Source of the DNA: Candidatus Marsarchaeota archaeon
GTDB lineage: Archaea > Micrarchaeota > Micrarchaeia > Micrarchaeales > Micrarchaeaceae
Assembly (NCBI GenBank): GCA_023485295.1
Contig: JAMCZQ010000007.1
Location: 26,335 to 90,334, forward strand
Length of the DNA: 64,000 nucleotides
Reading direction: 5' to 3'
Shown: piece after piece, positions 1 through 64,000 of the stretch
How positions within the stretch are numbered: the stretch's first letter is position 1
Layout: each line of letters starts with the position of its first letter
The notes under the pieces: model-generated
Databases searched by the model: none
Seen by the model: only the letters and a program-made list of their open reading frames with translations
Told to the model about the DNA's origin: nothing
Position numbers and translations under genes: made by a program

Positions 1-87
1 AATAAATGGCGGATCGCACAGGCTGGCTTACAAAAGGATGGAGGCTGCACATAGAAAAAATAAGAACAGCGCATAAACTGGCTGCAA

Positions 88-1725
88 GTGTATAACATGG
101 CGGAGAGGAAGGCGAATGAGATATTCAAGGAATTCAGGGAGCATTCAATAGCGGAGTTTTTCAAAAAGAACAAGCAAATGCTCGGCTATGCCGGCATGGT
201 GCGGTCTATGGTCACAATAGTCCATGAGTATGTAACTAACTCCTTAGACGCATGCGAGGATGCAGGCATACTGCCATCGATAGACGTTGAAGTTGCCCAA
301 ATAGGCGAAAACAGGTACAGCGTCATGGTCCGCGACAACGGCCCTGGCATACCGAAAAAGTTTGTCGGTAAGGCGCTGGCAACCATACTTGCCGGAACGA
401 AGTTCCACAGATATGTACAGCAGAGGGGTCAGCAAGGAATAGGCGCTTCTGGGTGCACGCTTTTCGCACAGGTCACGACAGGCAAGCCGATAGCAGTCAA
501 ATCGTATACTGGCGTAAGCGAATGCTATTCTTGCACAGTGGCCATAGACACGGTCAACAATAAGCCCATAATAGCAGCAATGAAGGATATTCCAAACGAA
601 ACTGGCGCTACAGGCACTGAAGTATATGGGGAATTTTCAGGCGTAAAATACGAGAATAGCGACCATGGCGTGTACGAATATCTAAAGAGGACAGCTCTTG
701 CGAACCCCCATGCCCAAATAAGGTTTAAGGATCCGGAAGGCAAGGAATACACTTTTGTAAGGTCTACTGATGCAACGCCAGGCGTACCAAAGGAGACAAA
801 GCCGCATCCGCTAGGGCTGGAGGTAAACGACATAATAGACTTTGCAAAAAGAAGCACGCAGGGCAAGATATCGCAGTTTTTGCTTGAGTCATTTTCACGC
901 GTCAGCAGCTCTAAAATCAACGAGCTCAAGCAAATATGCGGCGTCGATATGGAAAAGCCGCCAAAAAGCATAACATGGGACGACGCTGAAAAGCTCATAA
1001 AGGCGTTCAGGTCCATGAAATGGCTAGCGCCTGACGCAAGCGTAATAAGCCCGATAGGCCAAGAGCGCATAAAGCTTGCGATAAAAAGCATACTTAACCC
1101 AGAATACATGCACGTGATAGAAAGAAAGCCGGCAGTGTTCAAAGGCGGCATACCGTTCATTGTGGAAGCGGCAATAGCTTATGGCGGGCTTGCAGGAAAG
1201 AAGCTTGAAGGTGGCGAATATGCCGGAAGCATACTGAGATTTGCGAACAGGGTCCCATTGTTATTCGATACCGGTAGCTGTGCAATAACACAAGCTGTGC
1301 GGTCAATACAGTGGAAGCGTTACAATATAGATATAGACAATCAGGCCGTGAGCGTGTTTGTAAACATATCGTCAGTGTATATACCATATTCAGGAGTCGG
1401 CAAGGAAGCCATAGCGCAGGAAGACGAAATAATAGAGGAGGTAAAGCTTGCTCTTCAGGATGCTGCAAGGAACATACAGCGCTACATGCACGGCAAGCAG
1501 CAGATCAACTTGGAAACTAACAAGTACAAGACGATAATACGTTACGTGAGCCAGCTTTCTAAGGATCTCAGCAATCTGACTGGTGAGGATAAGCAAATTA
1601 TAGAGCACAAACTTTCGGATTTGGTGTCTGAGCACTACCCTAAAATCAATGATAAAACCGAAAGCAACGACGAAGATGATACGGAATTCAAAGTAATAGA
1701 AAAAGACCCTGGTGAAGATTCGTGA
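88..1725 (+). CDS. top6B: DNA topoisomerase VI subunit B
   Basis: 545-aa ORF. GHKL/Bergerat ATPase motifs (EYVTNSLDA, VRDNGPGIP, GQQGIGASG). Length and layout are typical of archaeal Top6B. GTG at 88, first ATG at 97. Confidence 0.9.
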   Translation: MYNMAERKANEIFKEFREHSIAEFFKKNKQMLGYAGMVRSMVTIVHEYVTNSLDACEDAGILPSIDVEVAQIGENRYSVMVRDNGPGIPKKFVGKALATILAGTKFHRYVQQRGQQGIGASGCTLFAQVTTGKPIAVKSYTGVSECYSCTVAIDTVNNKPIIAAMKDIPNETGATGTEVYGEFSGVKYENSDHGVYEYLKRTALANPHAQIRFKDPEGKEYTFVRSTDATPGVPKETKPHPLGLEVNDIIDFAKRSTQGKISQFLLESFSRVSSSKINELKQICGVDMEKPPKSITWDDAEKLIKAFRSMKWLAPDASVISPIGQERIKLAIKSILNPEYMHVIERKPAVFKGGIPFIVEAAIAYGGLAGKKLEGGEYAGSILRFANRVPLLFDTGSCAITQAVRSIQWKRYNIDIDNQAVSVFVNISSVYIPYSGVGKEAIAQEDEIIEEVKLALQDAARNIQRYMHGKQQINLETNKYKTIIRYVSQLSKDLSNLTGEDKQIIEHKLSDLVSEHYPKINDKTESNDEDDTEFKVIEKDPGEDS

Positions 1726-1738
1726 ATCATGACGACGG

Positions 1739-4090
1739 TCATTCGAATGCGTAATCTATGTCATCCACAGACACTAGTTTTATATATCCTGCTGAAATGT
1801 AAAGCTTGAGCTCCTCAGCCGCAGGATCTGATTTTGAATAAAGCAAGTCTTTGAAATCCTGCATCTTATTCTCATCAAGGAAGACCAGATATGTCTTTGA
1901 GTTTGCCGTTATTGTTACGCTCTTGAATTTGCTCGTTGGAGCATAAATGATTATGTTCCGCTTCTCACCGTGCACTAGTATGCTCGTATCAGCGTTTTCA
2001 GCAGAGTCCAAGTCAGTAAATACGTATGCATGCGTAACGCAGTAGAGCCTTAGCTTCTTGAAAATTGCCAGGTACTCTATGTCATGGCCGCTTTGCGCTA
2101 TCCACTCCTTTGGCGCATAGAGGTCTCCTGCAGTCACAAGCAACCCGGCTCCAACCAACTGGTCCAATACAACCTCTATATTTGCCTCTGTAAGGGTTAC
2201 TGGTATGCCATTATACCTTATGTTATTCGCTATCGCTACTTTTATCTCCGCTTTTGAAAGTGGCATGTAGCGCCAGTGGTAGAAGATGTTGAGCTTTGTA
2301 AAGGTGTTTACTACGTCCTGTGCCTTGAGCGATATTGCAGTCTTCTGCTGCTTTGGCAGTCTCGGGACATCAATGTAGAATTCATCCCTGTTGGGCGCCC
2401 TTACCATCGTTACCATCAGCAATACTACTATTATGACCACAATAAGCGAAATGTCCCTAACACCTATGTGTATCACTGGCGCAGGGTTGGAAGTCGAATA
2501 TATGAGATGGGTCGAAAGCATGCTAAAATTATATTTTAGCTTGCCGTACTGTATCCCAACTGTACTTGGCAGTGCATAAAGCAATGTGCCGTTATTTATT
2601 GTTCCGTTGGATCTATAGTTTCCGTTTAACGTCACGTTATAACTTATTCCTGAGAGCGGCACCCCTGCGGCAGTGATGTAAAACCTGTATATGTTGTGCG
2701 TATAGTTCGCTGCAATCTCGCGTATGCTAACATTCGGTATGTCGAATAATGCCGCAGCGTACTGCTGATTAGAAAAGCTGTCCAGGGTTATTATATACCT
2801 GCCGGGCCCTTCAAGCAGCTTCATGTATTTAACGAAAGTAAAATTTCCAGAAGCAGATATGTAAGGCAAAGGTATTGACGAAACTGTGGACATGTTGATA
2901 TTGTATATGGTCAAATGCGGCTGAATGCCTATTGGCGTTGCCGAATGCGTGAACACCTCCATTGTTATGTATTCAGCGACATTCGGAATTATAAGCCCTG
3001 GCATTGATATGCTGCCGTTATAGCCATATGACGGGAACGAACTCAGATAGTAATACGTTTTACCTGGTAAATAACTGGAATTGGTATATAGCACAACGCG
3101 CAAGTTGCCGGAGAGAAGCCCGCGCATGTTCTGCGGAGTATAATTTATCGGCTTCGGCTGATTCATTATTATGCCTTCAGCACCAAAATCATGCTTTGAC
3201 GGGTTTATAGATATGTTGCTGATCCCATAAGAGTAGCGCGGCAGCCAAAAGCCTAGCGATATAGCCTTTGCCATATCATCAGCCGCATCGGAAACGTTGT
3301 TCCATGAATCAAGGTAGTTCGAGAAGGCAACTATGCTGCCGTTTAAAGCATTCACGTATGTGGCGCTGCCGAAATTATTGCCTATTGTAAAGGAGAATGT
3401 TGAGCTATTGAAATAGAAATCCGGTCTATGGGTCACAGAAGAGCCACCAGTGACCATGTAATATGGCACATTGCTATTTGGCACGATTATTCCATCTGGG
3501 AGTATGACCCTGGAAAAGGACTGGCCTATGTATATTATGCTTGTTCCTTTTCCAAGCAGGTAGCCTATTAGGGTGGTGTTGCTGTAGTTTCCTAGCATTA
3601 CGCTAGGCAGCAGGCCAGTAGGTATAATCAATATCGAGTCATTTTCGATGGAGGCTACAGAGGACATGTTTATTATTGTCACATTCGGGTACATGGAGCC
3701 AAGTCCGTATTCCTTTAAAGAGCTGTTCACGTCTCCGTAAAACAGCGAAATGCCTGCGCAGTTCACGCAATCCGAAGTTGCATTAAGGATGTACACTTTG
3801 ACAGGAAACGGGCTTTTGAGCAGCGTTGCGTTGAAGTACACCTTAGATATGTTCGAGGCAGAATATGACACGAGAGAATATGGGAGTATCAGCGTGCTGC
3901 TGTTATAATCAAGCGCGTTCTGATAGCTGACATACGCGCTTAGCGACGTATTGAGGCGCACGTGCGTAACCGTCGTACTCGGGGGCGCTTTTATATGGCT
4001 TAAGACTACAGTAAGGTATAAGCCGCTCCCAAGCATTGCAACTAAAAATATTACGACAATAACTGCTATTATGACTTTCAGCTTTGCCAA
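1739..4090 (-). CDS. Large bitopic surface protein: N-terminal signal anchor, ~520-aa ectodomain with ~26 N-x-S/T sequons, second TM, ~220-aa cytoplasmic domain. Last gene of the T4SS-like block.
   Basis: 783-aa ORF with TTG start. Hydrophobic segments VIIAVIVVIFLVAMLGSGLYLTVVL and ISLIVVIIVVLLMVTMV. Sequons counted by eye. No family recognised. Confidence 0.6.
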   Translation of the reverse strand: MAKLKVIIAVIVVIFLVAMLGSGLYLTVVLSHIKAPPSTTVTHVRLNTSLSAYVSYQNALDYNSSTLILPYSLVSYSASNISKVYFNATLLKSPFPVKVYILNATSDCVNCAGISLFYGDVNSSLKEYGLGSMYPNVTIINMSSVASIENDSILIIPTGLLPSVMLGNYSNTTLIGYLLGKGTSIIYIGQSFSRVILPDGIIVPNSNVPYYMVTGGSSVTHRPDFYFNSSTFSFTIGNNFGSATYVNALNGSIVAFSNYLDSWNNVSDAADDMAKAISLGFWLPRYSYGISNISINPSKHDFGAEGIIMNQPKPINYTPQNMRGLLSGNLRVVLYTNSSYLPGKTYYYLSSFPSYGYNGSISMPGLIIPNVAEYITMEVFTHSATPIGIQPHLTIYNINMSTVSSIPLPYISASGNFTFVKYMKLLEGPGRYIITLDSFSNQQYAAALFDIPNVSIREIAANYTHNIYRFYITAAGVPLSGISYNVTLNGNYRSNGTINNGTLLYALPSTVGIQYGKLKYNFSMLSTHLIYSTSNPAPVIHIGVRDISLIVVIIVVLLMVTMVRAPNRDEFYIDVPRLPKQQKTAISLKAQDVVNTFTKLNIFYHWRYMPLSKAEIKVAIANNIRYNGIPVTLTEANIEVVLDQLVGAGLLVTAGDLYAPKEWIAQSGHDIEYLAIFKKLRLYCVTHAYVFTDLDSAENADTSILVHGEKRNIIIYAPTSKFKSVTITANSKTYLVFLDENKMQDFKDLLYSKSDPAAEELKLYISAGYIKLVSVDDIDYAFE

Positions 4091-4103
4091 TCCCTATACA
4101 CCA

Positions 4104-4238
4104 TTAATACTCCTTCTTTTTTGCAAAGGCCTTTGAAAAAAGTCTTGTAAGCGCATTCTCGTGGCTTCCTACGCGTTTAATGATCCCATAGATCCTTATG
4201 TACTTGATCCTCCTGTTTATCCTGACGTCATATTTCAT
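4104..4238 (-). CDS. Possible 44-aa basic micro-ORF (MKYDVRINRRIKYIRIYGIIKRVGSHENALTRLFSKAFAKKKEY)
   Basis: Not in the ORF track (under 60 aa). The ATG lies 3 nt after the stop of the 4242..4973 gene, and the ORF ends 13 nt before the TTG start of the 783-aa gene. It fills an otherwise unexplained gap inside a tightly packed operon. Confidence 0.3.
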   Translation of the reverse strand: MKYDVRINRRIKYIRIYGIIKRVGSHENALTRLFSKAFAKKKEY

Positions 4239-4241
4239 GCT

Positions 4242-4973
4242 TTAACCCTTGAGCTCTATATAGCCTGTTGAAACCATCTTGTTTAGCATCTGCTCGACGC
4301 GCGGAGGGGATATCTTGTAGGTTTTTGAAAACTCCATAAGGTCTATCGTATTGTTATGCGCATCGATCCAGTCCTCTATCATTACCATGAGCGACTCGTC
4401 CGAAAATGTCTCAAGCGATGACAGCCTGTTTTTCAGATCCCTGTTTTCGGCTGAAAGCTGCGCTGCCTGGACAGTCAGGTTTTTATTCGAAGCGGTAAGC
4501 TCTATGTTGAGCCTCTTCAATTCCCTGTATTCATTGAACAGCGAATCGTAGTTGTTGAAAAGCGCGCTGTAATTTTGCGACAGCGAGTTAAGCATGTCGT
4601 CTATGGCAGAATCCACATACTGGTATGTGCCTGCGGGGTCTGCATAATAGAGGTCAGTTATCAATGACAATATGCCAAGAAGGTTCTTTATAACATACAG
4701 CCTTCGCATCTTTTCGCTTGTGTCCTGCGCTATCGAATATTGCACAGATATCGTGTCAGGCTTCAATGTTATTATGAAGAACAGGAATGGGTTTTTCTGT
4801 ATATCCCTGCTTTCTATGTTCAGCATCACAAGGCTGTTGTCCGGATTTATTTTTATGGAGAACATCTGCAGCGTGGAAAGCCTTTTGGATATGGTCTGGA
4901 AGTCGCCGGTCAGCGTACCCTTAAGCGTGAACTCCGCAATTTTGGGCTCAACAAGCCCCGTTTCATTAGCCAT
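4242..4973 (-). CDS. Hypothetical protein: N-terminal domain, central coiled coil, C-terminal winged-helix-like module
   Basis: 243-aa ORF. Heptad-like stretch ELKRLNIELTASNKNLTVQAAQLSAENRDLKNRLSSLE. C-terminus MEFSKTYKISPPRVEQMLNKMVSTGYIELKG resembles a wHTH. Confidence 0.55.
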   Translation of the reverse strand: MANETGLVEPKIAEFTLKGTLTGDFQTISKRLSTLQMFSIKINPDNSLVMLNIESRDIQKNPFLFFIITLKPDTISVQYSIAQDTSEKMRRLYVIKNLLGILSLITDLYYADPAGTYQYVDSAIDDMLNSLSQNYSALFNNYDSLFNEYRELKRLNIELTASNKNLTVQAAQLSAENRDLKNRLSSLETFSDESLMVMIEDWIDAHNNTIDLMEFSKTYKISPPRVEQMLNKMVSTGYIELKG

Positions 4974-5063
4974 TCAAACAAACCTTAGCCAATTTGTGCA
5001 TTATAATTTTTATATGCACACTTTTATAATGTTTTAGCCGCACTTCTTATATTCAAAAGCGCA

Positions 5064-5447
5064 TCAACTCTTTATACGGGCAGTGCCCTTTTTGGCTTCC
5101 GGCTGCGCCTTCAACCCTGGCGTATAGCTCAGAAGGGACAATGCATACATAAGCGCAATGACAACAATGCCAGCGACAACCGCCCCGATGCTCCTGCCTG
5201 TAGCTATAAGCACAGCGGCAAAAAGCACACCTATCACCAAATAGGATATTGTCTTGGTGTTATACGAATCCCTAGCCTTTTTATATTTTACATAGCAGTC
5301 CTTGCAAACGACAAGCCTGTAGCCCTTTTCGTTCTTAGTCACGTTCTTCTTAAACCAGCGCATCGCGTCTATAATCCTGTCGTTTTTTACTTCAAGGCCG
5401 TCCTTCTCCAAGCCGCATATTATGCAGCGCGATTCCTTCTTCATCAA
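5064..5447 (-). CDS. Zn-ribbon (CxxC...CxxC) protein with C-terminal double TM anchor
   Basis: 127-aa ORF. CIICG ... CKDC, followed by ISYLVIGVLFAAVLIATG and AVVAGIVVIALMYALSLL. Confidence 0.6.
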   Translation of the reverse strand: MMKKESRCIICGLEKDGLEVKNDRIIDAMRWFKKNVTKNEKGYRLVVCKDCYVKYKKARDSYNTKTISYLVIGVLFAAVLIATGRSIGAVVAGIVVIALMYALSLLSYTPGLKAQPEAKKGTARIKS

Positions 5448-5448
5448 A

Positions 5449-5754
5449 TCAACTTAAGCTTATGGTTGCATCGAATATCCTTCCCGATTCAGCAAGCAGT
5501 CTCTGCTCCTCCATGCTGTTTATTGCATCGTTAATGGTTACATCGTCCATGCCAAGCCTTCTAAATATGTTTATTATGGCATCGCGCTTCAGGTTTATCT
5601 TTTCAAGCATTCCGGCAAAGGCTATGGCGTTTACGTGCCTGTGCATCTTCTCCATGTCTGAAAAGAGCTTCTCTATGCTGCTCTCATCTACCTTGTATAT
5701 GGTGAGCACCCTTCTCAGCTCCTGCCTGCTTATCACAAACGTATCCTTAGGCAT
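5449..5754 (-). CDS. Small helical protein, stand-alone paralog of the C-terminal ~62 aa of the adjacent ATPase
   Basis: 101-aa ORF whose start overlaps the ATPase stop by 8 nt. An ungapped alignment of YKVDESSIEKLFS...FRRLGMDDVTINDAINS to the ATPase tail YNVNVDSINKIFS...LKSLSIDDMLITRIISS gives about 16/62 identities. Confidence 0.6.
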   Translation of the reverse strand: MPKDTFVISRQELRRVLTIYKVDESSIEKLFSDMEKMHRHVNAIAFAGMLEKINLKRDAIINIFRRLGMDDVTINDAINSMEEQRLLAESGRIFDATISLS

Positions 5755-7273
5755 TCATAACACCTGTCGATGAAATAATCCTAGTTATAAGCATATCATC
5801 TATGCTGAGGCTCTTCAGGAACGACACTATGTCTGCATTCGTGACCCCGTTCGTTGCCATGAGCCTTACAAAGTCAAGTATCTTCAATGACCTGCCTTCG
5901 GTGTCAATGGTGCTGAATATCTTGTTTATAGAATCAACGTTCACATTATACTCTATGAACTTGTTCTTAAGCTCCTCTTCCTCAAACTGGTAATCGCGCT
6001 GTATAATGCCTGCACTGAGCTCGCTTTGCGTCAGCACATCTGACAGGTCTATTGTGTACACGTACAGCGGCTCCTCGCCCTTGACCCTGTCCAATACGAA
6101 TATTTCTGGGAACTGCAGCGATGTCTGGAAAGCCATGTTAACCGCGGCCTGCCCAACTCCAAATTTGCTTATCTCAGACCTTATGAAGTCTGAAAAATTA
6201 AGGGATCCCTGCACGTAGTCAAGGAACTTTTCGAACTTTATCCTTAGTATGAAGGATGTTCCCACGTTTGAGAATATTGCTTCGTTTATGTCTGTTGGGT
6301 TTTGTGACGCCACTATAAGGCCGAACTGGTACTTCCTGCCCTCCCTTACGATCATAACGGCATCGCTTTTTTCATCGCCTGCAATTTTCCACGCTTCATC
6401 AAGCACCACCAATGTGCGTATGCCCTTATTTTCGCTCCAGCCCTCGAATCGCATGCGCTCCTTTAACGTCTGCAGTATGAACAAGGCAGCAAGGGCCCTG
6501 AATCGTTCATCAGGCAGGCCGGACAGGTCTATATCAACCAGCCCTGAGCTTGCGAGCTTCTGCAGGTTTATTGTGCTTTTCCTTGAAAAATAATCCTCGC
6601 CCTCCCTTGCAAATTGCCTTAGCCTGTATATTGCATTTTCAAGCTCTGCAGGATATTCATAGGTGCCTTCCTGCAGCTGCTCCTCGAGTATCGATATCGC
6701 ATCCTTCAGGGTAGGCGCGTCTTTTCCTTCCGGCGCAGGCTCTGCTATGTTGAACCCTGCGTTGACATACGCCTGCTCTATAGCTTCTTCTGTGAGCCGC
6801 CTCTGCTCCGGATATGCTGCTATATCCGTCAGTATCTCAAAAGATGTCAGTATCTGCTTTGTCCTGTCCAGGGGTTTCATTCCTGAGAGGTCCATGATGT
6901 TTATATAGTCTCCTTTGCCTAGCGATACTATTACGCCGCCGCTCTGTTTTACCCATGCTTTGTACTCGGCAGCCCAGTCTATTATCACTGCATTTGTATC
7001 CCATATATAGCTGGCCCTTATTAGGAAAGTTTTCACGAAATAGCTTTTTCCCGCGCCTGTTATTCCTACAACTGCTATATGCGGGTTCGTGAGGTTCGTG
7101 AAAGACCAGCTGAACGGGACCTTGAACAGCTTCGTGCTTCCTATGTATATTGCCTTGAATGGGTCGTTTATCAATACGTTTGCAGGCGGCTCAGGGGGCC
7201 TTGACATGAAAGCCCTCTTCCCTATTTCATTGCTCATTATATGCTGCAATTTTAATATGGACATTATAATCAA
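5747..7273 (-). CDS. VirB4/TraC/TrbE-type (AAA_10/DUF87-like) secretion ATPase; a CedB-like candidate
   Basis: 508-aa ORF. Walker A GITGAGKS, IIDWAAEY, APTLKDAISILEE, Walker B VVLDEAWKI, REGRKYQFGLIVASQNPTDI. The DEAW plus RKY..Q..D pattern is VirB4-like rather than HerA-like. Confidence 0.75.
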   Translation of the reverse strand: MIIMSILKLQHIMSNEIGKRAFMSRPPEPPANVLINDPFKAIYIGSTKLFKVPFSWSFTNLTNPHIAVVGITGAGKSYFVKTFLIRASYIWDTNAVIIDWAAEYKAWVKQSGGVIVSLGKGDYINIMDLSGMKPLDRTKQILTSFEILTDIAAYPEQRRLTEEAIEQAYVNAGFNIAEPAPEGKDAPTLKDAISILEEQLQEGTYEYPAELENAIYRLRQFAREGEDYFSRKSTINLQKLASSGLVDIDLSGLPDERFRALAALFILQTLKERMRFEGWSENKGIRTLVVLDEAWKIAGDEKSDAVMIVREGRKYQFGLIVASQNPTDINEAIFSNVGTSFILRIKFEKFLDYVQGSLNFSDFIRSEISKFGVGQAAVNMAFQTSLQFPEIFVLDRVKGEEPLYVYTIDLSDVLTQSELSAGIIQRDYQFEEEELKNKFIEYNVNVDSINKIFSTIDTEGRSLKILDFVRLMATNGVTNADIVSFLKSLSIDDMLITRIISSTGVMNA

Positions 7274-8100
7274 CTCTCCTGGTCAAACATGTTTGTCAAT
7301 TCGCTGAACGTTGTCGGCAGTGAAAAATTGAAGTTGAATGTTGCATAAAGCTCCCTGCCAATGATCCTCTGCGTTGCCACATCGAAGGCGCTGAAATTCA
7401 GCTTAAGCTGCTCTATCTGGCCTTCCAGCGCGTCAAGAGCTGCCTTCTCCGACACTCCAATTGCAGTAGTCTCTATATACATGACCGTAGCTATCGGCTT
7501 TTCTCCCTGCGAGATTCTGTTTATCTTTGCCTGTATTGTATTGAGCTTTCTTTGGATATCTGATATTGTGACTTCGTTGGCATTGTTCTGCATGGCTCTT
7601 GAGAGCTGGAATTCCTGGTACGAACGTTTGCCTTCAAGCTCGTCCCTTATTCGCTGCACGTCCTGCCCTGCCGAAAGCACGTGGAATTTGAATGGAAAGT
7701 TTACGTTCATTACCATCTTTTCCCATGTGTCTGGGGCATTGGTCATTTTGTCCTCGTCATCCTCAGGCGCATTCTCCTCCCTGAAAGTGTAGCTGAATAG
7801 GTTCACGGCTATATACCCTGTTGCATAGAATATGCCGTTCACGTTCTTTATCACTGTGTTCTGCGCCTTGTTTATAAGGTAGTCCTTAGAAGGCTGGAAG
7901 CTAACACCCAGAATCGAGGTTATTGTTGAGAAGATCCTGTCATCAGCCCAATTCATTGCAAGTATGAAAATGGCTGTCAATACGAGTAGCAGTATCGCAA
8001 TCGCATGCAGTATGCCTTTTCCGAAAGCCGACAGGCCTACGAAAGCAAACAGTATTATTATAAGGCAGAAAAGCAGATACATGAGCTTGACTTCATCCAT
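7270..8100 (-). CDS. 2-TM plus soluble-domain protein, paralog of 8100..8933; candidate VirB3 / VirB4-N-domain-like partner of the ATPase
   Basis: 276-aa ORF with a 4-nt ATGA overlap with the ATPase gene. N-terminal hydrophobic hairpin. Shared pattern with its neighbour: VIKNVNGIFYATGYIAV versus ILKRVGDNFIATVYISI. Confidence 0.55.
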   Translation of the reverse strand: MDEVKLMYLLFCLIIILFAFVGLSAFGKGILHAIAILLLVLTAIFILAMNWADDRIFSTITSILGVSFQPSKDYLINKAQNTVIKNVNGIFYATGYIAVNLFSYTFREENAPEDDEDKMTNAPDTWEKMVMNVNFPFKFHVLSAGQDVQRIRDELEGKRSYQEFQLSRAMQNNANEVTISDIQRKLNTIQAKINRISQGEKPIATVMYIETTAIGVSEKAALDALEGQIEQLKLNFSAFDVATQRIIGRELYATFNFNFSLPTTFSELTNMFDQES

Positions 8101-8933
8101 TAGATCACTTGTTCTTGTATATTCTTGTTTATCTGCTCGGTTACCGTTGAAAATGGTATCAGGTATTCCGGCTCGACGAACTTGAGCAGGTCAGCTCCTG
8201 TTATTATGCTTGGCGGGACGCCGAACAGCGACCCTATCCCGGACATGAGCTCCCTGGCCTTTTGCTGGGCTATGCTTATGGCTTCGTACTCCTTGCTGCC
8301 TGTTGCTGACACTGTCACATAGGAAAGGAGCTCGAATGACAGGCTTTTGCTTATGCTGTCAAGCATGTTCCTCCACATTGCAAGCTTGCCCCTAACCCTC
8401 TCAAGGTCCTTTTTCGGGGCATTCTTGTCCTGCAGCTCAGCCTCCTCGTTTTCGGTCATGCTGATCGTTTCCCTGAGCTTCTGTATGTAATCATCCTTGT
8501 TCATCACATAGAGCTCCGTAGTGTACCTTGCCGGATCCTTAGAAAGGCCAACGAGCTTGCTTATCTGCATTGCAAAATCCAGCTTTTCTTCATCTTCCAT
8601 CTCTGTAGCAGACCTGTAGACAGGTATTGATATGTACACAGTGGCTATGAAATTGTCTCCGACCCTTTTAAGTATTGTGTCCTCGGTTTGCGACATCCAG
8701 TAAGCATTCTCCTTGCTAAGCACTATATGCCTTTTGTGCTGCTTTATAAGCGGTATTATAAGGTACGAATAGTACTTCGATGAAAATGCCAGTGCGTCAA
8801 AAATCATCGAAAGCAGTAGGAATATGATTTTTATGTAGGCTGGGATGAGCAGGTCCGGCGCCAGGATCACAACGCCAAGAAATATTGCCGATATAAACAA
8901 CAGCCCTACAAAAACCATCGATTGACTTGCCAT
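8100..8933 (-). CDS. 2-TM plus soluble-domain protein, paralog of 7270..8100; candidate VirB3 / VirB4-N-domain-like
   Basis: 277-aa ORF with a 1-nt TAATG overlap with the downstream gene. Two N-terminal TM segments, then a charged soluble domain. Confidence 0.55.
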   Translation of the reverse strand: MASQSMVFVGLLFISAIFLGVVILAPDLLIPAYIKIIFLLLSMIFDALAFSSKYYSYLIIPLIKQHKRHIVLSKENAYWMSQTEDTILKRVGDNFIATVYISIPVYRSATEMEDEEKLDFAMQISKLVGLSKDPARYTTELYVMNKDDYIQKLRETISMTENEEAELQDKNAPKKDLERVRGKLAMWRNMLDSISKSLSFELLSYVTVSATGSKEYEAISIAQQKARELMSGIGSLFGVPPSIITGADLLKFVEPEYLIPFSTVTEQINKNIQEQVI

Positions 8934-8951
8934 TATATCATTCTTAGTTTG

Positions 8952-8968
8952 TTTTAAAGTTTAATAAA
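8952..8968 (-). promoter_or_regulatory. AT-rich TATA-like elements (minus strand TTTATTAA / CTTTAAAA) 19-35 nt upstream of the ATG at 8933; possible internal, near-leaderless promoter
   Basis: This is the only AT-rich 50-bp gap inside the block. The spacing fits an archaeal TATA box about 25-30 nt upstream of the transcription start site. Confidence 0.3.
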
Positions 8969-8983
8969 TTTATCTAAACGGGA

Positions 8984-10636
8984 TCATATGAATCCGGCGC
9001 GAAGCCTTCCGCTCATCCTTGCAGTGCCTCCTATAAAGTTGGCGAGCTGCACTATGAATGCATATGTCACTGCGCTTATCAGGGCAGGGTAGAAGAGTAT
9101 CAAAAGCCAGAACGAATTTATCGTAGACTCTATGCTGCTTAGGTTTGTGACCAATGGGCTTGTGGATGTGAGGGCATTAAGCTCAGCTCCTCGTCCAGCG
9201 CCATACCTTGCAAGCAATGCCGATTCGGCATTGAGCTGCGTAATCAGGTGCGGTGCCGTAAAGTAGAAAGCGACTGCAAACAACAGCGGCATTACAAAGT
9301 AAAAGCCTGCCGCAGTCGCTATGAGTATGCCACCAAGCGATCTGGTTGGAAGTATTGCCCTCAATATCACGCCAGGCACCAGGAATACAGGTATTGCGGC
9401 CACGGCAAAGAATACTATAAGGTAATATTCCGCGTACAACGCAAGTATGCCGTCTGCTATGAACGAAGTTATGACTGCCGTCGGCTCTATGTAGAATATA
9501 TCCAATCCCAAGAACGCAAGCGGCACTATCTCGTTGGTTATGTTGGCTGCAGGATACGCTGGCGTCGATATTGTCGCCTTGATTGACGATAAATACATAT
9601 CATAGAAATATGTGCGGAACAATTCGTTATAAACGTTTTCTGCTGAGTTTATTGTCGTGGTTATAAGGTGCAAAGCAGTTGCGTAGGGGTTTATCGCCCC
9701 AACGAAAACGCCAGGCACCAGGCCGAATACAACTGCGCTTATGTAAAGGAATAGCACCACAATAATGGCGCTCGCAATCGCCTCATAAAGCTCCCCTACT
9801 CCGAAATTCCTTATCCTGCTGTTTTTGGTAGCTGCCCCAACCATAAATATGCCTCCTGCAATGAGGAAAGCTATAAGCACCACTATTATGGCTATTGGTA
9901 TGTAGCCCTGCCACGAGAAGTATATAGATTCGTTTATCGGGCAGTACCATGGCTCAGTGCTCTGAATTGTCTGTTCCAAGCTTGGAGGGAGCAGCCCGCA
10001 CCTGAGCGGCGGCGGCGTAGGCGTCGGGGTGCACGCAATCATATTGCTCGGGCAGCCGTTCGACGGGCCTGTAGTCTGATAGCTGCAGTCGGTAGGGCAG
10101 CTAAACCCTGTTGTTGGATTTACGCAGGTGTCGCAGCTGTAATATGCGGTGGATGTGCTTGTGGTGGAAGTGGTCGTGCTGCTTGTCGTAGACGTAGTTG
10201 AAGTGCTGGTTGTAGAAGTAGTAGAACTGGATGTTGAAGTAGTAGAGGTTGTTGTAAATATTGTGGATGTAGTGGTCCTGATTGTAGAAGTGGTCGTGGT
10301 ATGGAAAGCAATGCACTCTTCTTCAACACCGCCATGCGGGCACCTATTCGGAAGCACTTTGCAGTACCCATTGCATGGATAAAGTTCGCCGCAAAAGTCG
10401 CAATATGTCGTCATTATTGGATCGGAAAGCAGCTTTTCCGTAGACATTGTAAAAATTGCATAGGCCGGCTCGCCCTGGGTCTGTGACGACTGCGCGAAAG
10501 ATAAGCCGCCAGATATTTTCTGGATTCCAGAGCCTTGGCTCAATCCAACATTAGCATAGCCCAGCGCATAACCAATGATTACCGCTAGAATTGCAATGTA
10601 TACTGCATAGCTTACCAATCTCTTGTCGTAGTTCAA
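8984..10636 (-). CDS. Polytopic membrane protein, paralog family member (candidate VirB6/CedA-like) with an N-terminal Cys-rich plus Thr/Ser-rich ectodomain
   Basis: 550-aa ORF. Family motifs NFGVGELYEAIASAIIVVLF and ILPTRSLGGILIATAAGFYFVMPLLF. Many TM segments. Confidence 0.65.
   Translation of the reverse strand: MNYDKRLVSYAVYIAILAVIIGYALGYANVGLSQGSGIQKISGGLSFAQSSQTQGEPAYAIFTMSTEKLLSDPIMTTYCDFCGELYPCNGYCKVLPNRCPHGGVEEECIAFHTTTTSTIRTTTSTIFTTTSTTSTSSSTTSTTSTSTTSTTSSTTTSTTSTSTAYYSCDTCVNPTTGFSCPTDCSYQTTGPSNGCPSNMIACTPTPTPPPLRCGLLPPSLEQTIQSTEPWYCPINESIYFSWQGYIPIAIIVVLIAFLIAGGIFMVGAATKNSRIRNFGVGELYEAIASAIIVVLFLYISAVVFGLVPGVFVGAINPYATALHLITTTINSAENVYNELFRTYFYDMYLSSIKATISTPAYPAANITNEIVPLAFLGLDIFYIEPTAVITSFIADGILALYAEYYLIVFFAVAAIPVFLVPGVILRAILPTRSLGGILIATAAGFYFVMPLLFAVAFYFTAPHLITQLNAESALLARYGAGRGAELNALTSTSPLVTNLSSIESTINSFWLLILFYPALISAVTYAFIVQLANFIGGTARMSGRLRAGFI
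10148..10300 (-). repeat. Low-complexity Thr/Ser-coding tract (51 codons, TTTTSTIRTTTSTIFTTTSTTSTSSSTTSTTSTSTTSTTSSTTTSTTSTST)
   Basis: Read directly from the translation. At DNA level it is an imperfect gtng/gtag-type reiteration on the plus strand. Confidence 0.9.
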
Positions 10637-10646
10637 TCCATTACAC

Positions 10647-11693
10647 CTATATGAAGTTTGACAGCAGCTCCATGAAGCTCACCCTTTCTCCAACAGCTTT
10701 TGAAAAGTCAATTATAAATGCATCAAGTATGACAAAGTTTATGAAAGGAATAAAGGTAAGGCCGACTATCGCATATCCGAAGCCGCTTATTATGCTCGTA
10801 GGTATAAGCGATACCGTGCCTGTAGCCACGAATTCTAAGAAATCAGCTATTCCAGCAGGTAGTATTGATATCAGACCGGCTCCTGAAAGCATGTTCACGT
10901 TTATGAAGCCGTATGTGATGCTTATGAGCAGCGGGTATACAATCCCAAGGCCCAGGCCAAACGCAATCATGGCTCCGCCAAACGTCCTGGTAAAGCCGAA
11001 TACCCTGGCGATTAGCCCTATTGTAAGGAAGAACGTAAGGAACAGTATCGAGCCGGATATTAGCAGCAGCTGCAGGTTATTCAGCACAAGCATGAAGACG
11101 AGCCCGGAAAGGGCAAGGCCGATATAGCCCTCCAGGCCTGCAGGATAAACGCTGTTTAGGGTGGTGCTTATCTTAAGGCCCAAAATGGGCTGCAGCCCAA
11201 GGGAAAAGCCCGGCGATTGCCCTGCAACAAGCGCCAAGACGTCAACGAATTCGAAATACGAGAACGCGTTGTTGGTAAAAGTGCCTATATCACATGCTGA
11301 AAGCGAGAAAAGCGTGTTTATGCTTGCAGTATTGCATTCTTTAGGGAGCAGCCCTACGCTGTTGTACGCATTCACTGGATTAATCAGGAAAACGTAGAAC
11401 AGCCCAAGGAATATTGCAAGCAGCATAAGCGATATTAATGCCTCGTATATCTGCACCTTTGCCCAGTTCTTCGCATTCTGGCTGTATATCGTGCTGCCGA
11501 GCATGTATACAAATGCGGCAACGAATATGACTATGAGCACCGCGATTATTGCGATTGACATTCCGCCTGCAGGCGGGAACACCCCGTAGTATATCGAAGT
11601 GGTGGTAGTGCTTGCGCCAGCTATATTCGGAATAAGCGCGAGTGCTACTGCTAAAAGCACCGCAACTGCTGTTACATCTCTGATCTTGCTCAT
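10647..11693 (-). CDS. Polytopic membrane protein, paralog family member (candidate VirB6/CedA-like)
   Basis: 348-aa ORF with a signal-peptide-like N-terminus. Motifs NWAKVQIYEALISLMLLAIF and VFGFTRTFGGAMIAFGLGLGIVYPLL. Confidence 0.65.
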   Translation of the reverse strand: MSKIRDVTAVAVLLAVALALIPNIAGASTTTTSIYYGVFPPAGGMSIAIIAVLIVIFVAAFVYMLGSTIYSQNAKNWAKVQIYEALISLMLLAIFLGLFYVFLINPVNAYNSVGLLPKECNTASINTLFSLSACDIGTFTNNAFSYFEFVDVLALVAGQSPGFSLGLQPILGLKISTTLNSVYPAGLEGYIGLALSGLVFMLVLNNLQLLLISGSILFLTFFLTIGLIARVFGFTRTFGGAMIAFGLGLGIVYPLLISITYGFINVNMLSGAGLISILPAGIADFLEFVATGTVSLIPTSIISGFGYAIVGLTFIPFINFVILDAFIIDFSKAVGERVSFMELLSNFI

Positions 11694-12778
11694 ATGACTC
11701 CTCTCAATGCCTTCGACGTGCTCAGGCTCGGCGCGCCTAGGAAATCACCTACAGTTTCAGCGAAATCAAGCGAAAACATTATTGCTAAGATCGTGCCGAG
11801 CAGCAGGTACATTACAGGCGTGACAACAGATTCTATGAATTCTGTCACAACATTCCCGTGTATGAAGGATATAAGTGCGCTCAAGTCGCTAACAGGGTTG
11901 AAAATCGTTGTTATGGTGAACGGATCAGAAGTCAAAGCCGTTACTGTAACGGCAGTTATGGGCGGCATCGTTGCTACAAACGCTATGATCAGCGGAAGGA
12001 AAATGTAGAATCCTATAAATAACCCAAGGAAAGCCCCGCCAGCCGCGCGAGTCCATGGTATGGTGCGCAGAACTATCCCGACATAGAGGAATATCGGGAA
12101 AAGGCTGTATATCAGCGACAAAAGCACGGCCACTCCGAAAAGCAAGGCTATTATAACTCCTGTAAAGCTTATCAGCAGCTTCAATATCTGCGTAATGAAA
12201 TAAGCGCCGTAATACGGCGAGAAGCCAATTCCCCAATAATTGGGGTGCAGGCCTATGGACGTAGATGCCAGAAGCGAATAGAAATCGGATTCTACTGCCA
12301 AAGCCCTGAAAGCACCGAGCGTATTGAATGCAGTGCTAGCCACACTGACACAGTCGTTTGTAAAGATGCCTGTCCAGTCATATTTGGCCAGCACCCCGCT
12401 TTTGCCTATCGTGCTTCCTGTTGCGGAAAGCACGCCAAGAAATATCAGGATTATGAGTACGGTTATTACTGCCTCGCCTATCTCGGATTTTGCAAAGCTT
12501 GTAAGTTTATCTATGTTAAATGCATACCCTATTGCAAATGCCATGCCAGCTATCGTGAGCATTATCATAATGATCAATCCAGACAGCACGATTACGCCGC
12601 CTGCAATGGAAGTGTTCCCTATTACGCTATTGCTCGAAGCAGTAGTAGGAATAAGGCTGCTGCAAAGGTTTGTCGCGGACGAGCCGAAGCTGAAATTGGC
12701 AAGCATAAGCAAGGCCATTAGCGCTAGGGCTGCAATCCCTGCGTGCTTCCTTAATGACATGCTGCCGTACATCTGCAT
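11690..12778 (-). CDS. Polytopic membrane protein, paralog family member (candidate VirB6/CedA-like)
   Basis: 362-aa ORF with a 4-nt overlap with the downstream gene. Motifs SFAKSEIGEAVITVLIILIF and TIPWTRAAGGAFLGLFIGFYIFLPLI. Confidence 0.65.
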   Translation of the reverse strand: MQMYGSMSLRKHAGIAALALMALLMLANFSFGSSATNLCSSLIPTTASSNSVIGNTSIAGGVIVLSGLIIMIMLTIAGMAFAIGYAFNIDKLTSFAKSEIGEAVITVLIILIFLGVLSATGSTIGKSGVLAKYDWTGIFTNDCVSVASTAFNTLGAFRALAVESDFYSLLASTSIGLHPNYWGIGFSPYYGAYFITQILKLLISFTGVIIALLFGVAVLLSLIYSLFPIFLYVGIVLRTIPWTRAAGGAFLGLFIGFYIFLPLIIAFVATMPPITAVTVTALTSDPFTITTIFNPVSDLSALISFIHGNVVTEFIESVVTPVMYLLLGTILAIMFSLDFAETVGDFLGAPSLSTSKALRGVI

Positions 12779-14259
12779 CAGACCAATTTTGACAGGCCTG
12801 CAAGGGCCGTATCGCCTCCCATGAGGCCGGATATGCCTATTATCCCGCTCAGCACTATTATGAGATTTATTATAGGTATGAAATATGCCGATATTCCAAG
12901 CACTCCATAAGTCCTCACCAGCATGTAATATCCGTTCAGTGCCTGCGTTTCAGTGCACCCCTGCGGCAGCCCGGAAATGTCAGGCGCAACAGGCACAGAA
13001 TGATTTATAAGGGCAAGCAGCTGCGTTGCAAGCCCGGTAAAAGGTATCAGCAAATAGCTCGTGTCTTCAACCTCCGCATTAAGCAGGTTTCCGTCTGCCG
13101 GCCAGCATCCAGTGCTTTTCGTAGCGTTCGCTACGCTCGGCATGACGTAGAAGTTTGTCACATAAGGCCTGCCTGTGCTATTTGGTATGTAATAAGTCGA
13201 ATTCGTGAAAAGGTTGCCGAACCCGTAATAAGCGCCAAGGTCATTCGAATTGTATGTGAATGGGGTTGTGCTGGTTGGCGGCGTATAGCCCATGAGTGCA
13301 CCAAGGCCATGGCCTAGGTACAGGTATTCTATGGAGAATACCAGCGGGAAGAACAATATTGCGCCTATGCCTATGGCTATCAGCAGCCCGCCTATCTTTC
13401 TTGTAAAGGGCAGTACCCTGAGTATGACGCCGCCAAATATAAGGTACGGCCATATATATAGGAAGATAGAAGTTAAGGTGAGCTGCGCTATAAAGCTCTC
13501 AAGCGCAAGCGTCATCAGCACGCCTATGCTGTCGAGGGATTTGTACACCAGCCTAAGCCCAGCATATGGGGAATTTTGATAGTGTATGAACAGGTCAGCC
13601 TCTGTAGGCGCTGGAAGCATGCACTGCACAGATATTGGAGAAGGTGGCTCAGGCGATATGCATATGTTTATCTGCGGGCTCAGGTGCTCCAGGTAACCAA
13701 TGAAAGCGTCGAATATAAAATACGAGTTTAGGTTGAGCGCAGTCTGGTTCGTAAGGTTTGCTATCACTACTCCTGATGCAGCAAGCGGGTAGTCCGCCTT
13801 CTCAGTAAATGTATTCTGCTTTGCCACTATGTTGCAAAGCCCAGGAAAGCCAGTTGGATTCTTGGAGAACAGCAGCGAGCTTCCTGTAAGCGACTTTGAG
13901 GCATTCAGCACCGAAAGCTGCGAACTTTCGTTTATGCCATTGCACAAGCTTAGGACATTCGCCGGGTTCATGAGCGCCGTTGAGGAAGTTACGGAATAGA
14001 ACGCATCCCCGAATATCACCAGCACGCTTACCAGCAGCACTACAAGCACCGCAGTGCCTATGAGCTGGTAAAATTCTGTCATGGCCGACGACTTCACCCT
14101 GGCGTTGCCAAGTATTGCGCCTGCCATATACCATGCTCCAACTATGGCTCCATCAAGCACTATGGCTATTGCTATGAGCGGGAACAGAGATGAGTATACC
14201 CCGTGGAATGCAGAAATCTGCAGCAATATCGGTATAAGCAACATCATAAGCTCGCCCAA
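12778..14259 (-). CDS. Polytopic membrane protein, paralog family member (candidate VirB6/CedA-like)
   Basis: 493-aa ORF. Motifs AMTEFYQLIGTAVLVVLLV and VLPFTRKIGGLLIAIGIGAILFFPLVF. 1-nt overlap at 12778. The start may instead be the Met at 14244, giving a 1-nt overlap with the upstream stop. Confidence 0.65.
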   Translation of the reverse strand: MGELMMLLIPILLQISAFHGVYSSLFPLIAIAIVLDGAIVGAWYMAGAILGNARVKSSAMTEFYQLIGTAVLVVLLVSVLVIFGDAFYSVTSSTALMNPANVLSLCNGINESSQLSVLNASKSLTGSSLLFSKNPTGFPGLCNIVAKQNTFTEKADYPLAASGVVIANLTNQTALNLNSYFIFDAFIGYLEHLSPQINICISPEPPSPISVQCMLPAPTEADLFIHYQNSPYAGLRLVYKSLDSIGVLMTLALESFIAQLTLTSIFLYIWPYLIFGGVILRVLPFTRKIGGLLIAIGIGAILFFPLVFSIEYLYLGHGLGALMGYTPPTSTTPFTYNSNDLGAYYGFGNLFTNSTYYIPNSTGRPYVTNFYVMPSVANATKSTGCWPADGNLLNAEVEDTSYLLIPFTGLATQLLALINHSVPVAPDISGLPQGCTETQALNGYYMLVRTYGVLGISAYFIPIINLIIVLSGIIGISGLMGGDTALAGLSKLV

Positions 14260-16004
14260 AATGACGCAACACCCTCTATGCCGGCATCAAGAGACCGCGC
14301 AAGGCCCATGGCAAATCCTATTGCAACTGCAAGGTTTAAGCCAAATAGGAATACAGCAAGAAATATAAATTCAGACATGTTCTGGATTATGTACGAAGCT
14401 ACAGACACTATAGGAACCCTCAGCGTAGCATACAGCGACGAGCTAAGAAGGTTGTTCGTGACCGGAGTGGATACGCCCAGGCCAGAGCCGAAAATGGAGA
14501 ATAGGCTGTTTTTGCTTGAGGTGATAAGCGTATTGCTTTCCAAGAAAGAAGAGCTCGGAAGAGCTGGAAGCACGTATGCAGTGCTCAGGCAGTTGGTGCA
14601 GCCGTACAGCGGATTCAGCGATGGCGTGTATATCCAATAAATTATGTAGCTGTCGAAAGCTATCATCAGCGGGTAAATTATGTATATCGCTATCGCTATT
14701 GCCAGCACCGCGTTAGAAATCGTTCGAAGGCCTGTGCCGCCGTATGGTATAAACCTTAGTACTAGCGCAACAGGCAGCAGCACTGTAAAAGCAGTATACT
14801 CAAATATGGGCAGCGCCAGGTACTGAAGGAACAGCATGCCTATAGTTATTATCAGTATTGGAGAGAGCGCGTCGAAATACACATCAGAAAGAGAGCCGTA
14901 TAATGTTCCAAAGTCATGCGCATACGATATGGTTACGCTGAATACCCCTCCAATGGTCGGAGATATGCTAAGGTCTTGAGAAAGCACTGTAAATATCCTG
15001 CCGACTATCGCATACCTTATAGAGGTCTGGTAAACGTAGCCTATCAGGTTTATGCCTCGATTCAATGCCAGTGTGCCTATGTAATAATCCGCATATTCGA
15101 ATGGCGTAAGCCCTGTAACTCCAGTGACTCCTGCTGCGGAAAGCACCTTCGAGCCGAGAGAAGCGGAAAGATTGCATGCTGATGTAGTAAGCGAAAGCAG
15201 CACGAGCAGTATTACTATGCTTATAACAAGCTGCGTTATCTCAACCCTTGTTATCTGTGTAAGCCTTACGCGCAAGGATGTTGGCATGAACCTGCTTATC
15301 ATGAAAATAAATGCCACTACAAGGAAACCAAAAAGGATAATTATGTAATTTATCGGAAGCCACCCTGCTATGTAAGGAGAGCCAGGCCCGCCGTAAATGC
15401 TGCAGTAGTTTACTGCAGGCACTACTGTTGTGAAAGTTGTGCTTGTCGTGGAGCTTGTCGATGTTGTCGTAGTAGAGCTAGTAGTGGACGATGTTGTCGA
15501 TGTTGTTGTAGACGTCGTAGAAGTCGTAGAAGTCGTAGATGTTGTCGATATTATTGTAGAGGAAGTTGTTTTTACCGTGCTGGTGGTGGAGCTTGTGGTG
15601 GTTTTGCTCGATTCGCAGGTGCCAAGCCTATATCCACTGTTGGAGAGGACGCATTCTCCACTGCTTGTTTTTGTAATATATTGCGCCTTGGAGTTTGCCA
15701 CGCAGCTGTAGCCTGTATCGCATGAAGAATAGCCGCAATATCCATTAGGCGCATTTATTAGGCAGCTGCTTCCTGCACCGCCAAACACTGGCTGGCTTAT
15801 CAAAGTGCTGTTTTGAACATCTGCAGTTTTGGAATATGCAGTATTAGGCACAATGCTATCTTGGTGGGCCGGCACCATTACAGGCGAGCTTTTTGCCGTT
15901 AAGCTGCTTGCAATATGGCTTCCGGCATATAAGAACGAAGCTACTGCTACAGCTATTATAATCATGTAAATAACTGCAGTCAATGCTTTATTATGCAAAC
16001 TCAC
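14244..16004 (-). CDS. Polytopic membrane protein, divergent paralog family member with an N-terminal Cys-rich plus Thr/Ser-rich ectodomain
   Basis: 586-aa ORF. Divergent core motif FIPYGGTGLRTISNAVLAIAIAIYIIYPLMIAF. N-terminal TM, six Cys within about 50 aa, then a 62-aa T/S tract. Confidence 0.65.
   Translation of the reverse strand: MSLHNKALTAVIYMIIIAVAVASFLYAGSHIASSLTAKSSPVMVPAHQDSIVPNTAYSKTADVQNSTLISQPVFGGAGSSCLINAPNGYCGYSSCDTGYSCVANSKAQYITKTSSGECVLSNSGYRLGTCESSKTTTSSTTSTVKTTSSTIISTTSTTSTTSTTSTTTSTTSSTTSSTTTTSTSSTTSTTFTTVVPAVNYCSIYGGPGSPYIAGWLPINYIIILFGFLVVAFIFMISRFMPTSLRVRLTQITRVEITQLVISIVILLVLLSLTTSACNLSASLGSKVLSAAGVTGVTGLTPFEYADYYIGTLALNRGINLIGYVYQTSIRYAIVGRIFTVLSQDLSISPTIGGVFSVTISYAHDFGTLYGSLSDVYFDALSPILIITIGMLFLQYLALPIFEYTAFTVLLPVALVLRFIPYGGTGLRTISNAVLAIAIAIYIIYPLMIAFDSYIIYWIYTPSLNPLYGCTNCLSTAYVLPALPSSSFLESNTLITSSKNSLFSIFGSGLGVSTPVTNNLLSSSLYATLRVPIVSVASYIIQNMSEFIFLAVFLFGLNLAVAIGFAMGLARSLDAGIEGVASFWASL
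15426..15611 (-). repeat. Low-complexity Thr/Ser-coding tract (62 codons, SSKTTTSSTTSTVKTTSSTIISTTSTTSTTSTTSTTTSTTSSTTSSTTTTSTSSTTSTTFTT)
   Basis: Read directly from the translation. Confidence 0.9.
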
Positions 16005-16006
16005 AC

Positions 16007-17308
16007 CTATGCAATCTTGAATTTACCGACGCCCAAGCTCAGCTTTCCGCCAAGCATGCTTGCTATCGCGCCTGCAATCACCAGCGTTATCACAAGATCC
16101 AATATTATCAATATGAATTGAAAGAGCACAGGCGTTCCATAAAACCCTATGATATTGAATGCCGGATATATTGCGCCATGCCCTGAGAGCATAATGGCCA
16201 TGCCCCCACCCCAGCCGTTTTCAAAGGAATTTGCATACAAGTTCGCGTTTGGGTCACCGGCAGTTTGTGCATCTACAAGTATATCTGAGGCAGTGCCGTA
16301 AGTCGGATATGCTATAACGCAAAGCGCATCTGTGAATAACGATTCCGCAGAAATACCGCTTCCAAAACAGGTTACTGTCGGTGCAGTGTTCTGCTGATAC
16401 AGTATTGGCTGTATGTAATTTGTCATAGGTACATTGAATACAACCAGCATTGCTGGAAAGATGAGCCCTATTGCCATGCCGATTGCTATGAAGCTGCCTC
16501 CGAGCCCACGAAGGAACGGTATGGCGCGGAACACTATGCCTATTGGCAGGAATAGCGCCAGGCCTATGAGCACTATGTAATAAAGGAGGCTGCTGAGGGT
16601 TTCAAGCACAAAGTAAACAGGTATAAACACTACTTCTATGAAGTCCTTTATAAAAGAGTAGTTCGGCAGCTCTAAATTTGACTCTATTACAGAGCTGCTC
16701 AGAAATCCAGAAGACGACCCGAACTGCAGTGCCCCAACGAAAGGTATCGGTATGGGTATCCATGTCAATACTGCAGTGCTCTTAAGCTCTCCTACAGAGG
16801 AAGAAAGGCCTTCGAACGCGTAGAAGCTCTCATTGAGCATCAGCATTGTCGGATCAATGTATGCGCTGTAATCAACCGCATAAAGCTGGTTCAAATTATC
16901 GGAAACGCTGCTGTAAGCACTACTATTCAGCGGCAACGAGACGACAGGCACACTGCTACCAGCAAGAGCAAGCGCTATTGCGCCAACGATAATAAGTATT
17001 GCAAAGATCAAAACAATCAGAAGAGCGCTTTTCGCCGCTTCATAAAGCTCTCCTTGGTACCAGTTCCTCAGCGACCCTATCTGCAGGACGTTTCCCACCA
17101 TGAAGGCTATGCCTATCAGCAGGAAAGAAAGAAGAAGGCCTATAAGCGCAAGCGGTATTGCCCCGGCAATGCAAAGTCCTACGTTAGACGAAGTAGTCGA
17201 AATGCCTGTAAACGGGCATGTCACCGATGTTGTGCTCTGTGCACTGCTAATCGATGCCAATAATACAAAGGCCATGAACGCCGCGATATACGCAGGTTTT
17301 AGTCGCAT
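16007..17308 (-). CDS. Polytopic membrane protein, paralog family member (candidate VirB6/CedA-like)
   Basis: 433-aa ORF with signal peptide MRLKPAYIAAFMAFVLLASISSAQS. Motifs NWYQGELYEAAKSALLIVLIF and AIPFLRGLGGSFIAIGMAIGLIFPAML. Confidence 0.65.
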   Translation of the reverse strand: MRLKPAYIAAFMAFVLLASISSAQSTTSVTCPFTGISTTSSNVGLCIAGAIPLALIGLLLSFLLIGIAFMVGNVLQIGSLRNWYQGELYEAAKSALLIVLIFAILIIVGAIALALAGSSVPVVSLPLNSSAYSSVSDNLNQLYAVDYSAYIDPTMLMLNESFYAFEGLSSSVGELKSTAVLTWIPIPIPFVGALQFGSSSGFLSSSVIESNLELPNYSFIKDFIEVVFIPVYFVLETLSSLLYYIVLIGLALFLPIGIVFRAIPFLRGLGGSFIAIGMAIGLIFPAMLVVFNVPMTNYIQPILYQQNTAPTVTCFGSGISAESLFTDALCVIAYPTYGTASDILVDAQTAGDPNANLYANSFENGWGGGMAIMLSGHGAIYPAFNIIGFYGTPVLFQFILIILDLVITLVIAGAIASMLGGKLSLGVGKFKIA

Positions 17309-17324
17309 ATTTCAATATTGCAAC

Positions 17325-17338
17325 TAATATATTTAATA
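17325..17338 (-). promoter_or_regulatory. TATA-like element (minus strand TATTAAATATATTA) 17-30 nt upstream of the ATG at 17308
   Basis: Lies in an AT-rich 59-bp gap between genes. The spacing suggests a short-leader or leaderless transcript. Confidence 0.3.
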
Positions 17339-17367
17339 CGCTTGTGCAAGGCGTCATATATTGCCTT

Positions 17368-18105
17368 TTACCTCTTCAGCATTGCAAAGCGCCTTATATA
17401 AGTTTCGCTCTGCAGCACTACAAGAAATGGCAATGCGAAGAACGAATCTATAATGAGCGCGGCATAGGCAGCAGCGCTGGCACCCCCGAACGCAATCGGT
17501 ACAAGGTCCACAACGCTGAGTATTATAAATGCAGCAAGCAGCCACAAAACGAAGTAGGCGAATTTCTTCCTCATGAAGTGCAGGCTAGCCTGTATCGCCC
17601 TCACGGGCCTGTTTTCGTCTATGACTATTGAAGTTGGCGCATAAAACAAGAACGGTATCAGTATTATCACAACGATAGCCGTTATTATGCCAGAATAGCC
17701 AGTGTAGTATGTTATGAAATTTATGAATACAGGTATCGCAGTGAATGCTAGAAGCACTATAAAAACATTGCTCGTATTCTTCTCAAGTGAGCGTATGACC
17801 TCACCCTTTATCCTTGTGACTGTCCTGCTATGCTTTACTATCGTATTGATTGCAACTATGGCAAAGCTTAGAAATATCAGGGAGAATATCGTTGCAGCAA
17901 TTATCACTGCGGCATCAAAAAGGTTCAGGTTAAGGTATATGCTGCCAGTCCTAAGCAGTATGCTGCCAAGATCGTTATAAGTAGGAAACGGCGCAAGCAA
18001 CGGTATAAGCACCGCTATGAGAAAAGATATGGAGAAAAACCATATGAGCTTTATGTGCTTCTTGTAGATTCCTGCGGAATCCCCTAAAACCTCAAGCATT
18101 AACAC
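17368..18105 (-). CDS. Multi-pass membrane protein of unknown family (about 6 TM)
   Basis: 245-aa ORF with alternating hydrophobic segments and short basic loops. Co-oriented between the pilin-like genes and the membrane paralog array. Confidence 0.6.
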   Translation of the reverse strand: MLMLEVLGDSAGIYKKHIKLIWFFSISFLIAVLIPLLAPFPTYNDLGSILLRTGSIYLNLNLFDAAVIIAATIFSLIFLSFAIVAINTIVKHSRTVTRIKGEVIRSLEKNTSNVFIVLLAFTAIPVFINFITYYTGYSGIITAIVVIILIPFLFYAPTSIVIDENRPVRAIQASLHFMRKKFAYFVLWLLAAFIILSVVDLVPIAFGGASAAAYAALIIDSFFALPFLVVLQSETYIRRFAMLKR

Positions 18106-18180
18106 TACCTTCCATTATATTAGCAACAGAAATATTAAAAATAGGTCTTTTTGCCAAAAAGCAACAGCTAAGTGCCATCA

Positions 18181-18213
18181 AAGAAAAAATGCAGCCTGCA
18201 TTTTCATGCAGGC
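18181..18213 (-). terminator. Hairpin plus T-run just 3' of pilin-like copy A
   Basis: Perfect 8-bp stem gcctgcat (18194..18201) / atgcaggc (18206..18213) with a 4-nt loop. On the minus strand it is followed by TTTTTTCTT. Confidence 0.5.
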
Positions 18214-18619
18214 GCTTCAACCTCGCGAATCAGCAATATGACTTTATTGCGGACTCTGAGTTTCCTGTCAGGATTGCCAGTATGAACGGCGCGAGTTCTG
18301 CTATTATTACTCCTATTACGCCTCCTACTACCATTCCCATACCATATCCTTGTATGGAACCCTTGCTTTGTCCTGGCATTATGTGTGCAGCTGCATATAG
18401 CGCTCCTCCAAGCACTATCAGTGCCAGTCCCAATATGAATATACCGATGCTTATAGCACTGTATATTGGGCATATAACGCTGGTTATCGTTGCAAATGCG
18501 TTAGGCGCTGCGTATGATACGGTCGATGCGAATGCAAGCATTGGCAGTACCATCAGTACTATTCGGAAGACTTTCGAGTGCAATAGGTTCACTATTGACA
18601 GTAGTTTGGTCTCTAACAT
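18185..18619. repeat. Tandem direct repeat, unit A (period 577 bp), covering the pilin-like CDS plus its 3' hairpin
   Basis: I aligned it by eye to 18762..19196. It is identical except at 18488, 18562, 18608, 18611 and 18614. Confidence 0.9.
18230..18619 (-). CDS. VirB2/TrbC-like pilin candidate, copy A (signal peptide plus helix-loop-helix hydrophobic hairpin)
   Basis: The track ORF 18230..18628 starts at a GTG; the likely start is the ATG at 18619 (MLETKLL), preceded by AAGGTG. Leader ...MLAFASTVSYA/AP. Mature part: SVICPIY..ISIGIFILGLALIVLGGALYAAA - HIMPGQSKGSIQGYG - MGMVVGGVIGVIIAELAPFILAILTGNS. Confidence 0.65.
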   Translation of the reverse strand: MLETKLLSIVNLLHSKVFRIVLMVLPMLAFASTVSYAAPNAFATITSVICPIYSAISIGIFILGLALIVLGGALYAAAHIMPGQSKGSIQGYGMGMVVGGVIGVIIAELAPFILAILTGNSESAIKSYC

Positions 18620-18665
18620 TTCGTACACCTTTATACATCTTTAATTTAATTTCTTAAATAGCACA

Positions 18666-18675
18666 ATTTAAATAA
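18666..18675 (-). promoter_or_regulatory. TATA-like box (minus strand TTATTTAAAT) about 47-56 nt upstream of the copy A ATG
   Basis: Sits in the context GCGAAACTTATTTAAATT, matched by ACGAAAGGTATTTAATTT at the same spacing upstream of copy B. Confidence 0.35.
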
Positions 18676-18754
18676 GTTTCGCAATAAGTCTTGCAATACT
18701 GCGCACGTGCAGCAAACCTGCTTTGTATAGCTGTGGAACATAAAAAAATAGGAA

Positions 18755-18790
18755 CAAAAATAAAAATGCAGCCTGCATTTTCATGCAGGC
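18755..18790 (-). terminator. Hairpin plus T-runs just 3' of pilin-like copy B
   Basis: Same 8-bp stem (18771..18778 / 18783..18790). On the minus strand it is followed by TTTTTATTTTTGTT. Confidence 0.5.
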
Positions 18791-19196
18791 GCTTCAACCT
18801 CGCGAATCAGCAATATGACTTTATTGCGGACTCTGAGTTTCCTGTCAGGATTGCCAGTATGAACGGCGCGAGTTCTGCTATTATTACTCCTATTACGCCT
18901 CCTACTACCATTCCCATACCATATCCTTGTATGGAACCCTTGCTTTGTCCTGGCATTATGTGTGCAGCTGCATATAGCGCTCCTCCAAGCACTATCAGTG
19001 CCAGTCCCAATATGAATATACCGATGCTTATAGCACTGTATATTGGGCATATAACGCTGGTTATTGTTGCAAATGCGTTAGGCGCTGCGTATGATACGGT
19101 CGATGCGAATGCAAGCATTGGCAGTACCATCAGTACTACTCGGAAGACTTTCGAGTGCAATAGGTTCACTATTGACAGTAGTTTTGTTTCCAACAT
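18762..19196. repeat. Tandem direct repeat, unit B
   Basis: See unit A. Confidence 0.9.
18807..19196 (-). CDS. VirB2/TrbC-like pilin candidate, copy B
   Basis: The track ORF 18807..19238 extends further upstream, but the homologous ATG (MLETKLL) is at 19196 and is preceded by AAGGTG. The protein differs from copy A by one Ile/Val in the leader. Confidence 0.65.
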   Translation of the reverse strand: MLETKLLSIVNLLHSKVFRVVLMVLPMLAFASTVSYAAPNAFATITSVICPIYSAISIGIFILGLALIVLGGALYAAAHIMPGQSKGSIQGYGMGMVVGGVIGVIIAELAPFILAILTGNSESAIKSYC

Positions 19197-19244
19197 TTTT
19201 GTACACCTTGACATTTCTTGAATTGAATCATTCAGCAATCATAA

Positions 19245-19252
19245 ATTAAATA
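19245..19252 (-). promoter_or_regulatory. TATA-like box (minus strand TATTTAAT) about 49 nt upstream of the copy B ATG
   Basis: Same spacing and flanking CGAAA motif as copy A. Confidence 0.35.
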
Positions 19253-19425
19253 CCTTTCGTACAGCCACAAATTATGGAATATTTCAATAAAATGGAACGA
19301 ATGTTTAGTGCATTGCGTGAAGCTATAAAAGAATTTGCATAAAAGTATTAAGTATGGGCAGGCATTAACTTCTTTAAGATAAAATCTGCTTTACTATAAG
19401 ACTAGAAACTGCTGATTGTGATTTT

Positions 19426-21132
19426 ATGTATATACTTGGCATTTGGGACGGCCACGATGCCGGCGCAGCGCTGATAGAAGACAAGGAGGTAATATATGCT
19501 GCTAATGAGGAGCGCTTTACAAAGAGGAAGCTGGAGATAAAGTTTCCGTACCATTCTGTGCGTGCCGCCCTGGCATATGCAAATCTGAAGCCAACCGACA
19601 TAGAGCACATATCATTCACTACTACGGAACTTACAAAGACCCTTGAGCGCATATACCCACGGATGGCCGAGATCTATTACCAGTTCAGGAGGCGCAAAAT
19701 ACCGAAACCCATGCTGGAAAACTTCAGGCACAACATAAAATACACTCTGACGGGCGCAGGCATACTGCCCCTTTGCACCCCTATAAGCAAAAGCATAATA
19801 TCAAGGCATTTGTCCCACCTCGGCTTTAGGGACTTCAAGCTGCATGTGGTGGAGCACCATACCGCACATGCTGCGACGGCCGCGTTTACTTCCGGATTTC
19901 AGAAGGCCCTTGTCATAACGCTTGACGGGCTTGGGGACGGGCTTTCAGGCTCTGTAAGCGTGTATGAAAACGGGAAGATGGAAAGGCACATGGCAATACG
20001 TGCAAGGGATTCGCTAGGCGTATTCTACGAGCAGGTCACAAACATAGTCGGCATGCGTGAGCTGGAGGACGAAGGCAAGGTTATGGCAATGGCAGACTAC
20101 TCGTACCCGTTTGACTATGAGAGCAACAAGCTCAAGGACTTTTTCAAGGTCGAAGGTACGGTGCTAAGCGCAAAATACAATTTCAGAAAGGAGTTTTCAA
20201 TGCTTCAAAAAATCGCATGGCAGCTCCCAAGGGAGCAATTCGCATACATGGCGCAGCAGCTGCTGGAGAACACAGTACTCAAGTTCGTAAGCAATGTCTG
20301 CGACAGGTTCGGCATAGAAAACGTTGTGTTTGCCGGAGGCCTCTTCTCAAACATAAAGGCTAACATGCGCATAAGGGGCCTTGAGCACATAAAGCACTGG
20401 TACGTATTCCCGCATATGGGCGATGGCGGCATAGCGCTCGGCAGCGCCCTCTATACTAATTACATGCTGACCGGCACAACGACACACAGCTTCAGCGCCT
20501 ACCTTGGCAATCAGTACTCGCAGGATGAGACCATTGAGCACATAAAGAAGGACAGGCAATTTGAATTCACAGCAGAGCCTATTCAAGACCAGGCAAGGCA
20601 CGCAGCAGAGCTAATAAGCAATGGCAACTACCTGTTCTGGTTCCAAGGAAGGATGGAGTACGGCCCGAGGGCGCTAGGGGACAGGAGCATACTTGCGTCT
20701 CCGGAATCCGAAGAGGTTAAGGACAGATTAAACCTGCATGTCAAAAGGCGGGAATGGTTCCAGCCATTCGCGCCGTCGCTTCTGGAGGAGGAGGCCAACA
20801 GAATCCTGTATTTCGATGGCAAAGGCTATGACAAATACATGACAATGGGATACATGGTAAGGGAAGACGCGCGCGATATAACGAAGTCTGTTGTAAACGT
20901 GGACCATTCGGCCAGGCCGCAGATGGTTGGCGAAGAGAACCCTGCCTACAAGCAGCTCCTGGCTTCAGTGCGCAGGCTAACTGGGTACGGCATAGTGCTG
21001 AACACGAGCTTCAACCTGCACGGAATGCCCATAGTCATGGACCCTGCCGATGCCATCGCAACAATGAAGGCTACAAAAACGAAATACATGTTCATAAATG
21101 GGGTAACAGTAGTCAATAAAAAAGGTGTCTGA
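19426..21132 (+). CDS. Carbamoyltransferase (NodU/CmcH family)
   Basis: 568-aa ORF. N-terminus ILGIWDGHDAGAALIEDKEVIYAANEERFTKRK and a C-terminal NTSFN motif, typical of the family. Confidence 0.8.
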   Translation: MYILGIWDGHDAGAALIEDKEVIYAANEERFTKRKLEIKFPYHSVRAALAYANLKPTDIEHISFTTTELTKTLERIYPRMAEIYYQFRRRKIPKPMLENFRHNIKYTLTGAGILPLCTPISKSIISRHLSHLGFRDFKLHVVEHHTAHAATAAFTSGFQKALVITLDGLGDGLSGSVSVYENGKMERHMAIRARDSLGVFYEQVTNIVGMRELEDEGKVMAMADYSYPFDYESNKLKDFFKVEGTVLSAKYNFRKEFSMLQKIAWQLPREQFAYMAQQLLENTVLKFVSNVCDRFGIENVVFAGGLFSNIKANMRIRGLEHIKHWYVFPHMGDGGIALGSALYTNYMLTGTTTHSFSAYLGNQYSQDETIEHIKKDRQFEFTAEPIQDQARHAAELISNGNYLFWFQGRMEYGPRALGDRSILASPESEEVKDRLNLHVKRREWFQPFAPSLLEEEANRILYFDGKGYDKYMTMGYMVREDARDITKSVVNVDHSARPQMVGEENPAYKQLLASVRRLTGYGIVLNTSFNLHGMPIVMDPADAIATMKATKTKYMFINGVTVVNKKGV

Positions 21133-21136
21133 AAGG

Positions 21137-22444
21137 ATGAACTATGCCATAGAGGAGTACACATTCACTGTCGGGATCCTCATAGCATTTATAGGCACGA
21201 TCATTGCGGTTTATGGATCAAGGCACAGCATCTATGAAGTGCTCCGCGAATCTGGCATGAACAAAAGGCTGCTGCTTCTTGCCATTGTAATGGTGCTGGT
21301 TTTTGCAGGCCTGGAGCTTGCAATAGTGAAGCCAACGCAGCAGCTGTTTTTCGACGACGTAATATATCAGGGCATGGCCCAGGACCTTATACACACCGGC
21401 CAGGCGTGGATGTGCAATTATGGCACGCCTGCAAAATGCTTCATAGGCCAGACATTCCACGAGCCGATAGGGACAGCATTCACGCTTGGCATAGCATTCC
21501 TTGCATTCGGCGTTAATGCGTCTTCTGCTTACGGCACGGGGTTTTTCCTTGCTGCTGTCTCTGTGCTGTTCACATTCCTTATAGCCCTTGTCCTTTCCAA
21601 GGAGCCATACGTGGCTGTATTCTCCACGCTTTTCATGGCCCTGTCCCCAATACTGCTCGTATGGGCGTATCCAACCACATCTGACATGCCCATGCTTGCA
21701 TATTCGCTCATAGCCATATTCTTCATGCTTGTATTTTCTTCGCGAAGGAATGCCTGGACATTCATGCTGGTGCTGTCCTCCTTGGCCCTACTGGCGTACA
21801 TGAAGATCGACGCAATAGCATATGTGGTATTGATACCTCTGCTTTACATTATAATATCCGACAATGGGATAAAAGATTCGATAAGGAAGAATGCAGCCAG
21901 GCTCAAGAACAACGCATTCAATACGCCCATGCTGGTTGCGCTTCTCATATTCGTAATCGCAATAGCCCCAGAGGTAGGATTCGCGCACTACGAGCTCCAG
22001 CACGGCAGCTACGGCTATGCCGACACAACAGTGCAAAAATCATGCTCGGCAAGTCCATCGTTTATCACGCCTTCGAAGCCGATAGACTTGCAAAACCTGG
22101 AGGCGAATATATGCGGCAACATAAATTTTTGGCTAGGCGCCTACAACAAAACAGACATAATCCAGCCTTTCGCCTTCACAGCATTTGCAATTGTTGGCAT
22201 CGCATTCCTTGCAGTATACGGCTACTGGCGCCAGGCGCTCTTCCTTGGAATATGGTTCCTGGCATTTTTCCTGCTTTATACGTCGTTCTATGCCGGCGGC
22301 GTGCTTTACGGAGTGGACTGGAGATTTATGCTTTCCGTGATAACGCCAGTATGCATATTCGGGGGCTACGGCGTCTATGGTATAATAAAGTCTGCGGACA
22401 ATTTTATGTACAGGTGGCAAAAGGATGGAAGTGCAAAGAGGTAA
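21137..22444 (+). CDS. GT-C fold membrane glycosyltransferase (PMT/ArnT-like, Dol-P-sugar dependent)
   Basis: About 435 aa with about 11 TM. First-loop acidic motif FFDDVIY, comparable to the DExxY/DD motif of GT39/GT83 enzymes. The track ORF starts at GTG 21125. Confidence 0.55.
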   Translation: MNYAIEEYTFTVGILIAFIGTIIAVYGSRHSIYEVLRESGMNKRLLLLAIVMVLVFAGLELAIVKPTQQLFFDDVIYQGMAQDLIHTGQAWMCNYGTPAKCFIGQTFHEPIGTAFTLGIAFLAFGVNASSAYGTGFFLAAVSVLFTFLIALVLSKEPYVAVFSTLFMALSPILLVWAYPTTSDMPMLAYSLIAIFFMLVFSSRRNAWTFMLVLSSLALLAYMKIDAIAYVVLIPLLYIIISDNGIKDSIRKNAARLKNNAFNTPMLVALLIFVIAIAPEVGFAHYELQHGSYGYADTTVQKSCSASPSFITPSKPIDLQNLEANICGNINFWLGAYNKTDIIQPFAFTAFAIVGIAFLAVYGYWRQALFLGIWFLAFFLLYTSFYAGGVLYGVDWRFMLSVITPVCIFGGYGVYGIIKSADNFMYRWQKDGSAKR

Positions 22445-22886
22445 AAACAGGGTGCTGGCAGCGGCAATGCTGATAATACTTGCGGTTATAGCGGTTTCTT
22501 TCGCATTGCAGGTAAAAGAGCTTTCGATAAATCCTTCCAACATAATGCAAGCAGGAAGCGCAAGGTTTTATGAGAACTTCATATACAATTCAAGCAGCTA
22601 CATACCTAGCAACTGCGTGGTATACACATATGACCCTACGCTGTTTAACGTCATAGGCAAGCCGGCGCTGCAGTATTCCTACCTGTACAATGCATCGTTT
22701 TACGAAAACGTATCGCGGAATTACAGCTGCAGCATAATAGACTATGGCTATTGGTGCACTACGCCTGGCAACATCTGCAGCAATGCATTCACGCTCTACA
22801 AGACCAAGCCGATAGTAACGGCAGTCTACAAGCCAATGGACCTGACATACGGCTTATACTTGATAACCGGTAAAAACGAGAGCTGA
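22425..22886 (+). CDS. Exported/anchored Cys-containing protein, possibly the detached C-terminal ectodomain of the GT-C enzyme
   Basis: 153-aa ORF with one N-terminal TM. It overlaps the GT-C gene by 20 nt in another frame. Confidence 0.5.
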   Translation: MEVQRGKNRVLAAAMLIILAVIAVSFALQVKELSINPSNIMQAGSARFYENFIYNSSSYIPSNCVVYTYDPTLFNVIGKPALQYSYLYNASFYENVSRNYSCSIIDYGYWCTTPGNICSNAFTLYKTKPIVTAVYKPMDLTYGLYLITGKNES

Positions 22887-22889
22887 AGC

Positions 22890-23564
22890 CTATTTAAGGT
22901 TTAACAATATGGTCTTGAGTATCACGTAGCCGTCCCTCAGCGAACGCAGCTTGCCTTCCCCGGCGCTCCGCTTCTTCTCATAGCTTGGCACTTCAATGAC
23001 CCTCAGGTTTGCCTTCACTGCCTTTATGTTTATCTCTGTCTCTATTCCGAACCCGTCGGATTTCAGCCCAAGCGATTTTATGGTGTTTTTCCTGAAGCTC
23101 CTGTAGCCGTAGCACAGGTCGGAATAGTGCGCCCCGTAAAGCGCATTCACAAGCATTACAAAAGCCTTGTTGCCGAAACGCCTATAAAGCGGAAGGTCGT
23201 CCGAGCCTCCGCCTATGAGGAAGCGGGATCCCATGCAGATGTCATATCCTGCCTCGACCCCTGCTATCAGAAGCTTGAGCTCAAGAGGCCTGTGCGACAG
23301 GTCAGCGTCCATGGATACTATTATCTCGCCTGACGCCTTCTTAAAGCCGAGCTTCAGTGCGCTGCCCTTGCCATTGTCGTCGTAAAACACCTTGGTCCCC
23401 TTTCCTGCAGCTATACTGGCTGTGCCGTCCGGCGAATGCTTGTCCACAACTATTACCTCGTAGGCGTAGCCTTCCATAACCTCGCGGATTCCATCCAGGA
23501 GCGGCCCTATGTTTTTGGCCTCGTTGAATGTGGGTATGATTATGCTTACATAAGGCTTATGCAT
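22890..23564 (-). CDS. GT2 glycosyltransferase, dolichyl-phosphate mannose/glucose synthase-like
   Basis: 224 aa. VSIIIPTFNE, VVDKHSPDGT, SMDADLSH. Confidence 0.85.
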   Translation of the reverse strand: MHKPYVSIIIPTFNEAKNIGPLLDGIREVMEGYAYEVIVVDKHSPDGTASIAAGKGTKVFYDDNGKGSALKLGFKKASGEIIVSMDADLSHRPLELKLLIAGVEAGYDICMGSRFLIGGGSDDLPLYRRFGNKAFVMLVNALYGAHYSDLCYGYRSFRKNTIKSLGLKSDGFGIETEINIKAVKANLRVIEVPSYEKKRSAGEGKLRSLRDGYVILKTILLNLK

Positions 23565-24441
23565 TCTGATCAGCGTTTGTTTTTTTCTTGAGCTTCCTGC
23601 CGCGCACTGCAGATGCGGCTATTAATGCAATTAGGGCTGCAACTATGAATATAAAGGCATATCCTATAAGGTTCTGCGAATGCGATGCCTGTGTGGCATA
23701 GGGATTGAACACGAAATTTACAAGCGAAGAGCGATAAGCCCCGCCATACATATATGCCGCAGCTATGCCTATGCTGTAGCTTGCATTCTGTATTCCTGGC
23801 AGCTTCTGTGTTGAAAAATTGAACGTAGCTGTAGAAGAGCCGTTAGGGTTTGCAGAAAAGTTCAAAATCTGCGGCCTGAAATCGACCTGTGGCGGTGCAA
23901 TCAGATAAAGGCTCAGGTTAACTGGCGTGGGGGCTATGTCATACACTGAAACCATAAGCTTGCCTTTGCTGTAGTTGAGCGACTGGACAGAAACGTAATC
24001 CGTAAGGTTTGACCTTTCGTAATAGAACGTGCACGGGAATGACGCGAAGAACGTGGAGGACTGCTGCCTGTATTCTGCCATTATGCCGAAGATGTACTCT
24101 CCGGGCACGGTAAGGCCTGTTATATTCAGGCTGAAATGCCTGGAGCTGCCAGGAGCTATGGCGCCAGCCTGTATTGCATTTGCATGCAGGCTGCGTGCAA
24201 AAGCCCCGTAGAATCTAGGCACGAGCGTAATATTGCTCGCCTGTGCGTTTCCGCTGTTCGAAAGAGTGAATTCTACATTTGCGTTTCCTCCGAAGCCTGT
24301 TGCGCCTTGCGCGCAGGTTCCACTAAGCACAACTGTAGAGGCTGTTGAAACATATGCAGCAGCCGCAATCAGCAACAGCAGATAAAAGGCAAACCTGATC
24401 AAGCGCATCTTATCACTACATAGAGCGATTGCCACGGGCAT
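23557..24441 (-). CDS. Exported beta-rich surface protein with a C-terminal TM anchor and basic tail
   Basis: 294-aa ORF; the likely start is MRLIRFAFYLLLL at 24408. Contains several N-x-S/T sequons. C-terminus IGYAFIFIVAALIALIAASAVRGRKLKKK. Confidence 0.55.
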   Translation of the reverse strand: MPVAIALCSDKMRLIRFAFYLLLLIAAAAYVSTASTVVLSGTCAQGATGFGGNANVEFTLSNSGNAQASNITLVPRFYGAFARSLHANAIQAGAIAPGSSRHFSLNITGLTVPGEYIFGIMAEYRQQSSTFFASFPCTFYYERSNLTDYVSVQSLNYSKGKLMVSVYDIAPTPVNLSLYLIAPPQVDFRPQILNFSANPNGSSTATFNFSTQKLPGIQNASYSIGIAAAYMYGGAYRSSLVNFVFNPYATQASHSQNLIGYAFIFIVAALIALIAASAVRGRKLKKKTNADQNA

Positions 24442-24532
24442 TCATAAACTAGAAGCAATCACGTCCAATTACATTACTATTTTATATTATTATAGTTAAA
24501 ACTTTTGCTGGTATATATCTAACGGTTTTGCA

Positions 24533-25102
24533 ATGGCAGATGTAAAAAACGAGATTGCAGCCGCTGACAGGCTCCTCAAATCGCGGCAGGAAACATACGA
24601 CAAGGCAAACGAGCTTGCACGCGACATTGTACGCTCTTCAGGCATTGCGATAGCACGCATGCACAACACGAGTGCTGCAGGCCCAAGCCTAAGCCGGATC
24701 AAGGCAATGGTGGAAAAGCTAAAGTCCATGGAGCTGTCGAACAGCAACATAAAGCTGCAGGCATTGCAGGAGTATTCGGAAGCTGCAATATTCAAAGAGA
24801 TAAAGAGGAGCGGCTCAGTGCCGCCGATGGGCGCGCTGGGGGTCGGAGAGCAGGCATACCTGCTTGGCTTGATGGATGCGATAGGCGAGCTAAAGCGCGA
24901 GGTATTCGAGTCGCTTAACAGGGGCGACCTGAAGCTTGCGGAGAAATACACGGCAATAATGGCTAACGCCTATGACGCTAGCAGGCAGATACGCTACCAG
25001 GATTCCATACTGCCAGGATTCAGGAGAAAGCAGGATGCGGCGCGCATCATGCTGGAAAGCTGCATGTCAGAGCTGCTCTATTTCAAGCTGCATTCCAAAT
25101 GA
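24533..25102 (+). CDS. Translin-family protein
   Basis: 189 aa. YLLGLMDAIGELKRE ... LPGFRRKQDAAR pattern, characteristic of archaeal translin-like proteins. Confidence 0.6.
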   Translation: MADVKNEIAAADRLLKSRQETYDKANELARDIVRSSGIAIARMHNTSAAGPSLSRIKAMVEKLKSMELSNSNIKLQALQEYSEAAIFKEIKRSGSVPPMGALGVGEQAYLLGLMDAIGELKREVFESLNRGDLKLAEKYTAIMANAYDASRQIRYQDSILPGFRRKQDAARIMLESCMSELLYFKLHSK

Positions 25103-25159
25103 CTTCGTTGATAAGCAATACTGTATGCAAGATTTTAGTAATATACCTAAAAAAGAATA

Positions 25160-25558
25160 ATGATGCAAAAGCAGGGAAGCAACCTGGATTTCGGCAAGTC
25201 GGTTGAGGATGCTGTTTTTAGCATGAGCGAAGGCAAAGCTGGTTTTTACATAAGCAAATACATTGCTGAGTTGGGCACAGGGCCCGGATCTCAGGGCCTG
25301 CCGGAATATGTTGCAATAGATTCAGCGTTTCTTCGCATAGGGGTAAGGCTGTCAGGGTATAGGGCAGGCTCGCCGCAGGAATATTACAGGGTGATAGCTA
25401 ACGCAAAGACCGCATTTAAGATGCTAGCAGATGCGAGCCTCAAGGACGAGAATTTCAAGCATACGCTCCTTTCTGTAAAAAGATACTGGTTCCCAAAGGA
25501 TGTTTCACAGTACTTGGAAGAGCTTTACGAGAGCATTTTTCCATCACTCAGGCGCTAA
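25160..25558 (+). CDS. Hypothetical protein
   Basis: 132-aa ORF in otherwise non-coding space. No motif recognised. Confidence 0.45.
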   Translation: MMQKQGSNLDFGKSVEDAVFSMSEGKAGFYISKYIAELGTGPGSQGLPEYVAIDSAFLRIGVRLSGYRAGSPQEYYRVIANAKTAFKMLADASLKDENFKHTLLSVKRYWFPKDVSQYLEELYESIFPSLRR

Positions 25559-25879
25559 GGCCCTGGAGCAAAACTTAAGCACAGCCTTGTTTGTAGCTAC
25601 ATGCTCTATATGCCTTGAAACCTGCTCGCTGCCTTTCCCATTTATTATGTCCCTTATTATGCCGTTATGCAGGCCTTTTGACAGGACATAGCCCTTGATT
25701 GTGCCTATGGACCTGGAATAGCGCCTATGAACGTATTTGTACACTGCTGGCTGGGCTATCCCAAGCGCCGCGGCGATCCTGCTCTGCGGCATGTTGTATT
25801 CGTTGTAAAGCGTTTCTGATACGGCTATCCTTACAGCAGGGACCGAAAGCCTGGCTATTTTTTCGCACAGCATCTCCAT
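25544..25879 (-). CDS. Small HTH transcriptional regulator
   Basis: Internal Met of track ORF 25544..26134 (MEMLCEKIARL...), 4 nt after the stop of the upstream gene. HTH segment NMPQSRIAAALGIAQPAVYKYV. Confidence 0.6.
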   Translation of the reverse strand: MEMLCEKIARLSVPAVRIAVSETLYNEYNMPQSRIAAALGIAQPAVYKYVHRRYSRSIGTIKGYVLSKGLHNGIIRDIINGKGSEQVSRHIEHVATNKAVLKFCSRALAPE

Positions 25880-25883
25880 AAGC

Positions 25884-26432
25884 CTATTCGACCCCAAATA
25901 TGTCCTTGATATTCTTTTTGAGACCTTTCTTTTTGTCCCACATCCTTTCCCCGCTCTCAGGGAAATCCTGCACCTTCTGGGCTTGCCTGCGCACGTTCTT
26001 CCATGGCAATGCGAACATTGCGCCCTTGGGCTGCTGCCTTTCCTGCTTCGTCCTCTGAAGCCTGTCGCGCACCGCTTCAGGCTGCCTTCCGGCTGCAGTG
26101 CCAGCATACGCTGCTTTTGGATTAAACGAGCCATCGCCGATTATTATAACGTTCGCGCCCTCGTTTATTGCAGTGCCTATTTCAGAGTTGCTTGAGCACG
26201 CAACAGCGCTTACGCCATCTATGCGGTTGGCGGCAATAGCAGCCTTTATCGGATTGCTTGTAGCAATCACAGCAACGTCAAAATCCCATTTCCTGCTTTG
26301 CAGCTCGGCTATCATGCTTTCAACGCTCCTGAACTCGTTTTCCGCTATTACTGGAGTATTGCCAGCGCTGCTCACCATGTTCGCGAGCTTTATAGAAAGT
26401 GACTGGTTCTGTGACATTATGTAGAATTTCAC
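25884..26432 (-). CDS. RpiB/LacAB-like domain protein with a long basic C-terminal extension
   Basis: 182 aa. AVIATSNPIKAAIAANRIDGVSAVACSS...ANVIIIGDG resembles the sugar-phosphate isomerase RpiB fold. The catalytic residues are not obviously conserved. Confidence 0.45.
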   Translation of the reverse strand: MKFYIMSQNQSLSIKLANMVSSAGNTPVIAENEFRSVESMIAELQSRKWDFDVAVIATSNPIKAAIAANRIDGVSAVACSSNSEIGTAINEGANVIIIGDGSFNPKAAYAGTAAGRQPEAVRDRLQRTKQERQQPKGAMFALPWKNVRRQAQKVQDFPESGERMWDKKKGLKKNIKDIFGVE

Positions 26433-26550
26433 CGCATGCGCCTCTGGTTTTAGCGATTGTACATTTGCAATATCGCATTTATTATTATATTAATGTTTCG
26501 AATCAATATATTTATTACTTAAAGGTTAATAATTTGTAAAGGTGTTTTAG

Positions 26551-26778
26551 TTGCGAGGAAAAGAAACTCTAGTAATCTGCGAATCATGCGGAAGGAAAAT
26601 ACCAAGAAACAAGGCTGTAGCTTTTGAAAAGGCAATAAGCTTTAGCACTGACATGAAGACTGCAAACGATGTGCGATTCTTTGAAAAGAGAAAAGTGTAC
26701 TATTGCATAAGCTGCGCAAAGCACCGCGGCATTTTCGAGAAGAAAAAGCGCCAGGCTATGAATAATTCAAGGAAATGA
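26551..26778 (+). CDS. rps26e: 30S ribosomal protein S26e
   Basis: 75 aa with TTG start. CESCGRKIPRNKAV ... YYCISCAKH matches the eS26 zinc-ribbon pattern. Confidence 0.7.
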   Translation: MRGKETLVICESCGRKIPRNKAVAFEKAISFSTDMKTANDVRFFEKRKVYYCISCAKHRGIFEKKKRQAMNNSRK

Positions 26779-26783
26779 TATGA

Positions 26784-27986
26784 ATGGTTGTAAATCCTGA
26801 TGATCTGCTGATATTCAAGATGCGACCTAACGTACAGCAAACCATTAGGCAGAAATCCAACCAACAACCAGCAAAGCCTGCAAAACAGATGCAGCAACAA
26901 CAGGCAGTCCAGCCGCAGCAATCATCGCAGCCCCAGTCCAAGCAGGTGCAGCAAGCAACCCCTGCCCAAGCACAGCCTATGCAGGCAAACGCTCCACAGC
27001 CCCAGGCGCAAGCGCCGCAGCCACAGGCTCAGCAGCAAGCTGCCCAGCAGCCTGTGCCGTACAAAGCTCCAGAAGCGAAGCCACAGCCACAGGAGGTAAA
27101 CTTGCCTCCGCCGCCACCGCCACCGCCAGTGACATACAAGCAGAAAGGCAACGTGCCTCCGCCAGAGGCAAGGAAACCGGCATCAAGCTACCTGGCAGGC
27201 AACGAGCCATACGTGTCGGCAGCGCCTGCGATAGAAATGGCAAACCTCGAAGCCAAGCTCGAGGAGGAGGAATCCCATGGCGGCAAAAAGCAGGAGAAGA
27301 ACAGGAAAAGGTATGCGAAGACAAAAGCTGCCAGCAGGAAAGCAGCCCAGGGCCTGCAATGCACATGGCACCCATGGCGCGAAGCCTATGCAATATGCAA
27401 TTATTGCCACAGGCCATTCTGCTTTGAGGACCTTGTCTCGCAGAACGGCTATTTCTACTGCCTTGAGGATATAGACAAGGCAGCTGGCTCCGGTGAAAGT
27501 CAAACAAAGCAGTCTGCAGGCATTAATTATTCTGCAATAAGCATAGTGTCAGGCGTATTTTTCATAGCAACATTCGTAGTATTCCTGGTGTTCGAAAGCA
27601 ACAACCTCATAAATACGTTTAGCTATGCAAATAGCATAGGCATTATAACGTTTTTCAGAAAGATGAACATCGGCACTGCACTGTTCCTGCTCAGCTCACT
27701 GTTTGTATTGCTTGCTTTTATAAGCAGCTTCGTAGTAGTATTGCGCTCACGCGGCTATTACAGCTTGGGGATGCTTTCCGGATTGGCTGTGACCGCCCTG
27801 TTCGGATACAACTACATTGTATCTAGCACGCTCTATTCATTGGTGATAGCGGTTGCCGGATTCGTGTCGATAGTGACACTGGCTGCGGCCCATGCCGGGC
27901 TTTCAAACGAGGAATTCATAGCGCAGAAGATGAAATACAACGAGCCTGCGCCAGAGCTGCAGTTCTCGAACGTCGGCAGATTCTAG
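26784..27986 (+). CDS. Membrane protein with an N-terminal Gln/Pro-rich low-complexity region, a Cys/His zinc-finger-like module and about 4 C-terminal TM segments
   Basis: 400 aa. Q/P tract at about residues 26-116, including PPPPPPPPP. CTWHPWREAYAICNYCHRPFCFEDLVSQNGYFYC. Confidence 0.6.
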   Translation: MVVNPDDLLIFKMRPNVQQTIRQKSNQQPAKPAKQMQQQQAVQPQQSSQPQSKQVQQATPAQAQPMQANAPQPQAQAPQPQAQQQAAQQPVPYKAPEAKPQPQEVNLPPPPPPPPVTYKQKGNVPPPEARKPASSYLAGNEPYVSAAPAIEMANLEAKLEEEESHGGKKQEKNRKRYAKTKAASRKAAQGLQCTWHPWREAYAICNYCHRPFCFEDLVSQNGYFYCLEDIDKAAGSGESQTKQSAGINYSAISIVSGVFFIATFVVFLVFESNNLINTFSYANSIGIITFFRKMNIGTALFLLSSLFVLLAFISSFVVVLRSRGYYSLGMLSGLAVTALFGYNYIVSSTLYSLVIAVAGFVSIVTLAAAHAGLSNEEFIAQKMKYNEPAPELQFSNVGRF

Positions 27987-28966
27987 ACGCTGCGCGAAAG
28001 CATTATAAGGGTGTTGCCAAGGCGCAGTTCCACTGGCATTCTGCTAACGTTTCTCACGTTCGATTTCGATCTCTCGAAGCCAGCAGTTGCCATGACTCCT
28101 GCTGCAACTGCCGACCGGTCAGTCCCTGCCGCTATGCTCTGGAAATTCCGCATCACACTATGCATCAGCCAATCTGCAGTCTCATTCAATGATGCATCTT
28201 TTCTGGAGAGACGCATGTATACGGCCCCACCTGCACCTGTCTGTATGGACTTTGGAAACTTAAAGGCTGCTGCGTTTGCCATGCTGAACGAACTGCCGAT
28301 GTAGCCTGTTTCGTTTTTGCGCGTGTAATATGAATCGTCTACAGGATATGGCGACGTTATGAAGAGCCTGCAGCTGTCCTGATTGCAGTAAGTGGTATAG
28401 ATTCCAAACCCTACATCGCTCCATGTGTTGGTATCGTATGTGAGCCTGGCTAGGACCGAGCTGACAGGTATTGAGTTCTCAGCAGCTATCTTCCTTGCCG
28501 AAGCAATTGAATGCTCCATTTCTGCATATCCGGGCATGTTGCATTTCGGCATTATTATCTCCCTGGCGAGCATTTCTGCTCCGATTTCAACCCTGTGATT
28601 CTGGTGCATGCGCGTGTAGCCGTCCATTCTCAGCAGATGTGCAGCCTCGTGCGCCAGCACCATCTTCTCATCGCTGGAGTCAAGCCTTGTCGAAACAAAG
28701 ATGACAGGCCTGCCGCTGAAATTGACTATATATCCGTCCCCCTTGAGGGGCTCGTGCATCACCCTGAAATCCTTCTCGCCTGACCAAAGCCTCAGCCTTA
28801 GCGTGCCTTCTGGTGCACGGCTGAATGAATCTATCGAATCCTTAGCGTAGCGCATAAGGCCGCTGAATTCGGCAGAATAATCTTCAAGCTTTGCATTAAT
28901 GCTTGATCTCATAAGGACACGCTGATCGATGTGATGCGTGTAATATTTATCCTTTTTGGGAATCAT
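27983..28966 (-). CDS. ImmA/IrrE-family (COG2856-like) zinc metallopeptidase with an unknown C-terminal domain
   Basis: 327 aa. LAHEAAHLL ... EIGAEMLAREIIMP. Confidence 0.55.
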   Translation of the reverse strand: MIPKKDKYYTHHIDQRVLMRSSINAKLEDYSAEFSGLMRYAKDSIDSFSRAPEGTLRLRLWSGEKDFRVMHEPLKGDGYIVNFSGRPVIFVSTRLDSSDEKMVLAHEAAHLLRMDGYTRMHQNHRVEIGAEMLAREIIMPKCNMPGYAEMEHSIASARKIAAENSIPVSSVLARLTYDTNTWSDVGFGIYTTYCNQDSCRLFITSPYPVDDSYYTRKNETGYIGSSFSMANAAAFKFPKSIQTGAGGAVYMRLSRKDASLNETADWLMHSVMRNFQSIAAGTDRSAVAAGVMATAGFERSKSNVRNVSRMPVELRLGNTLIMLSRSV

Positions 28967-29562
28967 GCAGTTTCCAGGCTCCTGTTCTGGTACCTGCCGC
29001 GCATCTCTATATTGCGGAGCCTTGAGAATACATTTCTAGAAAAGGCGCAATTTGCTGAATATGCTCTTGCAAACGATGCATAGGCTTTGCTGCTGATTGA
29101 GCGCTTTATCAGGAGCATGTCAAAAGCCCTGTCCTCATCAGCTTCGGAAAAATACGAAAGGCCGAAGTCTATGATGCAGACGCCTGCCTTGCCGACCATT
29201 ATATTGGCAGTAGTAAAATCGCCATGGATTATTCCGTTATTGTGCAGGCCCGCAAGCGATGCTCCTGCAAGCGCCGCGGCCTTTGCATCGAGCCCGCCAA
29301 GTTCCGAGGCGGCTATGCCGTCGACCTTCTCCATCACAATAAAATATTTGCCAAGTAGCAGCAGCCTGGGCACATCTACTGCAGAAGCTGCCTTGTGCAT
29401 CGCCCTGGCCTCCATCCTGGTGCGGGATTCCCTAAGCTGCCTGTCAAGCTCAGGTATGAGGTATGGCTTCTCCCTGCGGTACTTTACCACTGCCTCAATG
29501 CCCATAAAATCCGTAAGATAAATGTCGGACTCTGCCCCCTCTGCAATCTTTTTCATAGCCAT
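28963..29562 (-). CDS. bud32: Kae1-associated kinase Bud32
   Basis: 199 aa. GAESDIY, IIHGDFTTANIMV, IIDFGLS. Overlaps kae1 by 10 nt. Confidence 0.9.
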   Translation of the reverse strand: MAMKKIAEGAESDIYLTDFMGIEAVVKYRREKPYLIPELDRQLRESRTRMEARAMHKAASAVDVPRLLLLGKYFIVMEKVDGIAASELGGLDAKAAALAGASLAGLHNNGIIHGDFTTANIMVGKAGVCIIDFGLSYFSEADEDRAFDMLLIKRSISSKAYASFARAYSANCAFSRNVFSRLRNIEMRGRYQNRSLETA

Positions 29563-30533
29563 AGCAGATCAACCTTGTCGGCCCTGTATTTCTGGTCTAT
29601 GCCTAAAGGGTATGCGCCCTCGCATTTTCCGCTTTTATGCATGCCTTCCGCAACATACGCTATCATTGCGCCATTGTCTGCGTTAAATTCGTTAGGCGCA
29701 ACAAAGAAGCTGCACCTGTGCGATTTTGCCATAGCCTTCAATATGCCTTGCAGCCTGCTGCTTTGCGCCACGCCGCCGCAAAGGATCACGCCCTTGCTGT
29801 GCGTCAGGAGCAGAGCCCTCTCCGCAGCCTCTGCAATCATGCTGAACGCAGTTTCCTGCAGCGAAAACGCAACGTCTTTCGCTTCGTGCGAGCCAAGGCT
29901 TTTCTCTGCATTTGTAAGAAGTCCTGTGAATGTGAAGTCCATGCCCTTTACTGTATAGGGCATTTGGAAGTAGCTGCCTCCGAGCGCAACATTCGCCACT
30001 GTAGAGCCCCATGCTGGCTTCAGACCTGCTGCCCTTGCAAATGCGTCGAGCATGTTGCCAACGCCTATGTCAAGGGTCTCGCCGTATACATGGTACCGCC
30101 TCTTTGGCTTTTCAACAATCTTAACTATCTGGGAATTGCCGCCGCTCACGTATACTGCAAGCGGGTTATCCATGCCTGAAAGGTGTGTAGTTATCTGTAT
30201 GTGCGCTATTGCATGGTTCACAGGGTATATCGGCAGGTTATGCCTTCTGGCAAACGCGAGTGCGGCAAGCTCGCCAACCCTTAGGCACGTGCCTATGCCA
30301 GGGCCTCTGGTGTAGCCGACAGCCTCTATGCTGCTTATGCCTATGCCCGCTTCTGCAATTGCTGCTTCTATTACGCGCTTCGCATTCCTGAAATGGTGTT
30401 CGGCTACCTTGGAGGGCACCATGCCCTTGTCAGATATCCTGTACATCTCCTTGGCATTTGCTATGATCCTGCCGTTCTCTGATAGCCCGACCCCGAACGT
30501 ATGCGCGCTGCTTTCGATGCCAAGCACTGCCAT
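29553..30533 (-). CDS. kae1: tRNA N6-adenosine threonylcarbamoyltransferase Kae1
   Basis: 326 aa. VLGIESSAHTFGVG, ASKHA fold, YVSGGNSQ. Confidence 0.9.
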   Translation of the reverse strand: MAVLGIESSAHTFGVGLSENGRIIANAKEMYRISDKGMVPSKVAEHHFRNAKRVIEAAIAEAGIGISSIEAVGYTRGPGIGTCLRVGELAALAFARRHNLPIYPVNHAIAHIQITTHLSGMDNPLAVYVSGGNSQIVKIVEKPKRRYHVYGETLDIGVGNMLDAFARAAGLKPAWGSTVANVALGGSYFQMPYTVKGMDFTFTGLLTNAEKSLGSHEAKDVAFSLQETAFSMIAEAAERALLLTHSKGVILCGGVAQSSRLQGILKAMAKSHRCSFFVAPNEFNADNGAMIAYVAEGMHKSGKCEGAYPLGIDQKYRADKVDLLWL

Positions 30534-30603
30534 TGAATCAATTAGTTTTGCCCTATAAATAATAAATTGCTATGCTGACACAATGCAGACCAGGCATGCA
30601 CTA

Positions 30604-30909
30604 CTATGCCACGTCTATGTTAGTATCCTTGTAGCCCATGCCAACTAGTATGCGCTTGATCTTTGTCTTGTGGTCGCCCTGCAACTCTATTAGGCTGTCC
30701 TTGGTGGTGCCTCCGCATGCAAGCGCACGCTTAAGGCCCTTGGTAGTATTGTCAAGCTCTGAAAGGTTTACACCTTCAACTACTGTGACTATCTTGTCGA
30801 ACTTCGCCTTCTTTGTATAAACCTTTATCCTGCTTTCAACTTCCTTATTCAAAACATCGCAAACGCACAACTCTTTAGGTAAACCGCACTTAGGACATAT
30901 GTCTGTCAT
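30604..30909 (-). CDS. sui1: Translation initiation factor aSUI1 (aIF1)
   Basis: 101 aa. CPKCGLPKELCVC plus the SUI1 core LKRALACGGT...IELQGDH. Confidence 0.9.
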   Translation of the reverse strand: MTDICPKCGLPKELCVCDVLNKEVESRIKVYTKKAKFDKIVTVVEGVNLSELDNTTKGLKRALACGGTTKDSLIELQGDHKTKIKRILVGMGYKDTNIDVA

Positions 30910-31115
30910 TTTTTATTTGCACCTCTCTCTGTAAGCACTGTATTTATTCTTGCTATCGCCCTTTTTATTTCCTTTATCTTTACTACTTTGCTAGACACTC
31001 CTGTTGCGGCAACCTTCCTGCGCTCTATAGCTAGCTCTAGGTTAAGGTCGTCTATTTTCGCTCTGAGGGCTGCGTCCTGCATCGCCCTTATGTCTTTTAT
31101 TTTTATAACAAGCAC
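30906..31115 (-). CDS. rpl29: 50S ribosomal protein L29 (uL29)
   Basis: 69 aa. LRAKIDDLNLELAIERRK...IKRAIARINTVLTE. Confidence 0.8.
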   Translation of the reverse strand: MLVIKIKDIRAMQDAALRAKIDDLNLELAIERRKVAATGVSSKVVKIKEIKRAIARINTVLTERGANKK

Positions 31116-31197
31116 CTCTAAACATTCAAATTATGGCTGTTAAAATATTAAAACCTTTCTAAGGCCGCAGTTCCCTGCCTTCCGGGCATCAGCGCCA

Positions 31198-32016
31198 TCA
31201 CATCTTCACAGTGGCGTTGTCTGTCGAGTTCTTGCATGTGCATGATGTGCGCTCCTTCGGCGTATCGTTTATTATGTCAGCCACCACCTTCTTCACCTTT
31301 TCGATGCTTGCTGCGAACCTGCTGTTCACCTCGTCAAGCGTCACAGGCTTCACATGCTCGTCGGCTTCAAGCCCTGCATCATAGTCCGTAACAACCGCTG
31401 CACAAAGATAGCACATGTCCATCTCCCGCGCAAGCGTTATCTCCGGATATTGGGTCATGTTTACTATGTCAGCCCCGTTGTTCCTGAAAAACCTGGATTC
31501 TGCAAGCGTAGAAAACCTGGGCCCGTTTATCGCGATTATTGTAGCGTTTTCATGATACTTTATATTGTCGTAGTCCGCCGCCTTTACCGCAATCCTGTGC
31601 AATTCCGGGCAGTATGGAAAAGCAGTGCTTATGTGGGTTACTGGCCCTTTGTCGAAAAAGGTGTCAGCCCTGCCGCTTGTCATGTTCATGAATTGGTCCG
31701 GAAAGGCAAAGTCGCCAGGCACAAAATCCATGCGCAACGAGCCCACGGCAGAAGTCGCTATGACCCTTTCGACACCAAGCGACTTCAGGGCTGCTATGTT
31801 CGCCCTGTAATTTATCGCATGCGGCGCTATAGTGTGCTTTTTCCCGTGCCTTGGCAGGAACGCCACGCTTCTTCCGTTTATCGTCCCTATGGATATGCTG
31901 TCGCTTGGCTGCCCGTACTCCGTATCTATGGCGAGCTCCGTGGCATTGTCAAGCAGCGTATACAGTCCAGAGCCGCCTATGATCCCGAATTCTGCTGATG
32001 CCTGCTGTTCAGCCAT
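31198..32016 (-). CDS. mtnP: S-methyl-5'-thioadenosine phosphorylase
   Basis: 272 aa. FGIIGGSGLY, FLPRHGKKH, INYRANIAALKSLGV. Confidence 0.9.
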   Translation of the reverse strand: MAEQQASAEFGIIGGSGLYTLLDNATELAIDTEYGQPSDSISIGTINGRSVAFLPRHGKKHTIAPHAINYRANIAALKSLGVERVIATSAVGSLRMDFVPGDFAFPDQFMNMTSGRADTFFDKGPVTHISTAFPYCPELHRIAVKAADYDNIKYHENATIIAINGPRFSTLAESRFFRNNGADIVNMTQYPEITLAREMDMCYLCAAVVTDYDAGLEADEHVKPVTLDEVNSRFAASIEKVKKVVADIINDTPKERTSCTCKNSTDNATVKM

Positions 32017-32028
32017 GCCAATGCCCTC

Positions 32029-33294
32029 TCAGTACCAGCCCCTTGCCTTCATCGCAGCAGCAACCCTGCCAACCGCTATTATGTAAGCTGCAGTCCTTGG
32101 CGTGATCTTCTTACCTGCATCGTCATACTTCTTCTTTGTTGCCATCATGTCGGCATACGACTTCGTTATTATCTTGTCGAGCTTTCCGTACACTTCTTCA
32201 GCGCTCCAGTAATAGCCGCCTATGTTCTGCACCCATTCGAAGTACGAGCCTATCACTCCGCCGGAATTCACCAGGAAGTCAGGCACATCGAATATGCCCC
32301 GGTCATGCAGTATCGCATCGGCTTCAGGGGTTACCGGCCCGTTTGCAAGCTCCAGTACTAACTTTGCCTTTATCTTGTCTGCATTGGAGCCAGTTATCTG
32401 GTTCTCTATGGCTGCAGGTATGAGTATGTCGACGTCGCTTTCGAGCAGCTGTTCGTTCGTCATTTTTTCGCCGCCTTCGTAGCCGTCAACGCTTCCTGTT
32501 TCCGCCTTTGCCTTTTCAAGCTTCTCAAGGTCAAGCCCGTTCGGGTCGTATACTGCGCCGTTCGAATCGCTTATTGCTACTACCTTTGAGCCGTAGAGCT
32601 TCTTTGAAAGCGTATAAGCGTATTTGCCCGCATTTCCGAATCCCTGCACTGCAATCTTTGCATTCTTAAGGTCTATGCCAAGCGCCTTTGCGGCTTCGCG
32701 CATTACAAAGAGGCCGCCCATTGCAGTGGAATCGTTCCTTCCTTCAGAGCCCCATGTCTCAAGCGGCTTGCCTGTTATGACCCCAAAGGAATTGTGCCTC
32801 ACTATGTTGCTATATTCGTCCATCATCCAAGCCATTATCTGCGGCGTTGTATATACGTCTGGCGCAGGTATGTCGACATCAGGGCCTATGTACTTGCCCA
32901 GCGCGCGTATGTAGCCCCTTGAAAGCGCCTCAAGCTCCTGCTCGTTCATGCTCTTGGTATCGCATATTATGCCGCCCTTTGCTCCGCCAAACGGCACATT
33001 CGCAAGCGCAACCTTCCATGTCATCCATGCTGACAGCGCCTTCACTGTGTCAAGGCTTTCCTTCGGGTGGAACCTGATGCCGCCTTTCGTAGGGCCTCTT
33101 GCATCGTTGTACTGAACCCTGAAGCCCTGGAAAACGTGGACCTTGCCATCGCTCATCCTTACCGGTATGTTTACAACAAGCGTTCGCATAGGCTCGCGCA
33201 ATATCTGGTGCGCCTGCTCATCCAATCCCATTACTTCAGCAGCTTTGTCGAGCTGCTCCTGTGCTATCTTGAAAGGATTCAATTCTTCCGCCAT
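32029..33294 (-). CDS. gdhA: Glutamate dehydrogenase
   Basis: Likely start MAEELNPF (the track ORF extends to 33339). [24 protein letters not shown]. Confidence 0.9.
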
Positions 33295-33542
33295 TTTACC
33301 ACTTTCTATTTTATAAACTAAACATAAATTAATCATCAATCAGTGCAGTGCGGCGCAAACGCACGCACATAAAATTGCATAATAGTTTATCATTAACAAA
33401 ACTATTTAAGCTTGCACAATGTTTGTCATGTTTTCTTGGTAAAAACGTGCGCAGTGGCAGTTGTAATATGCCAGCAATTCAATCAGGCAAATGCATAACG
33501 TCAATCTAAATGCGAATTCCGCTAACAAAGATTTACCAAAGC

Positions 33543-33550
33543 TTTAAATA
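33543..33550 (+). promoter_or_regulatory. TATA box TTTAAATA with purine-rich BRE-like AAAGC, 44 nt upstream of the pilin ATG
   Basis: Consensus archaeal TATA box, with a GGTG Shine-Dalgarno-like motif 8 nt upstream of the ATG at 33594. Confidence 0.45.
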
Positions 33551-33593
33551 TCTTATTCAAGTATGTATAAAATAGCACTTAAGGTGTTATTGC

Positions 33594-34112
33594 ATGGGAA
33601 TAAGAAACAAAAAAGCGCAAAGCGCTATGGAATACCTAATGACCTACGGGTGGGCAATACTGATTATTGCAATAGTGCTGGCGGCACTGTTCTCACTGGG
33701 AATCTTCAGCAGCAGCTCCTTCACAGGAACGACTTGCATAGCAAGCTCTGGATTCTTGTGCAGCTCTCCGGTTTGGACTAGCGGAACATTGCATGTAACA
33801 CTAGGACAGAGCACAGGTACATCATGGTCTAACGTGACGTTCTTCTTTGTGCCTACAGGAACGGCAGATCCGACAACCGCAGGTCAGGTAACAACAGCTA
33901 ACTATGTTATAGCTACTCTGGCCGGCATAACTTCAAATGACTTATCAAGCGGGCAGTCAGCAGCTGCAACATTTAACCTGAATGGAACGCCAATATATTA
34001 CTCGACAGCACCTGGAACATCAGCAACTGGAGCTATTTGGGTAAAGTATAATGTGCCGAGTGCTACAGCATTACTCTCGCAGATAGCAACTACGACTCTG
34101 AAGGAAAGCTGA
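33594..34112 (+). CDS. Archaeal type IV pilin-like protein (class III signal peptide)
   Basis: 172 aa. KKAQSAMEYLMTYGWAILIIAIVLAALF is the classic prepilin-peptidase (PibD/EppA) substrate N-terminus. Confidence 0.75.
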   Translation: MGIRNKKAQSAMEYLMTYGWAILIIAIVLAALFSLGIFSSSSFTGTTCIASSGFLCSSPVWTSGTLHVTLGQSTGTSWSNVTFFFVPTGTADPTTAGQVTTANYVIATLAGITSNDLSSGQSAAATFNLNGTPIYYSTAPGTSATGAIWVKYNVPSATALLSQIATTTLKES

Positions 34113-34121
34113 TCAGTTCAG

Positions 34122-34160
34122 CTTTTCTTTCTTTTCTTTTTCTTTTTAATTTGATTTTTT
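34122..34160 (+). terminator. Oligo-T tracts downstream of the pilin gene
   Basis: CTTTTCTTTCTTTTCTTTTTCTTTTTAATTTGATTTTTT starts 10 nt after the stop. Archaeal termination typically occurs at T-runs. Confidence 0.5.
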
Positions 34161-34215
34161 AGTATAGCGGCAGCTATCTTTTATTTTTGCTTGCTATGCG
34201 AAAAAGAGGAAATGA

Positions 34216-35157
34216 TTATTGCTTTCCTTGTCTCAGCTCAACAAGCTCCTTTTTCATTGACAGCACCTGCATGAGCTCGTTGGCGCTCAGGAGGGGCTTT
34301 CTCAGCCTGTCAGTATCATCTATAGCTATGCGCGGACATGCAGTGTTTACGAACGCATCAAACTCCATCATGTTGTTTATGGACTCGAAGTCGAACGTGT
34401 TCGATACAAGGATTGCGGATTTAATCCCTTCGGATTCTATTTTCTTTTTGAGTATCTCTGCAAGCTTGAGATTATGCTGGCCGTTCTTTGTGCTGACCAG
34501 TATGCCTATCGACTTTGCATCCAAAGAGGCCAGAATCTTGCCCTTGCTCCTTTTTTGGTAGGTTTCCCTGAGGCTGTCTATGAATTCTATTTTGTTGTCG
34601 AACGGCTCTATTGCAAGGAAAGGCTTTTTCGTGTTGAGAAGCGCCCCCAATGGATGGAATATGCCTCCGCCGAAATACACATGCGCGTCAACCTTGGAAT
34701 CTATTGAAGCAGCGCTTCCTATGTCGCAGCCGAGTATCTGCCCAGGGCTCTTTGCAAAGCCGTACGGCCTCCCTATCAATACGGTTTTGCCATTCTTCTC
34801 GTAGAACGACTTTATGCTGTCAAGCTGGCGCAGGTGCTGCACAGTTGTGACGAGCCCTATGGTGCCGTAATCCTTCAAGTATTCCAGGGATTTTGGTAGC
34901 AGATCCAAAGGGGCATCTATCTCGTATGGGATATATTCAACGTTGAAGTCGACCTTGCTGAATTCAGCATGCCCGAAGTGCACAAGCTTGTCTGCCTTCA
35001 GGCTTCTTGCTTCGTCTAAAGCAAGATCGCACGCCCCGAAATTCGGGGATGCAGATACAAATACCTCATTGCCTTCGCCTTCAAGCTTTGATGCATATTC
35101 CAGCGCCTTTGCCTTAAGGCCCTCCGGAAATTGCAGAAGTATCTTCATAGAATGCAC
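34216..35157 (-). CDS. dph2: 2-(3-amino-3-carboxypropyl)histidine synthase (diphthamide synthesis Dph2)
   Basis: 313 aa. LLQFPEGLK, FGACDLALDEA, HFGHA. Confidence 0.85.
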   Translation of the reverse strand: MHSMKILLQFPEGLKAKALEYASKLEGEGNEVFVSASPNFGACDLALDEARSLKADKLVHFGHAEFSKVDFNVEYIPYEIDAPLDLLPKSLEYLKDYGTIGLVTTVQHLRQLDSIKSFYEKNGKTVLIGRPYGFAKSPGQILGCDIGSAASIDSKVDAHVYFGGGIFHPLGALLNTKKPFLAIEPFDNKIEFIDSLRETYQKRSKGKILASLDAKSIGILVSTKNGQHNLKLAEILKKKIESEGIKSAILVSNTFDFESINNMMEFDAFVNTACPRIAIDDTDRLRKPLLSANELMQVLSMKKELVELRQGKQ

Positions 35158-35205
35158 TCATTGCTAATTAGGACAAGTAATATTTATCCCTTTGGAAGAA
35201 GGGAT

Positions 35206-35769
35206 TCACTCTGTTTGCTGCTGCGCCTGGCTTGCAGTGTCTGCAGTAGCATATTCGAGGTTGACCTTGTAGAGCCCTGACAGCTTCGATGCGCCGCGCA
35301 CGAACGCCTTTTTGACATGCTGTATGTTTTTGGCCCTGGTCTTTACCATGAAGACTGGCTGGCCCTCTTTCAGCCTTGCAGCCACGCTTACCGGCTTGCC
35401 GAATGCGTGGCTCATTCCCTGCGATATACGGTCTGCCCCTGCGCCGGTTGCCATCTTGTGCTCTCTTATAATCATATGCGGATATACGAGCACCTTAAAG
35501 TAGAAGTCGCCAGGCATGTTCGTTTCAAGGTACTTGTTTATTATCTGCCTCGCCGATTCGATGGAGTTAGACCTAAGCTGTATGCGCTGCTTTGTGTTTA
35601 GCGTAAGCTTCAGGTCGAACTCTGGCTTGTCGCTGCCCATGTTGAACACCAGCAGGCTTGTATGCGGCCTTGCCCTTATGTAGTTCTTCCTCGGCTTTTT
35701 CTGGGAGTACCTGGACCATGACTGCGAAAAGATGTATCTGAACGTGCGCGCCGGTCTTATTCTAGCCAT
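35206..35769 (-). CDS. rpl10e: 50S ribosomal protein L10e (uL16)
   Basis: MARIRPARTFRY...; typical L10e N-terminus and length. Confidence 0.9.
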   Translation of the reverse strand: MARIRPARTFRYIFSQSWSRYSQKKPRKNYIRARPHTSLLVFNMGSDKPEFDLKLTLNTKQRIQLRSNSIESARQIINKYLETNMPGDFYFKVLVYPHMIIREHKMATGAGADRISQGMSHAFGKPVSVAARLKEGQPVFMVKTRAKNIQHVKKAFVRGASKLSGLYKVNLEYATADTASQAQQQTE

Positions 35770-35914
35770 ATTAAACACTCATTAAACTGAATCAAAACAA
35801 GCAGAAACACTTGCGATAATAGTTTATAATGAAAACCTATAAAAAGATTATTGAAAATGATGCCCCAAACAATAATATTAAAGCATTTGGCTGTGATATA
35901 TTGGCGGTGGAAGC

Positions 35915-36949
35915 ATGGAACTCGTGGATAATGCGTTAAACGATAATTTTGATGAATACCTATTCAAGGCAAAGATTGCTGTCTGCGGCGTCGGCGGCGG
36001 CGGAGGCAATACTGTGCAAAGGATTTTTAAGCAGGGGATAAAAGGAGCAAGCCTTATAGCGCTTAACACCGATGCAAAGCAGCTCAACAGCATAGAGCCT
36101 TCGATACACAGGGTTCTCCTTGGTGGCTCTTTGACGCGAGGCCTTGGCGCTGGCGGCTTTCCGGAAATAGGGCTCAAGGCAGCAGAGCTTTCGAGGCCTG
36201 AAATAGAAAAAGCATTAGATGGCTACAACATGGTGTTTGTATGCGCTGGCATGGGCGGCGGCACAGGCGGCGGAGCTGCTCCTGTAGCTGCAGAGATAGC
36301 TAAAAAGAACGGCGCCATAGTGATCGGCATAGTTACGTACCCATTCAGGCTCGAGAAGGTGCGCCTGCAGATCGCGGCCAAGAGCATAGAAGCGCTCAGG
36401 AAAAATGTCGATACCCTAATAGCGATAGACAACCAGCGCCTCGTAGACCTTTATCCAAACCTCGCGATAGAGCAGGCGTTCAAGCTTGCAGATGAAGTCA
36501 CTTCGCGCGCTGTCAGGGGCATAACAGAGACGATAAACACGCCAAGCTTCATAAACCTTGATTTTTCAGACGTCCGCACCATAATGAACGGCGGCGGCCT
36601 TGCAATGATAAGCGTAGGCGAAGGCAAGGGCACAAACAAGGTAGAGGACGCAGTGGAAGACACTATGCGCAACAAGCTGCTTGACGTGGATTATGAAGGC
36701 GCAACTGGCGTAGTCATACAGATAACAGGCGGCGAGGACATGACATTGGGGGAGGCAAACGAAGCAGGCAGAATGCTCACAGAGCAGGCTTCGCAGAATG
36801 CCAATGTCATATGGGGCGCAAGGATAGACCCTGCCTACAACGGCAAAATGGAGATAATTGCAATATTTACAGGGGTGAAAAGCCCGTCAATCTTCGGCAG
36901 CAGCGAGCCTGAAAAGCGCCAGGGCGACCTTGGCATCGGAATGCTGTGA
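35915..36949 (+). CDS. ftsZ: Cell division GTPase FtsZ (paralog A)
   Basis: 344 aa. GVGGGGGN, GLGAGGFPEIG, AGMGGGTGGGAAP, NLDFSDV. Confidence 0.9.
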   Translation: MELVDNALNDNFDEYLFKAKIAVCGVGGGGGNTVQRIFKQGIKGASLIALNTDAKQLNSIEPSIHRVLLGGSLTRGLGAGGFPEIGLKAAELSRPEIEKALDGYNMVFVCAGMGGGTGGGAAPVAAEIAKKNGAIVIGIVTYPFRLEKVRLQIAAKSIEALRKNVDTLIAIDNQRLVDLYPNLAIEQAFKLADEVTSRAVRGITETINTPSFINLDFSDVRTIMNGGGLAMISVGEGKGTNKVEDAVEDTMRNKLLDVDYEGATGVVIQITGGEDMTLGEANEAGRMLTEQASQNANVIWGARIDPAYNGKMEIIAIFTGVKSPSIFGSSEPEKRQGDLGIGML

Positions 36950-37034
36950 GCGATGCCCAAGCCACGCAAGCACTAAATAATAGAACGGCAGAAATAATAC
37001 CGTAAGCTTTAACGCTCTGAGATAGGTTGATATA

Positions 37035-37682
37035 ATGGCATTCTTAAAAGATGGCGACAGGGAAGCGGTCAGGAAGGCTTTCGAGAACAATATGGAAGGG
37101 CAGGTTTCGATAATTCATTTCACTGATTCGAAGGAAAACTGCGAATACTGTGACGAAACATTGGCGCTGCTCAAGGAGGTCCAGGCCCTTGACAGCCGCA
37201 TCAAGCTGGTGGAATACGACATAAAAAGCCACTCTGCCGAAGCCAAATTCCTCGGCGTCGATTCAGCGCCAGCTACAATAATCGGCGGCAAGCGCGTATA
37301 CGGCGTAATATTCCAGGGCATTCCTGCCGGATATGAATTTTCATCCCTTATAGGCGACATAGTGGATGCTTCAAAGGGCTCTACCGACCTGCCTGAAAGC
37401 ATAAAGAACGCGCTTAAGGGCCTGTCAAAGCACATAGACATAAAGGTCTTTGTCACTCCAACATGCCCCTATTGCCCCAAGGCAGTAAGGACTGCGCACA
37501 AGTTTGCCATAGAAAGCAAGTATGTGCACAGCAGCATGATTGAAGCCGGGGAATTCATGAGCACCGCTGAAAAATACGGCGTGATGGGCGTGCCGAAGGT
37601 AGTGATAAACGACAAATACTCTTTTGAGGGAGCGCAGCCAGAGGATGTATTCATGAGCTATGTCCTAGAGGCTGCGAAGTAG
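37035..37682 (+). CDS. Protein disulfide oxidoreductase (two thioredoxin-fold units, glutaredoxin-like)
   Basis: 215 aa. CEYC and CPYCP active-site motifs. Confidence 0.8.
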   Translation: MAFLKDGDREAVRKAFENNMEGQVSIIHFTDSKENCEYCDETLALLKEVQALDSRIKLVEYDIKSHSAEAKFLGVDSAPATIIGGKRVYGVIFQGIPAGYEFSSLIGDIVDASKGSTDLPESIKNALKGLSKHIDIKVFVTPTCPYCPKAVRTAHKFAIESKYVHSSMIEAGEFMSTAEKYGVMGVPKVVINDKYSFEGAQPEDVFMSYVLEAAK

Positions 37683-37686
37683 GCAG

Positions 37687-38919
37687 CTAAGCGCTCTCCT
37701 GTATGCATTTCATAAGGTATTCGCCAAATTCCTTAGTGCCTATTGGGTCTACGCTCATGAACCTTGCTATATCCTGCGTCACTTTCCTGTCATCCATCGC
37801 CTTGGCAATCGCCTTTTCTATTTCCGAAGCCGCCTCGTCCCAGCCCATGAAATTCAGCATGAGCTGCCCGGCCTTCAGCATGCCCATTGGGTTTGCCACG
37901 TTCTTCCCGGCATATTTGGGTGCGCTTCCATGCGCTGCCTCGAACATCCCGCCATTTGATCCTACATTTGCGCTTCCAAGCACGCCTATATCGCCTATCA
38001 ATGCGCCGCACGCATCAGAAACGTAATCGCCGTTCAGGTTGGGCGCCAATATCACGTCGTACATCTCTGGCTTTGTTATTATCTGCTGCAGCATGTTGTC
38101 CGCTATCCTGTCATTGAACAATATTTTGCCTTCGGGCATTTTGCCTCCGTACTTTGATGCCAACTCATCCTCTGTCACTATTTTGTCGCTGAACTCCTTT
38201 GTAGCGACTTCGTATGCCCAGTCCTTGAATGCGCCTTCCGTGTACTTCATTATGTTGCCCTTATGCATCACAGTGATGGATTTCCTTTTGTGTTCTATCG
38301 CGTACCTTATCGCCATCCTTGTTATCCTCTGCGTCTTGGATTTGCCAATCGGCTTTATGCCAATGCCTGCATCAGAATCTATGCTCACGTTCATCGTGCT
38401 TTTCATGAACTCTCTCACCTTCTCCGCCTCGGTGCTATTGTAGGGCCACTCTATGCCTGTATAAATGTCGTCGGTGTTTTCCCTGAAGACAACCATGTCG
38501 ACATTTTGCGGGTATTTCAGCGGGCTGTCAAGCCCTTTTATGTATTTGACCGGCCTTATGTTGGCGTAAAGGTCCAGCATCATCCTTATTGTTACGTTCA
38601 GCGAACGGAAACCGGATCCAACTGGCGTCGTCAGCGGGCCCTTGAACAATATCCTATACTTTTTTATTGTCTCTACAGTCGCTTCAGGCAGCCTGCTTCC
38701 TGATTTCTTCTCTGCTTCCTCGCCTGCATCAACCTCAAGCCAGTTTATGCTCCTGGAGCCGTTGTAAGCCTTCTTCACTGCCTCGTTTATCACTCCAACC
38801 GCAGCTTCGGATATCTCAGGCCCTATGCCATCGCCCTTTGCGAAAGGTATGGTGGGTTTGTCAGGAACCTGCCATTTCTCATTCTCAAAATTTATCATTT
38901 CGCTGTTTTTCTCTTCCAT
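37687..38919 (-). CDS. icd: Isocitrate dehydrogenase (NADP)
   Basis: IPFAKGDGIGPEI and GSAPKYAGK motifs. The start is probably MEEKNSEM at 38919, which removes the overlap with rad50 (the track ORF runs to 38955). Confidence 0.9.
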   Translation of the reverse strand: MEEKNSEMINFENEKWQVPDKPTIPFAKGDGIGPEISEAAVGVINEAVKKAYNGSRSINWLEVDAGEEAEKKSGSRLPEATVETIKKYRILFKGPLTTPVGSGFRSLNVTIRMMLDLYANIRPVKYIKGLDSPLKYPQNVDMVVFRENTDDIYTGIEWPYNSTEAEKVREFMKSTMNVSIDSDAGIGIKPIGKSKTQRITRMAIRYAIEHKRKSITVMHKGNIMKYTEGAFKDWAYEVATKEFSDKIVTEDELASKYGGKMPEGKILFNDRIADNMLQQIITKPEMYDVILAPNLNGDYVSDACGALIGDIGVLGSANVGSNGGMFEAAHGSAPKYAGKNVANPMGMLKAGQLMLNFMGWDEAASEIEKAIAKAMDDRKVTQDIARFMSVDPIGTKEFGEYLMKCIQESA

Positions 38920-38923
38920 AGAA

Positions 38924-41227
38924 TCAACCATCATTAGCATTAGTGGGCCCAGCAACTGCCTTGTCCCTTGTAAATTCGTATACCTTCGCCCCGCTTATCT
39001 GCTTGAGCGTGTCATCATGCGTTATTATGAAAATCTGGTCCACGTAATTCGGCAGAAAATTGCCGAAGACATCGACCATCTTTGATATGCCGTTCACATC
39101 TAGGTTGTGCGTAGGCTCGTCCAGTATGAGCCATTTCAGGTTCGGTGCTATGACCATTGACATTGCTATCCTCAATGCGAGGCATGCTATGCTGCGCTCT
39201 CCGCCGCTGGCTACTGCATCTACTGGCAGCCATACCGTGTTGCCTTCTATGCCCATGCCAGCCTCGAGGGAATAGTCATCGTTGTACGTATTGAGCATTA
39301 TTCCGGTGTAATCGCCGTACGGGTAAAGCCCTGGCCAGAGCTCGTCAAGCATGCTGTTTATTGTAGATACTAAGCTCGACCTGAGCCTGGTCTCCGTGTC
39401 TGCCAGCGCATCCTTAAACTTAGAAATATTGGAGATGTGCCTTCTGTGCTGCCCTGCCCTTTCCATTACGGCTTTTACCCTTTCTATGGCGCTCTTGTTC
39501 TCTTCCAGCTGCTTTCTTATCTTGCCGGACAATTCTTCCTCGGCCTTAAGCTCAGCGGAGAATTTTGCGAACTCTGAGTTCTTTGCGCTCAGCGCCTCTG
39601 TAACGCTTTCTATCTGCTTCATATCGACTTTTATGGATCCGAGATCCGCCCTCCTCGTCTTCAGAGCCGATTCTGATGCGGCTATCTCGGATTCGATCGA
39701 TGAAATCTTGTCCAACGCTTCTGACTTTCTCTTCGCCTCTTCAAATGCCTTAGATATCTTATCGCTGCCAGCTTTTAATTCTGCAAGCGCCTTTTCAACT
39801 GCTGTGTACTCAGCTGCATATCTCTCAAGCTCTTTTGAGAGTTTTTTGCTCTCCTCTTCGGCATTCTTGTACTGCTCCATCTTTGCCGTAAGCTTCACGA
39901 ACCTCTCCATCCTTTTGTTCAATGCGGATATCTCCTGCTCCCTGTTGCGGATGAGCTCCTCTGCGCCAGCTATGCTCCTTGATTTGGAAGCCATCAGTTC
40001 CCTGCGCTCTTTCAAAAGCCTTTCGCGAAGCTCAGGCGTTATGACTTGCTCGCAAACCGGGCATTTGTCGCTGTGCTCTTCAAGCTCGTCTGTCACTTTC
40101 CTTATCTCCACTAGGGCGCTTTTGCTGCTTTCCAATGCGGATATCGCTTTCTTCAGCTCTTCGTTTGCCCTGTCGATGCTGCCTTTTATAGAGCCCATTG
40201 TTTCGTCCCCAAGCTCGGCAGCTATCCTTTTTGCTTCGCCAACCATCTCCTGGCTCCTGCCTAATGCGGATTCTGCATAAGACCTATTTTTTATCAGTTC
40301 TTTCTCCTTTTTCTGCATTTCTTCAATCCTTGCCGTGCTCTTCTCAAGCTCGGCTGCCAGCCCGTCTTCTATTGCTTTCAGCTCCTCCTTTTTGCCTTGC
40401 GGCTTCTCAATCTTTGCAAGCTGGTCGCCAAGGGTCTTTATCCTGCTTTCAATTCTTGCTATGTCTTCCGAAATGCTCTTCTTGCGCTCGTTCTCAGCCT
40501 TCAGTTCTTCGTACTGCAACTTTAACGATGCAAGATCCTTCTTTGCTGCAGCCGCGGCCTTTTCATACTCTGATTTTTTCGCAGCGCTTGCTTCAAGCTC
40601 CTTCATCAGTTCAGCTTTGCTCTTTTCAAGTTCCGGCAGGTTTGAGCTTTCAACTAAGCGTTCATCCTCCTTCAGCAGGGTCTTCAGGTAGTTGGCCAGC
40701 GAAGTTGCATTCTCTTCCGCAGCAGCAAACCTGTCAAGCCCAAGCATGTTGTCAATCTGCTTTTTGCGTTCGCCTTTCCTAAGCTCCAAAAAATAGTCCA
40801 GCCTGTTCTGCTCAGAATATACTGCCCTGGAGAACACATCGTAATCTATCTTTAATATCGATTCTATCTCTTCGTTGACGCGCTCAGGCTGCGTCTGCAG
40901 GTACTTCCCGTTCTTTTCTATTTTGGCGTCAGCCTTTTTGCTCTTGTTTATTGTCCTTGTTATCCTGTATACATCCTCGCCAATCTTCATCGTAAGCTCT
41001 ACGCTTGCTGAGTGCTTTACCTCTGGCCTGCTCATTATTATGTCTTCCAACTTGTACCTTTTGTGCTCCAATGCAGGAAAAGTCCCAAACAGGGCAAAGG
41101 CTATGGCATCCATCATTGAGCTTTTCCCTGCGCCCATCATTCCAACAATTACATTCGTGCCGCTCTGAAAGTCTATGCTGGTGTCTTTATGCGTTTTCCA
41201 GTTGGTGAGCCTTATATGCGTTATCAT
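38924..41227 (-). CDS. rad50: DNA double-strand break repair ATPase Rad50
   Basis: About 767 aa. N-terminal Walker A GMMGAGKSS, long coiled coils, central zinc hook KCPVCEQ, C-terminal signature SGGERS and Walker B LILDEPT. Confidence 0.85.
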   Translation of the reverse strand: MITHIRLTNWKTHKDTSIDFQSGTNVIVGMMGAGKSSMMDAIAFALFGTFPALEHKRYKLEDIIMSRPEVKHSASVELTMKIGEDVYRITRTINKSKKADAKIEKNGKYLQTQPERVNEEIESILKIDYDVFSRAVYSEQNRLDYFLELRKGERKKQIDNMLGLDRFAAAEENATSLANYLKTLLKEDERLVESSNLPELEKSKAELMKELEASAAKKSEYEKAAAAAKKDLASLKLQYEELKAENERKKSISEDIARIESRIKTLGDQLAKIEKPQGKKEELKAIEDGLAAELEKSTARIEEMQKKEKELIKNRSYAESALGRSQEMVGEAKRIAAELGDETMGSIKGSIDRANEELKKAISALESSKSALVEIRKVTDELEEHSDKCPVCEQVITPELRERLLKERRELMASKSRSIAGAEELIRNREQEISALNKRMERFVKLTAKMEQYKNAEEESKKLSKELERYAAEYTAVEKALAELKAGSDKISKAFEEAKRKSEALDKISSIESEIAASESALKTRRADLGSIKVDMKQIESVTEALSAKNSEFAKFSAELKAEEELSGKIRKQLEENKSAIERVKAVMERAGQHRRHISNISKFKDALADTETRLRSSLVSTINSMLDELWPGLYPYGDYTGIMLNTYNDDYSLEAGMGIEGNTVWLPVDAVASGGERSIACLALRIAMSMVIAPNLKWLILDEPTHNLDVNGISKMVDVFGNFLPNYVDQIFIITHDDTLKQISGAKVYEFTRDKAVAGPTNANDG

Positions 41228-41338
41228 AGGATGCACTCGCAGGGGCCATAGTCCTGCTTATATAAGCAGAATCAGGAATAAATGGCAAACAAAAAATAAA
41301 TAGGCTACACCTATTTTTATGCAGTCTTGTATAAAGGC

Positions 41339-41716
41339 TTATCTCATTAGCGTCTGCAGCATAAATCTATCAATGATCTGCCTGGAGATCTCCATAAAGT
41401 ATGCCAGATCGCTAGCAATCTTGTCAGTATCCTTCTCATTCGGGTTAAAGTTTACGCGCAATTCCAAAGCCGGGCTGGCATCATTCTTTATATGCGCTAT
41501 AGTGTATTTGGCAACAGGCACCTTTTGCGAAGAACTAGAATAATTCATGTCAGGTGCCATTTCAATTACCGGTATGCTGCCGAACTCGGATACCAGCTTG
41601 CTGTTTATTGCAGCCTTTATCTTGTTGAAATCATCGTCGCTTAAATCCCTGCCAAGAGCCATTGTATAATTGGCGTAGCCCTTCGCTTTCTTTATGCCAT
41701 CTCTAGCTTCAACCAT
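41339..41716 (-). CDS. Hypothetical protein
   Basis: 125-aa ORF. No motif recognised. Confidence 0.45.
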   Translation of the reverse strand: MVEARDGIKKAKGYANYTMALGRDLSDDDFNKIKAAINSKLVSEFGSIPVIEMAPDMNYSSSSQKVPVAKYTIAHIKNDASPALELRVNFNPNEKDTDKIASDLAYFMEISRQIIDRFMLQTLMR

Positions 41717-41814
41717 GCAACCACTGTATTAAATATATGGATTGGAACTGGTGCGCAATTAATATAATAAGCTTTCGTCCAGTATCGTCAGGAATAAAAA
41801 GCGCAGCGGAAAGG

Positions 41815-42063
41815 CTATACGAGGCTCTCTTCGGAAACGTCTATCTGGCTTACCCCGGATATGCTCTTAAGCCCCTCCTCAAGCTTTGTAGAGGTTGTTT
41901 CAGACTCTTCGAATACAAAGAATACCTTTAGCACCTTAATGCCGAAGGCTATGTCCTGGGCTTCTATGCTCGCGGGCTTCATCTTCTCCTTTATCTGCCT
42001 TACCACAGAATCCATCTTGCCCTCTTCAGGGTAAACATTAAATACGACACCTATGCGCGACAT
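41815..42063 (-). CDS. ef1b: Elongation factor 1-beta (aEF-1beta)
   Basis: 82 aa. VVFNVYPEE...DIAFGIKVLKV...ISGVSQIDV pattern. Confidence 0.8.
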   Translation of the reverse strand: MSRIGVVFNVYPEEGKMDSVVRQIKEKMKPASIEAQDIAFGIKVLKVFFVFEESETTSTKLEEGLKSISGVSQIDVSEESLV

Positions 42064-42221
42064 TATGGTCCCTCAAATCCGCACTTCTCGCACCTGTATA
42101 TGTTTGTTATCTCTCTGCAGTGCATGCAGCGCACTATGTTGCTTTCCCCGCAATTCGGGCATTTGAATTCGGTATACTCGTGAGTGAGCCTACCGCATGA
42201 AACACATACCTTTCCTGGCAA
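42063..42221 (-). CDS. Small double zinc-ribbon protein (COG2888/DUF1610-like)
   Basis: CVSCG...CPNCG...CMHC...CEKCG. The upstream part of the track ORF overlaps the protease gene, so I propose the in-frame TTG at 42221; the start is uncertain. 1-nt overlap with ef1b. Confidence 0.55.
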   Translation of the reverse strand: MPGKVCVSCGRLTHEYTEFKCPNCGESNIVRCMHCREITNIYRCEKCGFEGP

Positions 42222-42237
42222 ATTGCTGGTTATAGAA

Positions 42238-44097
42238 TCACCTGTTATTCGCGCGCTTTGCCTGGGCTGCAGTCTTGCTGCGTCTCTGCCCGCTAGTTTT
42301 TGCCGATCCGAGAAGCTTGAGCAGGACAACAAGTATTGCAATCAAAAGCGCGATAATGATTATGAGCAGAACAATTATTATATCTATCGCTAGTTGCTCC
42401 TCTACAAACTGGGCCTGCAAGCTGGCAGCGGTCTGGTTTGTGCTTTCCGGCGTGGTGCTCACAGGAACAAGGTTGCTTTTTATCTGCGAAGTTGCATTGC
42501 TTATGAAGCCGGCAAGCATTGCAGCGTTATACCCGTTAAGCAGGTAGTTTGTCGCATTGCTCGAATTGCGTGCAAGCATCGATTCGTTAAGGTAGAAAAG
42601 TGCCTCCGCATCGAACTGCGTAGCCCATGAGCCGTAGCGCGTTCCATTGACCATGCTCTCTATGCCTGCCTCAAGCTGGGCATTGCTCAAAAGGCTCTGG
42701 TTTGTCACTTCATCCGTGCGTATGTAAGCAGCATCCAGAAGTGCCACTGGGTAATTTCCGCTCTTCAATGCCTGCTCGCCGCTTATCAGATATACACCAG
42801 GCACGTTAGCATCTCCTCCGCTCAATGCCTTTGAAATTTCGCTGCTTGCAATGGCCCCGAGCTCGCTATTGGGCGCCACCTTTGCCGCGCCTGCGCCATA
42901 ACCAGACGAATAGATGTGGCTTGCCGCATTGCACCAAGCATATGCCTCTGCTCCAGAATATACATTCCTTAATATGCCATCGGAGTCTATCGCTGTCGCA
43001 TTGTACTGGTCCAGCAGGCTTGTTATAGTCACATTGCCCCAAAGCTGCCTTAGCTCTCCGTTTGCTATGTAGTTGTAATTTACTGCCGTAAGGTTTGGCG
43101 GTGTAAGCGAACTGCAGTAATCTTCAATCGACCCTAGCAGGTCAAAGCCCTGCTGCTTTGTCAAGTGCGGGTTCTGGAACATAAACGAATTCAAATAGTC
43201 TATGAAAGCAATGTCGGCCCCTGCATAGTAATAGCCCTTATCGGATAATGCCTGCGCCTCGCCGAGCAGCGCTGACATGTTGCTGGTTATCGCCTTAAAG
43301 CCGCTGTATCTTGAGGCATTCAGCAGCGAGCTATTTGTGAAATTGAATGTGTAATCAGCAAGGCTCATTATCGTGCTCTGGTTGCAGAAGTTCGAGCACG
43401 ATATCGTTGCTTGCGGTATCTTTGACACGCTGTAATTCACATAGTTGTCAAACCTAATCCCCTTGCCTGCTATGCTGCCAGCGCCGCTAGCGTATGCGAA
43501 GGCCTGCGATACGTTGGATATTGGGACAACTTCTATGCCGAAATACTTCTCCGCAATGTAATATATCTCGCTCTCCAGCGAGTCATTCCCGGCAAACGGC
43601 ACCATAATGAAGCCCATTCCGCCGCTCTTTGCTGCACCTATCTTGTCATAAGCGCCTCCGATAAGCCCTATGCTTCCATTATAGTTTATCACGCCTGTGA
43701 CGGTAAAGTTGCTCATCAATGGCCTTCCGGAAAGTGCAGACAAGGCAAGAAGGGTCATGGCAGTGCCAGCGCTCGGCCCAGAGACGTTTGCGCCAGCATC
43801 GTATATGTCGTAGCTAAAGTTATAATCATTGAAATTTTTATGCAGTAGCGCAGATGCAACATGGGCTGCTGCGACCGACGAATTCAACGTGCTGTTCCCA
43901 ACTACTGCAGGCCCGCTTATGCTTACATAGCCTATGCCCTTCGTGACTGTCAGGTTTATTACTGTTATCACGCCGCTGTTGTTTTCGAGTATGACTGCAG
44001 GGGCGTGTATGCTGGCTGTGCCGACAATCTGCGCTCCAGCATACCCTGCTGTAAAAATAAGAAACATGAACGCTAAGCTGTAATATACGTGCTCCAT
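42238..44097 (-). CDS. Secreted/anchored serine protease with a Lon-type S16 proteolytic domain (archaeal COG1750-like)
   Basis: VSGPSAGTAMTLLALSALSGRPL...VTGVINYNGSIGLIGGAYDKIGAAKSGG. N-terminal signal (MEHVYYSLAFMFLIFTAGYAGA), sequon-rich, C-terminal TM plus basic tail. Confidence 0.65.
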   Translation of the reverse strand: MEHVYYSLAFMFLIFTAGYAGAQIVGTASIHAPAVILENNSGVITVINLTVTKGIGYVSISGPAVVGNSTLNSSVAAAHVASALLHKNFNDYNFSYDIYDAGANVSGPSAGTAMTLLALSALSGRPLMSNFTVTGVINYNGSIGLIGGAYDKIGAAKSGGMGFIMVPFAGNDSLESEIYYIAEKYFGIEVVPISNVSQAFAYASGAGSIAGKGIRFDNYVNYSVSKIPQATISCSNFCNQSTIMSLADYTFNFTNSSLLNASRYSGFKAITSNMSALLGEAQALSDKGYYYAGADIAFIDYLNSFMFQNPHLTKQQGFDLLGSIEDYCSSLTPPNLTAVNYNYIANGELRQLWGNVTITSLLDQYNATAIDSDGILRNVYSGAEAYAWCNAASHIYSSGYGAGAAKVAPNSELGAIASSEISKALSGGDANVPGVYLISGEQALKSGNYPVALLDAAYIRTDEVTNQSLLSNAQLEAGIESMVNGTRYGSWATQFDAEALFYLNESMLARNSSNATNYLLNGYNAAMLAGFISNATSQIKSNLVPVSTTPESTNQTAASLQAQFVEEQLAIDIIIVLLIIIIALLIAILVVLLKLLGSAKTSGQRRSKTAAQAKRANNR

Positions 44098-44175
44098 CAA
44101 ATCAACAATATTTTGGGTTAAATGCTTAAAAATAATGGGTTGAATTATATAACCGCAAGTCAATGCGCATGCAAA

Positions 44176-45132
44176 TCACAGGTTTTCATATTTCGTAGAC
44201 CTCTGCCATATGTCTTCGAACCTCGATACGGCTTCGCTCCTGTTTATGGAAACTATGTGCTCGCTTTTCCTGTTTATGATATTCATTGGCGGTATCTTGT
44301 ATGCGTTCTTGGAATCTATTATAAGCCTTTCATGCTGCTGCTGTGCGTCGTTGCCTGGCATTACTCTTAGCTCTAGGGAAATGCCCTTGTTGGACAGCTC
44401 TTCCTTGAAATCGAAATAGTTCCTGTGGAAATGGCTGCCAAGCCTGCTCGTGCCTGTCAGGATCCTTAGCAAGCTGTGCTCCTGCACATGCCCTTCCATA
44501 AGCATCAGCAGGTTCTCCATGGCTTTGTCGTCGAAATGCATGTCAAGTATGCTTATGTCTCCGGAAAGCTTGCTGAAGAACCTGCTGGAGAGCACAAGCA
44601 TGTTTGAATACGGCGTCTCAGGGTTTATGCTTATTGGCCTAAGCGAGTAGCTGCCGTGCCTCCTGCTGGAGTCTGAGAACCCTATGGCGCCTGCCGCTAC
44701 GCCAAGCGCTACTCCAGCGAAAGGCCCAAGCCCTATTAACGGGCCTAGGTAGAAATCCGCGTTTAATACTCCAAGCAGCATTCCAAATATGATTGAAGAG
44801 AATAGCATGCCAACGCTGAGCACCCTATAGCTTTGCCTTCCTAAAAGCCATACCGCGCCTATTGCAAATATTATGAGTGCAAACGGCAGCATTATGTAGG
44901 TTATATGCACGGCTATGGCAAGGGCAGAAGAGCCTGACAGCGAAGCGATCAGGGTATTGGAAGGCGTTATGTTGTATGCAGTTATCATTGAAGTTATGCC
45001 CTTAACAAGCCCTACAGAATACGAAAGCACCTGCATATAGTAGAAATCCGAAAGCATGGCTATGAAGCCTGCGATTAAGGCAGCATACGCTAGCGAAGTG
45101 TGCCTGGACTTTACCGGTGCCTGATTTTGCAT
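44176..45132 (-). CDS. Membrane protein (about 5 TM) with a C-terminal soluble domain of unknown function
   Basis: 318-aa ORF. Confidence 0.5.
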   Translation of the reverse strand: MQNQAPVKSRHTSLAYAALIAGFIAMLSDFYYMQVLSYSVGLVKGITSMITAYNITPSNTLIASLSGSSALAIAVHITYIMLPFALIIFAIGAVWLLGRQSYRVLSVGMLFSSIIFGMLLGVLNADFYLGPLIGLGPFAGVALGVAAGAIGFSDSSRRHGSYSLRPISINPETPYSNMLVLSSRFFSKLSGDISILDMHFDDKAMENLLMLMEGHVQEHSLLRILTGTSRLGSHFHRNYFDFKEELSNKGISLELRVMPGNDAQQQHERLIIDSKNAYKIPPMNIINRKSEHIVSINRSEAVSRFEDIWQRSTKYENL

Positions 45133-45265
45133 ATGGTTAATTCGCTTATAAACATTTAAGGCTTAACTAAAAGTTTCGATTTGCCAAGCCTTTGCAGGAG
45201 TGCGGCATTGCCGGAAAAAGCAGCATGGCAAGCAGGTTTATATCTATTGCATGAGAATATGATCT

Positions 45266-47119
45266 ATGGACTACTTGTTCAGGTTTGAAAAGCCAAGGCA
45301 GTACCAAAAAGAAATGGTAGAGGACATATACGATGCCCTTGAGCGCCGCACCGACATACTGGTCAATGCGCCCACCGGCATAGGCAAGACAGACGCTTCC
45401 ATAAGCGCTGCCCTCACATTCGCATTGAAGAACGATTTGGACGTTTTCTTCCTGACGCCAAAGATATCGCAGCACAAAATAGCAGTGGAAGCCCTTTCAG
45501 GCATAAAAGCCAAATCCGGAATGGGCTTCAACTTTGTAGACATAGTTGGAAAGCAGAACATGTGCATAAACGATTCGGTCAACATGATAGAGAGCGATGC
45601 GTTCTACGGCGCATGCGAGAGCTTGGTAAAATCCGGAAAGTGCGGATTCTTCTCCGCGGCAAAGAACTTCGAGCCTTCGGCATTGGACTACGGGCACATG
45701 GAAAAGGGCCACAACTCGTTTTTTGACTTTGCATTCAAGCATGGTGTGTGCGCTTATGAAATCGCAGCAAAGCTCGCCAGGAACTCCAGGGTTGTCATTG
45801 CGGGGTATGCGCACCTCCTCAACCCCTACAACAAGGGCACCTTCCTGAAGAAAATAGGCCATACGCTAGACAATTCAATAGTCATATGGGATGAGGCGCA
45901 TAACCTAATGAACGCAGCGAGCTCGTATTTCAGCAGCGCAATAACATCGGTTGGGATAGAGCGCGCAATGAAGGAACTTGGCCAGATAGGCAGCAGCATA
46001 GACCTAGATTACCTGAAATTCGAGCTAGGCAGGCTAGCTGAGAAAAAACTTTCAGGCAGCACTATGGAATCATTTGTCTCATTAGATGAATTTCCGGAAG
46101 AGATAACTGCAAACGCCGAAAAGCTAATCGATCAGCTTGACAAGGCGGCGCTGGAATACATCCAGTCAAAGAATGCCAAGCGCAGCGCCATAGTCCACGT
46201 ATCGCGCTTCCTTAAAAGCTTCATGGATGCAGACGCATCAACCGCAAGGATCATATCCAAAAAGTCTGGAAGGCCAGCGCTGCTGGTGAGCTGCCTTTAC
46301 CCGGAGCGTGCCATCACAGTTTTCCAGGAAGCATACGCAAACGTGTTCATGAGCGCAACGCTGCAGCCAATGGCAATGTATGCAGATCTTTTTGGCCTCA
46401 AGAATTCTGTGGCAAAGAGCTATCGGTCCCCATTTCCCAAGGGCAACGTGAACGCATACATAGATGATGAATTCACTACAAAGTTCTCATACCGTTCAGC
46501 TGAGCAGTACAAGCGCATTGCACAGCGCATCCAGTCAATAAAGCAGGTTACTCCAGGAAACCTGGCTGTATTCTTTCCGAGCTTTTCCGTGCTGGACGGG
46601 GTTGCGCGGCACATAAGCTTCAGCAGGAAATACACGCAGCGCAGCTCAATGAAGAGCATAGCAACGGAGAACCTGATAAAAAGCTTCATAGACGATGGCA
46701 ACGGCCTGCTGCTTGCAGTGATGGGCGGCAGCCTGAGCGAGGGCGTAGACTACCCAAACAACGCAATAAAGGGCATAGCCATTGTAGGTATACCGCTGGC
46801 GGTTCCGGACCTGGAGCTCAGGGCGCAGATCGCATACCTGGATAAGAAATTCAGCGGCAAAGGGCAGGACTATGCGTACATAATACCTGCTTTGATAAGG
46901 ACCATACAGGCCTCAGGAAGGGCCATAAGGAGCGAAAGCGACAGGGCTACGATAGTGCTGATGGACAGGAGGTATTCATGGCGCATTTACAGGTCTGTGG
47001 TCTCAAACAGCATAAGCATAAAGGAGACTGGTGACTACATAAACGACATGCGACTTTTCTGGAGCGGCAGGCACATTGACGCATTTAGCCTAGGGAACGA
47101 GCTTGCACTCAAGCATTGA
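45266..47119 (+). CDS. xpd: XPD/Rad3-family 5'-3' DNA helicase
   Basis: 617 aa. APTGIGKT, DEAHNL, four-Cys FeS-domain candidates (C..C..C..C between residues about 100-165), C-terminal helicase motifs. Confidence 0.85.
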   Translation: MDYLFRFEKPRQYQKEMVEDIYDALERRTDILVNAPTGIGKTDASISAALTFALKNDLDVFFLTPKISQHKIAVEALSGIKAKSGMGFNFVDIVGKQNMCINDSVNMIESDAFYGACESLVKSGKCGFFSAAKNFEPSALDYGHMEKGHNSFFDFAFKHGVCAYEIAAKLARNSRVVIAGYAHLLNPYNKGTFLKKIGHTLDNSIVIWDEAHNLMNAASSYFSSAITSVGIERAMKELGQIGSSIDLDYLKFELGRLAEKKLSGSTMESFVSLDEFPEEITANAEKLIDQLDKAALEYIQSKNAKRSAIVHVSRFLKSFMDADASTARIISKKSGRPALLVSCLYPERAITVFQEAYANVFMSATLQPMAMYADLFGLKNSVAKSYRSPFPKGNVNAYIDDEFTTKFSYRSAEQYKRIAQRIQSIKQVTPGNLAVFFPSFSVLDGVARHISFSRKYTQRSSMKSIATENLIKSFIDDGNGLLLAVMGGSLSEGVDYPNNAIKGIAIVGIPLAVPDLELRAQIAYLDKKFSGKGQDYAYIIPALIRTIQASGRAIRSESDRATIVLMDRRYSWRIYRSVVSNSISIKETGDYINDMRLFWSGRHIDAFSLGNELALKH

Positions 47120-47130
47120 CAAAAGCAGCC

Positions 47131-48099
47131 TCATAGCAGCATGTAAAAAACGTAGTACAAGCCAAGCCCGATGGCAACGCCAAGCAGCAGCGGTGGTATT
47201 GCAGGAAGCGCACGCTTGTAGCGCCTGAGTATGAACATCGTGATCACAAGCCCTATTACTGCCCCGAACACTACAAAAAAGCTGAGCACAAAGCTGAGCG
47301 AAACTTTGAAGGCTGCCACTGCAACCATGAGCGGTATGGCAAGGTCGCCTGTCCCGAGCGCAACATTGGCTGAAACCGGCACAAGGCCGAGGTTCTTCGC
47401 CTTTTCGACTGCCGGATGCCTGCTCAGCCTGCTTTTCCTGGTCTTAATGGCAGACTCGTATTCCCTCAGCTCCTTGCTGGTGAATGAGGACCTTGGCACT
47501 GCTTCAACCTCGTTCATGTCTACCATGAATGCGAGATTGTTCTCAGTGACAACATTGGCAAGCGTCAGCATGTGCTTTGTTATGAAAACCGCTATGAAGT
47601 CGTATACCGCGAGCAGCACCATGAATATAAGCGCCGCTATGAAGCTGAAGCTGAATCCAAGCACCGCCCCTACGCCTATGCTGGCGATTATCGCTGCTAC
47701 ATTCTTCAGCTTAGGCCACTTGTTTTTCGAAACTATCAGCGCTACAGAAAGTATTATCGCTCCAATGCCTGCGGCAAGCGAGCTCTGGGTTATGTAAGCC
47801 AGTATTACAAGGAAAACGTAGAACGAGGCTATGAATAGAACAAGCGCTTCTATTATTACATAGATCTTCACTCCCCTGTAGAACCTGAACAGCACCAGCA
47901 TGCCAATTGCAAGAAATATTATATACGCGATAAGCAGCAGCGCGTTTACCGGCGTGTTTATTACCTGCGTGCTCTGGACCTGCTGGAACGATGCGCCGTT
48001 AAACCATAGCGTTGCGAGCGCTAGCCCTGCGAACTGCACGATCATGAACATGGTTAGGATGCCAAAAAGCTGCCTGTTCTCTATGACCCTGCGCTCCAA
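47131..48099 (-). CDS. Presenilin/signal-peptide-peptidase homolog (A22 intramembrane aspartyl protease)
   Basis: 322 aa. LAVYDFIAVF (YD), LGTGDLAIP (GxGD), ALPAIPPL (PAL-like). Confidence 0.75.
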   Translation of the reverse strand: MERRVIENRQLFGILTMFMIVQFAGLALATLWFNGASFQQVQSTQVINTPVNALLLIAYIIFLAIGMLVLFRFYRGVKIYVIIEALVLFIASFYVFLVILAYITQSSLAAGIGAIILSVALIVSKNKWPKLKNVAAIIASIGVGAVLGFSFSFIAALIFMVLLAVYDFIAVFITKHMLTLANVVTENNLAFMVDMNEVEAVPRSSFTSKELREYESAIKTRKSRLSRHPAVEKAKNLGLVPVSANVALGTGDLAIPLMVAVAAFKVSLSFVLSFFVVFGAVIGLVITMFILRRYKRALPAIPPLLLGVAIGLGLYYVFYMLL

Positions 48100-48107
48100 T
48101 GCAACAC

Positions 48108-50174
48108 CTACTCCGCTTCGTGGTGCACCAGCTTTATGACACCCTGCCTCGGCCTGTAGATGTCGCCGGCCCTCTCAAGCTCGGATATGTACTTGCTTGC
48201 TGTTGCAGAGTCTATGCCAGCAGCCTCTGCTTCCTCTATAACCTGCTGCGTCTTTACGCTCTCGTCGCCCTCTTCGCTAAGCTTCTTTATTATATTTAGC
48301 ATTGTGTTGATCTTGTCAACCTTCTCCCTCGGCATGCCTGTTAATATGGTGTCTATGTCTATGCGTCCGCCGGTATCGACAGCCAAGGACTTAAGCATGA
48401 ACTTGCTCAGGTCTATTGCCAGGTCTGCATCCGCAACGCCGACGACTTCTGCAAGCCTCGACTTGGCGCTTGCCTCGCTCATCCTCACAAGCCCTTCTAT
48501 CTGCCTGGGCGTTATCGGAACCGCGCCCTGCTTCATGCCGGTCTTTCTCAAGTCTATATAATACTCCATTATCCGGTTGGCGGCCTCGCCGCTAAGCCTT
48601 GGCGAGACGTATTTTCTTGCATAAGCAATGTACTTGCGCAGAAGCTCGTTGTCTATTGGCGGAGCCTCAACCTGCTCGAACTCCTTTATGTCGGCAAGCT
48701 TAGCGCCTGCAGCCTCATGCTGCACCAGTATGTGCTTTGCAATGTTCTTGTCGAGCTCTTCGTCCATCACGTCTGTTATCGGGAATATCAGGTCGAATCT
48801 CGAAAGCAAGGTTGGCGGTATGTCGAACTGCTCGGCCGGATACCTGTGCTGGTCAAACCTTCCGAATTTTGGGTTTGCAGCTGCAAGCACTGCTGCCCTT
48901 GCGCTGAACGTTGCTATTATGCCTGCCTTGGCCACGCTTATTGTCTGCGATTCCAGCGCTTCGTGCAAAGAAGCCTTGTCCTCTGGGCTTATCTTGTCGA
49001 ATTCATCGATAGCCACTACGCCGCCGCTTCCAAGCACCATGGCCCCTGCCTTCAGCGTCCATCCACCTTCCGAGAAGTCGTCCCTTTCAGCGACCGCAGT
49101 AAGGCCGCCGCCGGTAACTGACTTGCCGCTCACGTATATGCCTTTCGGCACGAGGTTCGACACCGCTTGCAGTATCCTTGTCTTGGCGCTTCCAGGATCG
49201 CCTATGAGCATGATGTGCATATCGCTCCTTATGATGCCGCCGTCTACCAATGTCTTTCCTGAAGTGCCGCCAAACAGCTGCAACGCGACAGCCCTTTTTA
49301 TCTCTTCAAAGCCGTATATCGATGGAGCTATGGACTTGGCTATCTTGTCAAATATCTGAGGGTCCTTGGAAAGCTCCAATATCTCCCTTACCTCTTCATC
49401 GCTTATGGCCAGGTCGGCGAACTCCTTCTGCTTTGGAACTATCGACACTGCCTCAAGGAACATGGTATACAAATCAGATTCGACCTTGCCCTTGGCGTTT
49501 TTCCTAGGGCGTATGCGCAGCACTCCGACAAGCTCTATCCTGTCTCCAGGTATCACGGTGTTGACCAAATCGTCCTGGAGCCAAACCTCGAGCTGCCATG
49601 TGGGGGTATTGCCGCGCAGCTTTTCCAGCGGATCCTGCACTGCAATCCTCTGCATGTTAATGAATTGCGATTCCTCAGGCACTGGCTTGATGCCCCGCCT
49701 TTTGCACTGCGGGCATATGTCAGGCACAGGGTCCTTCCCAACCTGCAGCGTGTACTTTGTGCCACAATACGTGCATTCGTACACGCCTATCCTTACCTTG
49801 GGGCTTATCTCAGACCTTTTCACTATAAGGCTGTCAAGCGAAACGAGCTTGGATATGTAGGAGGAGCCGACGTCCTGCACTAGCGGGTTGTTTATCTGCA
49901 GCCCGAAAAAGCGCACGTGGACTTCATAGTTGCCCAGGTCCAGGTCGCCTAGCTTATACCTTAGGGACTCGTTAGCGGCCCTTGTGACAACATCTGGATT
50001 GTTTACGAGCTCGCTTGCAAGGTCAGGGTCGAATTTTGCAAGGTCCCCTATGTCAACCTTAAGGCTGCGCCTCTCCGGAAAATACAGCATTATCTCATTT
50101 ATGCCTTCCCTGTAGTAGCGCTCAAGGAATTCGTCAAAGCGCGATTTTATTGCTTCGATAATTGCATCTTCCAA
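48108..50174 (-). CDS. mcm: Replicative helicase MCM
   Basis: 688 aa. Zn motif CTYCG...CPQC, Walker A GDPGSAKT, Walker B AIDEFDK, arginine finger SRFDL, C-terminal wH. Confidence 0.95.
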   Translation of the reverse strand: MEDAIIEAIKSRFDEFLERYYREGINEIMLYFPERRSLKVDIGDLAKFDPDLASELVNNPDVVTRAANESLRYKLGDLDLGNYEVHVRFFGLQINNPLVQDVGSSYISKLVSLDSLIVKRSEISPKVRIGVYECTYCGTKYTLQVGKDPVPDICPQCKRRGIKPVPEESQFINMQRIAVQDPLEKLRGNTPTWQLEVWLQDDLVNTVIPGDRIELVGVLRIRPRKNAKGKVESDLYTMFLEAVSIVPKQKEFADLAISDEEVREILELSKDPQIFDKIAKSIAPSIYGFEEIKRAVALQLFGGTSGKTLVDGGIIRSDMHIMLIGDPGSAKTRILQAVSNLVPKGIYVSGKSVTGGGLTAVAERDDFSEGGWTLKAGAMVLGSGGVVAIDEFDKISPEDKASLHEALESQTISVAKAGIIATFSARAAVLAAANPKFGRFDQHRYPAEQFDIPPTLLSRFDLIFPITDVMDEELDKNIAKHILVQHEAAGAKLADIKEFEQVEAPPIDNELLRKYIAYARKYVSPRLSGEAANRIMEYYIDLRKTGMKQGAVPITPRQIEGLVRMSEASAKSRLAEVVGVADADLAIDLSKFMLKSLAVDTGGRIDIDTILTGMPREKVDKINTMLNIIKKLSEEGDESVKTQQVIEEAEAAGIDSATASKYISELERAGDIYRPRQGVIKLVHHEAE

Positions 50175-50288
50175 GGATTCACCTTTTTAGGCATAAATCA
50201 GAAAAACAATCCTATATGCGCATAAAAATTATTTATAATGTTCCTTTCGCAATAATTAATATCTTTTTGCAATCGCGCCCAAGGTGCT

Positions 50289-51953
50289 TTGACGGACAAA
50301 AAAAGGATAATAGTGACATCTGCATTGCCTTATTCAGAGGCAATGCCGCATCTTGGCAACCTTGTGGGCTCAATGCTGCCTGCTGATATATTCTACAAAT
50401 ACACCAAATTAGCAGGCTATGACTCTATATATATCTGCGGCTCGGACCAGCACGGCACCCCAATAGAGCTCAGGGCAATAAAGCTCGGAAAATCCCCAGA
50501 AGAGCTTTCCGACAGCGTGCACAACGCCATAAAGATGGCATTGGAGGCATTTGAATGCACCTTCACATACTACGGCAAGACCAATTCAGAGAGCAACAAG
50601 GAGACCGTATACGAGCTCTTCGAAGCGCTTAATCGCAACGGCTACATACTTGCCCAGGAATCGGTCATGCCCTTCTGCAGGATCGACAAGCGCTTCCTTA
50701 CCGACAGGCTCATAGAAGGCACATGCCCTTACTGCGGATTCGAAAGCGCCCGCGGCGATCAATGCGACAACTGCGGAAGGCTGCTGACGCCTCAAGAGCT
50801 CATAGAGCCCCATTGCACGCTGTGCCATGGAAAAGAAATAGAATTCCGCAAAACGAAAAACCTCGCAATAGACCTTAAAAAGCTGCAGCCAGATATTGAG
50901 GGATTTGTAAAAAGCCGCGCAAAGAACAACTGGTCCAAAAACGCTGTAAACAAGACGCTAAGCTACTTGGAGCAGGGCCTTCAGCCCAGGGAGATAACAA
51001 GGGACATGAAATGGGGCTTCCCTGTGCCCCTGAAAGGGTTCGAAGACAAGGTTTTTTACGTGTGGTTCGATGCGGTCATAGGCTATATAGGCATAACCAG
51101 GGAATGGTCAGAGGACTGGAAAGGGTATTGGAAGGACCCAGACACGAGGCTTGTGCAATTCATGGGAAAGGACAACATAGAGTTCCATACGATGATGTGG
51201 CCTGCCATACTCATTGGCTCCGACAGCGGCTATGTGCTTCCAAGCACGATAATAGCGTATGAGTACCTCAATTCCCACGGCCTCAAGTTTTCCAAAAGCA
51301 GAGGCATAGGCAGCCTGAACATCGAAAATGCCCCAAGGATATTGGAGCCTGACTACTGGAGGTTTGCCCTATCGTACCTGTTGCCTGAAACTGCAGACAC
51401 CGAATTCACAATCGCAGGCTTCGTGGAGATAATAAATAAGGTGATGAACGACAAGATAGGGAACTTCGTGCACAGGGTTCTCACGATATCAAAGTCCAAC
51501 AGGCCCTTGCTTGGCGAGAGCATGGAAATAAGCAAGGAGCACATTGCTACAGTGCAGCCTATCGTTGAAAGCTATATTGCCAACTTTGAAAGCTTCAAGA
51601 TACGCGAGGCCCTGAAGGATGTAATAAGGCTTGCCGAAGCCGGCAACGAAATAATGTCAAATAGGCAGCCTTGGGCCCTTGCCAAAGCCGCGTCAGGCAG
51701 TGCAAAAGCGAAAGGCGAGTTCGCAGAAATAATAGGGTCGCTTGCATGGATCGTGCATGCTGTCGGCATAATGCTGTGGCCGTTCGCCCCTGCAGCAAGC
51801 ACAACCATATTGTCGTATTTCTCAGCGAGCCAGGCAAAGCTCAGCTCAATCTGGCATCCTGTGAAACTGGGCAGCCTTGAAGGCCTGAACCCAGTTTTCA
51901 ATAAGGTCACTGACGAGCAGCTGCGCGAGCTTGAAAAGTTCGAATCGGATTAA
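50289..51953 (+). CDS. metG: Methionyl-tRNA synthetase
   Basis: 554 aa with TTG start. HLGN (HIGH-like), CPYCG...CDNCG knuckles, KFSKSRG (KMSKS). Confidence 0.9.
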   Translation: MTDKKRIIVTSALPYSEAMPHLGNLVGSMLPADIFYKYTKLAGYDSIYICGSDQHGTPIELRAIKLGKSPEELSDSVHNAIKMALEAFECTFTYYGKTNSESNKETVYELFEALNRNGYILAQESVMPFCRIDKRFLTDRLIEGTCPYCGFESARGDQCDNCGRLLTPQELIEPHCTLCHGKEIEFRKTKNLAIDLKKLQPDIEGFVKSRAKNNWSKNAVNKTLSYLEQGLQPREITRDMKWGFPVPLKGFEDKVFYVWFDAVIGYIGITREWSEDWKGYWKDPDTRLVQFMGKDNIEFHTMMWPAILIGSDSGYVLPSTIIAYEYLNSHGLKFSKSRGIGSLNIENAPRILEPDYWRFALSYLLPETADTEFTIAGFVEIINKVMNDKIGNFVHRVLTISKSNRPLLGESMEISKEHIATVQPIVESYIANFESFKIREALKDVIRLAEAGNEIMSNRQPWALAKAASGSAKAKGEFAEIIGSLAWIVHAVGIMLWPFAPAASTTILSYFSASQAKLSSIWHPVKLGSLEGLNPVFNKVTDEQLRELEKFESD

Positions 51954-51998
51954 AGGGCTATAGGAAAAAATAAATATTATGAAAGCGCCTATCCTATC

Positions 51999-52634
51999 AT
52001 GGCAACGGTAACAAGGGCAACAGTCTACAAAATAAACGGCAGCGAGGTTGAGGCAGTAGAGCGAAACGTATGGTCCCTAAGCAACTTTATCCTGAACGAA
52101 AAGTACGCCTCAGGGCTTGTGAAATTCAGGCTTACGGAGAAACCTAAAATAAACACCGGCTACGGCCATTATAACATAATAATGGAATCGCCAACAATGA
52201 CGCTGCACCAGGGGACCGCAAAAATCATAGGCGTATGCAACACCGAAGCCTATCAGCTTACGGTAAAACTAAGCATGATGATGGGCCTTGCTATAGAGCG
52301 ATCAGGCTATGCCGATGCCATAATGTACCTGTATAAAGAGCCTTCAACAGAAAACCTCCAGTCTCGTGGCGAGCAGGTAAGGCTGGTCTCAAACATGCAA
52401 AAGCAGCAGCAGTCATATGCAAGATACGACATAAAATCTGCCCTTCGCACTGACCTTAACTTCAAAAGCCATCCTGAAAGCACGATAACGTTGCTGTACG
52501 AGGCACCGTTCATCGAAAAAGCCACAGGCAGGGCCGTAACCAACAATATAATACTGAAAGACCTGCCAATGGGCAAGAAGGAGATAGAGCACATTTTGGA
52601 CAAAAAGGTAATAGCAAAGCTCACGGATTTCTGA
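51999..52634 (+). CDS. Hypothetical protein
   Basis: 211-aa ORF. No motif recognised. Confidence 0.45.
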   Translation: MATVTRATVYKINGSEVEAVERNVWSLSNFILNEKYASGLVKFRLTEKPKINTGYGHYNIIMESPTMTLHQGTAKIIGVCNTEAYQLTVKLSMMMGLAIERSGYADAIMYLYKEPSTENLQSRGEQVRLVSNMQKQQQSYARYDIKSALRTDLNFKSHPESTITLLYEAPFIEKATGRAVTNNIILKDLPMGKKEIEHILDKKVIAKLTDF

Positions 52635-52811
52635 GCCAGCATAATGGCATTGCTCTGGAAGCGAATGCATTCGAGGCATGCCCTTAATATATATAAATCT
52701 TTGTTGGCATAATAAGAGTAACTTTGCGGATTTGGCATTTATGCATGTGCATCGCAGAGCCGCTTTATTTTACGAAGCAAAATAAGGTAAGCTTATACAC
52801 AAAGTGGTTTT

Positions 52812-53207
52812 ATGAGTCAATCTAGCAGACAGATACATGGCCCATCCTCGACAAAGAGTTCGGGAAACGGGAAAAAGAAGATAAGTGCAAAGGACAAAAG
52901 GAGGAGTTACATTGGCAATTATTTTAGCTCTACAAAGCTCGCGGAAAAGGATTTAAAAGACAGGATAAGAAGGAGGGGCGGCACAGTCGCGGCAAGGCTG
53001 AAGCATGCGGCAACTGCAAGCATTCTCACAAAAGACGGCTATAAAAAGGCAGTCATACGCGGAGTCCTGGAATCAAAGGACAACAGGAACTTTGCAAGGC
53101 AGAATATAATAACAAAAGGCACGATAATCAATACAGACATAGGCAAGGCTTCAGTCATAAATAGGCCAGGCCGTGAAGGTACAGTAATTGCAAAGCTTCT
53201 CGAGTGA
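52812..53207 (+). CDS. rps8e: 30S ribosomal protein S8e
   Basis: 131 aa. Basic N-terminus; C-terminal half RGGTVAARLKHA...NFARQNIITKGTII...GTVIAKLL matches the eS8 pattern. Confidence 0.8.
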   Translation: MSQSSRQIHGPSSTKSSGNGKKKISAKDKRRSYIGNYFSSTKLAEKDLKDRIRRRGGTVAARLKHAATASILTKDGYKKAVIRGVLESKDNRNFARQNIITKGTIINTDIGKASVINRPGREGTVIAKLLE

Positions 53208-53211
53208 TTAA

Positions 53212-53676
53212 ATGTCTGAAGTCGTGTACGTTTTTGACAGGTCAGACATGGACAAGCTCGGAAAGGTGCTTTCCTACGACCCTTATTTGGACAAGGAGCT
53301 CCTGCCTGACATGCCAGAAGAGCTTTCCGACAAAAAATACCTGGAGCAGCACCCGGAAGCAAAAGAGAAGGCAAAGGAGCTGTCCGAAAGGATAAACAAG
53401 GCCAAGGAAAGGCTAAAGAACGACCCAATGCTCAACACGATATTCGCCAGGCAGGAATACAGCCTGCGCGAAGGCTCATCCCTTGGAATGGACCAGAGCA
53501 AATGCTACCTGTACATAAAGGCAAGCGACGATTTTATTGCAAAGGCGGAGCAAAAGCTGAAAAAGGAGTTTGCCAGTTTCGCCAAGGCGGACCCGGAAAC
53601 ATCCCAGAAGGTCATAAGCTTCATAAGCGAGGAGCAGCAGCGCGCGAATGAGGGCTTCGGCTCAATATTCGGTTAG
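53212..53676 (+). CDS. Acidic hypothetical protein ending in a ribosomal-stalk-like tail (EEQQRANEGFGSIFG)
   Basis: 154-aa ORF starting 4 nt after rps8e. Confidence 0.5.
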   Translation: MSEVVYVFDRSDMDKLGKVLSYDPYLDKELLPDMPEELSDKKYLEQHPEAKEKAKELSERINKAKERLKNDPMLNTIFARQEYSLREGSSLGMDQSKCYLYIKASDDFIAKAEQKLKKEFASFAKADPETSQKVISFISEEQQRANEGFGSIFG

Positions 53677-53727
53677 TTTGGTGATCGCATAAACATACTA
53701 AGCATAAACGATCTTTCAAAGGACGAC

Positions 53728-54606
53728 ATGCTTGCCATATTCGAGATTGCGGACAACCTTAAGGAGAACAAAGAGCAGACAACGCTAAAGGAAAATTCCG
53801 TGCTGGCCCTATTTTTCGAAAAGCCGTCAACAAGGACAAGGACGTCGTTCGAGGCTGGAATATCGCAGCTGGGCGGCAAAGGCATATACATAGATGCAGC
53901 TACCACGCAGCGCAGCCGCGGCGAGCCAATGGGCGACATAGCCCGCATGCTCAGCAGCTATTGCGACTTCATAGCTGCAAGGCTATACAAGCATGACGAT
54001 CTTCTAGAGATGGCGGCCAATTCAAGCGTTCCTGTGATAAATGCGCTTACTGACATAGAGCATCCGACCCAGGCGCTTGTGGACATGTATACCATAGGCG
54101 CGCACATCAAGAACCTCAAGAACGCAAAAATTGCATTTGTCGGTGATATAGCGACAAACACTGCGAATTCGCTAATGCTTGCAGCAACAAAGCTGGGCGC
54201 GCAGATATCCCTTGTAGGCCCTAAGGACTACATGCCCAACAGCACCTATTTCAACAAGGCCAGGGAGCACGGCATTGTTTATGTGTACAACAGCGTAGAA
54301 GAGGGGCTTGAAGGGGCAAATATCGTATACACAGACACATTTGTAAGCATGGGCCAGGAGGCCGACGCAGAATCGAGGCGCGCGCTGTTCAAGGACTACC
54401 AGGTCAATTCAAAAATGCTTGAATATGCGGATCCTGAAGCGCTGATAATGCACTGCCTGCCTGCGCACCGCGGCGAAAGAAGAGATAACTGCAGATGTCC
54501 TGGAGGGGCCAAAGAGCATAGTGTGGGAGCAGGCAAAAAACAAGCTGCTAATAGCAAAGGCAGTGCTGTTATTCCTTTCAATAGAGCAGCGCTGATAATT
54601 ATATAG
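53728..54606 (+). CDS. argF: Ornithine carbamoyltransferase, disrupted (3' frameshift, no canonical start for the conserved N-terminus); possible pseudogene or assembly error
   Basis: FEKPSTRTRTSFE, HPTQAL, HCLPAHRGE. After 54477 the canonical tail EEITADVLEGPKSIVWEQAKNKLLIAKAVLL continues in the +1 frame and ends at 54595. Confidence 0.8.
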   Translation: MLAIFEIADNLKENKEQTTLKENSVLALFFEKPSTRTRTSFEAGISQLGGKGIYIDAATTQRSRGEPMGDIARMLSSYCDFIAARLYKHDDLLEMAANSSVPVINALTDIEHPTQALVDMYTIGAHIKNLKNAKIAFVGDIATNTANSLMLAATKLGAQISLVGPKDYMPNSTYFNKAREHGIVYVYNSVEEGLEGANIVYTDTFVSMGQEADAESRRALFKDYQVNSKMLEYADPEALIMHCLPAHRGERRDNCRCPGGAKEHSVGAGKKQAANSKGSAVIPFNRAALIII

Positions 54607-54629
54607 CTTTTAGCCTAAAATAGTCTATT

Positions 54630-55316
54630 ATGGACCTTATAGCAAAATCAGCATTCGCAGTATTGATACTTGTTGCAATAGCTGCAGTCATATTCCTGGC
54701 CGTGCAGCTGCTGCACTATTCCCAAAAACCGTACATCAGCTCGGCGCAGGCCGCTAATGCTGTGCTCAATGACATACGACAGAACTATCCGGATTCTTTC
54801 GCCAGCGTGCTGTCTGTATCGAAATCCAATATAACAAACGACAGCTGGGATGTGGTAGTAAACGTCGTGTACAATTATACAACCCCGTGCCCTGAGGTGC
54901 TTAATGAAGGGTATGACTATCCGAGCTTTGAGTTTGTAGGGAGCGAATACAACCTTTATGCATCTGCATGCAACGTATATGGCTATGCAAATGCGCCGAC
55001 ATACATAGTGGGGTCGCCGTACATAGCAATAACCAGGGCATATGCATCAGGCAATGAAACCGTGCGCAATTACATAGGCACGTATGGATTCAACAGCACG
55101 ACTGTGCATGCGCATTTCTATGCTGCGCCACCATCAAACAAGAGCCTCGATGCAATTGCTGCTGGCAGGAACGACACATGGATAATTACTTATACTGGCA
55201 ATAAGGCTGCAAAGTCGCTGTATGTCGGGATGAGCCAGAACGGCACCATAATAAGCACTCTTGAGCTAAACGATTCAGCAACCGCATCGCAAAACAGCAC
55301 AGGCTATCCAGCATAA
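54630..55316 (+). CDS. Exported/anchored sequon-containing protein
   Basis: 228 aa with N-terminal TM FAVLILVAIAAVIFLAVQLL. Confidence 0.5.
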   Translation: MDLIAKSAFAVLILVAIAAVIFLAVQLLHYSQKPYISSAQAANAVLNDIRQNYPDSFASVLSVSKSNITNDSWDVVVNVVYNYTTPCPEVLNEGYDYPSFEFVGSEYNLYASACNVYGYANAPTYIVGSPYIAITRAYASGNETVRNYIGTYGFNSTTVHAHFYAAPPSNKSLDAIAAGRNDTWIITYTGNKAAKSLYVGMSQNGTIISTLELNDSATASQNSTGYPA

Positions 55317-55494
55317 GCATGTATTTGCATAAATATATGGATACACAAGTAAACAAAGTTTGCTTTTTAAATAAAAATTTTATTTTTGTACATATCATAA
55401 AGCCGCATAAAAAGCTTAACTACAATAAATCTACTCAGCAACAAAAACCTTTTAAAGCTTAGCAAACAAATTTTTGCGACCAAAAGGCGATCAG

Positions 55495-56556
55495 ATGAGC
55501 GACTTCGTAAATGAAATGTTGGGTGGGAACGCTTCGACGAGCGAAACAGAAGACTTCGGTTCCTCACAGATAAAGATAGTTACTGCCGGCTTCGGTGGCG
55601 GCGGAAACAACATAATAAACAGGCTTGTAAAGGCCGGCGTGAAGGGCACAGAGTTCGTTGCTTTCAACACGGACTACCAGCATTTTAAAATCATAGACGA
55701 AAGGATAAACAAGATACTTATAGGGAAATCCCTTACAAGGGGCTTGGGCGCTGGCGGCGACCCGCTTCTCGGCGCGAAGGCGGCAGAGGTTGACAGGCCG
55801 CTCATAGAGAAAGCATTTGAAGGTGCGCAGCTCGTATTCCTATGCGCAGGCATGGGCGGCGGCACAGGCACTGGATCCATAAGGGTGGCAGCGCAAGTGG
55901 CAAAGGAGCAGGGTGCGATTGTAGTATCAATGGTTACATACCCGTTCGACCTGGAGAGGATAAGGAAGGTCAAGGCGGAGGAGGGCATCCAAGAGCTCAG
56001 GAAATACAGCGACAGCGTGATAATACTGGACAACAACAGGCTTGTAAAGCTTGTGCCGAACCTTCCAATGAACGATGCGTTTGCCTTGGCAGACGAAGTA
56101 CTTGCAAAGGCGATCGGAGGGCTCGTTTGGACGATAACCCAGCCAAGCCTGATAAACATAGACTTCGCAGACGTACGTTCCATAATGGGCAACGGACAGG
56201 TCGGCTTCATAGCAGTCGGCAGTGGCAAGGGCACTGACAAGGTCAACATAGCTGCAGAAGCTGTTCTAAAAAACAAGCTTCTTGACGTGGACTTTGAGAA
56301 TGCAAAAGGCGCGCTGATACACATATCAGGAGGCGCTTCGCTCACCATAGGCGACGCAATAAAGGCCGGCGAGATAATAACTGACCGCATGGACCCGAAG
56401 GCAAACATAAAATGGGGAGCAAGGCTCATACCCGGATATGACGACCAGATTGAGATAGTGGCAATAGTCACAGGCGTGAAAGGCTCTAGTATAATAGGGA
56501 AGCTGGAGGAAAAGAAGCACGAGTCTTCGTATTCGGATTTGGAGATGATAGGCTGA
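55495..56556 (+). CDS. ftsZ: Cell division GTPase FtsZ (paralog B)
   Basis: ATG at 55495 (the track ORF starts at TTG 55474). GFGGGGNN, GLGAGGDPLLG, AGMGGGTGTGS, NIDFADV. Confidence 0.9.
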   Translation: MSDFVNEMLGGNASTSETEDFGSSQIKIVTAGFGGGGNNIINRLVKAGVKGTEFVAFNTDYQHFKIIDERINKILIGKSLTRGLGAGGDPLLGAKAAEVDRPLIEKAFEGAQLVFLCAGMGGGTGTGSIRVAAQVAKEQGAIVVSMVTYPFDLERIRKVKAEEGIQELRKYSDSVIILDNNRLVKLVPNLPMNDAFALADEVLAKAIGGLVWTITQPSLINIDFADVRSIMGNGQVGFIAVGSGKGTDKVNIAAEAVLKNKLLDVDFENAKGALIHISGGASLTIGDAIKAGEIITDRMDPKANIKWGARLIPGYDDQIEIVAIVTGVKGSSIIGKLEEKKHESSYSDLEMIG

Positions 56557-56590
56557 TTATGCCTATCATCATTCATATTTGGTGACCAGA

Positions 56591-57616
56591 ATGAGCAACA
56601 TAGGAATGGATGAGGACTACACTGCAAAAATATTAGTGGTAGGTGCAGGCGGGCAGGGCAGCAACCTTGTGAACAGGCTCGTAAACAACGGCCTGTCAAG
56701 CGCAAAGACGCTAGCCATAAATACTGATGCCAAGCACCTGAACATGATCAAGGCCCACAAGAAGATACTTATCGGAAAGGAGATTACGCACGGCCTTGGC
56801 GCAGGCGGCTTTCCGGAAGTCGGCATGAAATGCGCTGAATCGAGCCAAAGCGAAATCTCGGAAGCGATACAGGGATACGACATGGTGTTCATATCCGCAG
56901 GCATGGGCGGCGGCACAGGCGGCGGATCAGCTCCAGTAATAGCCAAGCTGGCAAAGGAGCAGGGCTCGCTAGTCATAGGCTTTGTGACCTATCCATTCTC
57001 GCTAGAAAGAAGCAGGAAAACCAAGGCAGACTGGTCGCTGGACCAGCTGAGGAAGAACGCAGACACAACAATAGTTGTTGAAAACGACAGGCTGCTGAGC
57101 TATGCGCCAAACCTTCCTGTTGAGAAGTCGTTTGAGCTGATAGACAATATAGCATACAACGCGATAAAAGGCATAACAGATACAATCACGCTTCCAAGCC
57201 TGATAAACCTGGACTACGCGGACATACGCGCAGTACTGCGCGATGGCGGCACAGCAGTGATAAACCTGGGCTTTGGCAATGGCACGGACAAGGTGCAAAA
57301 AGCCATAAAATCAACGCTCACGCATCCTCTGCTGGATGTGGACGTGACCAATGGCAAGAGCGCACTGATCCACGTAAGCGGCGGAGTTTCTATGACAATA
57401 GACGAAGCGACAAAGATAGGAGAGGGCGTTACCGAAGGCCTGGACCCAAAAGCCAATGTCATCTTCGGCGCAAGGCTTGCCCCTGAAATGGGCGACCAGA
57501 TACGCGTAATGTCAATAATCACAGGAGTCACGCCAAGGTTCGGCACAATGACCACCAAAGCTTCAAGCACTGAATTCAACGGGGAATTCCTTTCAGGGAT
57601 AGACAGGGTATACTGA
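56591..57616 (+). CDS. ftsZ: Cell division GTPase FtsZ (paralog C)
   Basis: ATG at 56591 (TTG/GTG alternatives at 56579/56582). GAGGQGSN, GLGAGGFPEVG, AGMGGGTGGGSAP, NLDYADI. Confidence 0.9.
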   Translation: MSNIGMDEDYTAKILVVGAGGQGSNLVNRLVNNGLSSAKTLAINTDAKHLNMIKAHKKILIGKEITHGLGAGGFPEVGMKCAESSQSEISEAIQGYDMVFISAGMGGGTGGGSAPVIAKLAKEQGSLVIGFVTYPFSLERSRKTKADWSLDQLRKNADTTIVVENDRLLSYAPNLPVEKSFELIDNIAYNAIKGITDTITLPSLINLDYADIRAVLRDGGTAVINLGFGNGTDKVQKAIKSTLTHPLLDVDVTNGKSALIHVSGGVSMTIDEATKIGEGVTEGLDPKANVIFGARLAPEMGDQIRVMSIITGVTPRFGTMTTKASSTEFNGEFLSGIDRVY

Positions 57617-57711
57617 CCTGGCTATTTCTATTTCTTTTTTCTTGCCCATTTTATTTATATTTAAATAACTTTTGATACCTAATCCTATGTAAAATCTATT
57701 TGGTAGTTATA

Positions 57712-58122
57712 ATGACAGAAGAGGAGATACTTCACGCATCAGCGAAAGAGATAAAGGTCGGAAGGTTCATAGTTATAGACGGAATACCGTGCAAGGTGGT
57801 CGACATAGAGACCAGCTCGCCAGGCAAGCACGGCTCTGCAAAGATGCGCATAACGGCAATAGGCATATTTGACGGGCAGAAGAAGACACTGCTGAAGCCA
57901 AGCGATGGCGACGCAGAGGTCCCTGTAATAAAAAAGAAGAAGGTGCAGGTTGTATCTGTCACAGACTCATCGGCGCAGCTCATGGACCCCGAAACATATG
58001 AGGTATTCGACCTGCCTGTGCCAGAAGAGCTTAAGGGCAAGATAGAATCAGGGATGAACGCAGAGGTCATCGAGGCAATGGGAAAGCGTGCCATTTCAAG
58101 GATACTTGGCAGCAACGAGTGA
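57712..58122 (+). CDS. eif5a: Translation initiation factor 5A (aIF5A)
   Basis: SSPGKHGSAKMRI contains the hypusine-site lysine context. Confidence 0.9.
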   Translation: MTEEEILHASAKEIKVGRFIVIDGIPCKVVDIETSSPGKHGSAKMRITAIGIFDGQKKTLLKPSDGDAEVPVIKKKKVQVVSVTDSSAQLMDPETYEVFDLPVPEELKGKIESGMNAEVIEAMGKRAISRILGSNE

Positions 58123-58126
58123 TTTT

Positions 58127-58447
58127 ATGGAAATAAAAATAACCAGCGATAAGAAGAACAAGATTTTCAACAGAAGGGAAATAAATTTTGTTGTTGTAGG
58201 GGAAGGCAGCACGCCATCTGCAGCGGAAGTGAAAAAGGATCTGTGCAAAAAGCTGAACCTGAATCCCGACGCAACGACCGTGCGCCAGATAAAGCAGGTT
58301 TTTGGTTCAATGACATGCGAGTGCGATGCAGTTTCTTACGAGACGCCTGCTGAGCTTGCCCAAAATGAGAAGAAGTACTTACTGTCAAGGAGGGAAAAGT
58401 CAGCTTCCAAGCCCCAGGCGCAGGAGGGCCAGCAGGCAAGCGCCTGA
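58127..58447 (+). CDS. rps24e: 30S ribosomal protein S24e
   Basis: MEIKITSDKKNKIFNRREINF... is a typical eS24 N-terminus. The track ORF's upstream extension overlaps eif5a. Confidence 0.85.
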   Translation: MEIKITSDKKNKIFNRREINFVVVGEGSTPSAAEVKKDLCKKLNLNPDATTVRQIKQVFGSMTCECDAVSYETPAELAQNEKKYLLSRREKSASKPQAQEGQQASA

Positions 58448-58473
58448 ACAGGCTGCAATAACGGTTGATTCTT

Positions 58474-58650
58474 ATGGCTGAAGGCAAAAACGACAAAGGC
58501 GCAAAAAGCGCAAAGGAGAAACACAAACCTTACAAACCAGGCAAGATGTGCCCTAAATGCGGCTCTAGGATGGGTGAGCACCAGGACAGGTATGCATGCG
58601 GGAAATGCGGCTACACTGAATTCAAGTCGCAGAAGAAAAACGGTGCATAG
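58474..58650 (+). CDS. rps27ae: 30S ribosomal protein S27ae
   Basis: CPKCGSRM...CGKCGYTEF zinc ribbon, directly downstream of rps24e as in many archaea. Confidence 0.85.
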
Positions 58651-58653
58651 ATC

Positions 58654-59403
58654 TTGGCAGGTGTTTCGGCAAAGGCTAAAAACAGGCAGAAAGGGTTGAA
58701 AAAAGGCAGCACGGCAAGGCAAAAACGCCTAAAAAGTGAAGCACGCCCCAGATATGCATGGGAAGGCAGCTATGTCAAGCCCATATTCTATATTGCGCTG
58801 TTCGTCTCAATACTCTCAATATTCTTATTCCCCTATCTATATCTTGCAGGGATAATAAGCATAAATGCAGCAAATGCTGACGCCACGATAGGGCTGTCGC
58901 TTTTCTTCCCTCTTGTAGTCTTTTCCTATCTTCTGGCAAAAGGCCGTACCCTGAAAGAGATAGTCAAAGAGCTCGGCCTTTCAAGGGAAGCATTAAACAG
59001 GCACGCACTGATGATAGGGGTGCTTGTTTTCGTCGCAATTCTGCTCCTGGAGTTTGGCATAAGCGCATTCCAGCAAGTAACCAACATAAAGCTGCCTACG
59101 AATGTCGCGCAGGTTTTCGCCGGGCTGCCTGCATACATTTTCGCATTCGCTGTTGTTGTAGCACCTTTCGACGAAGAAGTGCTATTCAGGGGCTTCCTTG
59201 TGCCTCGCATAGGCATAATACTGAGCGCACTCATATTCGGGTTCCTGCACTTCCTGAGCTATGCATCCATATCAGAATTCGTAGCTGCATTCGTTTTCGG
59301 TCTGCTCGCAGGGTATGCATTCAGAAAGACAAAATCATTGTACTCCACAATCCTGCCACACATGCTTGTCAACGTGCTGGGGGTCCTTGCCCTGCTGTTA
59401 TAA
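58654..59403 (+). CDS. CPBP-family intramembrane glutamic endopeptidase (CAAX protease-like)
   Basis: FDEEVLFRGF, FGFLH, HMLVN motifs. Start codon uncertain. Confidence 0.75.
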   Translation: MAGVSAKAKNRQKGLKKGSTARQKRLKSEARPRYAWEGSYVKPIFYIALFVSILSIFLFPYLYLAGIISINAANADATIGLSLFFPLVVFSYLLAKGRTLKEIVKELGLSREALNRHALMIGVLVFVAILLLEFGISAFQQVTNIKLPTNVAQVFAGLPAYIFAFAVVVAPFDEEVLFRGFLVPRIGIILSALIFGFLHFLSYASISEFVAAFVFGLLAGYAFRKTKSLYSTILPHMLVNVLGVLALLL

Positions 59404-59404
59404 G

Positions 59405-60103
59405 GTGCTTCAATTGAGGATCAGGCTTGTTGTCGTAGAGCCGCATTACCAGCTGAACATCGGCTACATGGCCAGGGTAGCAAAGAATTTTGGGATAGAA
59501 AGGCTATGGATAGTCAATCCGAAATGCAGGTATAACGGCAAGACTGCCATAAAATATTCAAAGCACGCCTATGGCCTCATCGCCAGGGCGCGGATATGCA
59601 AGTCTCTTGCAGAAGCTACAAAAGGCACTATGAGCATAGGGACCACAGCCATATGGCGCAAGGCCTCTTCTGGCTCAAGCAAGGTATATGAGCTTTCAGA
59701 CATTGCAAAGCTGAAAGGCCTTGGGAACAAGAGAGTATCGCTAGTCATAGGCAGGGACACTACCGGGCTGACAAGCGCTGAGCTTTCCGAATGCGACGCG
59801 ATCGTGTTCATAGGCGCAAGCCCCAGTTATCCTACGCTGAACATTTCGCACGCGCTTGCGATAATGCTTTACACGCTTTCTGGCAATCTGGATGCAGGGT
59901 TCAGCACGTTTGCGAAAGCCTCAGCTGCGGACAGCGGCGACATTGAAATGCTTTATAAGCTGTTTTCCTCATTCGTGGACCACAACAAAAAGATACGTAA
60001 AAAGGCGGCAGTAAAGCAGGCGTTCAAGCACATGCTGCAAAGATCTGCGCCAACAAAGCGCGAAGTGGCTACATTGCTTATTGCATTCACAAAGAAAACT
60101 TGA
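59405..60103 (+). CDS. SpoU/TrmH-class RNA 2'-O-methyltransferase (TrmJ-like)
   Basis: GTG at 59405. IRLVVVEPHYQLNIGYMARVAKNFG..LWIVNP, plus a C-terminal SPOUT-knot region LNISHALAIMLY. Confidence 0.7.
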   Translation: MLQLRIRLVVVEPHYQLNIGYMARVAKNFGIERLWIVNPKCRYNGKTAIKYSKHAYGLIARARICKSLAEATKGTMSIGTTAIWRKASSGSSKVYELSDIAKLKGLGNKRVSLVIGRDTTGLTSAELSECDAIVFIGASPSYPTLNISHALAIMLYTLSGNLDAGFSTFAKASAADSGDIEMLYKLFSSFVDHNKKIRKKAAVKQAFKHMLQRSAPTKREVATLLIAFTKKT

Positions 60104-60127
60104 AAAGAAAAAGTAAAAGCGCCAGGT

Positions 60128-60505
60128 TCAAGACTTCGAAGCAGGCTTCTTTGACTTTATTATTTTTACCCTTGATGGAGCAAGTATGATTTTCTCCTTG
60201 TCTATCTGTGCTATGTCCCCGTCAATCTTGCCCACGTACTCCTTGAGCGTGCTGACAAGGCCGTTTAGTGTATTGACCCTGCTTGACATCTCGGAAACGT
60301 TAAGCAGTATTATATTCTTCTTGCTCAGCTCTGCCTCTATCAAGGCTATGTCATCTTCGCTTTTCAGCGTAACCGGCTTTATGTAGAAGTCAGCAGGTTC
60401 GTTTAAAACGTCAACGTTTTCCATCTCTTCGGAATTCATGTAGTCCTCAACATTGAGCTCCTTTGATGTGCCTAAGCCCTTGCCCATTCTGTCAAAAATA
60501 CCCAT
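60128..60505 (-). CDS. sepF: Cell division protein SepF
   Basis: 125 aa. DFYIKPVTLKSEDDIALIEAEL..KNIILLNVS...IDGDIAQIDKEKIILAP fits the SepF/DUF552 pattern. Confidence 0.75.
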   Translation of the reverse strand: MGIFDRMGKGLGTSKELNVEDYMNSEEMENVDVLNEPADFYIKPVTLKSEDDIALIEAELSKKNIILLNVSEMSSRVNTLNGLVSTLKEYVGKIDGDIAQIDKEKIILAPSRVKIIKSKKPASKS

Positions 60506-60685
60506 TTAGTCACCTTTTCGTCGTCTATTACTATATGACATTAGTTATTTTAAATCTTTCTATAACTGACAATAGCAGAACAAACCGATTGCATTTTGCT
60601 CAAATGCAATGCGAAGCAGAAGATTCTTATATCAAAAATGAAAAAAGCTTTAAAAACATGCTATACTATTGTTAAGTGAGCATTG

Positions 60686-61069
60686 ATGATATACTTAAAA
60701 CGCGTATATGACAAGGTGGACATAAAAGACGGCACACGAATACTAATAGATAGGCTGTGGCCAAGGGGCGTAAGGCGCAGCACTTCGAACATAGACCTGT
60801 GGCTGAAGGACGTTGCACCAAGCGACGAGCTTAGGAAATGGTTCGCCCACGAAAAGGACAAATGGCCGGAATTCCAGAGGCGCTATAAGGAGGAGCTGCG
60901 TACGAACAAAGCTCTTGACAAGCTCATAGACATAGCGCTGAGCACAGAGCCGATAACGCTGCTTTACGCTTCTAGCGACAGCAGCCACAACAATGCAGTT
61001 GTGCTGTACAAAGTGCTGCAGCAAAGGCTTGAGAAGATAAAGAAGATATCTGCAACTAGCAAGGCCTGA
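60686..61069 (+). CDS. DUF488-family protein
   Basis: RILIDRLWPRGV...LWLKDVAPSDELRKWF. Confidence 0.75.
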   Translation: MIYLKRVYDKVDIKDGTRILIDRLWPRGVRRSTSNIDLWLKDVAPSDELRKWFAHEKDKWPEFQRRYKEELRTNKALDKLIDIALSTEPITLLYASSDSSHNNAVVLYKVLQQRLEKIKKISATSKA

Positions 61070-61080
61070 AATCAAGCGCT

Positions 61081-61494
61081 TCAGAATAGCTTATAATGCT
61101 CCTTCATCATGCACCTGTTCATTATGAAAAGCATGCCATTGTCCTCAGCTATCTTTTTCGCTTCGTCGTTGAATATGCCCTCTTGGAGCCATAGGGCCTT
61201 AGCCTTTATCGCTACCGCCTGCTTTGCTATTTCTACAGTTTCAGGCGAAGGCCTGAACACGTCAACCACATCAACAGGGAATCCTATCTCCAAAAGGCTT
61301 TTGTATGCCTTCTCGCCCAATATCTCATCGGCGCTTGGATTGACAGGTATTATCCTATAACCAACGCTCTGGAGATAAGCAGGCACGTCATGGCTTGGCT
61401 TTCCCTCGTTTCGCGAGCATCCCACTACAGCAATGACATGGTATTTCGAAAGTATCTCATAAGCTACCTTGTCAGCTTCATCCTGCAATACCAT
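61081..61494 (-). CDS. CoA-binding domain protein
   Basis: 137 aa. IAVVGCSRNEGKPSHDVPAYLQSVGYRIIPVNP. Confidence 0.8.
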   Translation of the reverse strand: MVLQDEADKVAYEILSKYHVIAVVGCSRNEGKPSHDVPAYLQSVGYRIIPVNPSADEILGEKAYKSLLEIGFPVDVVDVFRPSPETVEIAKQAVAIKAKALWLQEGIFNDEAKKIAEDNGMLFIMNRCMMKEHYKLF

Positions 61495-61588
61495 TTAATC
61501 CAGTTATTAATCACCATAGGACTTAAATAAAGGTGCCTTTTATTTTGTAATTTAGCTTTTTTCATGCAAAAGATAAATAGGTGTAATT

Positions 61589-62905
61589 ATGGAGGATTAT
61601 GATGTTGTAGTGTGCGGGGGAGGACCTGCAGGGATAGGTGCTGCCTTTAGCGCTGCAAATATGGGGCTCAAAACCGCGATAATAGAAAGGCATTTCATGC
61701 TCGGCGGCAACTGGACGAACGGTTATGTCCTTTCCGTTCTTGGCATGTATACATATGACGGCGAAAACAAGATAGTCGGAGGGATTGCCGACGAGGTCGT
61801 CGCAGAGCTTAAGAAAAATGGTGGCACGGAAGGGCAGGCAGGAAACTTCGTTCCGTTCAGGCCTGATGAAATGAAGCTCACGCTCGACACACTTGCGAAG
61901 AAGAAGGGCATAACCGTTTATTATGGCAGCTTGGTAAAGAGCACAAAGAAGGACGGAAATCGCATATCATCTGTATATGTTTCTGGAAAGAGCAATACCG
62001 AAGTCAAAGGGAAGTTTTTTATAGATTCGACTGGAGATGCAGACATAGCATTTTATTCTGGGGCAAAAATCATGTCTGGAATGGAAAACTCTGGAATACA
62101 CCAGCAGGCAACGCTGCCGTTTAGGATAGGCAATATAAATGAGGAGAGGATAATCCTGTTCGCAATAGAACATCAAAATTTTATATCTGTTAAAGTTAAC
62201 GAGAAAGGCAGGCTGGAACGCTTCAGGGTTCTTCCAGATTTCGTAAAGCTAGCAAAGGAAAAATATTGGCTTTACTTGCCTTATGCGAATGCCGAATTCA
62301 TGTTCAATACGAGCAAAAAAGGCGAATTCGTATGCAACGCTACCCACGTCAACATAGATGATTTCACTGACGGCAACCAGATGGCGAAAGCCATAGAAGA
62401 CGCACGAGAGCAGATCATCTCTTCGATTGAGTTCTTCACGAAGGAGGTCAGCGGATTCGAAGACGCTTACCTTATCGATTCTGCACCATCTATAGGTTTG
62501 AGGGAAACCAGAAGGGCAGTCGGAGAATACGTCCTTAAGATGGACGACGTGCTGAACAACGCCAGATTTGAAGACGCAATAGCCAGATGTGGGCACCCGA
62601 TAGAAGTGCATGATCCGAACAAAGGCGTAATCTATACGCACCTTAAAGGAGGCGACGGCTCCTTTTATGATGTTCCGTATCGTTCTATAGTAGTAAAGGG
62701 CATAGACAATCTTTTTGCCATAGGTAGATGCCTTAGCGCGGAATTCTATGCTCAGGCGAGCGCAAGAGTCACAGGCACAGCAATGGCAATGGGACAGGCA
62801 GCTGCATCTGCTGCGAAGATAGCTATAGACAAGGAGCTCAAAGCCAAAGATGTTCCGATAAAGGAGCTGCAGGAGCTGCTTAAAAAGAACGGCGCCATAC
62901 TTTAA
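61589..62905 (+). CDS. FAD-dependent oxidoreductase (FAD_oxidored-like)
   Basis: 438 aa. YDVVVCGGGPAGIGAA dinucleotide-binding motif. Confidence 0.7.
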   Translation: MEDYDVVVCGGGPAGIGAAFSAANMGLKTAIIERHFMLGGNWTNGYVLSVLGMYTYDGENKIVGGIADEVVAELKKNGGTEGQAGNFVPFRPDEMKLTLDTLAKKKGITVYYGSLVKSTKKDGNRISSVYVSGKSNTEVKGKFFIDSTGDADIAFYSGAKIMSGMENSGIHQQATLPFRIGNINEERIILFAIEHQNFISVKVNEKGRLERFRVLPDFVKLAKEKYWLYLPYANAEFMFNTSKKGEFVCNATHVNIDDFTDGNQMAKAIEDAREQIISSIEFFTKEVSGFEDAYLIDSAPSIGLRETRRAVGEYVLKMDDVLNNARFEDAIARCGHPIEVHDPNKGVIYTHLKGGDGSFYDVPYRSIVVKGIDNLFAIGRCLSAEFYAQASARVTGTAMAMGQAAASAAKIAIDKELKAKDVPIKELQELLKKNGAIL

Positions 62906-63012
62906 GTTTTAATGTATTTGTATAGGCACGTTAAGGGCCTTGAGGCAAGGTCAAATATACAAAAAATAAAAAGAAAGGGTGCGACAAGCGCACCTTGCTC
63001 AGCTGTATCTCC

Positions 63013-64000
63013 TCAGCCTTTTTTCTTTAATCTTCGTGCTGCAGAGCTTGCCTTTGTTGCAGCCTTGCGGACCAGCAGCATAGGTGACAAGATCATAGAT
63101 ATGAACTCCAGCACAAGCACCGCAGTCACACCAATTGCCATGGTGGAAAAGCTGCCGAAGTATCCGCCCAGTATTACCGGAACGAAAGCCACGCCGAGGT
63201 TCGTAAAGACGCTGTACATCGATGTAGCAAACCCTGCCTGTGCAGGATCTGATACATAGTTTGTTGTCGATGTCATTGCCATTGACCAATAGGCGTTTCC
63301 GAAGAAGCCGAACAGGAAGAACCCTGCAGCTATTGCGGCTATGGCGCTTGTGTACGAAAGCCCTAGCACCATGAGCAATGTTGCCACGAACATCAGCACG
63401 CCGGTAGATACCAAGCCAAGCCTAAACTGCCTGTATTTCTCGAACAGCGGCGGCAGTATTATTGCGCCTAGAGCCGAGCCGAGGAATGCGAGACCTCCCA
63501 TGAGCCCGCCATACGACAGTGCGCTTGCAACGCTGAACTTGTGAAGTAGCAGCACCGTAGAGGCTATGCCTCCGAACATAACAGATATAGCAGATATGGA
63601 GAGGCCTACGTACCAGTTCTTTATCATTCCAGGCTTGAACGAGCCTTTAAGCGATTTGCCCTTGTAGAATGTGGGATATCCCTTTATTCCTACTGCTATC
63701 CATATGGCAGCTATTATGGCCAGGACTACTGTAGTCCACAGCGCACCGGACAATCCGAATGCCCCGAATATGCCAGGGCCTAGGAATGCACCAAATGCCA
63801 TTCCGAGAAACAGCATTCCGACGCTTATTCCTATCACAGTGTGCGCCTTGTCCTTGAATATAGAATCTGCAACCGTGCCAACAGGTGCCATTGCAAGCGG
63901 ATATGCTATTGCAGCGATTATTCCAGTTATTAGGAATGCGACATAGTTAGGAGATATTGCTCTTCCTATGAGTCCTATTACGGATATTATGGCTGCAGAA
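63013..64000 (-). CDS. MFS-type transporter, 5' end beyond the window
   Basis: The hydrophobic multi-TM ORF stays open in frame upstream of the Met at 63891 through to position 64000. Confidence 0.65.
   Translation of the reverse strand, partial: SAAIISVIGLIGRAISPNYVAFLITGIIAAIAYPLAMAPVGTVADSIFKDKAHTVIGISVGMLFLGMAFGAFLGPGIFGAFGLSGALWTTVVLAIIAAIWIAVGIKGYPTFYKGKSLKGSFKPGMIKNWYVGLSISAISVMFGGIASTVLLLHKFSVASALSYGGLMGGLAFLGSALGAIILPPLFEKYRQFRLGLVSTGVLMFVATLLMVLGLSYTSAIAAIAAGFFLFGFFGNAYWSMAMTSTTNYVSDPAQAGFATSMYSVFTNLGVAFVPVILGGYFGSFSTMAIGVTAVLVLEFISMILSPMLLVRKAATKASSAARRLKKKG

Follow-up and report, generated by a model that had tools for sequence, protein, structure and literature searches.

A chromosomal gene cluster conserved across Micrarchaeota shows remote homology to type IV secretion and archaeal DNA-import systems

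Introduction

What does a long, tightly packed block of membrane-protein genes do in the chromosome of a tiny host-dependent DPANN archaeon? Such a block lies at positions 1739-19238 of the window analyzed here (the whole stretch of DNA, 64,000 nucleotides), where every long open reading frame is on the minus strand. An earlier note, made from the sequence, had described it as a co-directional array of 18 genes encoding a domesticated type IV secretion system (T4SS)/Ced-like apparatus that is not self-transmissible, and had stated that no such system was known to be characterized outside Crenarchaeota and conjugative plasmids. The latter statement fits the searchable literature, in which no published description of the cluster was found, although a VirB4/TraG-type system has been proposed for the nanohaloarchaeal SPEARE loci (PMC10266531). 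Likewise, no filament, transcript or protein data for the cluster were found in papers on Micrarchaeum.

Results

Gene content and packing

The block is present where the earlier note placed it, and that description is almost entirely correct. The recount gave 17 genes instead of 18, encoding two pilins, a 245-aa multi-TM protein, six polytopic proteins, two 2-TM proteins, one ATPase, four small or regulatory proteins and a 783-aa glycoprotein. In order along the window, with the flanking genes, these are:

88-1725: top6B, flank of the block
1739-4090, minus strand: 783-aa bitopic protein
4104-4238, minus strand: 44-aa basic micro-protein
4242-4973, minus strand: 243-aa ccwHTH protein (N-terminal domain, coiled coil, C-terminal winged helix-turn-helix)
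5064-5447, minus strand: 127-aa Zn-ribbon protein (N-terminal CxxC...CxxC, C-terminal TM segment or segments)
5449-5754, minus strand: 101-aa protein, stand-alone copy of the ATPase C-terminal domain
5747-7273, minus strand: ATPase, 505-508 aa, VirB4/CedB-type P-loop domain
7270-8100, minus strand: 2TM_a, 276 aa, paralog of 2TM_b
8100-8933, minus strand: 2TM_b, 277 aa, N-terminal TM hairpin and soluble domain
8984-10636, minus strand: polytopic paralog 1, 550 aa, the most conserved paralog
10647-11693, minus strand: polytopic paralog 2, 348 aa (hhalign 96.8-99.0% to other paralogs)
11690-12778, minus strand: polytopic paralog 3, 362 aa, direct match to the CedA model
12778-14259, minus strand: polytopic paralog 4, 493 aa, start probably at 14247 (hhalign 97.2-99.2% to other paralogs)
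14244-16004, minus strand: polytopic paralog 5, 586 aa (hhalign 96.8-98.7% to other paralogs)
16007-17308, minus strand: polytopic paralog 6, 433 aa (hhalign 98.7-99.4% to other paralogs)
17368-18105, minus strand: 245-aa protein, 6-7 TM segments, no known family
18230-18619, minus strand: pilin copy A, VirB2/TrbC-like, 129 aa
18807-19196, minus strand: pilin copy B, 129 aa from the ATG at 19196
19426-21132: carbamoyltransferase, flank of the block

The 1-nt stop/start overlaps noted at 8100 and 12778 (the latter joining polytopic paralog 4 to the next gene) are real, as is the 4-nt ATGA overlap of polytopic paralog 2 with its upstream gene at 11690/11693. The overlap claimed at 7270/7273 requires a TTG start; an ATG at 7264, leaving a 5-nt gap, is more likely because the orthologous ATPases are 505 aa long. 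Intergenic spacing exceeds 50 nt only downstream of each pilin gene and of the 245-aa gene, between polytopic paralog 1 and 2TM_b, and between the Zn-ribbon and ccwHTH genes, which suggests about six transcription units. The flanks are housekeeping genes as previously noted, with top6B on one side and the carbamoyltransferase gene on the other, and the ten largest open reading frames scanned beyond 22 kb are nearly all housekeeping (FtsZ, MCM, MetRS, XPD, IDH and others).

Conservation and mobility

The block is syntenic with top6B across Micrarchaeota. Its genes stand in one order in about 80 species-level genomes, with top6B adjoining in 65 of 81 loci, so that the arrangement is more than chance. 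The ATPase keeps 63-87% identity across about 80 species, shares 86% identity with its counterpart in Ca. Micrarchaeum sp. A_DKE, and is more conserved than TopoVI-B in all 63 loci compared. Exactly six polytopic paralogs are found in each of the 33 complete loci, and a pilin gene still comes first in loci with a different flank.

These observations bear on the alternative that the block is a mobile-element module confined to plasmids or proviruses. It recurs in about 80 species; no integrase, relaxase, coupling ATPase or tRNA was found at the cluster, and no tRNA within the window. No plasmid, phage or viral-contig relative is closer than 28% identity. Together with the Pfam and NCBIfam matches described below, this bears out the claim of a T4SS/Ced-like apparatus that does not transmit itself: the cluster is a domesticated core chromosomal system and not a mobile element.

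Two distant archaeal relatives (loci L088 and L089) carry a minimal operon of a pilin, one polytopic protein, one 2-TM protein and the ATPase. Their single polytopic proteins match polytopic paralog 1 best (97.6-97.7%) and their single 2-TM proteins match 2TM_a (96.8-99.3%), while L088 also encodes a ccwHTH protein (hhalign 99.1% to the 243-aa protein). We count this minimal operon, which the earlier note did not have, as support for a functional linkage of the components.

Pilins and the 245-aa protein

As described before, the two VirB2/TrbC-like proteins are near-identical (98%); the genes form a 577-bp tandem duplication in which 300 nt are 99% identical. Each has promoter-like and terminator-like signals of its own; copy B follows an A/T-rich upstream region with a GGTG ribosome-binding site and is followed by a hairpin and a T-run. 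Copy B consists of a leader of ~37 aa ending VSYA|A and a two-helix hydrophobic hairpin, and a conserved Cys pair lies at both ends of the mature pilin. All 97 pilin homologs come from Micrarchaeota. Pfam TrbC/VirB2 was matched by 15 of 40 family members (best E 1.3e-8), and copy A of the window matched Pfam TrbC (E 0.011; profile positions 12-96 of 98). The AF2 model is a hairpin (residues 41-80 and 85-118, pLDDT 85-95). Searching the pilin by Foldseek and against PDB sequences gave nothing informative.

The 245-aa gene always lies between the pilin gene or genes and the polytopic genes, and its product retains 42-55% identity across loci. It matched no Pfam or NCBIfam model and was unrelated to the polytopic family by hhalign; judging by its position, it may help the pilins to mature or assemble.

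Polytopic proteins

All six polytopic proteins are related, as claimed (hhalign probability 96.8-99.4%). Paralog 1 has a median identity of 48% across loci and carries, in this genome only, a Thr-rich insert. Paralog 5 carries the shared motif R-x-I-P...G-G...P and an extracellular N-terminal insert that is Cys-rich and Thr/Ser-rich; its N-terminal hairpin weakly resembles the pilin (53%). Paralog 6 was modeled with long TM helix hairpins (pLDDT 74.8, pTM 0.69), and this model had no significant Foldseek match and no fold match in the PDB. The only consistent family match is NCBIfam CedA (3 of 62 proteins scanned, best E 1.5e-5), to which paralog 3 of the window aligns directly, with no other hit (E 9.6e-5, residues 192-333 on profile positions 110-240 of 259, half of the model), whereas Pfam TrbL/VirB6 matched none of 60 members. 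These weak matches lend a little support to the earlier label "VirB6-like" and to a VirB6/CedA type.

A putative split motor

The motifs GITGAGKS, VLDEAWKI and RKYQFGLIVASQNPTDI reported for the ATPase are present. The protein has no N-terminal domain of its own and ends in a helical domain of ~80 aa. It matched Pfam DUF87 (3e-16), AAA_10 and the TraG P-loop; in its family, NCBIfam CedB matched 24 of 24 members (best 5.5e-30), CD1110-VirB4 and CedD 23 each, and VirB4_plasma 22, the best E-values of these CedB/VirB4-type models ranging from 5.5e-30 to 4.6e-22. Models of HerA, the alternative affiliation, matched 6-17 of the 24 (best E 1e-14 to 1e-16). Searches with single sequences or with PDB profiles put the ATPase about as far from HerA as from VirB4, and among PDB sequences HerA chains are marginally ahead of the single VirB4 match. 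The nearest relatives outside the family (E 1e-40 to 1e-48) match CedB best, over profile positions ~13-587 of 590. We place the ATPase in the HerA/VirB4 superfamily and count the family-level matches and those of the nearest relatives in favor of a VirB4/CedB type.

The two 2-TM proteins are paralogous as proposed, at the profile level (hhalign 97.3%, E 2e-11); BLASTP did not detect the relationship. 2TM_b aligns with residues 1-286 of fused CedB-like ATPases (hhalign 95.1%, E 3e-8, 252 columns), 2TM_a with their N-terminal region (61.7%, E 8e-5), and the ATPase with their residues 265-721 (100%). Among the combined 2-TM families, NCBIfam CedB matched 4 of 52 members and VirB4_plasma 1 of 52. 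CedB and CedD are built of TM, NTD and ATPase parts (PMC11868833), a design matched by the 2-TM proteins plus the separate ATPase. Given this homology to the TM and N-terminal region of the fused proteins, we read the 2-TM proteins as detached VirB4/CedB N-terminal modules and the motor as a split VirB4/CedB, a point new to the present analysis.

Small proteins and the sequon-rich 783-aa protein

The 101-aa protein matches the ATPase by BLASTP (E 4e-4) and by hhalign (97.2%, residues 425-503). The Zn-ribbon protein (NCBIfam cxxc_20_cxxc, E 2.6e-4) occurs in 78-79 of 81 loci. The ccwHTH protein has a median identity of 58% and weak Pfam matches to the ZapB/DUF3450 coiled coil and the Fe_dep_repress wHTH. 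The micro-protein occupies the same position in 53-57 of 81 loci, and the gene calls of L001 and L084 include it. The 783-aa protein, found in 72 of 81 loci, comprises a signal or anchor segment, a sequon-rich ectodomain of ~500 aa, a TM segment (536-568) and a cytoplasmic domain of ~215 aa, the best conserved part. All 26 of its N-x-S/T sequons fall within residues 47-521 (9.1±2.6 in shuffles); it matched no family model or PDB entry.

Discussion

The homologies, paralogy, synteny and conservation are direct observations. All assignments are of remote homology, since every component scores below the curated cut-offs of the named families. A strictly conserved 17-gene cluster sits in the core chromosome of Micrarchaeota. 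It is related to bacterial conjugation machines (T4SS) by component homology, and we class it with the archaeal Ced and Ted DNA-import systems, although its architecture is its own. Ted loci have HerA, Rad50 and ParA linked, whereas the cluster has none of these linked; a Rad50-like gene lies 20 kb away.

On balance, we favor a vertically inherited chromosomal T4SS-derived apparatus for contact-dependent transfer, DNA uptake being the most probable activity. We are highly confident of the homology and architecture part of this reading. Comparison with known systems would make the cluster an importer or contact device, most likely serving contact-dependent macromolecule transfer between the Micrarchaeon and a neighboring (host) cell, and it is a strong candidate for an apparatus by which a tiny host-dependent DPANN archaeon exchanges material with hosts. 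Uptake of DNA or nucleic acid is most probable because of the Ced/Ted analogy and the lack of a relaxase or coupling protein; DNA import specifically is proposed tentatively, at somewhat less than even chances. No feature of the locus specifies DNA as cargo.

What follows on the formation of a pilus, on subunit stoichiometry, and on the direction and cargo of transport is inferred. The two pilin genes, presumably highly expressed, would supply a VirB2/TrbC-like subunit that, after leader cleavage, folds into a hairpin of two helices, which an N-to-C disulfide may staple, and polymerizes into a hollow pilus of the conjugative type. The membrane platform for its assembly would consist of the six CedA/VirB6-like polytopic proteins, each distinct and conserved in its own right. 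In the split VirB4/CedB motor, the two paralogous membrane-anchored N-terminal-domain proteins would hold the P-loop ATPase, a soluble hexamer, at the channel, and ATP hydrolysis would drive pilin extraction and assembly as well as substrate translocation. The heavily N-glycosylated 783-aa protein probably spans the pseudoperiplasm and S-layer or touches the partner cell, and its conserved cytoplasmic domain may dock to the motor; the coiled-coil wHTH, Zn-ribbon and small proteins may be regulators or adaptors.

In cryo-ET of a Micrarchaeon-host pair, the intercellular tubes were attributed to the host (10.1101/2024.05.20.594898), an observation that speaks against the reading favored here.

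Gene organization of the block

The genes at 1739-19238 of the window run on the minus strand without interruption. The earlier note had claimed 18 open reading frames (ORFs) for this block, but we counted 17.

Genes of the block
18807-19196 and 18230-18619, minus strand: two pilin genes, first in transcription order
Minus strand, after the pilin genes: 245-aa multi-TM protein
Minus strand: six polytopic proteins of 433, 586, 493, 362, 348 and 550 aa in transcription order
Minus strand, after the polytopic genes: two proteins with 2 TM segments and a soluble domain (2TM_b and 2TM_a), 277 and 276 aa
Minus strand, after the 2-TM genes: P-loop ATPase, 505-508 aa
5449-5754, minus strand, directly downstream of the ATPase gene: 101-aa protein
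Minus strand, after the 101-aa gene: Zn-ribbon membrane protein, 127 aa
Minus strand, after the Zn-ribbon gene: coiled-coil protein with a C-terminal winged helix-turn-helix (ccwHTH), 243 aa
Minus strand, between the ccwHTH and bitopic genes: basic protein, 44 aa
Minus strand, last in transcription order: bitopic protein, 783 aa

From poly6, one of the six polytopic paralogs (poly1-poly6), through the Zn-ribbon gene, the junctions consist of overlaps of 1, 4 or 8 nt or of gaps of at most 10 nt, and many starts in the block are preceded by GGTG. The larger A/T-rich gaps probably divide the block into about six transcription units. The flanks are housekeeping genes, as had been stated before, namely the TopoVI-B gene top6B on one side and a carbamoyltransferase gene. 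Past the left end of the window, the source contig encodes a KH protein, RNase HII, a type IV pilus ATPase and SRP54, and the 10 largest scanned ORFs beyond 22 kb nearly all have housekeeping functions (FtsZ, IDH, Rad50-like, Lon-like, XPD, MCM, MetRS).

The type IV pilus gene encodes a T2SSE/PilB-type ATPase and is located ∼4.5 kb past the left end of the window (19988-21304 of the fetched locus L083); close to the block, the cell thus carries a type IV pilus machinery distinct from it. A gene for a 770-aa Rad50/SMC-like ATPase (38924-41236) overlaps the start of the isocitrate dehydrogenase gene (37687-38955) ∼20 kb from the block. It is probably unrelated to the block, since its adjacency is not conserved.

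Conservation of the block and absence of mobile-element features

More than 1000 relatives of the ATPase were found. The best 120 clusters are 71-86% identical to it, and nearly all of those with a named source are labelled Micrarchaeota. When one genome per GTDB species was scanned, 168 genomes were found to carry an ATPase relative, and the best 80 of them are Micrarchaeota with ATPase identities of 63-87%, including the complete genome of Ca. Micrarchaeum sp. A_DKE (ATPase 86% identical). The same block is present in the complete genome of Ca. Mancarchaeum acidiphilum Mia14, which was fetched separately.

The earlier note had described the block as a domesticated chromosomal apparatus and not an ordinary mobile-element module, and had proposed a survey of synteny. 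Searches with all block proteins against 81 loci by tblastn showed the same gene order almost everywhere, and this conservation across ∼80 Micrarchaeota species, at ATPase identities as low as 63%, upholds that description. In 65 of the 81 loci top6B is convergent and located just past the 783-aa gene. A pilin gene heads the block wherever the far end is visible, also in one genome with a ThrRS gene in place of the upstream carbamoyltransferase gene. In each of the 33 loci whose upstream part is fully visible, exactly six polytopic paralogs were counted. Furthermore, the ATPase is closer to that of the window than top6B is in 63 of 63 loci (median 74% vs 61%). The stronger conservation of the motor compared with topoisomerase VI-B suggests that the system is close to essential.

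No relaxase, VirD4/TraG coupling protein, integrase or VirB11-type gene was found in the block, in agreement with the earlier note, and no relaxase, T4CP or integrase was found in the flanks or among the largest ORFs of the rest of the window. The window also lacks tRNA genes, the part searched for flanking repeats (the pilin end, 17300-19450) contains none, and the GC content of the block is not distinct from its surroundings. Among plasmids, the closest matches (TraC, VirB4-like, DUF87) do not exceed 28% identity, phage records gave four weak matches, and IMG/VR gave none. A viral packaging ATPase was rejected on these phage and IMG/VR results.

VirB4 and VirB2 are typical of conjugative elements, and such elements were the speculative explanation of Golyshina et al. 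for islands rich in membrane proteins in Mia14 (PMC5498576). An origin of the block as transfer module, either of an integrated conjugative element or of a decayed plasmid, is nevertheless extremely improbable. The relaxase, T4CP and integrase of such elements were not found in the block, its flanks or the largest ORFs of the window, nor is the distribution patchy, and the conserved order and top6B junction, the plain GC content and the lack of close relatives in the plasmid, phage and IMG/VR collections all argue against it. Because of this conserved synteny and the absence of mobile genes, tRNA genes, deviating GC content and close plasmid, phage or viral relatives, the mobile-element reading was rejected, and the block is a vertically inherited core locus.

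For some public MAG contigs that contain this locus of Micrarchaeota, the label is Methanothrix sp., Acidiferrales bacterium, Acidoferrum sp., Baltobacteraceae bacterium or 'Marsarchaeota' (loci L004, L013, L055, L003 and L008, the protein P0017, and JAMCSV010000013.1 of GCA_023378845.1). These labels probably reflect mis-binning or database mislabelling.

The ATPase and the 2TM proteins

VirB4-family ATPases are the only ubiquitous T4SS proteins. The block ATPase contains the motifs that had been quoted for it (GITGAGKS, VLDEAWKI, [sequence]) and exceeds the Pfam gathering thresholds for DUF87, AAA_10 and the TraG P-loop. NCBIfam scores of the single sequence are little apart (CedD 68, CD1110-VirB4 63, CedB 62 and HerA 53 bits), and a search of PDB sequences with the ATPase profile ranked HerA (1.8e-26) and DptH ahead of VirB4 of Thermoanaerobacter (4ag5, 8.4e-24). 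Across 24 diverse family members, the CedB model matched all 24 (best 5.5e-30), the CD1110-VirB4 and CedD models 23 each and VirB4_plasma 22, whereas the HerA models matched only 6-17 (best 1e-14 to 1e-16). At the family level the VirB4/CedB models are thus ahead by 6-14 orders of magnitude, and this profile comparison supports a VirB4-family ATPase, although the PDB ranking is ambiguous. Outside the family, the proteins nearest to it (E 1e-40 to 1e-48) have 870-913 aa, and CedB is their top match over nearly the whole model.

The Walker A motif starts at residue 69 of the ATPase, leaving only ∼50 residues before the P-loop domain. The protein therefore has neither a HerA HAS-barrel nor a VirB4 N-terminal domain (NTD) of its own. 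The 2TM proteins are the probable counterpart of the latter. BLASTP did not link 2TM_a and 2TM_b, but their profiles (∼75 orthologs each) align over 258 columns (97.3%, E 2e-11). Against fused CedB-like proteins, 2TM_b aligns to residues 1-286 (hhalign 95.1%, E 3e-8), 2TM_a to residues 1-259 (hhalign 61.7%) and the ATPase to residues 265-721. Since the 2TM proteins cover the N-terminal part and the ATPase the remainder of this range, the Micrarchaeota motor is predicted to be a split VirB4/CedB of two paralogous membrane-anchored N-terminal modules and one ATPase. The VirB4 NTD and VirB3-like membrane anchor of a T4SS would then be encoded apart, by the two 2-TM proteins. Among 52 members of the 2TM family, CedB was the NCBIfam model most often matched (4/52, weak), and one member matched VirB4_plasma (1/52); a Pfam scan of the 52 gave no consistent family, and a PDB sequence search with the 2TM profile gave nothing informative. 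In Ced, which like Ted is a crenarchaeal DNA-import system, the N-domains of CedB and CedD match different parts of the VirB4 N-domain (PMC11868833), a pair that the split motor recalls.

The PDB ranking, the close single-sequence scores and the weak matches of the membrane proteins would also fit an ATPase unrelated to T4SS, i.e., a HerA/FtsK-type DNA pump or helicase for repair, segregation or defence that happens to lie beside unrelated membrane genes, with the TrbC and CedA matches arising by chance among hydrophobic helices. This is very improbable, given the family-level lead of VirB4/CedB, the reconstitution of a CedB-like N-terminus by the 2TM genes, TrbC matches over the whole Pfam model in 15 independent pilins, and the co-occurrence of pilin, polytopic, 2TM and ATPase genes in the 17-gene block as well as in distant minimal operons. 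A HerA-NurA system specifically was rejected because of the position of Walker A, which leaves no room for a HAS-barrel, and of the lower HerA scores across the family; the adjacent genes encode membrane proteins, and no NurA, Mre11 or Rad50 partner is among them.

The fused CedB-like family (proteins P0259, P0260, P0267, P0269, P0272 and P0291; P0259 is encoded at locus L082) consists of 690-913-aa archaeal-looking proteins with an N-terminal TM hairpin, an NTD, a VirB4/CedB-like ATPase domain and a C-terminal extension of ∼170-250 aa. Their best NCBIfam match is CedB, at only 119-144 bits versus a cut-off of 700. They are the fused counterpart of the split Micrarchaeota motor. In addition, the ∼80-aa C-terminal helical domain of the block ATPase (residues 425-503, window 5765-6001) is duplicated as the 101-aa gene (hhalign 97.2%), and the same domain ends the distant ATPases of loci L088 and L089.

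The pilin

The two pilin copies result from a 577-bp tandem duplication, with 300 nt at 99% identity, and each gene is followed on its 3' side by a hairpin and a T-run. The window pilin matches Pfam TrbC/VirB2 weakly (E 0.011, model positions 12-96 of 98). Of the 40 aligned family members, however, 15 match this model (PF04956) over its whole span (best E 1.3e-8), and the precomputed annotation of four database homologs contains a TrbC/VirB2 domain. The AF2 model consists of a leader helix followed by a confident two-helix hairpin. The proposal that the small proteins are VirB2/TrbC-like is borne out by these profile matches and the modelled hairpin, and the leader plus two hydrophobic helices of a VirB2/TrbC-type T4SS pilin are present. 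The leader of ∼37 aa has an A-x-A site and ends in V-S-Y-A|A, from which we infer cleavage at a signal-peptidase-I-type site. Foldseek of the AF2 model against PDB returned generic helical hairpins only (best E 0.46), and PDB sequence searches with the single sequence and the profile gave nothing informative. Homology between CedA1 and CedA has been reported for Ced, and the window pilin was tested on that model against the N-terminal hairpin of the polytopic proteins; with hhalign values of only 53% and 23%, such a relationship is unsupported.

Exactly two Cys residues are found in 82 of 97 pilin-family members (P0121-P0217). The first lies where mature helix 1 begins, with a QGY loop motif following 39 or 42 residues later, and the second 0-4 residues from the C-terminus, which suggests an N-to-C disulfide staple. 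Functionally, this putative staple recalls the head-to-tail cyclisation of TrbC/VirB2 pilins.

Polytopic proteins and other block genes

All fifteen pairs of polytopic proteins are homologous (hhalign 96.8-99.4%) and have in common the motif R-x-[IL]-P-x-x-R-x-x-G-G...P in a TM hairpin. None of 60 members matched Pfam TrbL/VirB6, and no consistent Pfam family emerged. The only meaningful match was NCBIfam CedA, obtained for 2 of the 60 (best 1.5e-5); poly3 of the window matched it at 9.6e-5 over half of the model. The AF2 model of poly6 (pLDDT 74.8) had no significant Foldseek match in PDB (best E 0.1, TM-scores <0.2), a result that speaks neither for nor against VirB6. A search of a 5.8-billion-protein set with the polytopic profile returned only 30 unannotated hypothetical proteins, none of which has a Pfam label. 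Where a source is given, it is a Micrarchaeota-type MAG, and hydrophobic words had probably saturated the candidate list of this search. The polytopic proteins are probably CedA/VirB6-like.

Thr/Ser-rich mucin-like tracts beside Cys-rich segments were observed in poly1 (8984-10636, residues ∼100-170) and poly5 (14244-16004, residues ∼130-200). They lie in extracellular N-terminal parts of the proteins of this genome, whereas the orthologs in most other genomes have ∼370-400 aa and lack them. The tracts may be O-glycosylated stalks or lineage-specific surface variation.

The 783-aa protein contains 26 N-glycosylation sequons, all in the ectodomain, versus 9.1±2.6 expected, and its cytoplasmic domain is its best conserved part. 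Neither this protein nor the 245-aa and ccwHTH proteins had an informative family or PDB match; profile searches of PDB yielded only a spurious designed TIM barrel for the bitopic protein and nothing informative for ccwHTH.

Minimal operons in distant relatives

Compact operons were found around two distant ATPase relatives with 36% and 27% identity.

Minimal operons
L088, 1763-5929: pilin, polytopic, 2TM, ATPase, ccwHTH
L089, 5285-9407: pilin, polytopic, 2TM, ATPase

The first gene encodes an 80-82-aa leaderless pilin homolog (82-97% to the pilin profile), the second a single polytopic protein (97.6-97.7% to poly1) and the third a single 2TM protein (96.8-99.3%), followed by the ATPase. The fifth gene of L088 is a ccwHTH homolog (99.1%), while the L089 gene in this position had no match. 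The leaderless pilins contain no Cys. Neighbouring genes are archaeal housekeeping genes, e.g., PcrB. Beside ATPase relatives of 40-42% identity only some of the partners are kept. The minimal operons tie the pilin, polytopic, 2TM and ATPase (and ccwHTH) components together functionally. They also indicate that the Micrarchaeota block is an expanded derivative, in which one polytopic gene became six, one 2TM gene became two and extra genes were added. The operon of L088 and L089 looks like an ancestral or minimal form of the system and is apparently undescribed.

Comparison with known systems

[quoted passage not shown] It also has two paralogous TM + NTD modules (CedB/CedD) and paralogous channel proteins (CedA/CedE) (PMC9905601; PMC11868833). 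CedB/CedD and CedA are the best NCBIfam matches of the block ATPase, the 2TM proteins and a polytopic protein. However, the scores against the CedA, CedB and CedD equivalog models are 22-68 bits, with cut-offs of 330-700 (the scores of 62-68 bits stand against cut-offs of 600-700), and the block proteins are therefore not Ced orthologs; a CedA2-like gene was not recognised in the block. Whereas CedA1 is unprocessed, the block pilin has a long leader of the cleavable type. The block also differs in its separate NTD genes with a single ATPase gene, in six channel paralogs compared with one or two, in its conserved extra genes (245-aa TM, Zn-ribbon, ccwHTH and 783-aa proteins) and in belonging to a DPANN symbiont. 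By analogy, the block would work like Ced without being a set of Ced orthologs. The functional hallmarks of Ced and Ted are transport of DNA into the cell from other cells and its induction by DNA damage.

Ted of Thermoproteales (TedA, TedB and TedC), which we compared by description, is a domesticated T4SS derivative used for DNA import (PMC9905601). Its VirB2-like pilin, whose leader is of the signal-peptidase type, and its VirB4-like ATPase have counterparts in the block, and its CedA/VirB6-like 7-TM protein probably has one too, but it has a single channel gene and a fused VirB4, and its loci are linked to HerA, Rad50 and ParA genes, unlike the block. The split motor, the fixed six-fold channel expansion, the extra conserved genes and the DPANN host set the block apart from both Ced and Ted.

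Patescibacteria (CPR) possess a relaxase-less chromosomal T4SS derived from MPF-FATA, for which host interaction or DNA uptake has been proposed (PMC12102498). These are likewise ultra-small, host-dependent organisms in which VirB4 is nearly universal, with VirB2-like pilins. Their system, however, is bacterial, its VirB4 is nested in MPF-FATA, other MPF-FATA components are retained, and neither a split VirB4 nor a six-fold channel expansion is present. The likeness is best regarded as an analogy of lifestyle, not as demonstrated shared origin. The rvh system of Rickettsiales is a diderm P-type T4SS with VirB7-11 and VirD4 that secretes effectors into eukaryotic cells. It resembles the block in belonging to an obligate symbiont with a reduced genome and in its tandem VirB6 proliferation and duplicated VirB2 and VirB4 (PMC7648143), but is related to it only through general T4SS ancestry. 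Within DPANN, the VirB4/TraG-type ATPases of the nanohaloarchaeal SPEARE locus have been proposed to form a T4SS-like host-interaction system (PMC10266531). There, unlike in the block, a giant surface protein with Ig repeats includes one ATPase domain, and another ATPase has a Pfam VirB4 N-domain; in a comparison by description, no pilin or channel paralog set is described for SPEARE.

Possible function of the block

Judged by gene architecture and by homology, which is remote for every assignment, the block very probably encodes a Ced/Ted-like, T4SS-derived pilus and translocation machine. The six polytopic proteins would form a membrane platform on which the pilin is inserted, processed and polymerised, with the two N-domain adaptors holding a hexameric ATPase at the cytoplasmic face. 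Spanning the envelope, contact with the partner and regulation would fall to the glycoprotein and the small proteins. In bacterial T4SS, VirB4 is the driver of pilus biogenesis, and the block could accordingly form only an adhesive or structural surface filament, with an ATPase acting solely in pilin extraction and assembly and no substrate. The duplicated pilin genes with their own promoter-like and terminator-like signals and the missing coupling protein and relaxase would suit such a filament. We nevertheless consider it improbable: assembly alone would hardly seem to need six channel-type paralogs and two adaptors for a split VirB4, Ced and Ted translocate DNA with the same core set and no coupling protein, and Micrarchaeota already have two type IV pilus systems for adhesion (PMC5498576).

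Micrarchaeota have one membrane and an S-layer with a pseudoperiplasm of 20-25 nm (10.1101/2021.04.28.441871), a space that something must therefore bridge. Since a relaxase and a coupling protein are missing, export of a cognate element is unlikely. Because of the analogy to Ced and Ted (PMC9905601; PMC11868833) and the host dependence of Micrarchaeota (PMC5498576), the most likely activity would be that DNA or nucleic acid is taken up from a neighbouring cell, and import of DNA specifically is a plausible, if tentative, assignment.

In the main alternative, the same machine would make contact with the host and pass on proteins, lipids or metabolites as a conduit or docking device, or it would secrete effectors; in one version of this alternative, it forms the symbiont-side 'barrel' or a tube between Micrarchaeota and their hosts. 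Micrarchaeota have a very reduced metabolism besides being host-dependent (PMC5498576), cryo-ET of the envelope of Micrarchaeon ARM-1 revealed 6.7-nm protein nanotubes and a 21-nm docking barrel (10.1101/2024.05.20.594898), and Patescibacteria have an analogous relaxase-less chromosomal T4SS (PMC12102498). The locus encodes a large glycosylated ectodomain protein and six probable channel paralogs, and an ATPase more conserved than TopoVI-B fits an essential rather than an accessory function. However, no effector, toxin or chaperone-like genes were found in or beside the block, the only experimentally characterised archaeal relatives (Ced) move DNA (PMC9905601; PMC11868833), and the nanotubes, also present in pure host cultures, were assigned to the host by the authors (10.1101/2024.05.20.594898). 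We therefore regard such a cargo or role as unlikely, though far from negligible.

A broader reading, speculative and on balance rather doubtful, is that the block as a whole is the symbiont-side machine of the Micrarchaeota-host connection. The six VirB6/CedA-like paralogs would form a hetero-oligomeric channel, possibly six-fold like the hexameric ATPase, that would be driven by the split VirB4 and capped by the disulfide-stapled VirB2-like pilus and the giant glycoprotein. This assembly would equal the thin 'filamentous connections' or nanotubes or the 21-nm docking barrel of cryo-ET. If so, Micrarchaeota would depend on it as their main, essential means of obtaining nucleic acids, perhaps along with other macromolecules, from hosts, the minimal five-gene form would be widespread in other uncultured archaea, and T4SS-derived import would reach well beyond Crenarchaeota.

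We found no description of the block in the available literature, although this search was not exhaustive and a prior mention elsewhere is possible. The Mia14 genome paper describes type IV pili only, and the block is absent from the A_DKE papers as well as from a comparison of 163 Micrarchaeota genomes published in 2025. The Micrarchaeum papers gave no expression data on the block genes. A central question about DPANN archaea is how they come by the compounds that they are unable to make, and cryo-ET has revealed tubes and a docking complex between a Micrarchaeon and its host (10.1101/2024.05.20.594898). The block provides named candidate genes, also in two cultivated Micrarchaeota with complete genomes (A_DKE and Mia14), and so opens the question to proteomics, immunolabelling, purification of filaments and subtomogram fitting. 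With the block, the range of domesticated T4SS-derived systems, experimentally known only from Crenarchaeota, extends to DPANN, and a new architecture is added, in which a predicted split VirB4 has two paralogous adaptors and the probable channel paralogs always number six. The parallel with the T4SS of Patescibacteria hints at a convergent use of conjugation-derived machines in episymbionts.

Follow-up and report, generated by a model that had tools for sequence, protein, structure and literature searches.

Six ancient membrane-protein paralogs form a conserved array beside pilin and VirB4/HerA-type ATPase genes in Micrarchaeota

To our knowledge, T4SS, Ced and Ted systems can all be expected to include a polytopic membrane partner. 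TrwI of R388, a TrbL/VirB6 protein (PF04610), assembles as a homopentamer, while Rickettsiales carry four to five VirB6 paralogs in their rvh T4SS and Bartonella possesses multiplied trwI genes. VirB6 proteins comprise 4-6 hydrophobic helices, with large hydrophilic domains in ‘extended’ forms, and the same source cites the VirB6 paralogs of Ehrlichia (PMC12857230). Of the Ced proteins of Sulfolobales, CedA and CedE are VirB6-like, CedA1 is the pilin, and CedB and CedD are VirB4/HerA-clade ATPases; CedA/CedE (five helices) and CedB/CedD form paralog pairs in Saccharolobus (PMC11868833). Kinship between a hairpin of the polytopic protein and the pilin has been described for both CedA/CedA1 and VirB6/VirB2 by Beltran et al. 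2023 (PMC9905601). Southlakia, one of the Patescibacteria (CPR), cannot grow as an epibiont without its T4SS (PMC12857230; PMC12102498).

The window analysed here (the whole stretch of 64,000 nucleotides) contains six adjacent, tightly spaced ORFs on the minus strand, all of which we recovered with the overall span and sizes given in an earlier note on this DNA: paralogs A (8984-10636, 550 aa), B (10647-11693, 348 aa), C (11690-12778, 362 aa), D (12778-14259, 493 aa), E (14244-16004, 586 aa) and F (16007-17308, 433 aa). Together they encode 2,772 aa, with -16 to +10 nt between neighbours. Hydropathy and AlphaFold2 models of C (pLDDT 84.8, pTM 0.78) and F (pLDDT 84.1, pTM 0.80; architecture as in C) concur on a common order of parts, namely a signal peptide or anchor, a long, hydrophobic two-helix hairpin, an ectodomain of a helix and a beta-hairpin, a further hairpin, a loop on the outside, and finally helix 5. 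The resulting topology has five hydrophobic helices, with the N terminus outside and the C terminus inside. Paralog B, the shortest of the six and represented by a single ortholog at each locus, is almost core only, and D has enlarged outside loops. In A and E an N-terminal anchor, a Cys-rich module and a linker (Thr/Ser-rich in A, Thr-rich in E) precede the core, which in A occupies approximately residues 236-550. Some gene callers set the start of E at residue 195 (P0002, 392 aa). Elsewhere, orthologs of A measure 386 aa at the median, so that its long N-terminal extension is lineage-variable; such decorations vary among orthologs of A-F generally, with Thr-rich linkers, isolated PKD and Ig_3 matches, and lengths of up to 1,237 aa.

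Comparison of profiles built from approximately 75 orthologs per paralog bore out the proposal that the six genes represent one family, as all 15 pairs gave hhalign probabilities of 95.5-99.3% (E 1.5e-8 to 9.5e-21; 97.1-99.3% for A against B-F) and most pairs were also matched by BLASTP at E 1e-8 to 1e-5. Every string quoted for the two signature blocks said to be common to the six was found in the translations and aligned in multiple alignments. Block 1 corresponds to a short K/R-containing loop past helix 1 and the beginning of helix 2, and block 2 to an R...R..GG loop joining helices 3 and 4 together with helix 4; because of the positive-inside rule, we infer that both lie at the cytoplasmic face. 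Conserved motifs of paralog C in an alignment of 20 orthologs include GIVLRTIPWTRAAGGAFLG and DFAETxGDxLGAPSL. A-F are six ancient, divergent paralogs of one membrane-protein family lacking annotation, for which no Pfam model exists and which extends to 2,708 clusters at 50% identity.

Among 80 loci from different Micrarchaeota genomes, 10 of them cut by contig ends, the order F-E-D-C-B-A with one ortholog per paralog was found at all 70 untruncated loci (70/80 overall). For every gene, the closest relatives are found in Micrarchaeota (DPANN), among them the cultivated Ca. Micrarchaeum sp. A_DKE, in agreement with the host-dependent archaeon supposed earlier. The hexad predates the radiation of the sampled Micrarchaeota, and a second lineage (L085, L087) carries it too, as six genes in a row. 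Two ideas in the earlier note require correction. The phrase ‘amplified six-fold in situ’ is an interpretation and errs in its timing, the copies being ancient and one-to-one across the phylum; nor do they resemble a lineage-specific proliferation of the Rickettsiales kind, the hexad being fixed, older than the sampled radiation and shared with a second lineage. The tandem layout, and the fact that the adjacent pilin gene was recently duplicated in tandem, could suggest that the array arose by recent in-situ amplification in this genome alone or belongs to an integrated conjugative element. Against this, paralogs are 20-28% identical and orthologs across the phylum 33-43%, gene order is the same at 70/70 complete loci, and the setting is core chromosome (topo VI B, FtsZ, MCM and MetRS genes as neighbours), with no tRNA gene at the locus and no relaxase, VirD4 or integrase found in the operon. 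We regard either reading as scarcely credible, and as already refuted by the phylum-wide one-to-one orthologs and constant gene order.

The array sits within a colinear chromosomal operon of 15 genes, overlapping or at most 59 nt apart, in which it lies between a pilin of VirB2/TrbC type and an ATPase of VirB4/HerA type, a linkage kept in other genomes. Pilin copy 1 (18230-18628, minus strand, 132 aa) has a signal peptide and two hydrophobic helices separated by a PGQSKGxxQGYG loop. Although this single protein reached only E 0.011 against Pfam TrbC, and single orthologs match T4SS_pilin or TrbC weakly, a consensus of 76 orthologs matched PF04956 (TrbC/VirB2) at E 3.7e-8 and 33.9 bits, exceeding the gathering threshold of 27.9 and covering profile positions 8-97 of 98, which assigns the predicted protein to the VirB2/TrbC type. 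Copy 2 (18807-19238, minus strand, approximately 129 aa from the likely start codon) is a tandem duplicate sharing a 300-nt repeat of 99% identity, with approximately 430 nt identical save 3-4 positions, as would be left by a recent duplication. At least one pilin gene lies upstream of the array at 58 of 63 loci, with zero to four copies per locus, whereas A-F are fixed at one each. A conserved 245-aa polytopic membrane protein (17368-18105, minus strand), encoded between pilin and F, occupies the equivalent position at approximately 69 loci (mean pairwise identity 0.52) and matched no family.

Directly downstream of A, at 54 of the 64 loci with enough flank, follow p277 (8100-8933), p276 (7270-8100) and the ATPase gene (5747-7273), all on the minus strand. 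The 508-aa P-loop ATPase, the best-conserved operon protein (mean pairwise identity 0.71), matched DUF87 (3.1e-16), AAA_10 (1.5e-13) and the TraG P-loop (1.9e-10) in Pfam, CedD (4.9e-19), VirB4-like CD1110 (1.4e-17) and CedB (3.4e-17) in NCBIfam, and HerA (2.6e-11) and VirB4 (4ag5, 1.2e-8 over residues 61-332) in PDB; by these profile and structure-database matches it classifies as FtsK/HerA/VirB4 type, in the VirB4/CedB/CedD/HerA clade. p277 comprises two N-terminal membrane helices and a soluble domain of approximately 200 aa, and p276 is its paralog (hhalign 96.7%). Against NF045975, a Mycoplasma ICE VirB4 model, the p276 consensus reached E 0.003 over model positions 27-291, a match not reproduced with R388 TrwK as a single sequence; as a lead only, p276 might be a separate counterpart of the VirB4 N-terminal domain. 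The remaining colinear genes, also on the minus strand, encode conserved proteins of 101 aa (5449-5754; approximately 62 loci, only weak matches), 127 aa (5064-5447; approximately 60 loci; a Cys-x2-Cys zinc-ribbon-like N terminus followed by membrane helices) and 243 aa (4242-4973; approximately 62 loci; a coiled coil and C-terminal winged-helix-like region, with weak matches to ZapB, DUF3450 and Fe_dep_repress). A conserved 783-aa membrane protein (1739-4090), which closes the cluster at most loci, consists of a large ectodomain rich in N-x-S/T, then a membrane helix and approximately 200 aa of cytoplasmic domain, and gave no Pfam match.

Direct membership of A-F in TrbL/VirB6, as the earlier note had suggested, failed in three approaches. 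PF04610 matched none of 95 family members and none of six consensus sequences; hhalign gave a probability below 1% against a TrwI/VirB6 profile, itself narrow (37 sequences at least 50% identical to TrwI) and thus limiting the power of the comparison; and Foldseek searches of PDB, which includes solved VirB6, returned no significant match for model C (TrwI chains at E 0.5-1.2, TM 0.25-0.31) or model F (TrwI chains not among the top 50). A search of PDB sequences with the family profile likewise yielded nothing at E up to 10. The suggested comparison with CedA fared better in part. Ced_CedA was the sole NCBIfam family matched by more than one of the 95 members, three in all (best E 5.3e-6, for paralog C); C also matched it at E 9.6e-5 over residues 192-333, and its helices 3-5 pair with model positions 110-240 of 259. 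However, the best match scored 22 bits against a 330-bit cut-off, and none of the six consensus sequences matched, leaving a weak link. That A-F might instead act as parts of a permease or solute transporter, unconnected with secretion machinery, draws on their polytopic nature and on ABC-transporter and other transporter chains among the non-significant Foldseek matches of model F. Yet all of those matches had TM <0.2, none of the 95 members matched a transporter or permease family in Pfam or NCBIfam, and the operon's ATPase is of FtsK/HerA/VirB4 type, with neither a binding protein nor a transport ATPase, ABC or otherwise, encoded beside it, making such a role very unlikely.

The core N-terminal hairpin of E resembles the operon pilin (profile hhalign 89%, E 2.3e-6), and the merged family hairpin does so at 31% (E 5e-4), compared with at most 0.3% for column-shuffled and reversed controls. 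Single family members also match T4SS_pilin and a Mycoplasma pilin-like conjugation protein weakly. Together with the variable ectodomains, and the precedent of six divergent VirB2-like pilins essential for epibiosis in the Patescibacteria T4SS (PMC12857230), this could point to A-F being pilus-associated subunits, such as minor pilins or tip/adhesin proteins, inserted through the hairpin. We consider this improbable, as A-F are 350-590 aa long compared with approximately 70-130 aa for pilins, and possess, beyond the hairpin, three more long helices of hydrophobic character as well as loops conserved on the cytoplasmic side; for five of the six, similarity to the pilin profile is not significant, the resemblance being clear for E only; and their copy number is constant while that of pilins varies.

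Since the hexad shares an operon with a pilin of conjugation type and a motor ATPase of VirB4/HerA type, A-F probably form the membrane platform of a hitherto undescribed secretion or uptake machine. We lean, at somewhat better than even confidence, towards a fixed hetero-oligomeric platform playing the VirB6/CedA part of a T4SS-derived machine, akin to Ced/Ted, in a DPANN symbiont, a role to which operon position, topology, the CedA match and the E hairpin point indirectly. One copy of each paralog would take the place of VirB6 or CedA, alongside VirB2/TrbC-type pilin(s), the VirB4/HerA-clade ATPase, the two paralogous bitopic proteins and the conserved accessory proteins. The ATPase module would dock onto blocks 1 and 2, the loops conserved at the cytoplasmic face, and the pilin-like N-terminal hairpins and variable ectodomains may provide a base for pilin polymerisation or for passage of a macromolecule, most plausibly DNA as in Ced/Ted, with a Thermoplasmatales host as partner.

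The evidence is accommodated no less well by the earlier note's own alternative, in which a new family builds a heteromeric membrane platform, than by the VirB6-like proliferation it put first. In its stronger form the platform would be evolutionarily separate from VirB6/CedA and have a different role at the cell surface, for instance to anchor or export large glycosylated surface proteins or adhesins, or to build the contact site with the host, with pilin and ATPase merely operon companions in Micrarchaeota. Consistent with this are the negative VirB6 tests, a fold with no significant PDB match, the decorated N termini, the sequon-rich product of the operon's final gene, and the second lineage, where neither ATPase nor pilin was found within 10 kb and the hexad adjoins giant conserved ORFs (1,817-1,826 aa and 975-985 aa) without Pfam matches. 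Weighing against it, pilin and ATPase module flank the hexad at most Micrarchaeota loci, with overlapping genes, no other operon product suits the part of polytopic partner, the CedA signal is weak but repeated, and E has its pilin-like hairpin; we therefore hold full separation to be possible but unlikely.

The proposed VirB6/CedA-like platform can be compared with several known systems. The CPR T4SS likewise belongs to ultrasmall host-dependent cells, is chromosomal, phylum-wide and devoid of relaxase, has VirB2-like pilins in a monoderm, and includes a six-fold divergent paralog array; there, however, the array consists of pilins and VirB6 is single, whereas in Micrarchaeota the polytopic component is arrayed beside 1-4 pilin genes, and the CPR system is bacterial with functional data while the hexad system is archaeal and known from its genes. 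Rickettsiales and Bartonella, one chromosome of which encodes several TrwI proteins, share with the hexad a polytopic component in several tandem copies and a host-associated lifestyle, but their copies are recognisable by PF04610 and are lineage-specific expansions, while the hexad is unseen by Pfam and fixed in number and order phylum-wide. TrbL/VirB6 proteins in general are comparable in having 4-6 hydrophobic helices in a core of approximately 300 aa, a gene between pilin and VirB4, and ‘extended’ forms with large hydrophilic domains (PMC12857230); they differ in Pfam, hhalign and structural searches, and the TrwI homopentamer contrasts with an array of six different genes.

Among archaeal systems, the Ted locus of Thermoproteales (TedA, TedB, TedC) is similar in layout, with the pilin adjoining the polytopic gene(s) and a VirB4-like ATPase a few genes off, and the Micrarchaeota pilin, judged from an alignment, has a cleavable signal peptide like TedC and bacterial VirB2 (PMC9905601); Ted has a single TedA in place of the hexad. 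Ced differs in that the CedA model match falls far below its cut-off, the Micrarchaeota ATPase lacks membrane and N-terminal domains (which p276/p277 may supply separately), and the Micrarchaeota operon adds the conserved genes of 245, 101, 127, 243 and 783 aa; Ced belongs to a crenarchaeon rather than to a DPANN symbiont, and Ups-type aggregation is known on the Ced side and not on that of the hexad. Nevertheless, both are chromosomal and domesticated, without relaxase and with a VirB2-kind pilin. CedD and CedB are the models on which the Micrarchaeota ATPase scores highest, Ced_CedA is the hexad's only repeated family match, the pilin-like N-terminal region occurs in CedA as well (PMC9905601), and both combine a five-helix polytopic partner with paralogy, as in CedA/CedE and CedB/CedD (PMC11868833), there being one or two polytopic paralogs in Ced and a fixed set of six in Micrarchaeota.

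Six consecutive minus-strand ORFs at window positions 8984-17308, here termed A to F, encode proteins of 550, 348, 362, 493, 586 and 433 aa, respectively, with adjacent genes overlapping by at most 16 nt or separated by at most 10 nt. All six were present with the positions and sizes claimed in the earlier note, and every string that it had assigned to two shared signature motifs (blocks 1 and 2) was found and aligned as two blocks. Pairwise BLASTP similarity among the six proteins is weak but consistent, with E-values of 1e-8 to 1e-5 for most pairs. Using orthogroup profiles built from approximately 75 orthologs per protein taken from other genomes, hhalign matched all 15 profile pairs with probabilities of 95.5-99.3% (E 1.5e-8 to 9.5e-21), which establishes their paralogy. 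Hydropathy and two independent AlphaFold2 models, of C (pLDDT 84.8, pTM 0.78) and F (pLDDT 84.1, pTM 0.80), revealed a single shared architecture. A signal peptide precedes two long hydrophobic helices that pair as a hairpin; after an ectodomain, built in both models from a long helix plus a beta-hairpin, come a further hairpin, a loop on the outside, helix 5 and a short tail. Block 1 corresponds to a K/R-bearing loop after helix 1 together with the start of helix 2, including a nearly invariant Glu, and block 2 corresponds to the helix 3-4 loop and helix 4, including two nearly invariant Arg residues, a Gly-Gly pair and an invariant Pro. Both blocks are predicted by the positive-inside rule to lie on the cytoplasmic face. 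Also identified in A and E were Thr/Ser-rich, mucin-like linkers preceded by Cys-rich modules and encoded by degenerate 9-nt periodic repeats (window 9930-10330 and 15430-15600); similarity between the N-terminal modules of the two proteins was found nowhere except in the Thr-rich runs. These long extensions vary among lineages (ortholog medians of 386 aa for A and 400 aa for E), and gene callers differ on the start of E, yielding proteins of 392, 584 or 586 aa.

An exhaustive profile search against 50% identity clusters recovered 2,708 cluster representatives at E ≤1e-3 and 1,637 at E ≤1e-10. Homologs of A to F are all "hypothetical proteins" devoid of Pfam domains and originate from MAGs labelled Candidatus Micrarchaeota, Micrarchaeia or Micrarchaeaceae, with some labelled Marsarchaeota; this is a large protein family defined without any Pfam model. 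A scan of one genome per species, queried with an alignment of C-type orthologs, identified 135 relatives of C, and gene order was tallied for the best 80 of these by searching the ORFs of each locus, with 10-kb flanks, using the window proteins. The 80 loci are nearly all from Micrarchaeota, and one of them (L005) comes from the complete genome of Ca. Micrarchaeum sp. A_DKE, which is in culture. One copy of each paralog in the exact order F-E-D-C-B-A was found in 70 of the 80 loci, the remaining 10 being truncated by a contig end. Linkage to a VirB4/HerA-type ATPase is likewise maintained in other genomes: two conserved proteins, p277 and p276, and the ATPase continue downstream in 54 of the 64 loci with sufficient downstream sequence, and one to four pilin genes together with a 245-aa membrane protein (m245; window 17368-18105) are found upstream in 58 of the 63 loci with sufficient upstream sequence. 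The resulting colinear order comprises 15 genes: pilin, m245, F, E, D, C, B, A, p277, p276, ATPase, and conserved proteins of 101, 127, 243 and 783 aa (p101, p127, cc243 and big783). Long plus-strand ORFs antisense to operon genes (10591-11127, 12245-12824, 18189-18644 and 18691-19221, among others) are very unlikely to be genes, given that only the 15 operon genes recur in related loci.

Orthologs share 33-43% identity across the phylum, compared to 20-28% for paralogs within a genome, indicating that the duplications are older than the sampled radiation. Thus, while the earlier proposal of one family amplified in situ is borne out with respect to a single family by the 15 profile matches, its in-situ timing is contradicted. 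A recent amplification of A to F is thereby effectively refuted, and such an origin, or one as a mobile element, merits next to no credence. The window represents core chromosome, encoding topo VI B, FtsZ, MCM, MetRS, XPD, a Rad50-like protein and Lon, and contains neither a tRNA gene nor an integrase, which argues against a mobile-element origin. The rest of the window (38924-41236, 45266-47119 and 48108-50174) is ordinary in content, with a Rad50/SMC-like ATPase, an XPD-type helicase, MCM, MetRS, FtsZ, glutamate dehydrogenase and isocitrate dehydrogenase. In terms of taxonomy, NCBI contig JAMCSV010000013.1 (locus L001) is a near-identical counterpart of the window and, together with several sister MAGs (FK_Sedi bins), carries the NCBI label "Candidatus Marsarchaeota". 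All operon genes have their closest relatives in Micrarchaeota, including Ca. Micrarchaeum sp. A_DKE, and a few other loci are labelled Methanothrix, Acidiferrales or "bacterium"; these discordant labels, Marsarchaeota included, are probably binning or naming errors.

The ATPase (5747-7273) possesses Pfam DUF87/HerA, AAA_10 and TraG P-loop domain matches, and among NCBIfam models matched CedD, a VirB4-like conjugation ATPase, CedB, VirB4 of Mycoplasma ICEs, HerA and TraC; its PDB matches comprise HerA structures and the VirB4 structure 4ag5 (residues 61-332). No other protein of the operon is as conserved (71% mean identity), the ATPase domain scores about equally against VirB4, TraC, CedB, CedD and HerA models, and the VirB4 N-terminal domain is absent. 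The adjacent genes p276 (7270-8100) and p277 (8100-8933) encode paralogous proteins of approximately 277 aa (hhalign 96.7%), in each of which a soluble domain follows a pair of membrane helices at the N terminus. Weak similarity (E 0.003) connects the p276 consensus to the N-terminal third (27-291) of a Mycoplasma ICE VirB4, a lead suggesting that the N-terminal part of VirB4 may be encoded separately, in p276. No similarity of p276 or p277 to the single VirB4 sequence of R388 (TrwK) was found in what is a low-power comparison, and the p276 profile returned only chance-level matches among PDB sequences. From sequence, p276 and p277 may be equivalents of VirB3 or of the VirB4 N-domain, separate from the 508-aa ATPase; CedB and CedD of Sulfolobales likewise divide homology to the VirB4 N-domain between them (PMC11868833).

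At the opposite end of the operon, the pilin (18230-18628) carries a signal peptide, and a conserved loop connects its two hydrophobic helices. A consensus of 76 orthologs matched PF04956 (TrbC/VirB2) over nearly the full model (E 3.7e-8; 33.9 bits against a gathering score of 27.9). Matches were weak for the window pilin alone (TrbC/VirB2, E 0.011) and for individual orthologs (T4SS_pilin or TrbC, E 0.004-0.007), no similarity was found to the single R388 sequence TrwL in a low-power comparison, and the pilin profile drew nothing above chance level from PDB sequences. The gene is present as a tandem duplicate (18180-18640 and 18757-19240) of approximately 430 nt with 3-4 differing positions and dissimilar flanks. 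A single copy occurs in the near-identical contig L001 and 0-4 copies in other Micrarchaeota loci; the second copy could have arisen very recently, could vary within the population or could stem from the assembly. Members of the pilin family (alignment A7) have one Cys immediately ahead of hydrophobic helix 1 and a second at or near the C terminus (C53 and C132 in the window). Head-to-tail cyclisation is known for TrbC/VirB2 pilins, and we speculate that an end-to-end disulfide might mimic it.

Searches of the window proteins against Pfam and NCBIfam identified no VirD4, relaxase or VirB8/9/10/11. Together with the presence of a pilin and ATPase, this places the operon among domesticated archaeal systems of the Ced/Ted kind (PMC9905601, PMC11868833), and the locus displays the Ced traits of a chromosomal location, a VirB2-like pilin, a HerA/VirB4-clade ATPase and the lack of a relaxase. 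The operon closes with a 783-aa protein (1739-4090) that had no family match; a single membrane helix around residue 550 lies between its large ectodomain, dense in N-x-S/T sequons, and its cytoplasmic portion of approximately 200 aa. A role as S-layer was rejected, the Micrarchaeum S-layer protein being a different, 101-kDa protein bearing PF05123.

Membership of A to F in the VirB6 family, the identity raised in the earlier note, was not supported by sequence comparison. No match to PF04610 (TrbL/VirB6) was obtained for A to F or the six orthogroup consensus sequences at E ≤1, or for 95 family members at E ≤0.01. Profile-profile comparison by hhalign against a narrow profile (A10), built from the R388 VirB6 protein TrwI and 36 homologs, all PF04610 and all close TrwI relatives, gave probabilities of 0.3% for profile A6 (95 sequences) and 0.1% for A5 (20 sequences). 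The family profile retrieved nothing from PDB sequences at E ≤10, and Foldseek searches of PDB and BFVD with the models of C and F returned no match at E ≤0.001. For model C, TrwI chains (7o3v, 8rt9 and 8rtd) ranked 9, 12 and 24 without significance (E 0.5-1.2, TM 0.24-0.31, rmsd ~10 Å), and for model F none appeared in the top 50; TrwI is mostly extramembrane in its complex, and a monomer model may fail to superpose. The top-ranking matches (taste receptors, TTYH and designed helical repeats) had TM <0.2 and were dismissed as helical noise.

Of the Pfam and NCBIfam models, only Ced_CedA (NF041796) was matched by more than one family member: 3 of 95 members matched at E ≤0.01 (best 5.3e-6), including C at 22.1 bits (E 9.6e-5), far under the curated 330-bit cut-off. 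The alignment pairs helices 3-5 of C with model positions 110-240 of 259, and none of the six consensus sequences matched the model. We also found that the pilin profile aligned with the N-terminal hairpin of E (hhalign 89%, E 2.3e-6), including the Cys before helix 1 and the loop Pro, and with the merged family hairpin at 31% (E 5e-4); A, B, C, D and F each reached at most 12%, and column-shuffled and reversed control profiles at most 0.3%. The same kind of relation has been described for CedA/CedA1 and VirB6/VirB2 by Beltran et al. (PMC9905601). On these comparisons, in which CedA was represented by its NCBIfam model, A to F are kept apart from the VirB6 and CedA families; distant homology to VirB6/CedA is possible. 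That the six are instead pilus-associated subunits we regard as improbable, and that they form a transporter as very improbable.

The core of VirB6 proteins spans approximately 300 aa and contains four to six hydrophobic helices (PMC12857230), a trait that the five long helices of A to F fit according to hydropathy and the models of C and F, and helix count and core size agree with published descriptions of both VirB6 and CedE (PMC11868833, PMC12857230). A to F also share their locus with a VirB4/HerA-type ATPase and a VirB2-type pilin, much as VirB6 genes lie with VirB4 and, where present, VirB2. Since a polytopic partner is part of every T4SS, Ced or Ted locus and the operon offers no other candidate, we lean towards A to F working in the manner of VirB6/CedA.

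A second lineage of organisms carrying the family bears on an alternative reading, namely that the six genes encode a new platform, unrelated to VirB6, for surface-protein display or host contact. Six consecutive family genes were identified at L085:10001-17781 (32% GC) and L087:9875-17635 (47% GC), whose proteins are 43-47% identical between the two loci. Neither ATPase nor pilin was found within 10 kb of these arrays, and the six-gene set is thus the most conserved unit. Divergently transcribed relative to the arrays are conserved ORFs of approximately 1,820 and 980 aa, neither with a Pfam match, and a gene for a YkuD_2 (L,D-transpeptidase-like) protein. Both the negative homology tests and the second lineage without a nearby ATPase favour an unrelated platform, which we consider a minority possibility.

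Returning to a VirB6/CedA-like role, the fixed number and order of the genes, their overlaps and the predicted cytoplasm-facing conserved loops lead us to infer an obligate hetero-oligomer containing one of each paralog. On its cytoplasmic side, blocks 1 and 2 together with the C-terminal tail would bind an ATPase module consisting of the ATPase, p276 and p277, while the pilin-like hairpins and ectodomains would form a base for extracting and polymerising the VirB2-like pilin, or for substrate passage. A ring with a single copy of each paralog, matched to a hexameric ATPase, would be an attractive option; VirB6 as solved is a homopentamer (PMC12857230). The substrate would be DNA, by analogy with Ced/Ted, and uptake of host material is a plausible use in a host-dependent symbiont. 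In its most specific form, in which the six paralogs assemble 1:1 as a pseudo-sixfold ring on the hexameric ATPase, forming the core of a DPANN-specific, T4SS-derived envelope machine that takes DNA or other macromolecules from a Thermoplasmatales host, the proposal is doubtful. Cryo-ET has shown filaments, tubes and docking structures in DPANN archaea (PMC11329633), and such a machine could, for example, serve as the platform at which the intercellular filaments and tubes of DPANN-host contacts dock or enter.

The operon provides a concrete, testable and phylum-conserved candidate for how DPANN archaea obtain host nucleotides, lipids and proteins, one that the cultivable Ca. Micrarchaeum sp. 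A_DKE also carries. The candidate machine is chromosomal and related to Ced, Ted and T4SS, combining a conjugation-type pilin and a VirB4/HerA-type motor with six divergent membrane subunits that make up an unusual and fixed set. Recent T4SS reviews, papers on Micrarchaeota genomics and cultivation, and those on Ced/Ted make no mention of a six-paralog DPANN system, an absence that is only suggestive given partial coverage of the literature. Ced and Ted are among the closest systems but lack a fixed six-paralog polytopic set. VirB6 genes have been multiplied in Rickettsiales (PMC12857230) and in Bartonella, and the T4SS of CPR bacteria is phylum-wide, chromosomal, essential for epibiosis and equipped with six divergent pilins (PMC12857230, PMC12102498); neither these VirB6 arrays nor the CPR system constitutes such a set. 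If true, the pseudo-sixfold ring machine would be the counterpart in Archaea of the T4SS on which CPR epibionts depend. The operon itself parallels that T4SS, whose necessity for epibiosis in CPR bacteria was demonstrated recently (PMC12857230), and this parallel would suggest convergence on domesticated conjugation machinery in ultrasmall symbionts of both prokaryotic domains.

Follow-up and report, generated by a model that had tools for sequence, protein, structure and literature searches.

Near-identical tandem genes for a putative VirB2/TrbC-type pilin head a conserved secretion-machine-like cluster in Micrarchaeota

The archaeal systems closest to the locus studied here are derived from T4SSs. 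Beltran et al. (2023, PMC9905601) described the Ted system of Thermoproteales (TedC, TedA, TedB), a chromosomal DNA import system comprising a VirB2-like pilin, a VirB6-like and a VirB4-like protein, and encoding no relaxase. The Ced system of Sulfolobales (CedA, CedA1, CedA2, CedB) likewise combines a VirB2-fold pilin with a channel and an ATPase. The Ted pilin carries an N-terminal signal sequence that is apparently cut by signal peptidase I, CedA1 is apparently secreted unprocessed, and the two systems share no recognisable sequence similarity (PMC9905601). In bacteria, the TrbC/VirB2 pilins (PF04956) include Agrobacterium VirB2, RP4 TrbC and R388 TrwL, and the T-pilin, TrbC and TrhA are cyclised head to tail (PMC12037004, PMC13434634). 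The rvh T4SS of Rickettsiales possesses five divergent VirB6 paralogs arrayed beside VirB4 (PMC2653234). Among Patescibacteria, VirB4 is widespread across classes, with VirB2-like pilins nearby and no relaxase in most clusters, and the T4SS of Saccharimonadia has been reported as essential for epibiotic growth (PMC12102498).

On the question of how DPANN archaea fasten to their hosts and obtain host material, reports on Micrarchaeota in culture describe nanotubes and thin filaments but name no genes (PMC11329633, PMC8784108), and in the open-access literature we found no paper describing a VirB2/VirB4/T4SS/CedA-type system of the present kind in Micrarchaeota or DPANN. Here we report on twin genes of a Micrarchaeota (DPANN) archaeon, located in a window of 64,000 nucleotides (the whole stretch of DNA analysed), which head a 17-kb secretion-machine-like cluster with an operon-like array downstream (Table 1). 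With moderate confidence, we read them as tandem genes for the major subunit of a conjugative-type pilus of the VirB2/TrbC fold.

Table 1 Features of the twin-pilin locus and of the genes downstream, with positions in the window.
Feature	Position	Strand	Description	Basis
Pilin gene copy 1	18230..18619	-	129 aa, Ile20; stop 18230-18232; adjoins the downstream operon	ORF list, translation, family and Pfam results
Pilin gene copy 2	18807..19196	-	129 aa, Val20; mature protein the same as that of copy 1	ORF list, translation
Homogenised block of copy 1	18185..18621	-	CDS, 45-nt 3' tail and 2 nt of 5' UTR	
Homogenised block of copy 2	18762..19198	-		Repeat search, base-by-base comparison at offset 577
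Terminator of copy 1	18184..18213	-	8-bp G+C-rich hairpin at 18194-18213, then TGCATTTTTT	
Terminator of copy 2	18735..18790	-	Same hairpin as copy 1 at 18771-18790, then three T5-T7 runs	
BRE/TATA-like box of copy 1	18667..18681	-	CGAAACTTATTTAAA; ~50 nt upstream of ATG	
BRE/TATA-like box of copy 2	19246..19259	-	CGAAAGGTATTTAA	Sequence, alignment
AAGGTG ribosome-binding motif of copy 1	18626..18631	-	6 nt before ATG	
AAGGTG ribosome-binding motif of copy 2	19204..19209	-	7 nt before ATG	
243-aa polytopic membrane protein	17368..18099	-	Next downstream of the pilin gene or genes in most Micrarchaeota loci	
Six arrayed CedA/VirB6-like paralogs	8984..17308	-	Order constant in every long locus	
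Single paralogs of the array	16007-17308, 14244-16004, 12778-14259, 11690-12778, 10647-11693, 8984-10636	-		
Two paralogous proteins, 277 and 276 aa	7270..8933	-	N-terminal hydrophobic, probably membrane-spanning segment; soluble remainder	
VirB4/CedB/HerA-clade P-loop ATPase	5747..7273	-	About 496-508 aa	
Distal genes	1739..5754	-	101 aa; 127 aa (zinc-ribbon-like and membrane segment); 243 aa; 783 aa	

The composition of the cluster fits the Ced/Ted class: it is chromosomal, it encodes VirB2-like, VirB6-like and VirB4-like proteins, and no relaxase or VirD4 (coupling protein) family was found among its 16 ORFs. A VirB4-like ATPase and VirB6-type paralogs encoded with the pilin are moreover the context expected of a TrbC/VirB2 pilin. 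The families of the six CedA/VirB6-like paralogs align to one another with hhalign probabilities of 92-99%, and seven of the 26 members of the family of the 362-aa paralog match the CedA model NF041796 (best E 2.6e-7), while a PDB profile search with the same family returned no VirB6 or TrwI match. The ATPase, which is 71-86% identical across Micrarchaeota, matches DUF87, AAA_10 and the TraG P-loop in Pfam, HerA and VirB4 (4ag5) in the PDB, and the CedD, CedB, VirB4 and TraC models of NCBIfam. Scores against the NCBIfam models lie far below the equivalog cut-offs (22 bits against 330 for CedA, 62 bits against 700 for CedB), so the similarity of the channel and ATPase proteins to CedA and CedB is one of superfamily level and not of orthology. 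A pilin-like module at the start of the six paralogs, such as has been reported for CedA and CedA1, was also considered and is unsupported, the best hhalign probability being 39% over 31 columns.

The 243-aa neighbour of the pilin genes has no Pfam or NCBIfam match and forms an orphan family, whose few homologs with a source name are all hypothetical proteins of Micrarchaeota ('Marsarchaeota'); it is a candidate pilin-specific accessory factor. The 277/276-aa proteins are related to each other (hhalign 93%) and gave no family match. Further downstream, the distal 243-aa protein contains a coiled coil and a C-terminal HTH-like domain, and the 783-aa protein has a large N-terminal region rich in N-x-S/T sequons followed by a hydrophobic segment; the order of the distal genes is kept up to topoisomerase VI B in L037, the one locus reaching that far. 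Family searches recognised no VirB5-like pilus-tip gene in the cluster.

Where Ted has a single VirB6-like protein, the Micrarchaeota cluster encodes six paralogs; it also has an extra 277/276 pair and the orphan 243-aa partner, and its pilin has a conserved Cys pair and no sequence match to TedC detectable by PDB profile searches. The predicted VSYA/AP site resembles the signal-peptidase-I processing of the Ted pilin. The organism is here a DPANN symbiont. With Ced the cluster shares a putative VirB2-fold pilin, a channel and an ATPase, as distant relatives and not as orthologs, and its pilin differs from the apparently unprocessed CedA1 in having a long, cleavable-looking leader. The profile of the bacterial TrbC/VirB2 pilins is matched over its full length by relatives of the window protein, and both groups combine a long leader with two hydrophobic helices and a short basic loop and are linked to VirB4 and VirB6. 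Unlike the bacterial systems, the Micrarchaeota cluster has no outer-membrane core genes, and in its pilin the Cys50...Cys129 pair may tie the ends together instead of cyclisation. The rvh system offers a parallel, in that its organism depends on a host, has a reduced genome and carries its VirB6 paralogs in an array (five there, six here), but it is bacterial and diderm and has VirB7-11 and VirD4, and the likeness is architectural and probably convergent. The T4SS of Patescibacteria (CPR) resembles the present cluster in belonging to ultra-small epibionts; it is bacterial and MPF-FATA-derived, and the homology seen here is that of the shared superfamilies.

The VirB2/TrbC-like identity proposed in an earlier note on this DNA is supported by the PF04956 matches of relatives and by the VirB4-like and CedA-like neighbours, the query itself being below the cut-off. 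Indeed, the window protein scores 16.0 bits against PF04956 (E=0.014; cut-off 27.9 bits), in an alignment that covers profile positions 12-96 of 98. The profile is matched at E<=0.01 by 16 of the 43 family members, and no other Pfam family recurs. Two of the 43 lie above the cut-off, P0032 with 35.4 bits (positions 4-98 of 98) and P0057 with 29.8 bits (positions 7-96 of 98), and both are 54-55% identical to the window protein (E<=1e-23). The layout seen in the sequence and in the AlphaFold model, with a leader ending in a predicted signal-peptidase-type site, two hydrophobic helices and a short basic loop, fits the TrbC/VirB2 family. In the model of the mature pilin (pLDDT 84), helices span residues 4-43, 48-81 and 85-91, and the loop reads PGQSKG. 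Across the family, conserved small residues precede the mature N-terminus (...SYA/A, ...ASA/Q, ...ALA/Q), the loop H-x-x-P...K-G-x-x-Q-G-Y-G is invariant, and the Cys50...Cys129 pair is conserved. The protein encoded in the window is extremely hydrophobic.

No pilin chain came up when the PDB was searched by sequence, whether the query was the single protein, the profile of the full family or that of the mature part, and profile searches with two family alignments at E<=10 returned no VirB2, TraA, CedA1 or TedC chain, which for CedA1 and TedC assumes that the solved pili of PMC9905601 are among the PDB chains searched. Foldseek against the PDB with the precursor and mature models gave best E values of 0.4-0.6 to generic hairpins (DgkA, AhlB/SmhB, designed bundles) and no pilin in the top 50; since a two-helix hairpin is too simple for the method, we treat this result as uninformative and not as counter-evidence. 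The hhalign probability between the pilin family and R388 TrwL (single sequence) was 1%, and tblastn of P0032, the best Pfam-scoring member, gave no match in 72,556 plasmids; thus nothing at BLAST level links the family directly with a bacterial pilin.

The arrangement is conserved across Micrarchaeota, tiny symbionts in which essentially all sampled genomes have the cluster. Among 97 pilin homologs, the source names given are those of Micrarchaeota or of 'Marsarchaeota' MAGs in which the synteny is the same. Most of 59 Micrarchaeota loci, that of the complete A_DKE genome included, keep one order (pilin, 243-aa protein, six paralogs, 277/276 pair, ATPase), and the pilin is followed by the 243-aa gene at about 50 of the 59. 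Housekeeping genes flank the cluster (carbamoyltransferase, topoisomerase VI B, MCM, FtsZ, MetRS). An integrated conjugative element was considered and rejected, given the conserved chromosomal setting and the absence from the window of tRNA genes and of any other mobile-element sign. Several lineages have two or three tandem pilin genes, and the closest relatives (60-73% protein identity) have a single copy. Other Micrarchaeota have poly-pilin proteins, as well as fusions of pilin modules with large secreted domains rich in Cys, Pro and Gly; the fusions fit a surface-exposed filament.

Base-by-base comparison at offset 577 confirmed the two near-identical units described in the earlier note, with their spacing of 577 bp, four synonymous differences and one Ile/Val change in the leader; the unit measures 437 bp, 2 bp longer than the 435 bp first given. 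Between the two blocks 432 of 437 bases are identical, the mismatches falling at 18488, 18562, 18608, 18611 and 18614 of copy 1 and nowhere else in the block. The same pair was recovered at the same spacing by a repeat search (repeat family D1). On the minus strand, the mismatches in codons 2, 3, 4 and 44 are all synonymous third positions, while that in codon 20 is a first position and yields I20V, the sole protein change. The mismatches cluster at the 5' edge of the block, whose 3' 303 bp are 100% identical. Because the mature pilins are identical, the description of the genes as "two doses" is right. The minus strand had been taken as coding on the ground that the same substitutions would change amino acids in the plus-strand ORFs; two of the five do so (18562 I/T, 18608 L/F), and the other three do not, being synonymous third positions in the antisense frame too. 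The substitutions therefore say little about which strand is coding, and the matter is settled by homology and operon context instead.

To judge from the flanking motifs, each copy appears to be transcribed on its own, having a BRE/TATA promoter, a GGTG ribosome-binding site and a terminator of hairpin plus oligo-T to itself. The hairpin, GCCTGCAT-GAAA-ATGCAGGC, has an 8-bp stem and an RNA folding energy of -17 to -18 kcal/mol, and the identity of the copies does run, as previously noted, 45 nt beyond the stop, through this hairpin and the first T-run. Upstream of both copies, AAGGTGTAC and CGAAA-N2-TATTTAA stand in ungapped register in the alignment, in keeping with the claim of equal spacing, although the distance from ribosome-binding site to ATG is off by 1 nt. 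The box of copy 1 is also present at the orthologous loci L001, L003, L004 and L006. A sigma-70 promoter scan gave no excess of sites over shuffled sequence, which is what archaeal DNA should show.

The likeness of the copies could reflect gene conversion or a very recent duplication, alternatives that the earlier note had left side by side. We favour gene conversion, because the promoters have diverged while CDS and terminator are alike, and because alleles are mosaic between copies. The CDS and terminator diverge by 1.1% and the synonymous divergence of the CDS is about 4% (four differences over an estimated ~95 synonymous sites), whereas the last 59 nt upstream, which align ungapped, are 66% identical (~34% divergence), against 98.9% identity for the CDS and tail. 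In L062 and L064, copy-1 contexts bear copy-2 alleles at CDS positions 58 and 132, and L057 has three tandem pilin genes with mosaic tracts of 100% identity. If the tandem duplication were very recent, the copies would be alike simply for want of time, and the mere five differences and the single copy in the closest relatives would follow. Yet an upstream region that is homologous in register and so much more diverged than the synonymous sites would not be expected, nor would the swapped alleles of L062 and L064, and the identical 3' 303 bp with mismatches at the 5' edge resemble the end of a conversion tract; a recent duplication without conversion thus appears quite improbable. By the gene-conversion account, the duplication would not be a recent one, and its promoters would have drifted apart while repeated conversion kept the coding region and terminator alike. 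The duplication could also be an assembly artefact, for instance if a single gene's two strain variants had been placed one after the other. In two closely related assemblies, L061 (GCA_023378845.1) and L063, the copy-2 promoter is indeed followed by one CDS and then by copy-1 downstream sequence. Against this stands the 140-nt spacer between the copies, which is unique sequence and is joined both to the 3' end of copy 2, or its terminator, and to copy 1 in three other independent assemblies, L060, L062 and L064. A 437-bp repeat is commonly collapsed by short-read assemblers, and such a collapse would explain L061 and L063, where either the copy number varies or the repeat may have collapsed in assembly. 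We regard an artefact as extremely unlikely; the locus is itself a caution that short-read assemblies may collapse twin pilin genes.

As to function, we infer leader cleavage, filament assembly and cargo as follows. Each gene would give a 129-aa precursor whose long basic and hydrophobic leader probably ends at VSYA/AP, a site of signal-peptidase-I type, leaving a mature pilin of ~92 aa, a hairpin of two hydrophobic helices linked by the invariant loop. The pilin would be inserted into the membrane, and the products of the genes downstream (six CedA/VirB6-like channel paralogs and the VirB4-like ATPase) would then pull it out and polymerise it. Pilins of the TrbC/VirB2 family form hollow helical filaments, usually with lipid bound. 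The downstream machinery would be chromosomal and inherited vertically, and it lacks a relaxase and a coupling protein. As the mature products are identical, the second copy would simply boost subunit supply. Alternatively, the VirB2-like homolog could be confined to a membrane channel or a short stub with no extended pilus, the two copies serving the stoichiometry of the complex. The extreme hydrophobicity of the protein would suit such a role, as would the lack of a recognised tip gene and, in a weak test, of a filament-specific Foldseek match. Separate strong promoter/terminator units and copy-number expansion are typical of abundant structural subunits, though, and here each copy has its own promoter and terminator and several lineages carry 2-3 tandem genes. 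Fusions to large secreted domains and poly-pilins further suggest display on a polymer, and pili are built from the homologs CedA1 and TedC (PMC9905601). We therefore consider a channel or stub unlikely and retain the pilus as the preferred reading.

A bolder proposal, which we put forward as a long shot, is that the pilus and its six VirB6-like channels form a phylum-wide device connecting Micrarchaeota to their hosts (Thermoplasmatales/Sulfolobales) and importing DNA, lipids or metabolites, an archaeal counterpart of the T4SS of Patescibacteria epibiosis. Cryo-tomography of ARMAN and ARM-1 cells has shown 'filamentous connections' or thin filaments (PMC11329633), and these may be the pilus. 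Under the host-connection proposal, a Cys50-Cys129 disulfide would take the place of the head-to-tail cyclisation known from bacterial T-pilin and TrbC, and other Micrarchaeota would use their pilin-adhesin fusions and poly-pilins as tips that confer host specificity.

The tandem duplication provides a small, clean case of a structural gene evolving in concert within a reduced genome. It is ordinary pilin biology, and the more interesting aspect is that a DPANN phylum has a Ced/Ted-like apparatus throughout. The locus is a concrete candidate for host interaction, a conjugation-type pilin with its assembly machine whose order and content are conserved across Micrarchaeota, and the cluster may encode the filament by which these archaea reach other cells. 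With it, the T4SS-derived Ced/Ted class would reach beyond Thermoproteota into DPANN, in parallel with the T4SS dependence of bacterial ultra-small epibionts.

Two nearly identical pilin genes lie on the minus strand of the window at a spacing of 577 nt, as an earlier note on this DNA had described. In a base-by-base comparison at this offset the only mismatches within 18185-18621 are at 18488, 18562, 18608, 18611 and 18614; beyond this block essentially no alignment is left between the units at the same offset, and a repeat search of the window returns the same pair. The note's count of five coding differences, four of them synonymous and one an Ile/Val exchange, is accurate: the silent changes occupy third positions of codons 2, 3, 4 and 44, and residue 20, the sole difference in the protein, is Ile in the downstream copy (copy 1) and Val in the upstream copy (copy 2). 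The mature products of both copies are identical. The note had also taken the substitutions to be non-synonymous in the plus-strand ORFs, which holds only for 18562 and 18608, the two that alter the antisense protein; the other three of the five are synonymous there too, since the two frames share their third positions. The coding strand therefore rests on homology and context, not on the substitution pattern, and both plus-strand ORFs (151 and 176 aa) probably represent antisense shadows of the pilin genes rather than genes.

Pilin genes, downstream cluster and pilin-module proteins (positions in the window unless a locus from the genome-collection scan, L, is named; P, homologous protein)
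Feature	Location	Strand	Remark
Pilin gene copy 1 (129 codons)	18230-18619	minus	ORF listing
Pilin gene copy 2 (129 codons)	18807-19196	minus	ORF listing
Antisense ORFs, 151 and 176 aa	18189-18644, 18691-19221	plus	ORF listing
Polytopic membrane protein, 243 aa	17368-18099	minus	after pilin gene(s) at most Micrarchaeota loci
Six polytopic CedA/VirB6-like paralogs, 433, 586, 493, 362, 348, 550 aa	8984-17308	minus	
Paralog pair, 277 and 276 aa	7270-8933	minus	N-terminal hydrophobic segment, soluble remainder in each
P-loop ATPase, ~500 aa	5747-7273	minus	VirB4-like
Four more genes, 101, 127, 243, 783 aa	beyond ATPase gene	minus	
Pilin-fusion ORF, 687 aa	L038, match at 8779-9036		
Pilin-fusion ORF, 557 aa	L035, match at 10001-10255		
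Pilin-fusion ORF, 677 aa	L033, match at 2665-2895	minus	
Further pilin-fusion proteins	P0199, P0217, P0226		
Poly-pilin ORF, 632 aa	L033, about 7630-8745	minus	
Further poly-pilins	P0098 (1071 aa), P0100 (342 aa)		

A search of 5.8 billion proteins returned 97 relatives of the window pilin, most of them unnamed; the named ones belong to Micrarchaeota, Micrarchaeia or 'Marsarchaeota' MAGs whose genes are arranged alike, and a few of the 97 carry precomputed matches to PF04956, the Pfam TrbC/VirB2 pilin family. The window pilin by itself scores 16 bits against this model, under the 27.9 cut-off, with profile positions 12-96 of 98 aligned. Scanned singly, 16 of 43 aligned members match PF04956 at E<=0.01, no other family recurs among the 43, and two homologs exceed the curated threshold along the full model (P0032, 35.4 bits; P0057, 29.8 bits). 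These matches support the proposed membership in the VirB2/TrbC superfamily at the level of the family, the window protein alone being sub-threshold. PDB sequence and profile searches with the pilin returned no pilin chain, and Foldseek against PDB with the precursor and mature models gave generic hairpins only (best E=0.4).

The family alignment displays a leader of 37-38 residues whose n-region is basic and whose core is hydrophobic, small residues ahead of the predicted cleavage site (VSYA/AP in the window pilin, ASA/Q or ALA/Q in others), and an invariant loop, H-x-x-P-(x)3-K-G-x-x-Q-G-Y-G, joining two hydrophobic helices. AlphaFold likewise predicts a helical hairpin for the mature pilin (pLDDT 84; helices at residues 4-43, 48-81 and 85-91) and for the precursor (pLDDT 78), in agreement with the layout first read from the sequence, a leader and then two hydrophobic helices with a basic loop. 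Moreover, a cysteine pair is nearly invariant in the alignment, one residue (Cys50) lying close to where helix 1 begins and the other (Cys129) at the C-terminus. Bacterial T-pilin, TrbC and TrhA are cyclised head-to-tail (PMC12037004, PMC13434634); we infer that a Cys50/Cys129 disulfide could tie the ends of the mature pilin, in a role comparable to this cyclisation.

Sequence comparison and RNA folding bear out that identity persists for 45 nt 3' of both stop codons, across GCCTGCAT-GAAA-ATGCAGGC and the first T-run; the hairpin folds at -17 to -18 kcal/mol, and three further T5-T7 runs lie 3' of copy 2. The upstream 59 nt of both copies align without gaps (39/59 positions identical), and the ribosome-binding-like motif and box reported earlier are indeed kept: AAGGTGTAC stands 3-4 nt before the ATG in both copies and CGAAA-N2-TATTTAA, which we take to be an archaeal BRE and TATA element, ~50-55 nt before it. 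Single-copy orthologous loci (L001, L003, L004, L006) carry (C)GAAA(A/C/G)nTATTTAAAT and a GGTG motif at matching distances, and thus both copies retain the ancestral promoter. A hairpin and/or oligo-T tract also closes many orthologs. A sigma-70 promoter scan gave background level only, as expected for an archaeal genome. Given the kept box, the GGTG motif and the hairpin/oligo-T end, each copy looks like a separate transcription unit with a predicted promoter and terminator. Another A/T-rich, TATA-like stretch lies ahead of the next gene downstream.

The closest relatives (L001-L006, L009, L013; 60-73% protein identity) have one pilin gene, and the window has two, for which the earlier note offered gene conversion or a very recent duplication. 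The two promoters align in register as homologous segments with ~34% divergence, whereas CDS and terminator are 1.1% diverged; the 3' 303 bp are 100% identical, and the differences gather at the 5' edge, which holds four of the five. In closely related strains (L062, L064), genes lying between the copy-1 promoter and copy-1 downstream sequence keep copy-1 alleles at codons 2-4 and carry the copy-2 allele at CDS position 58, and in L062 also at position 132. Elsewhere, three tandem pilin genes at L057 (9032-10402) form mosaic tracts of 100% identity, shared by copies 1 and 2 in the 3' half and by copies 2 and 3 in the 5' half; three copies at L041 are 82-90% identical. The diverged promoters beside near-identical coding sequences, the exchanged alleles and the mosaic tracts favour gene conversion over a fresh duplication for the window pair. 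Homogenisation of duplicated pilin genes by conversion is ordinary. The third L057 copy bears a Gly- and Cys-rich C-terminal extension.

A tandem pair created in assembly would fit two contigs of near-identical strains, L061 (GCA_023378845.1, JAMCSV010000013.1, 2969-3441) and L063, where the copy-2 promoter leads into one CDS and then copy-1 downstream sequence at 98-99.9% identity; this single gene is either the product of repeat collapse or a genuine one-copy variant. However, the unique 140-nt spacer is joined to copy 1 in three contigs from other samples (L060, L062, L064), and L062 additionally holds the last 37 nt of copy 2. With these junction parts recovered, an artefact is unlikely and the duplication stands.

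The pilin genes head a minus-strand array. The adjoining 243-aa protein has no family match, and its named homologs are all Micrarchaeota ('Marsarchaeota') proteins. The six polytopic families are mutually homologous (hhalign probabilities 92-99%) with a common R-x-(I/L)-P-x-x-R-x-x-G-G motif; the 586- and 550-aa paralogs carry N-terminal Cys-rich and Ser/Thr-rich segments, and the NCBIfam CedA model is matched by the 362-aa protein (E=1e-4) and by 7 of 26 orthologs (best E 2.6e-7). The ATPase matches DUF87/HerA, AAA_10 and TraG P-loop in Pfam, HerA proteins and the VirB4 C-terminal domain 4ag5 in PDB, and CedD, the VirB4-like CD1110 family, CedB, HerA, TraC and VirB4/CagE in NCBIfam (E 5e-19 to 1.5e-10, all scores far under equivalog cut-offs). 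The 277- and 276-aa proteins (hhalign 93%) might replace VirB3 and the VirB4 N-terminal domain, ahead of an unusually short ATPase. Pfam and NCBIfam scans recognised no relaxase or VirD4-type protein in any cluster ORF.

The genome-collection scan yielded 59 loci, including the complete A_DKE genome; 58 are titled Micrarchaeota or 'Marsarchaeota', the exception being a contig assigned to Methanothrix. On all contigs of sufficient length the order is kept: divergent carbamoyltransferase and PMT, pilin, 243-aa protein, the six paralogs in fixed order, 277, 276, ATPase; at L037, the sole locus reaching further, it runs on to topoisomerase VI B. The remaining window genes are housekeeping (MCM, MetRS, FtsZ, SMC-like protein, XPD-like helicase, GDH, IDH), the window has no tRNA genes, and ATPase identity across the phylum is 71-86%. 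This conserved order, setting and ATPase, with the absence of tRNA genes, mark the cluster as a vertically inherited core apparatus rather than a mobile element. Public annotations call its proteins 'hypothetical protein' or 'ATP-binding protein'. Short contigs with this cluster stand under unrelated names in public MAGs, L002 (JAVYSI010000063.1, Methanothrix sp.) and P0257 (Candidatus Baltobacteraceae bacterium), labels that probably reflect mis-binning.

In other Micrarchaeota, long proteins (~500-1750 aa) carry a fused VirB2-like pilin module, usually at the C-terminus, an arrangement which to our knowledge is undescribed for VirB2-type pilins. The fusion genes sit upstream of the major pilin gene, and the three sequences read (L033, L035, L038) are rich in Cys, Pro, Gly and Ser and begin with a hydrophobic, signal-like N-terminus; the proteins may be minor pilins or tip adhesins. 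Poly-pilins hold 4-7 tandem VirB2-like modules per polypeptide, and in the one sequence read, from L033, the Cys...Cys pair is retained in every module.

In kind, the cluster comes closest to the archaeal DNA-import systems Ted and Ced, with which it shares the three core parts, the chromosomal setting and the absence of DNA-processing genes, and with Ted also a cleavable leader, cleavage being predicted for the window pilin. In contrast, TedC and CedA1 give no sequence match to this pilin, and the window cluster differs in having a channel protein expanded six-fold, further conserved partners, a pilin with a Cys pair and a DPANN symbiont as host. The array of channel paralogs is reminiscent of Rickettsia with its five VirB6 paralogs (PMC2653234), and a phylum-wide, relaxase-less cluster with a VirB2-like pilin recalls the T4SS of Patescibacteria (PMC12102498).

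Our work shows two genes, each with its own predicted promoter and terminator, that encode a single mature VirB2-family protein and head a conserved VirB6-like/VirB4-like cluster. Membrane insertion of the precursor and cleavage after Ala37 would be followed by extraction of the hairpin by the ATPase and channel complex and its polymerisation into a hollow filament. The second copy would double subunit supply, and the terminator behind each copy would let the output of pilin far exceed that of the machinery, the operon being fed by read-through or a separate promoter. By analogy with Ced and Ted (PMC9905601), and with no relaxase recognised, the probable role of the apparatus is in uptake or cell-cell contact, not in the export of plasmids. 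We found no open-access paper linking Micrarchaeota or DPANN with VirB2, CedA or T4SS; cryo-tomography of the cultured strain ARM-1 revealed thin filaments and intercellular tubes and named no genes (PMC11329633, PMC8784108). The value of the cluster is that it provides a named, testable candidate for the DPANN-host interface.
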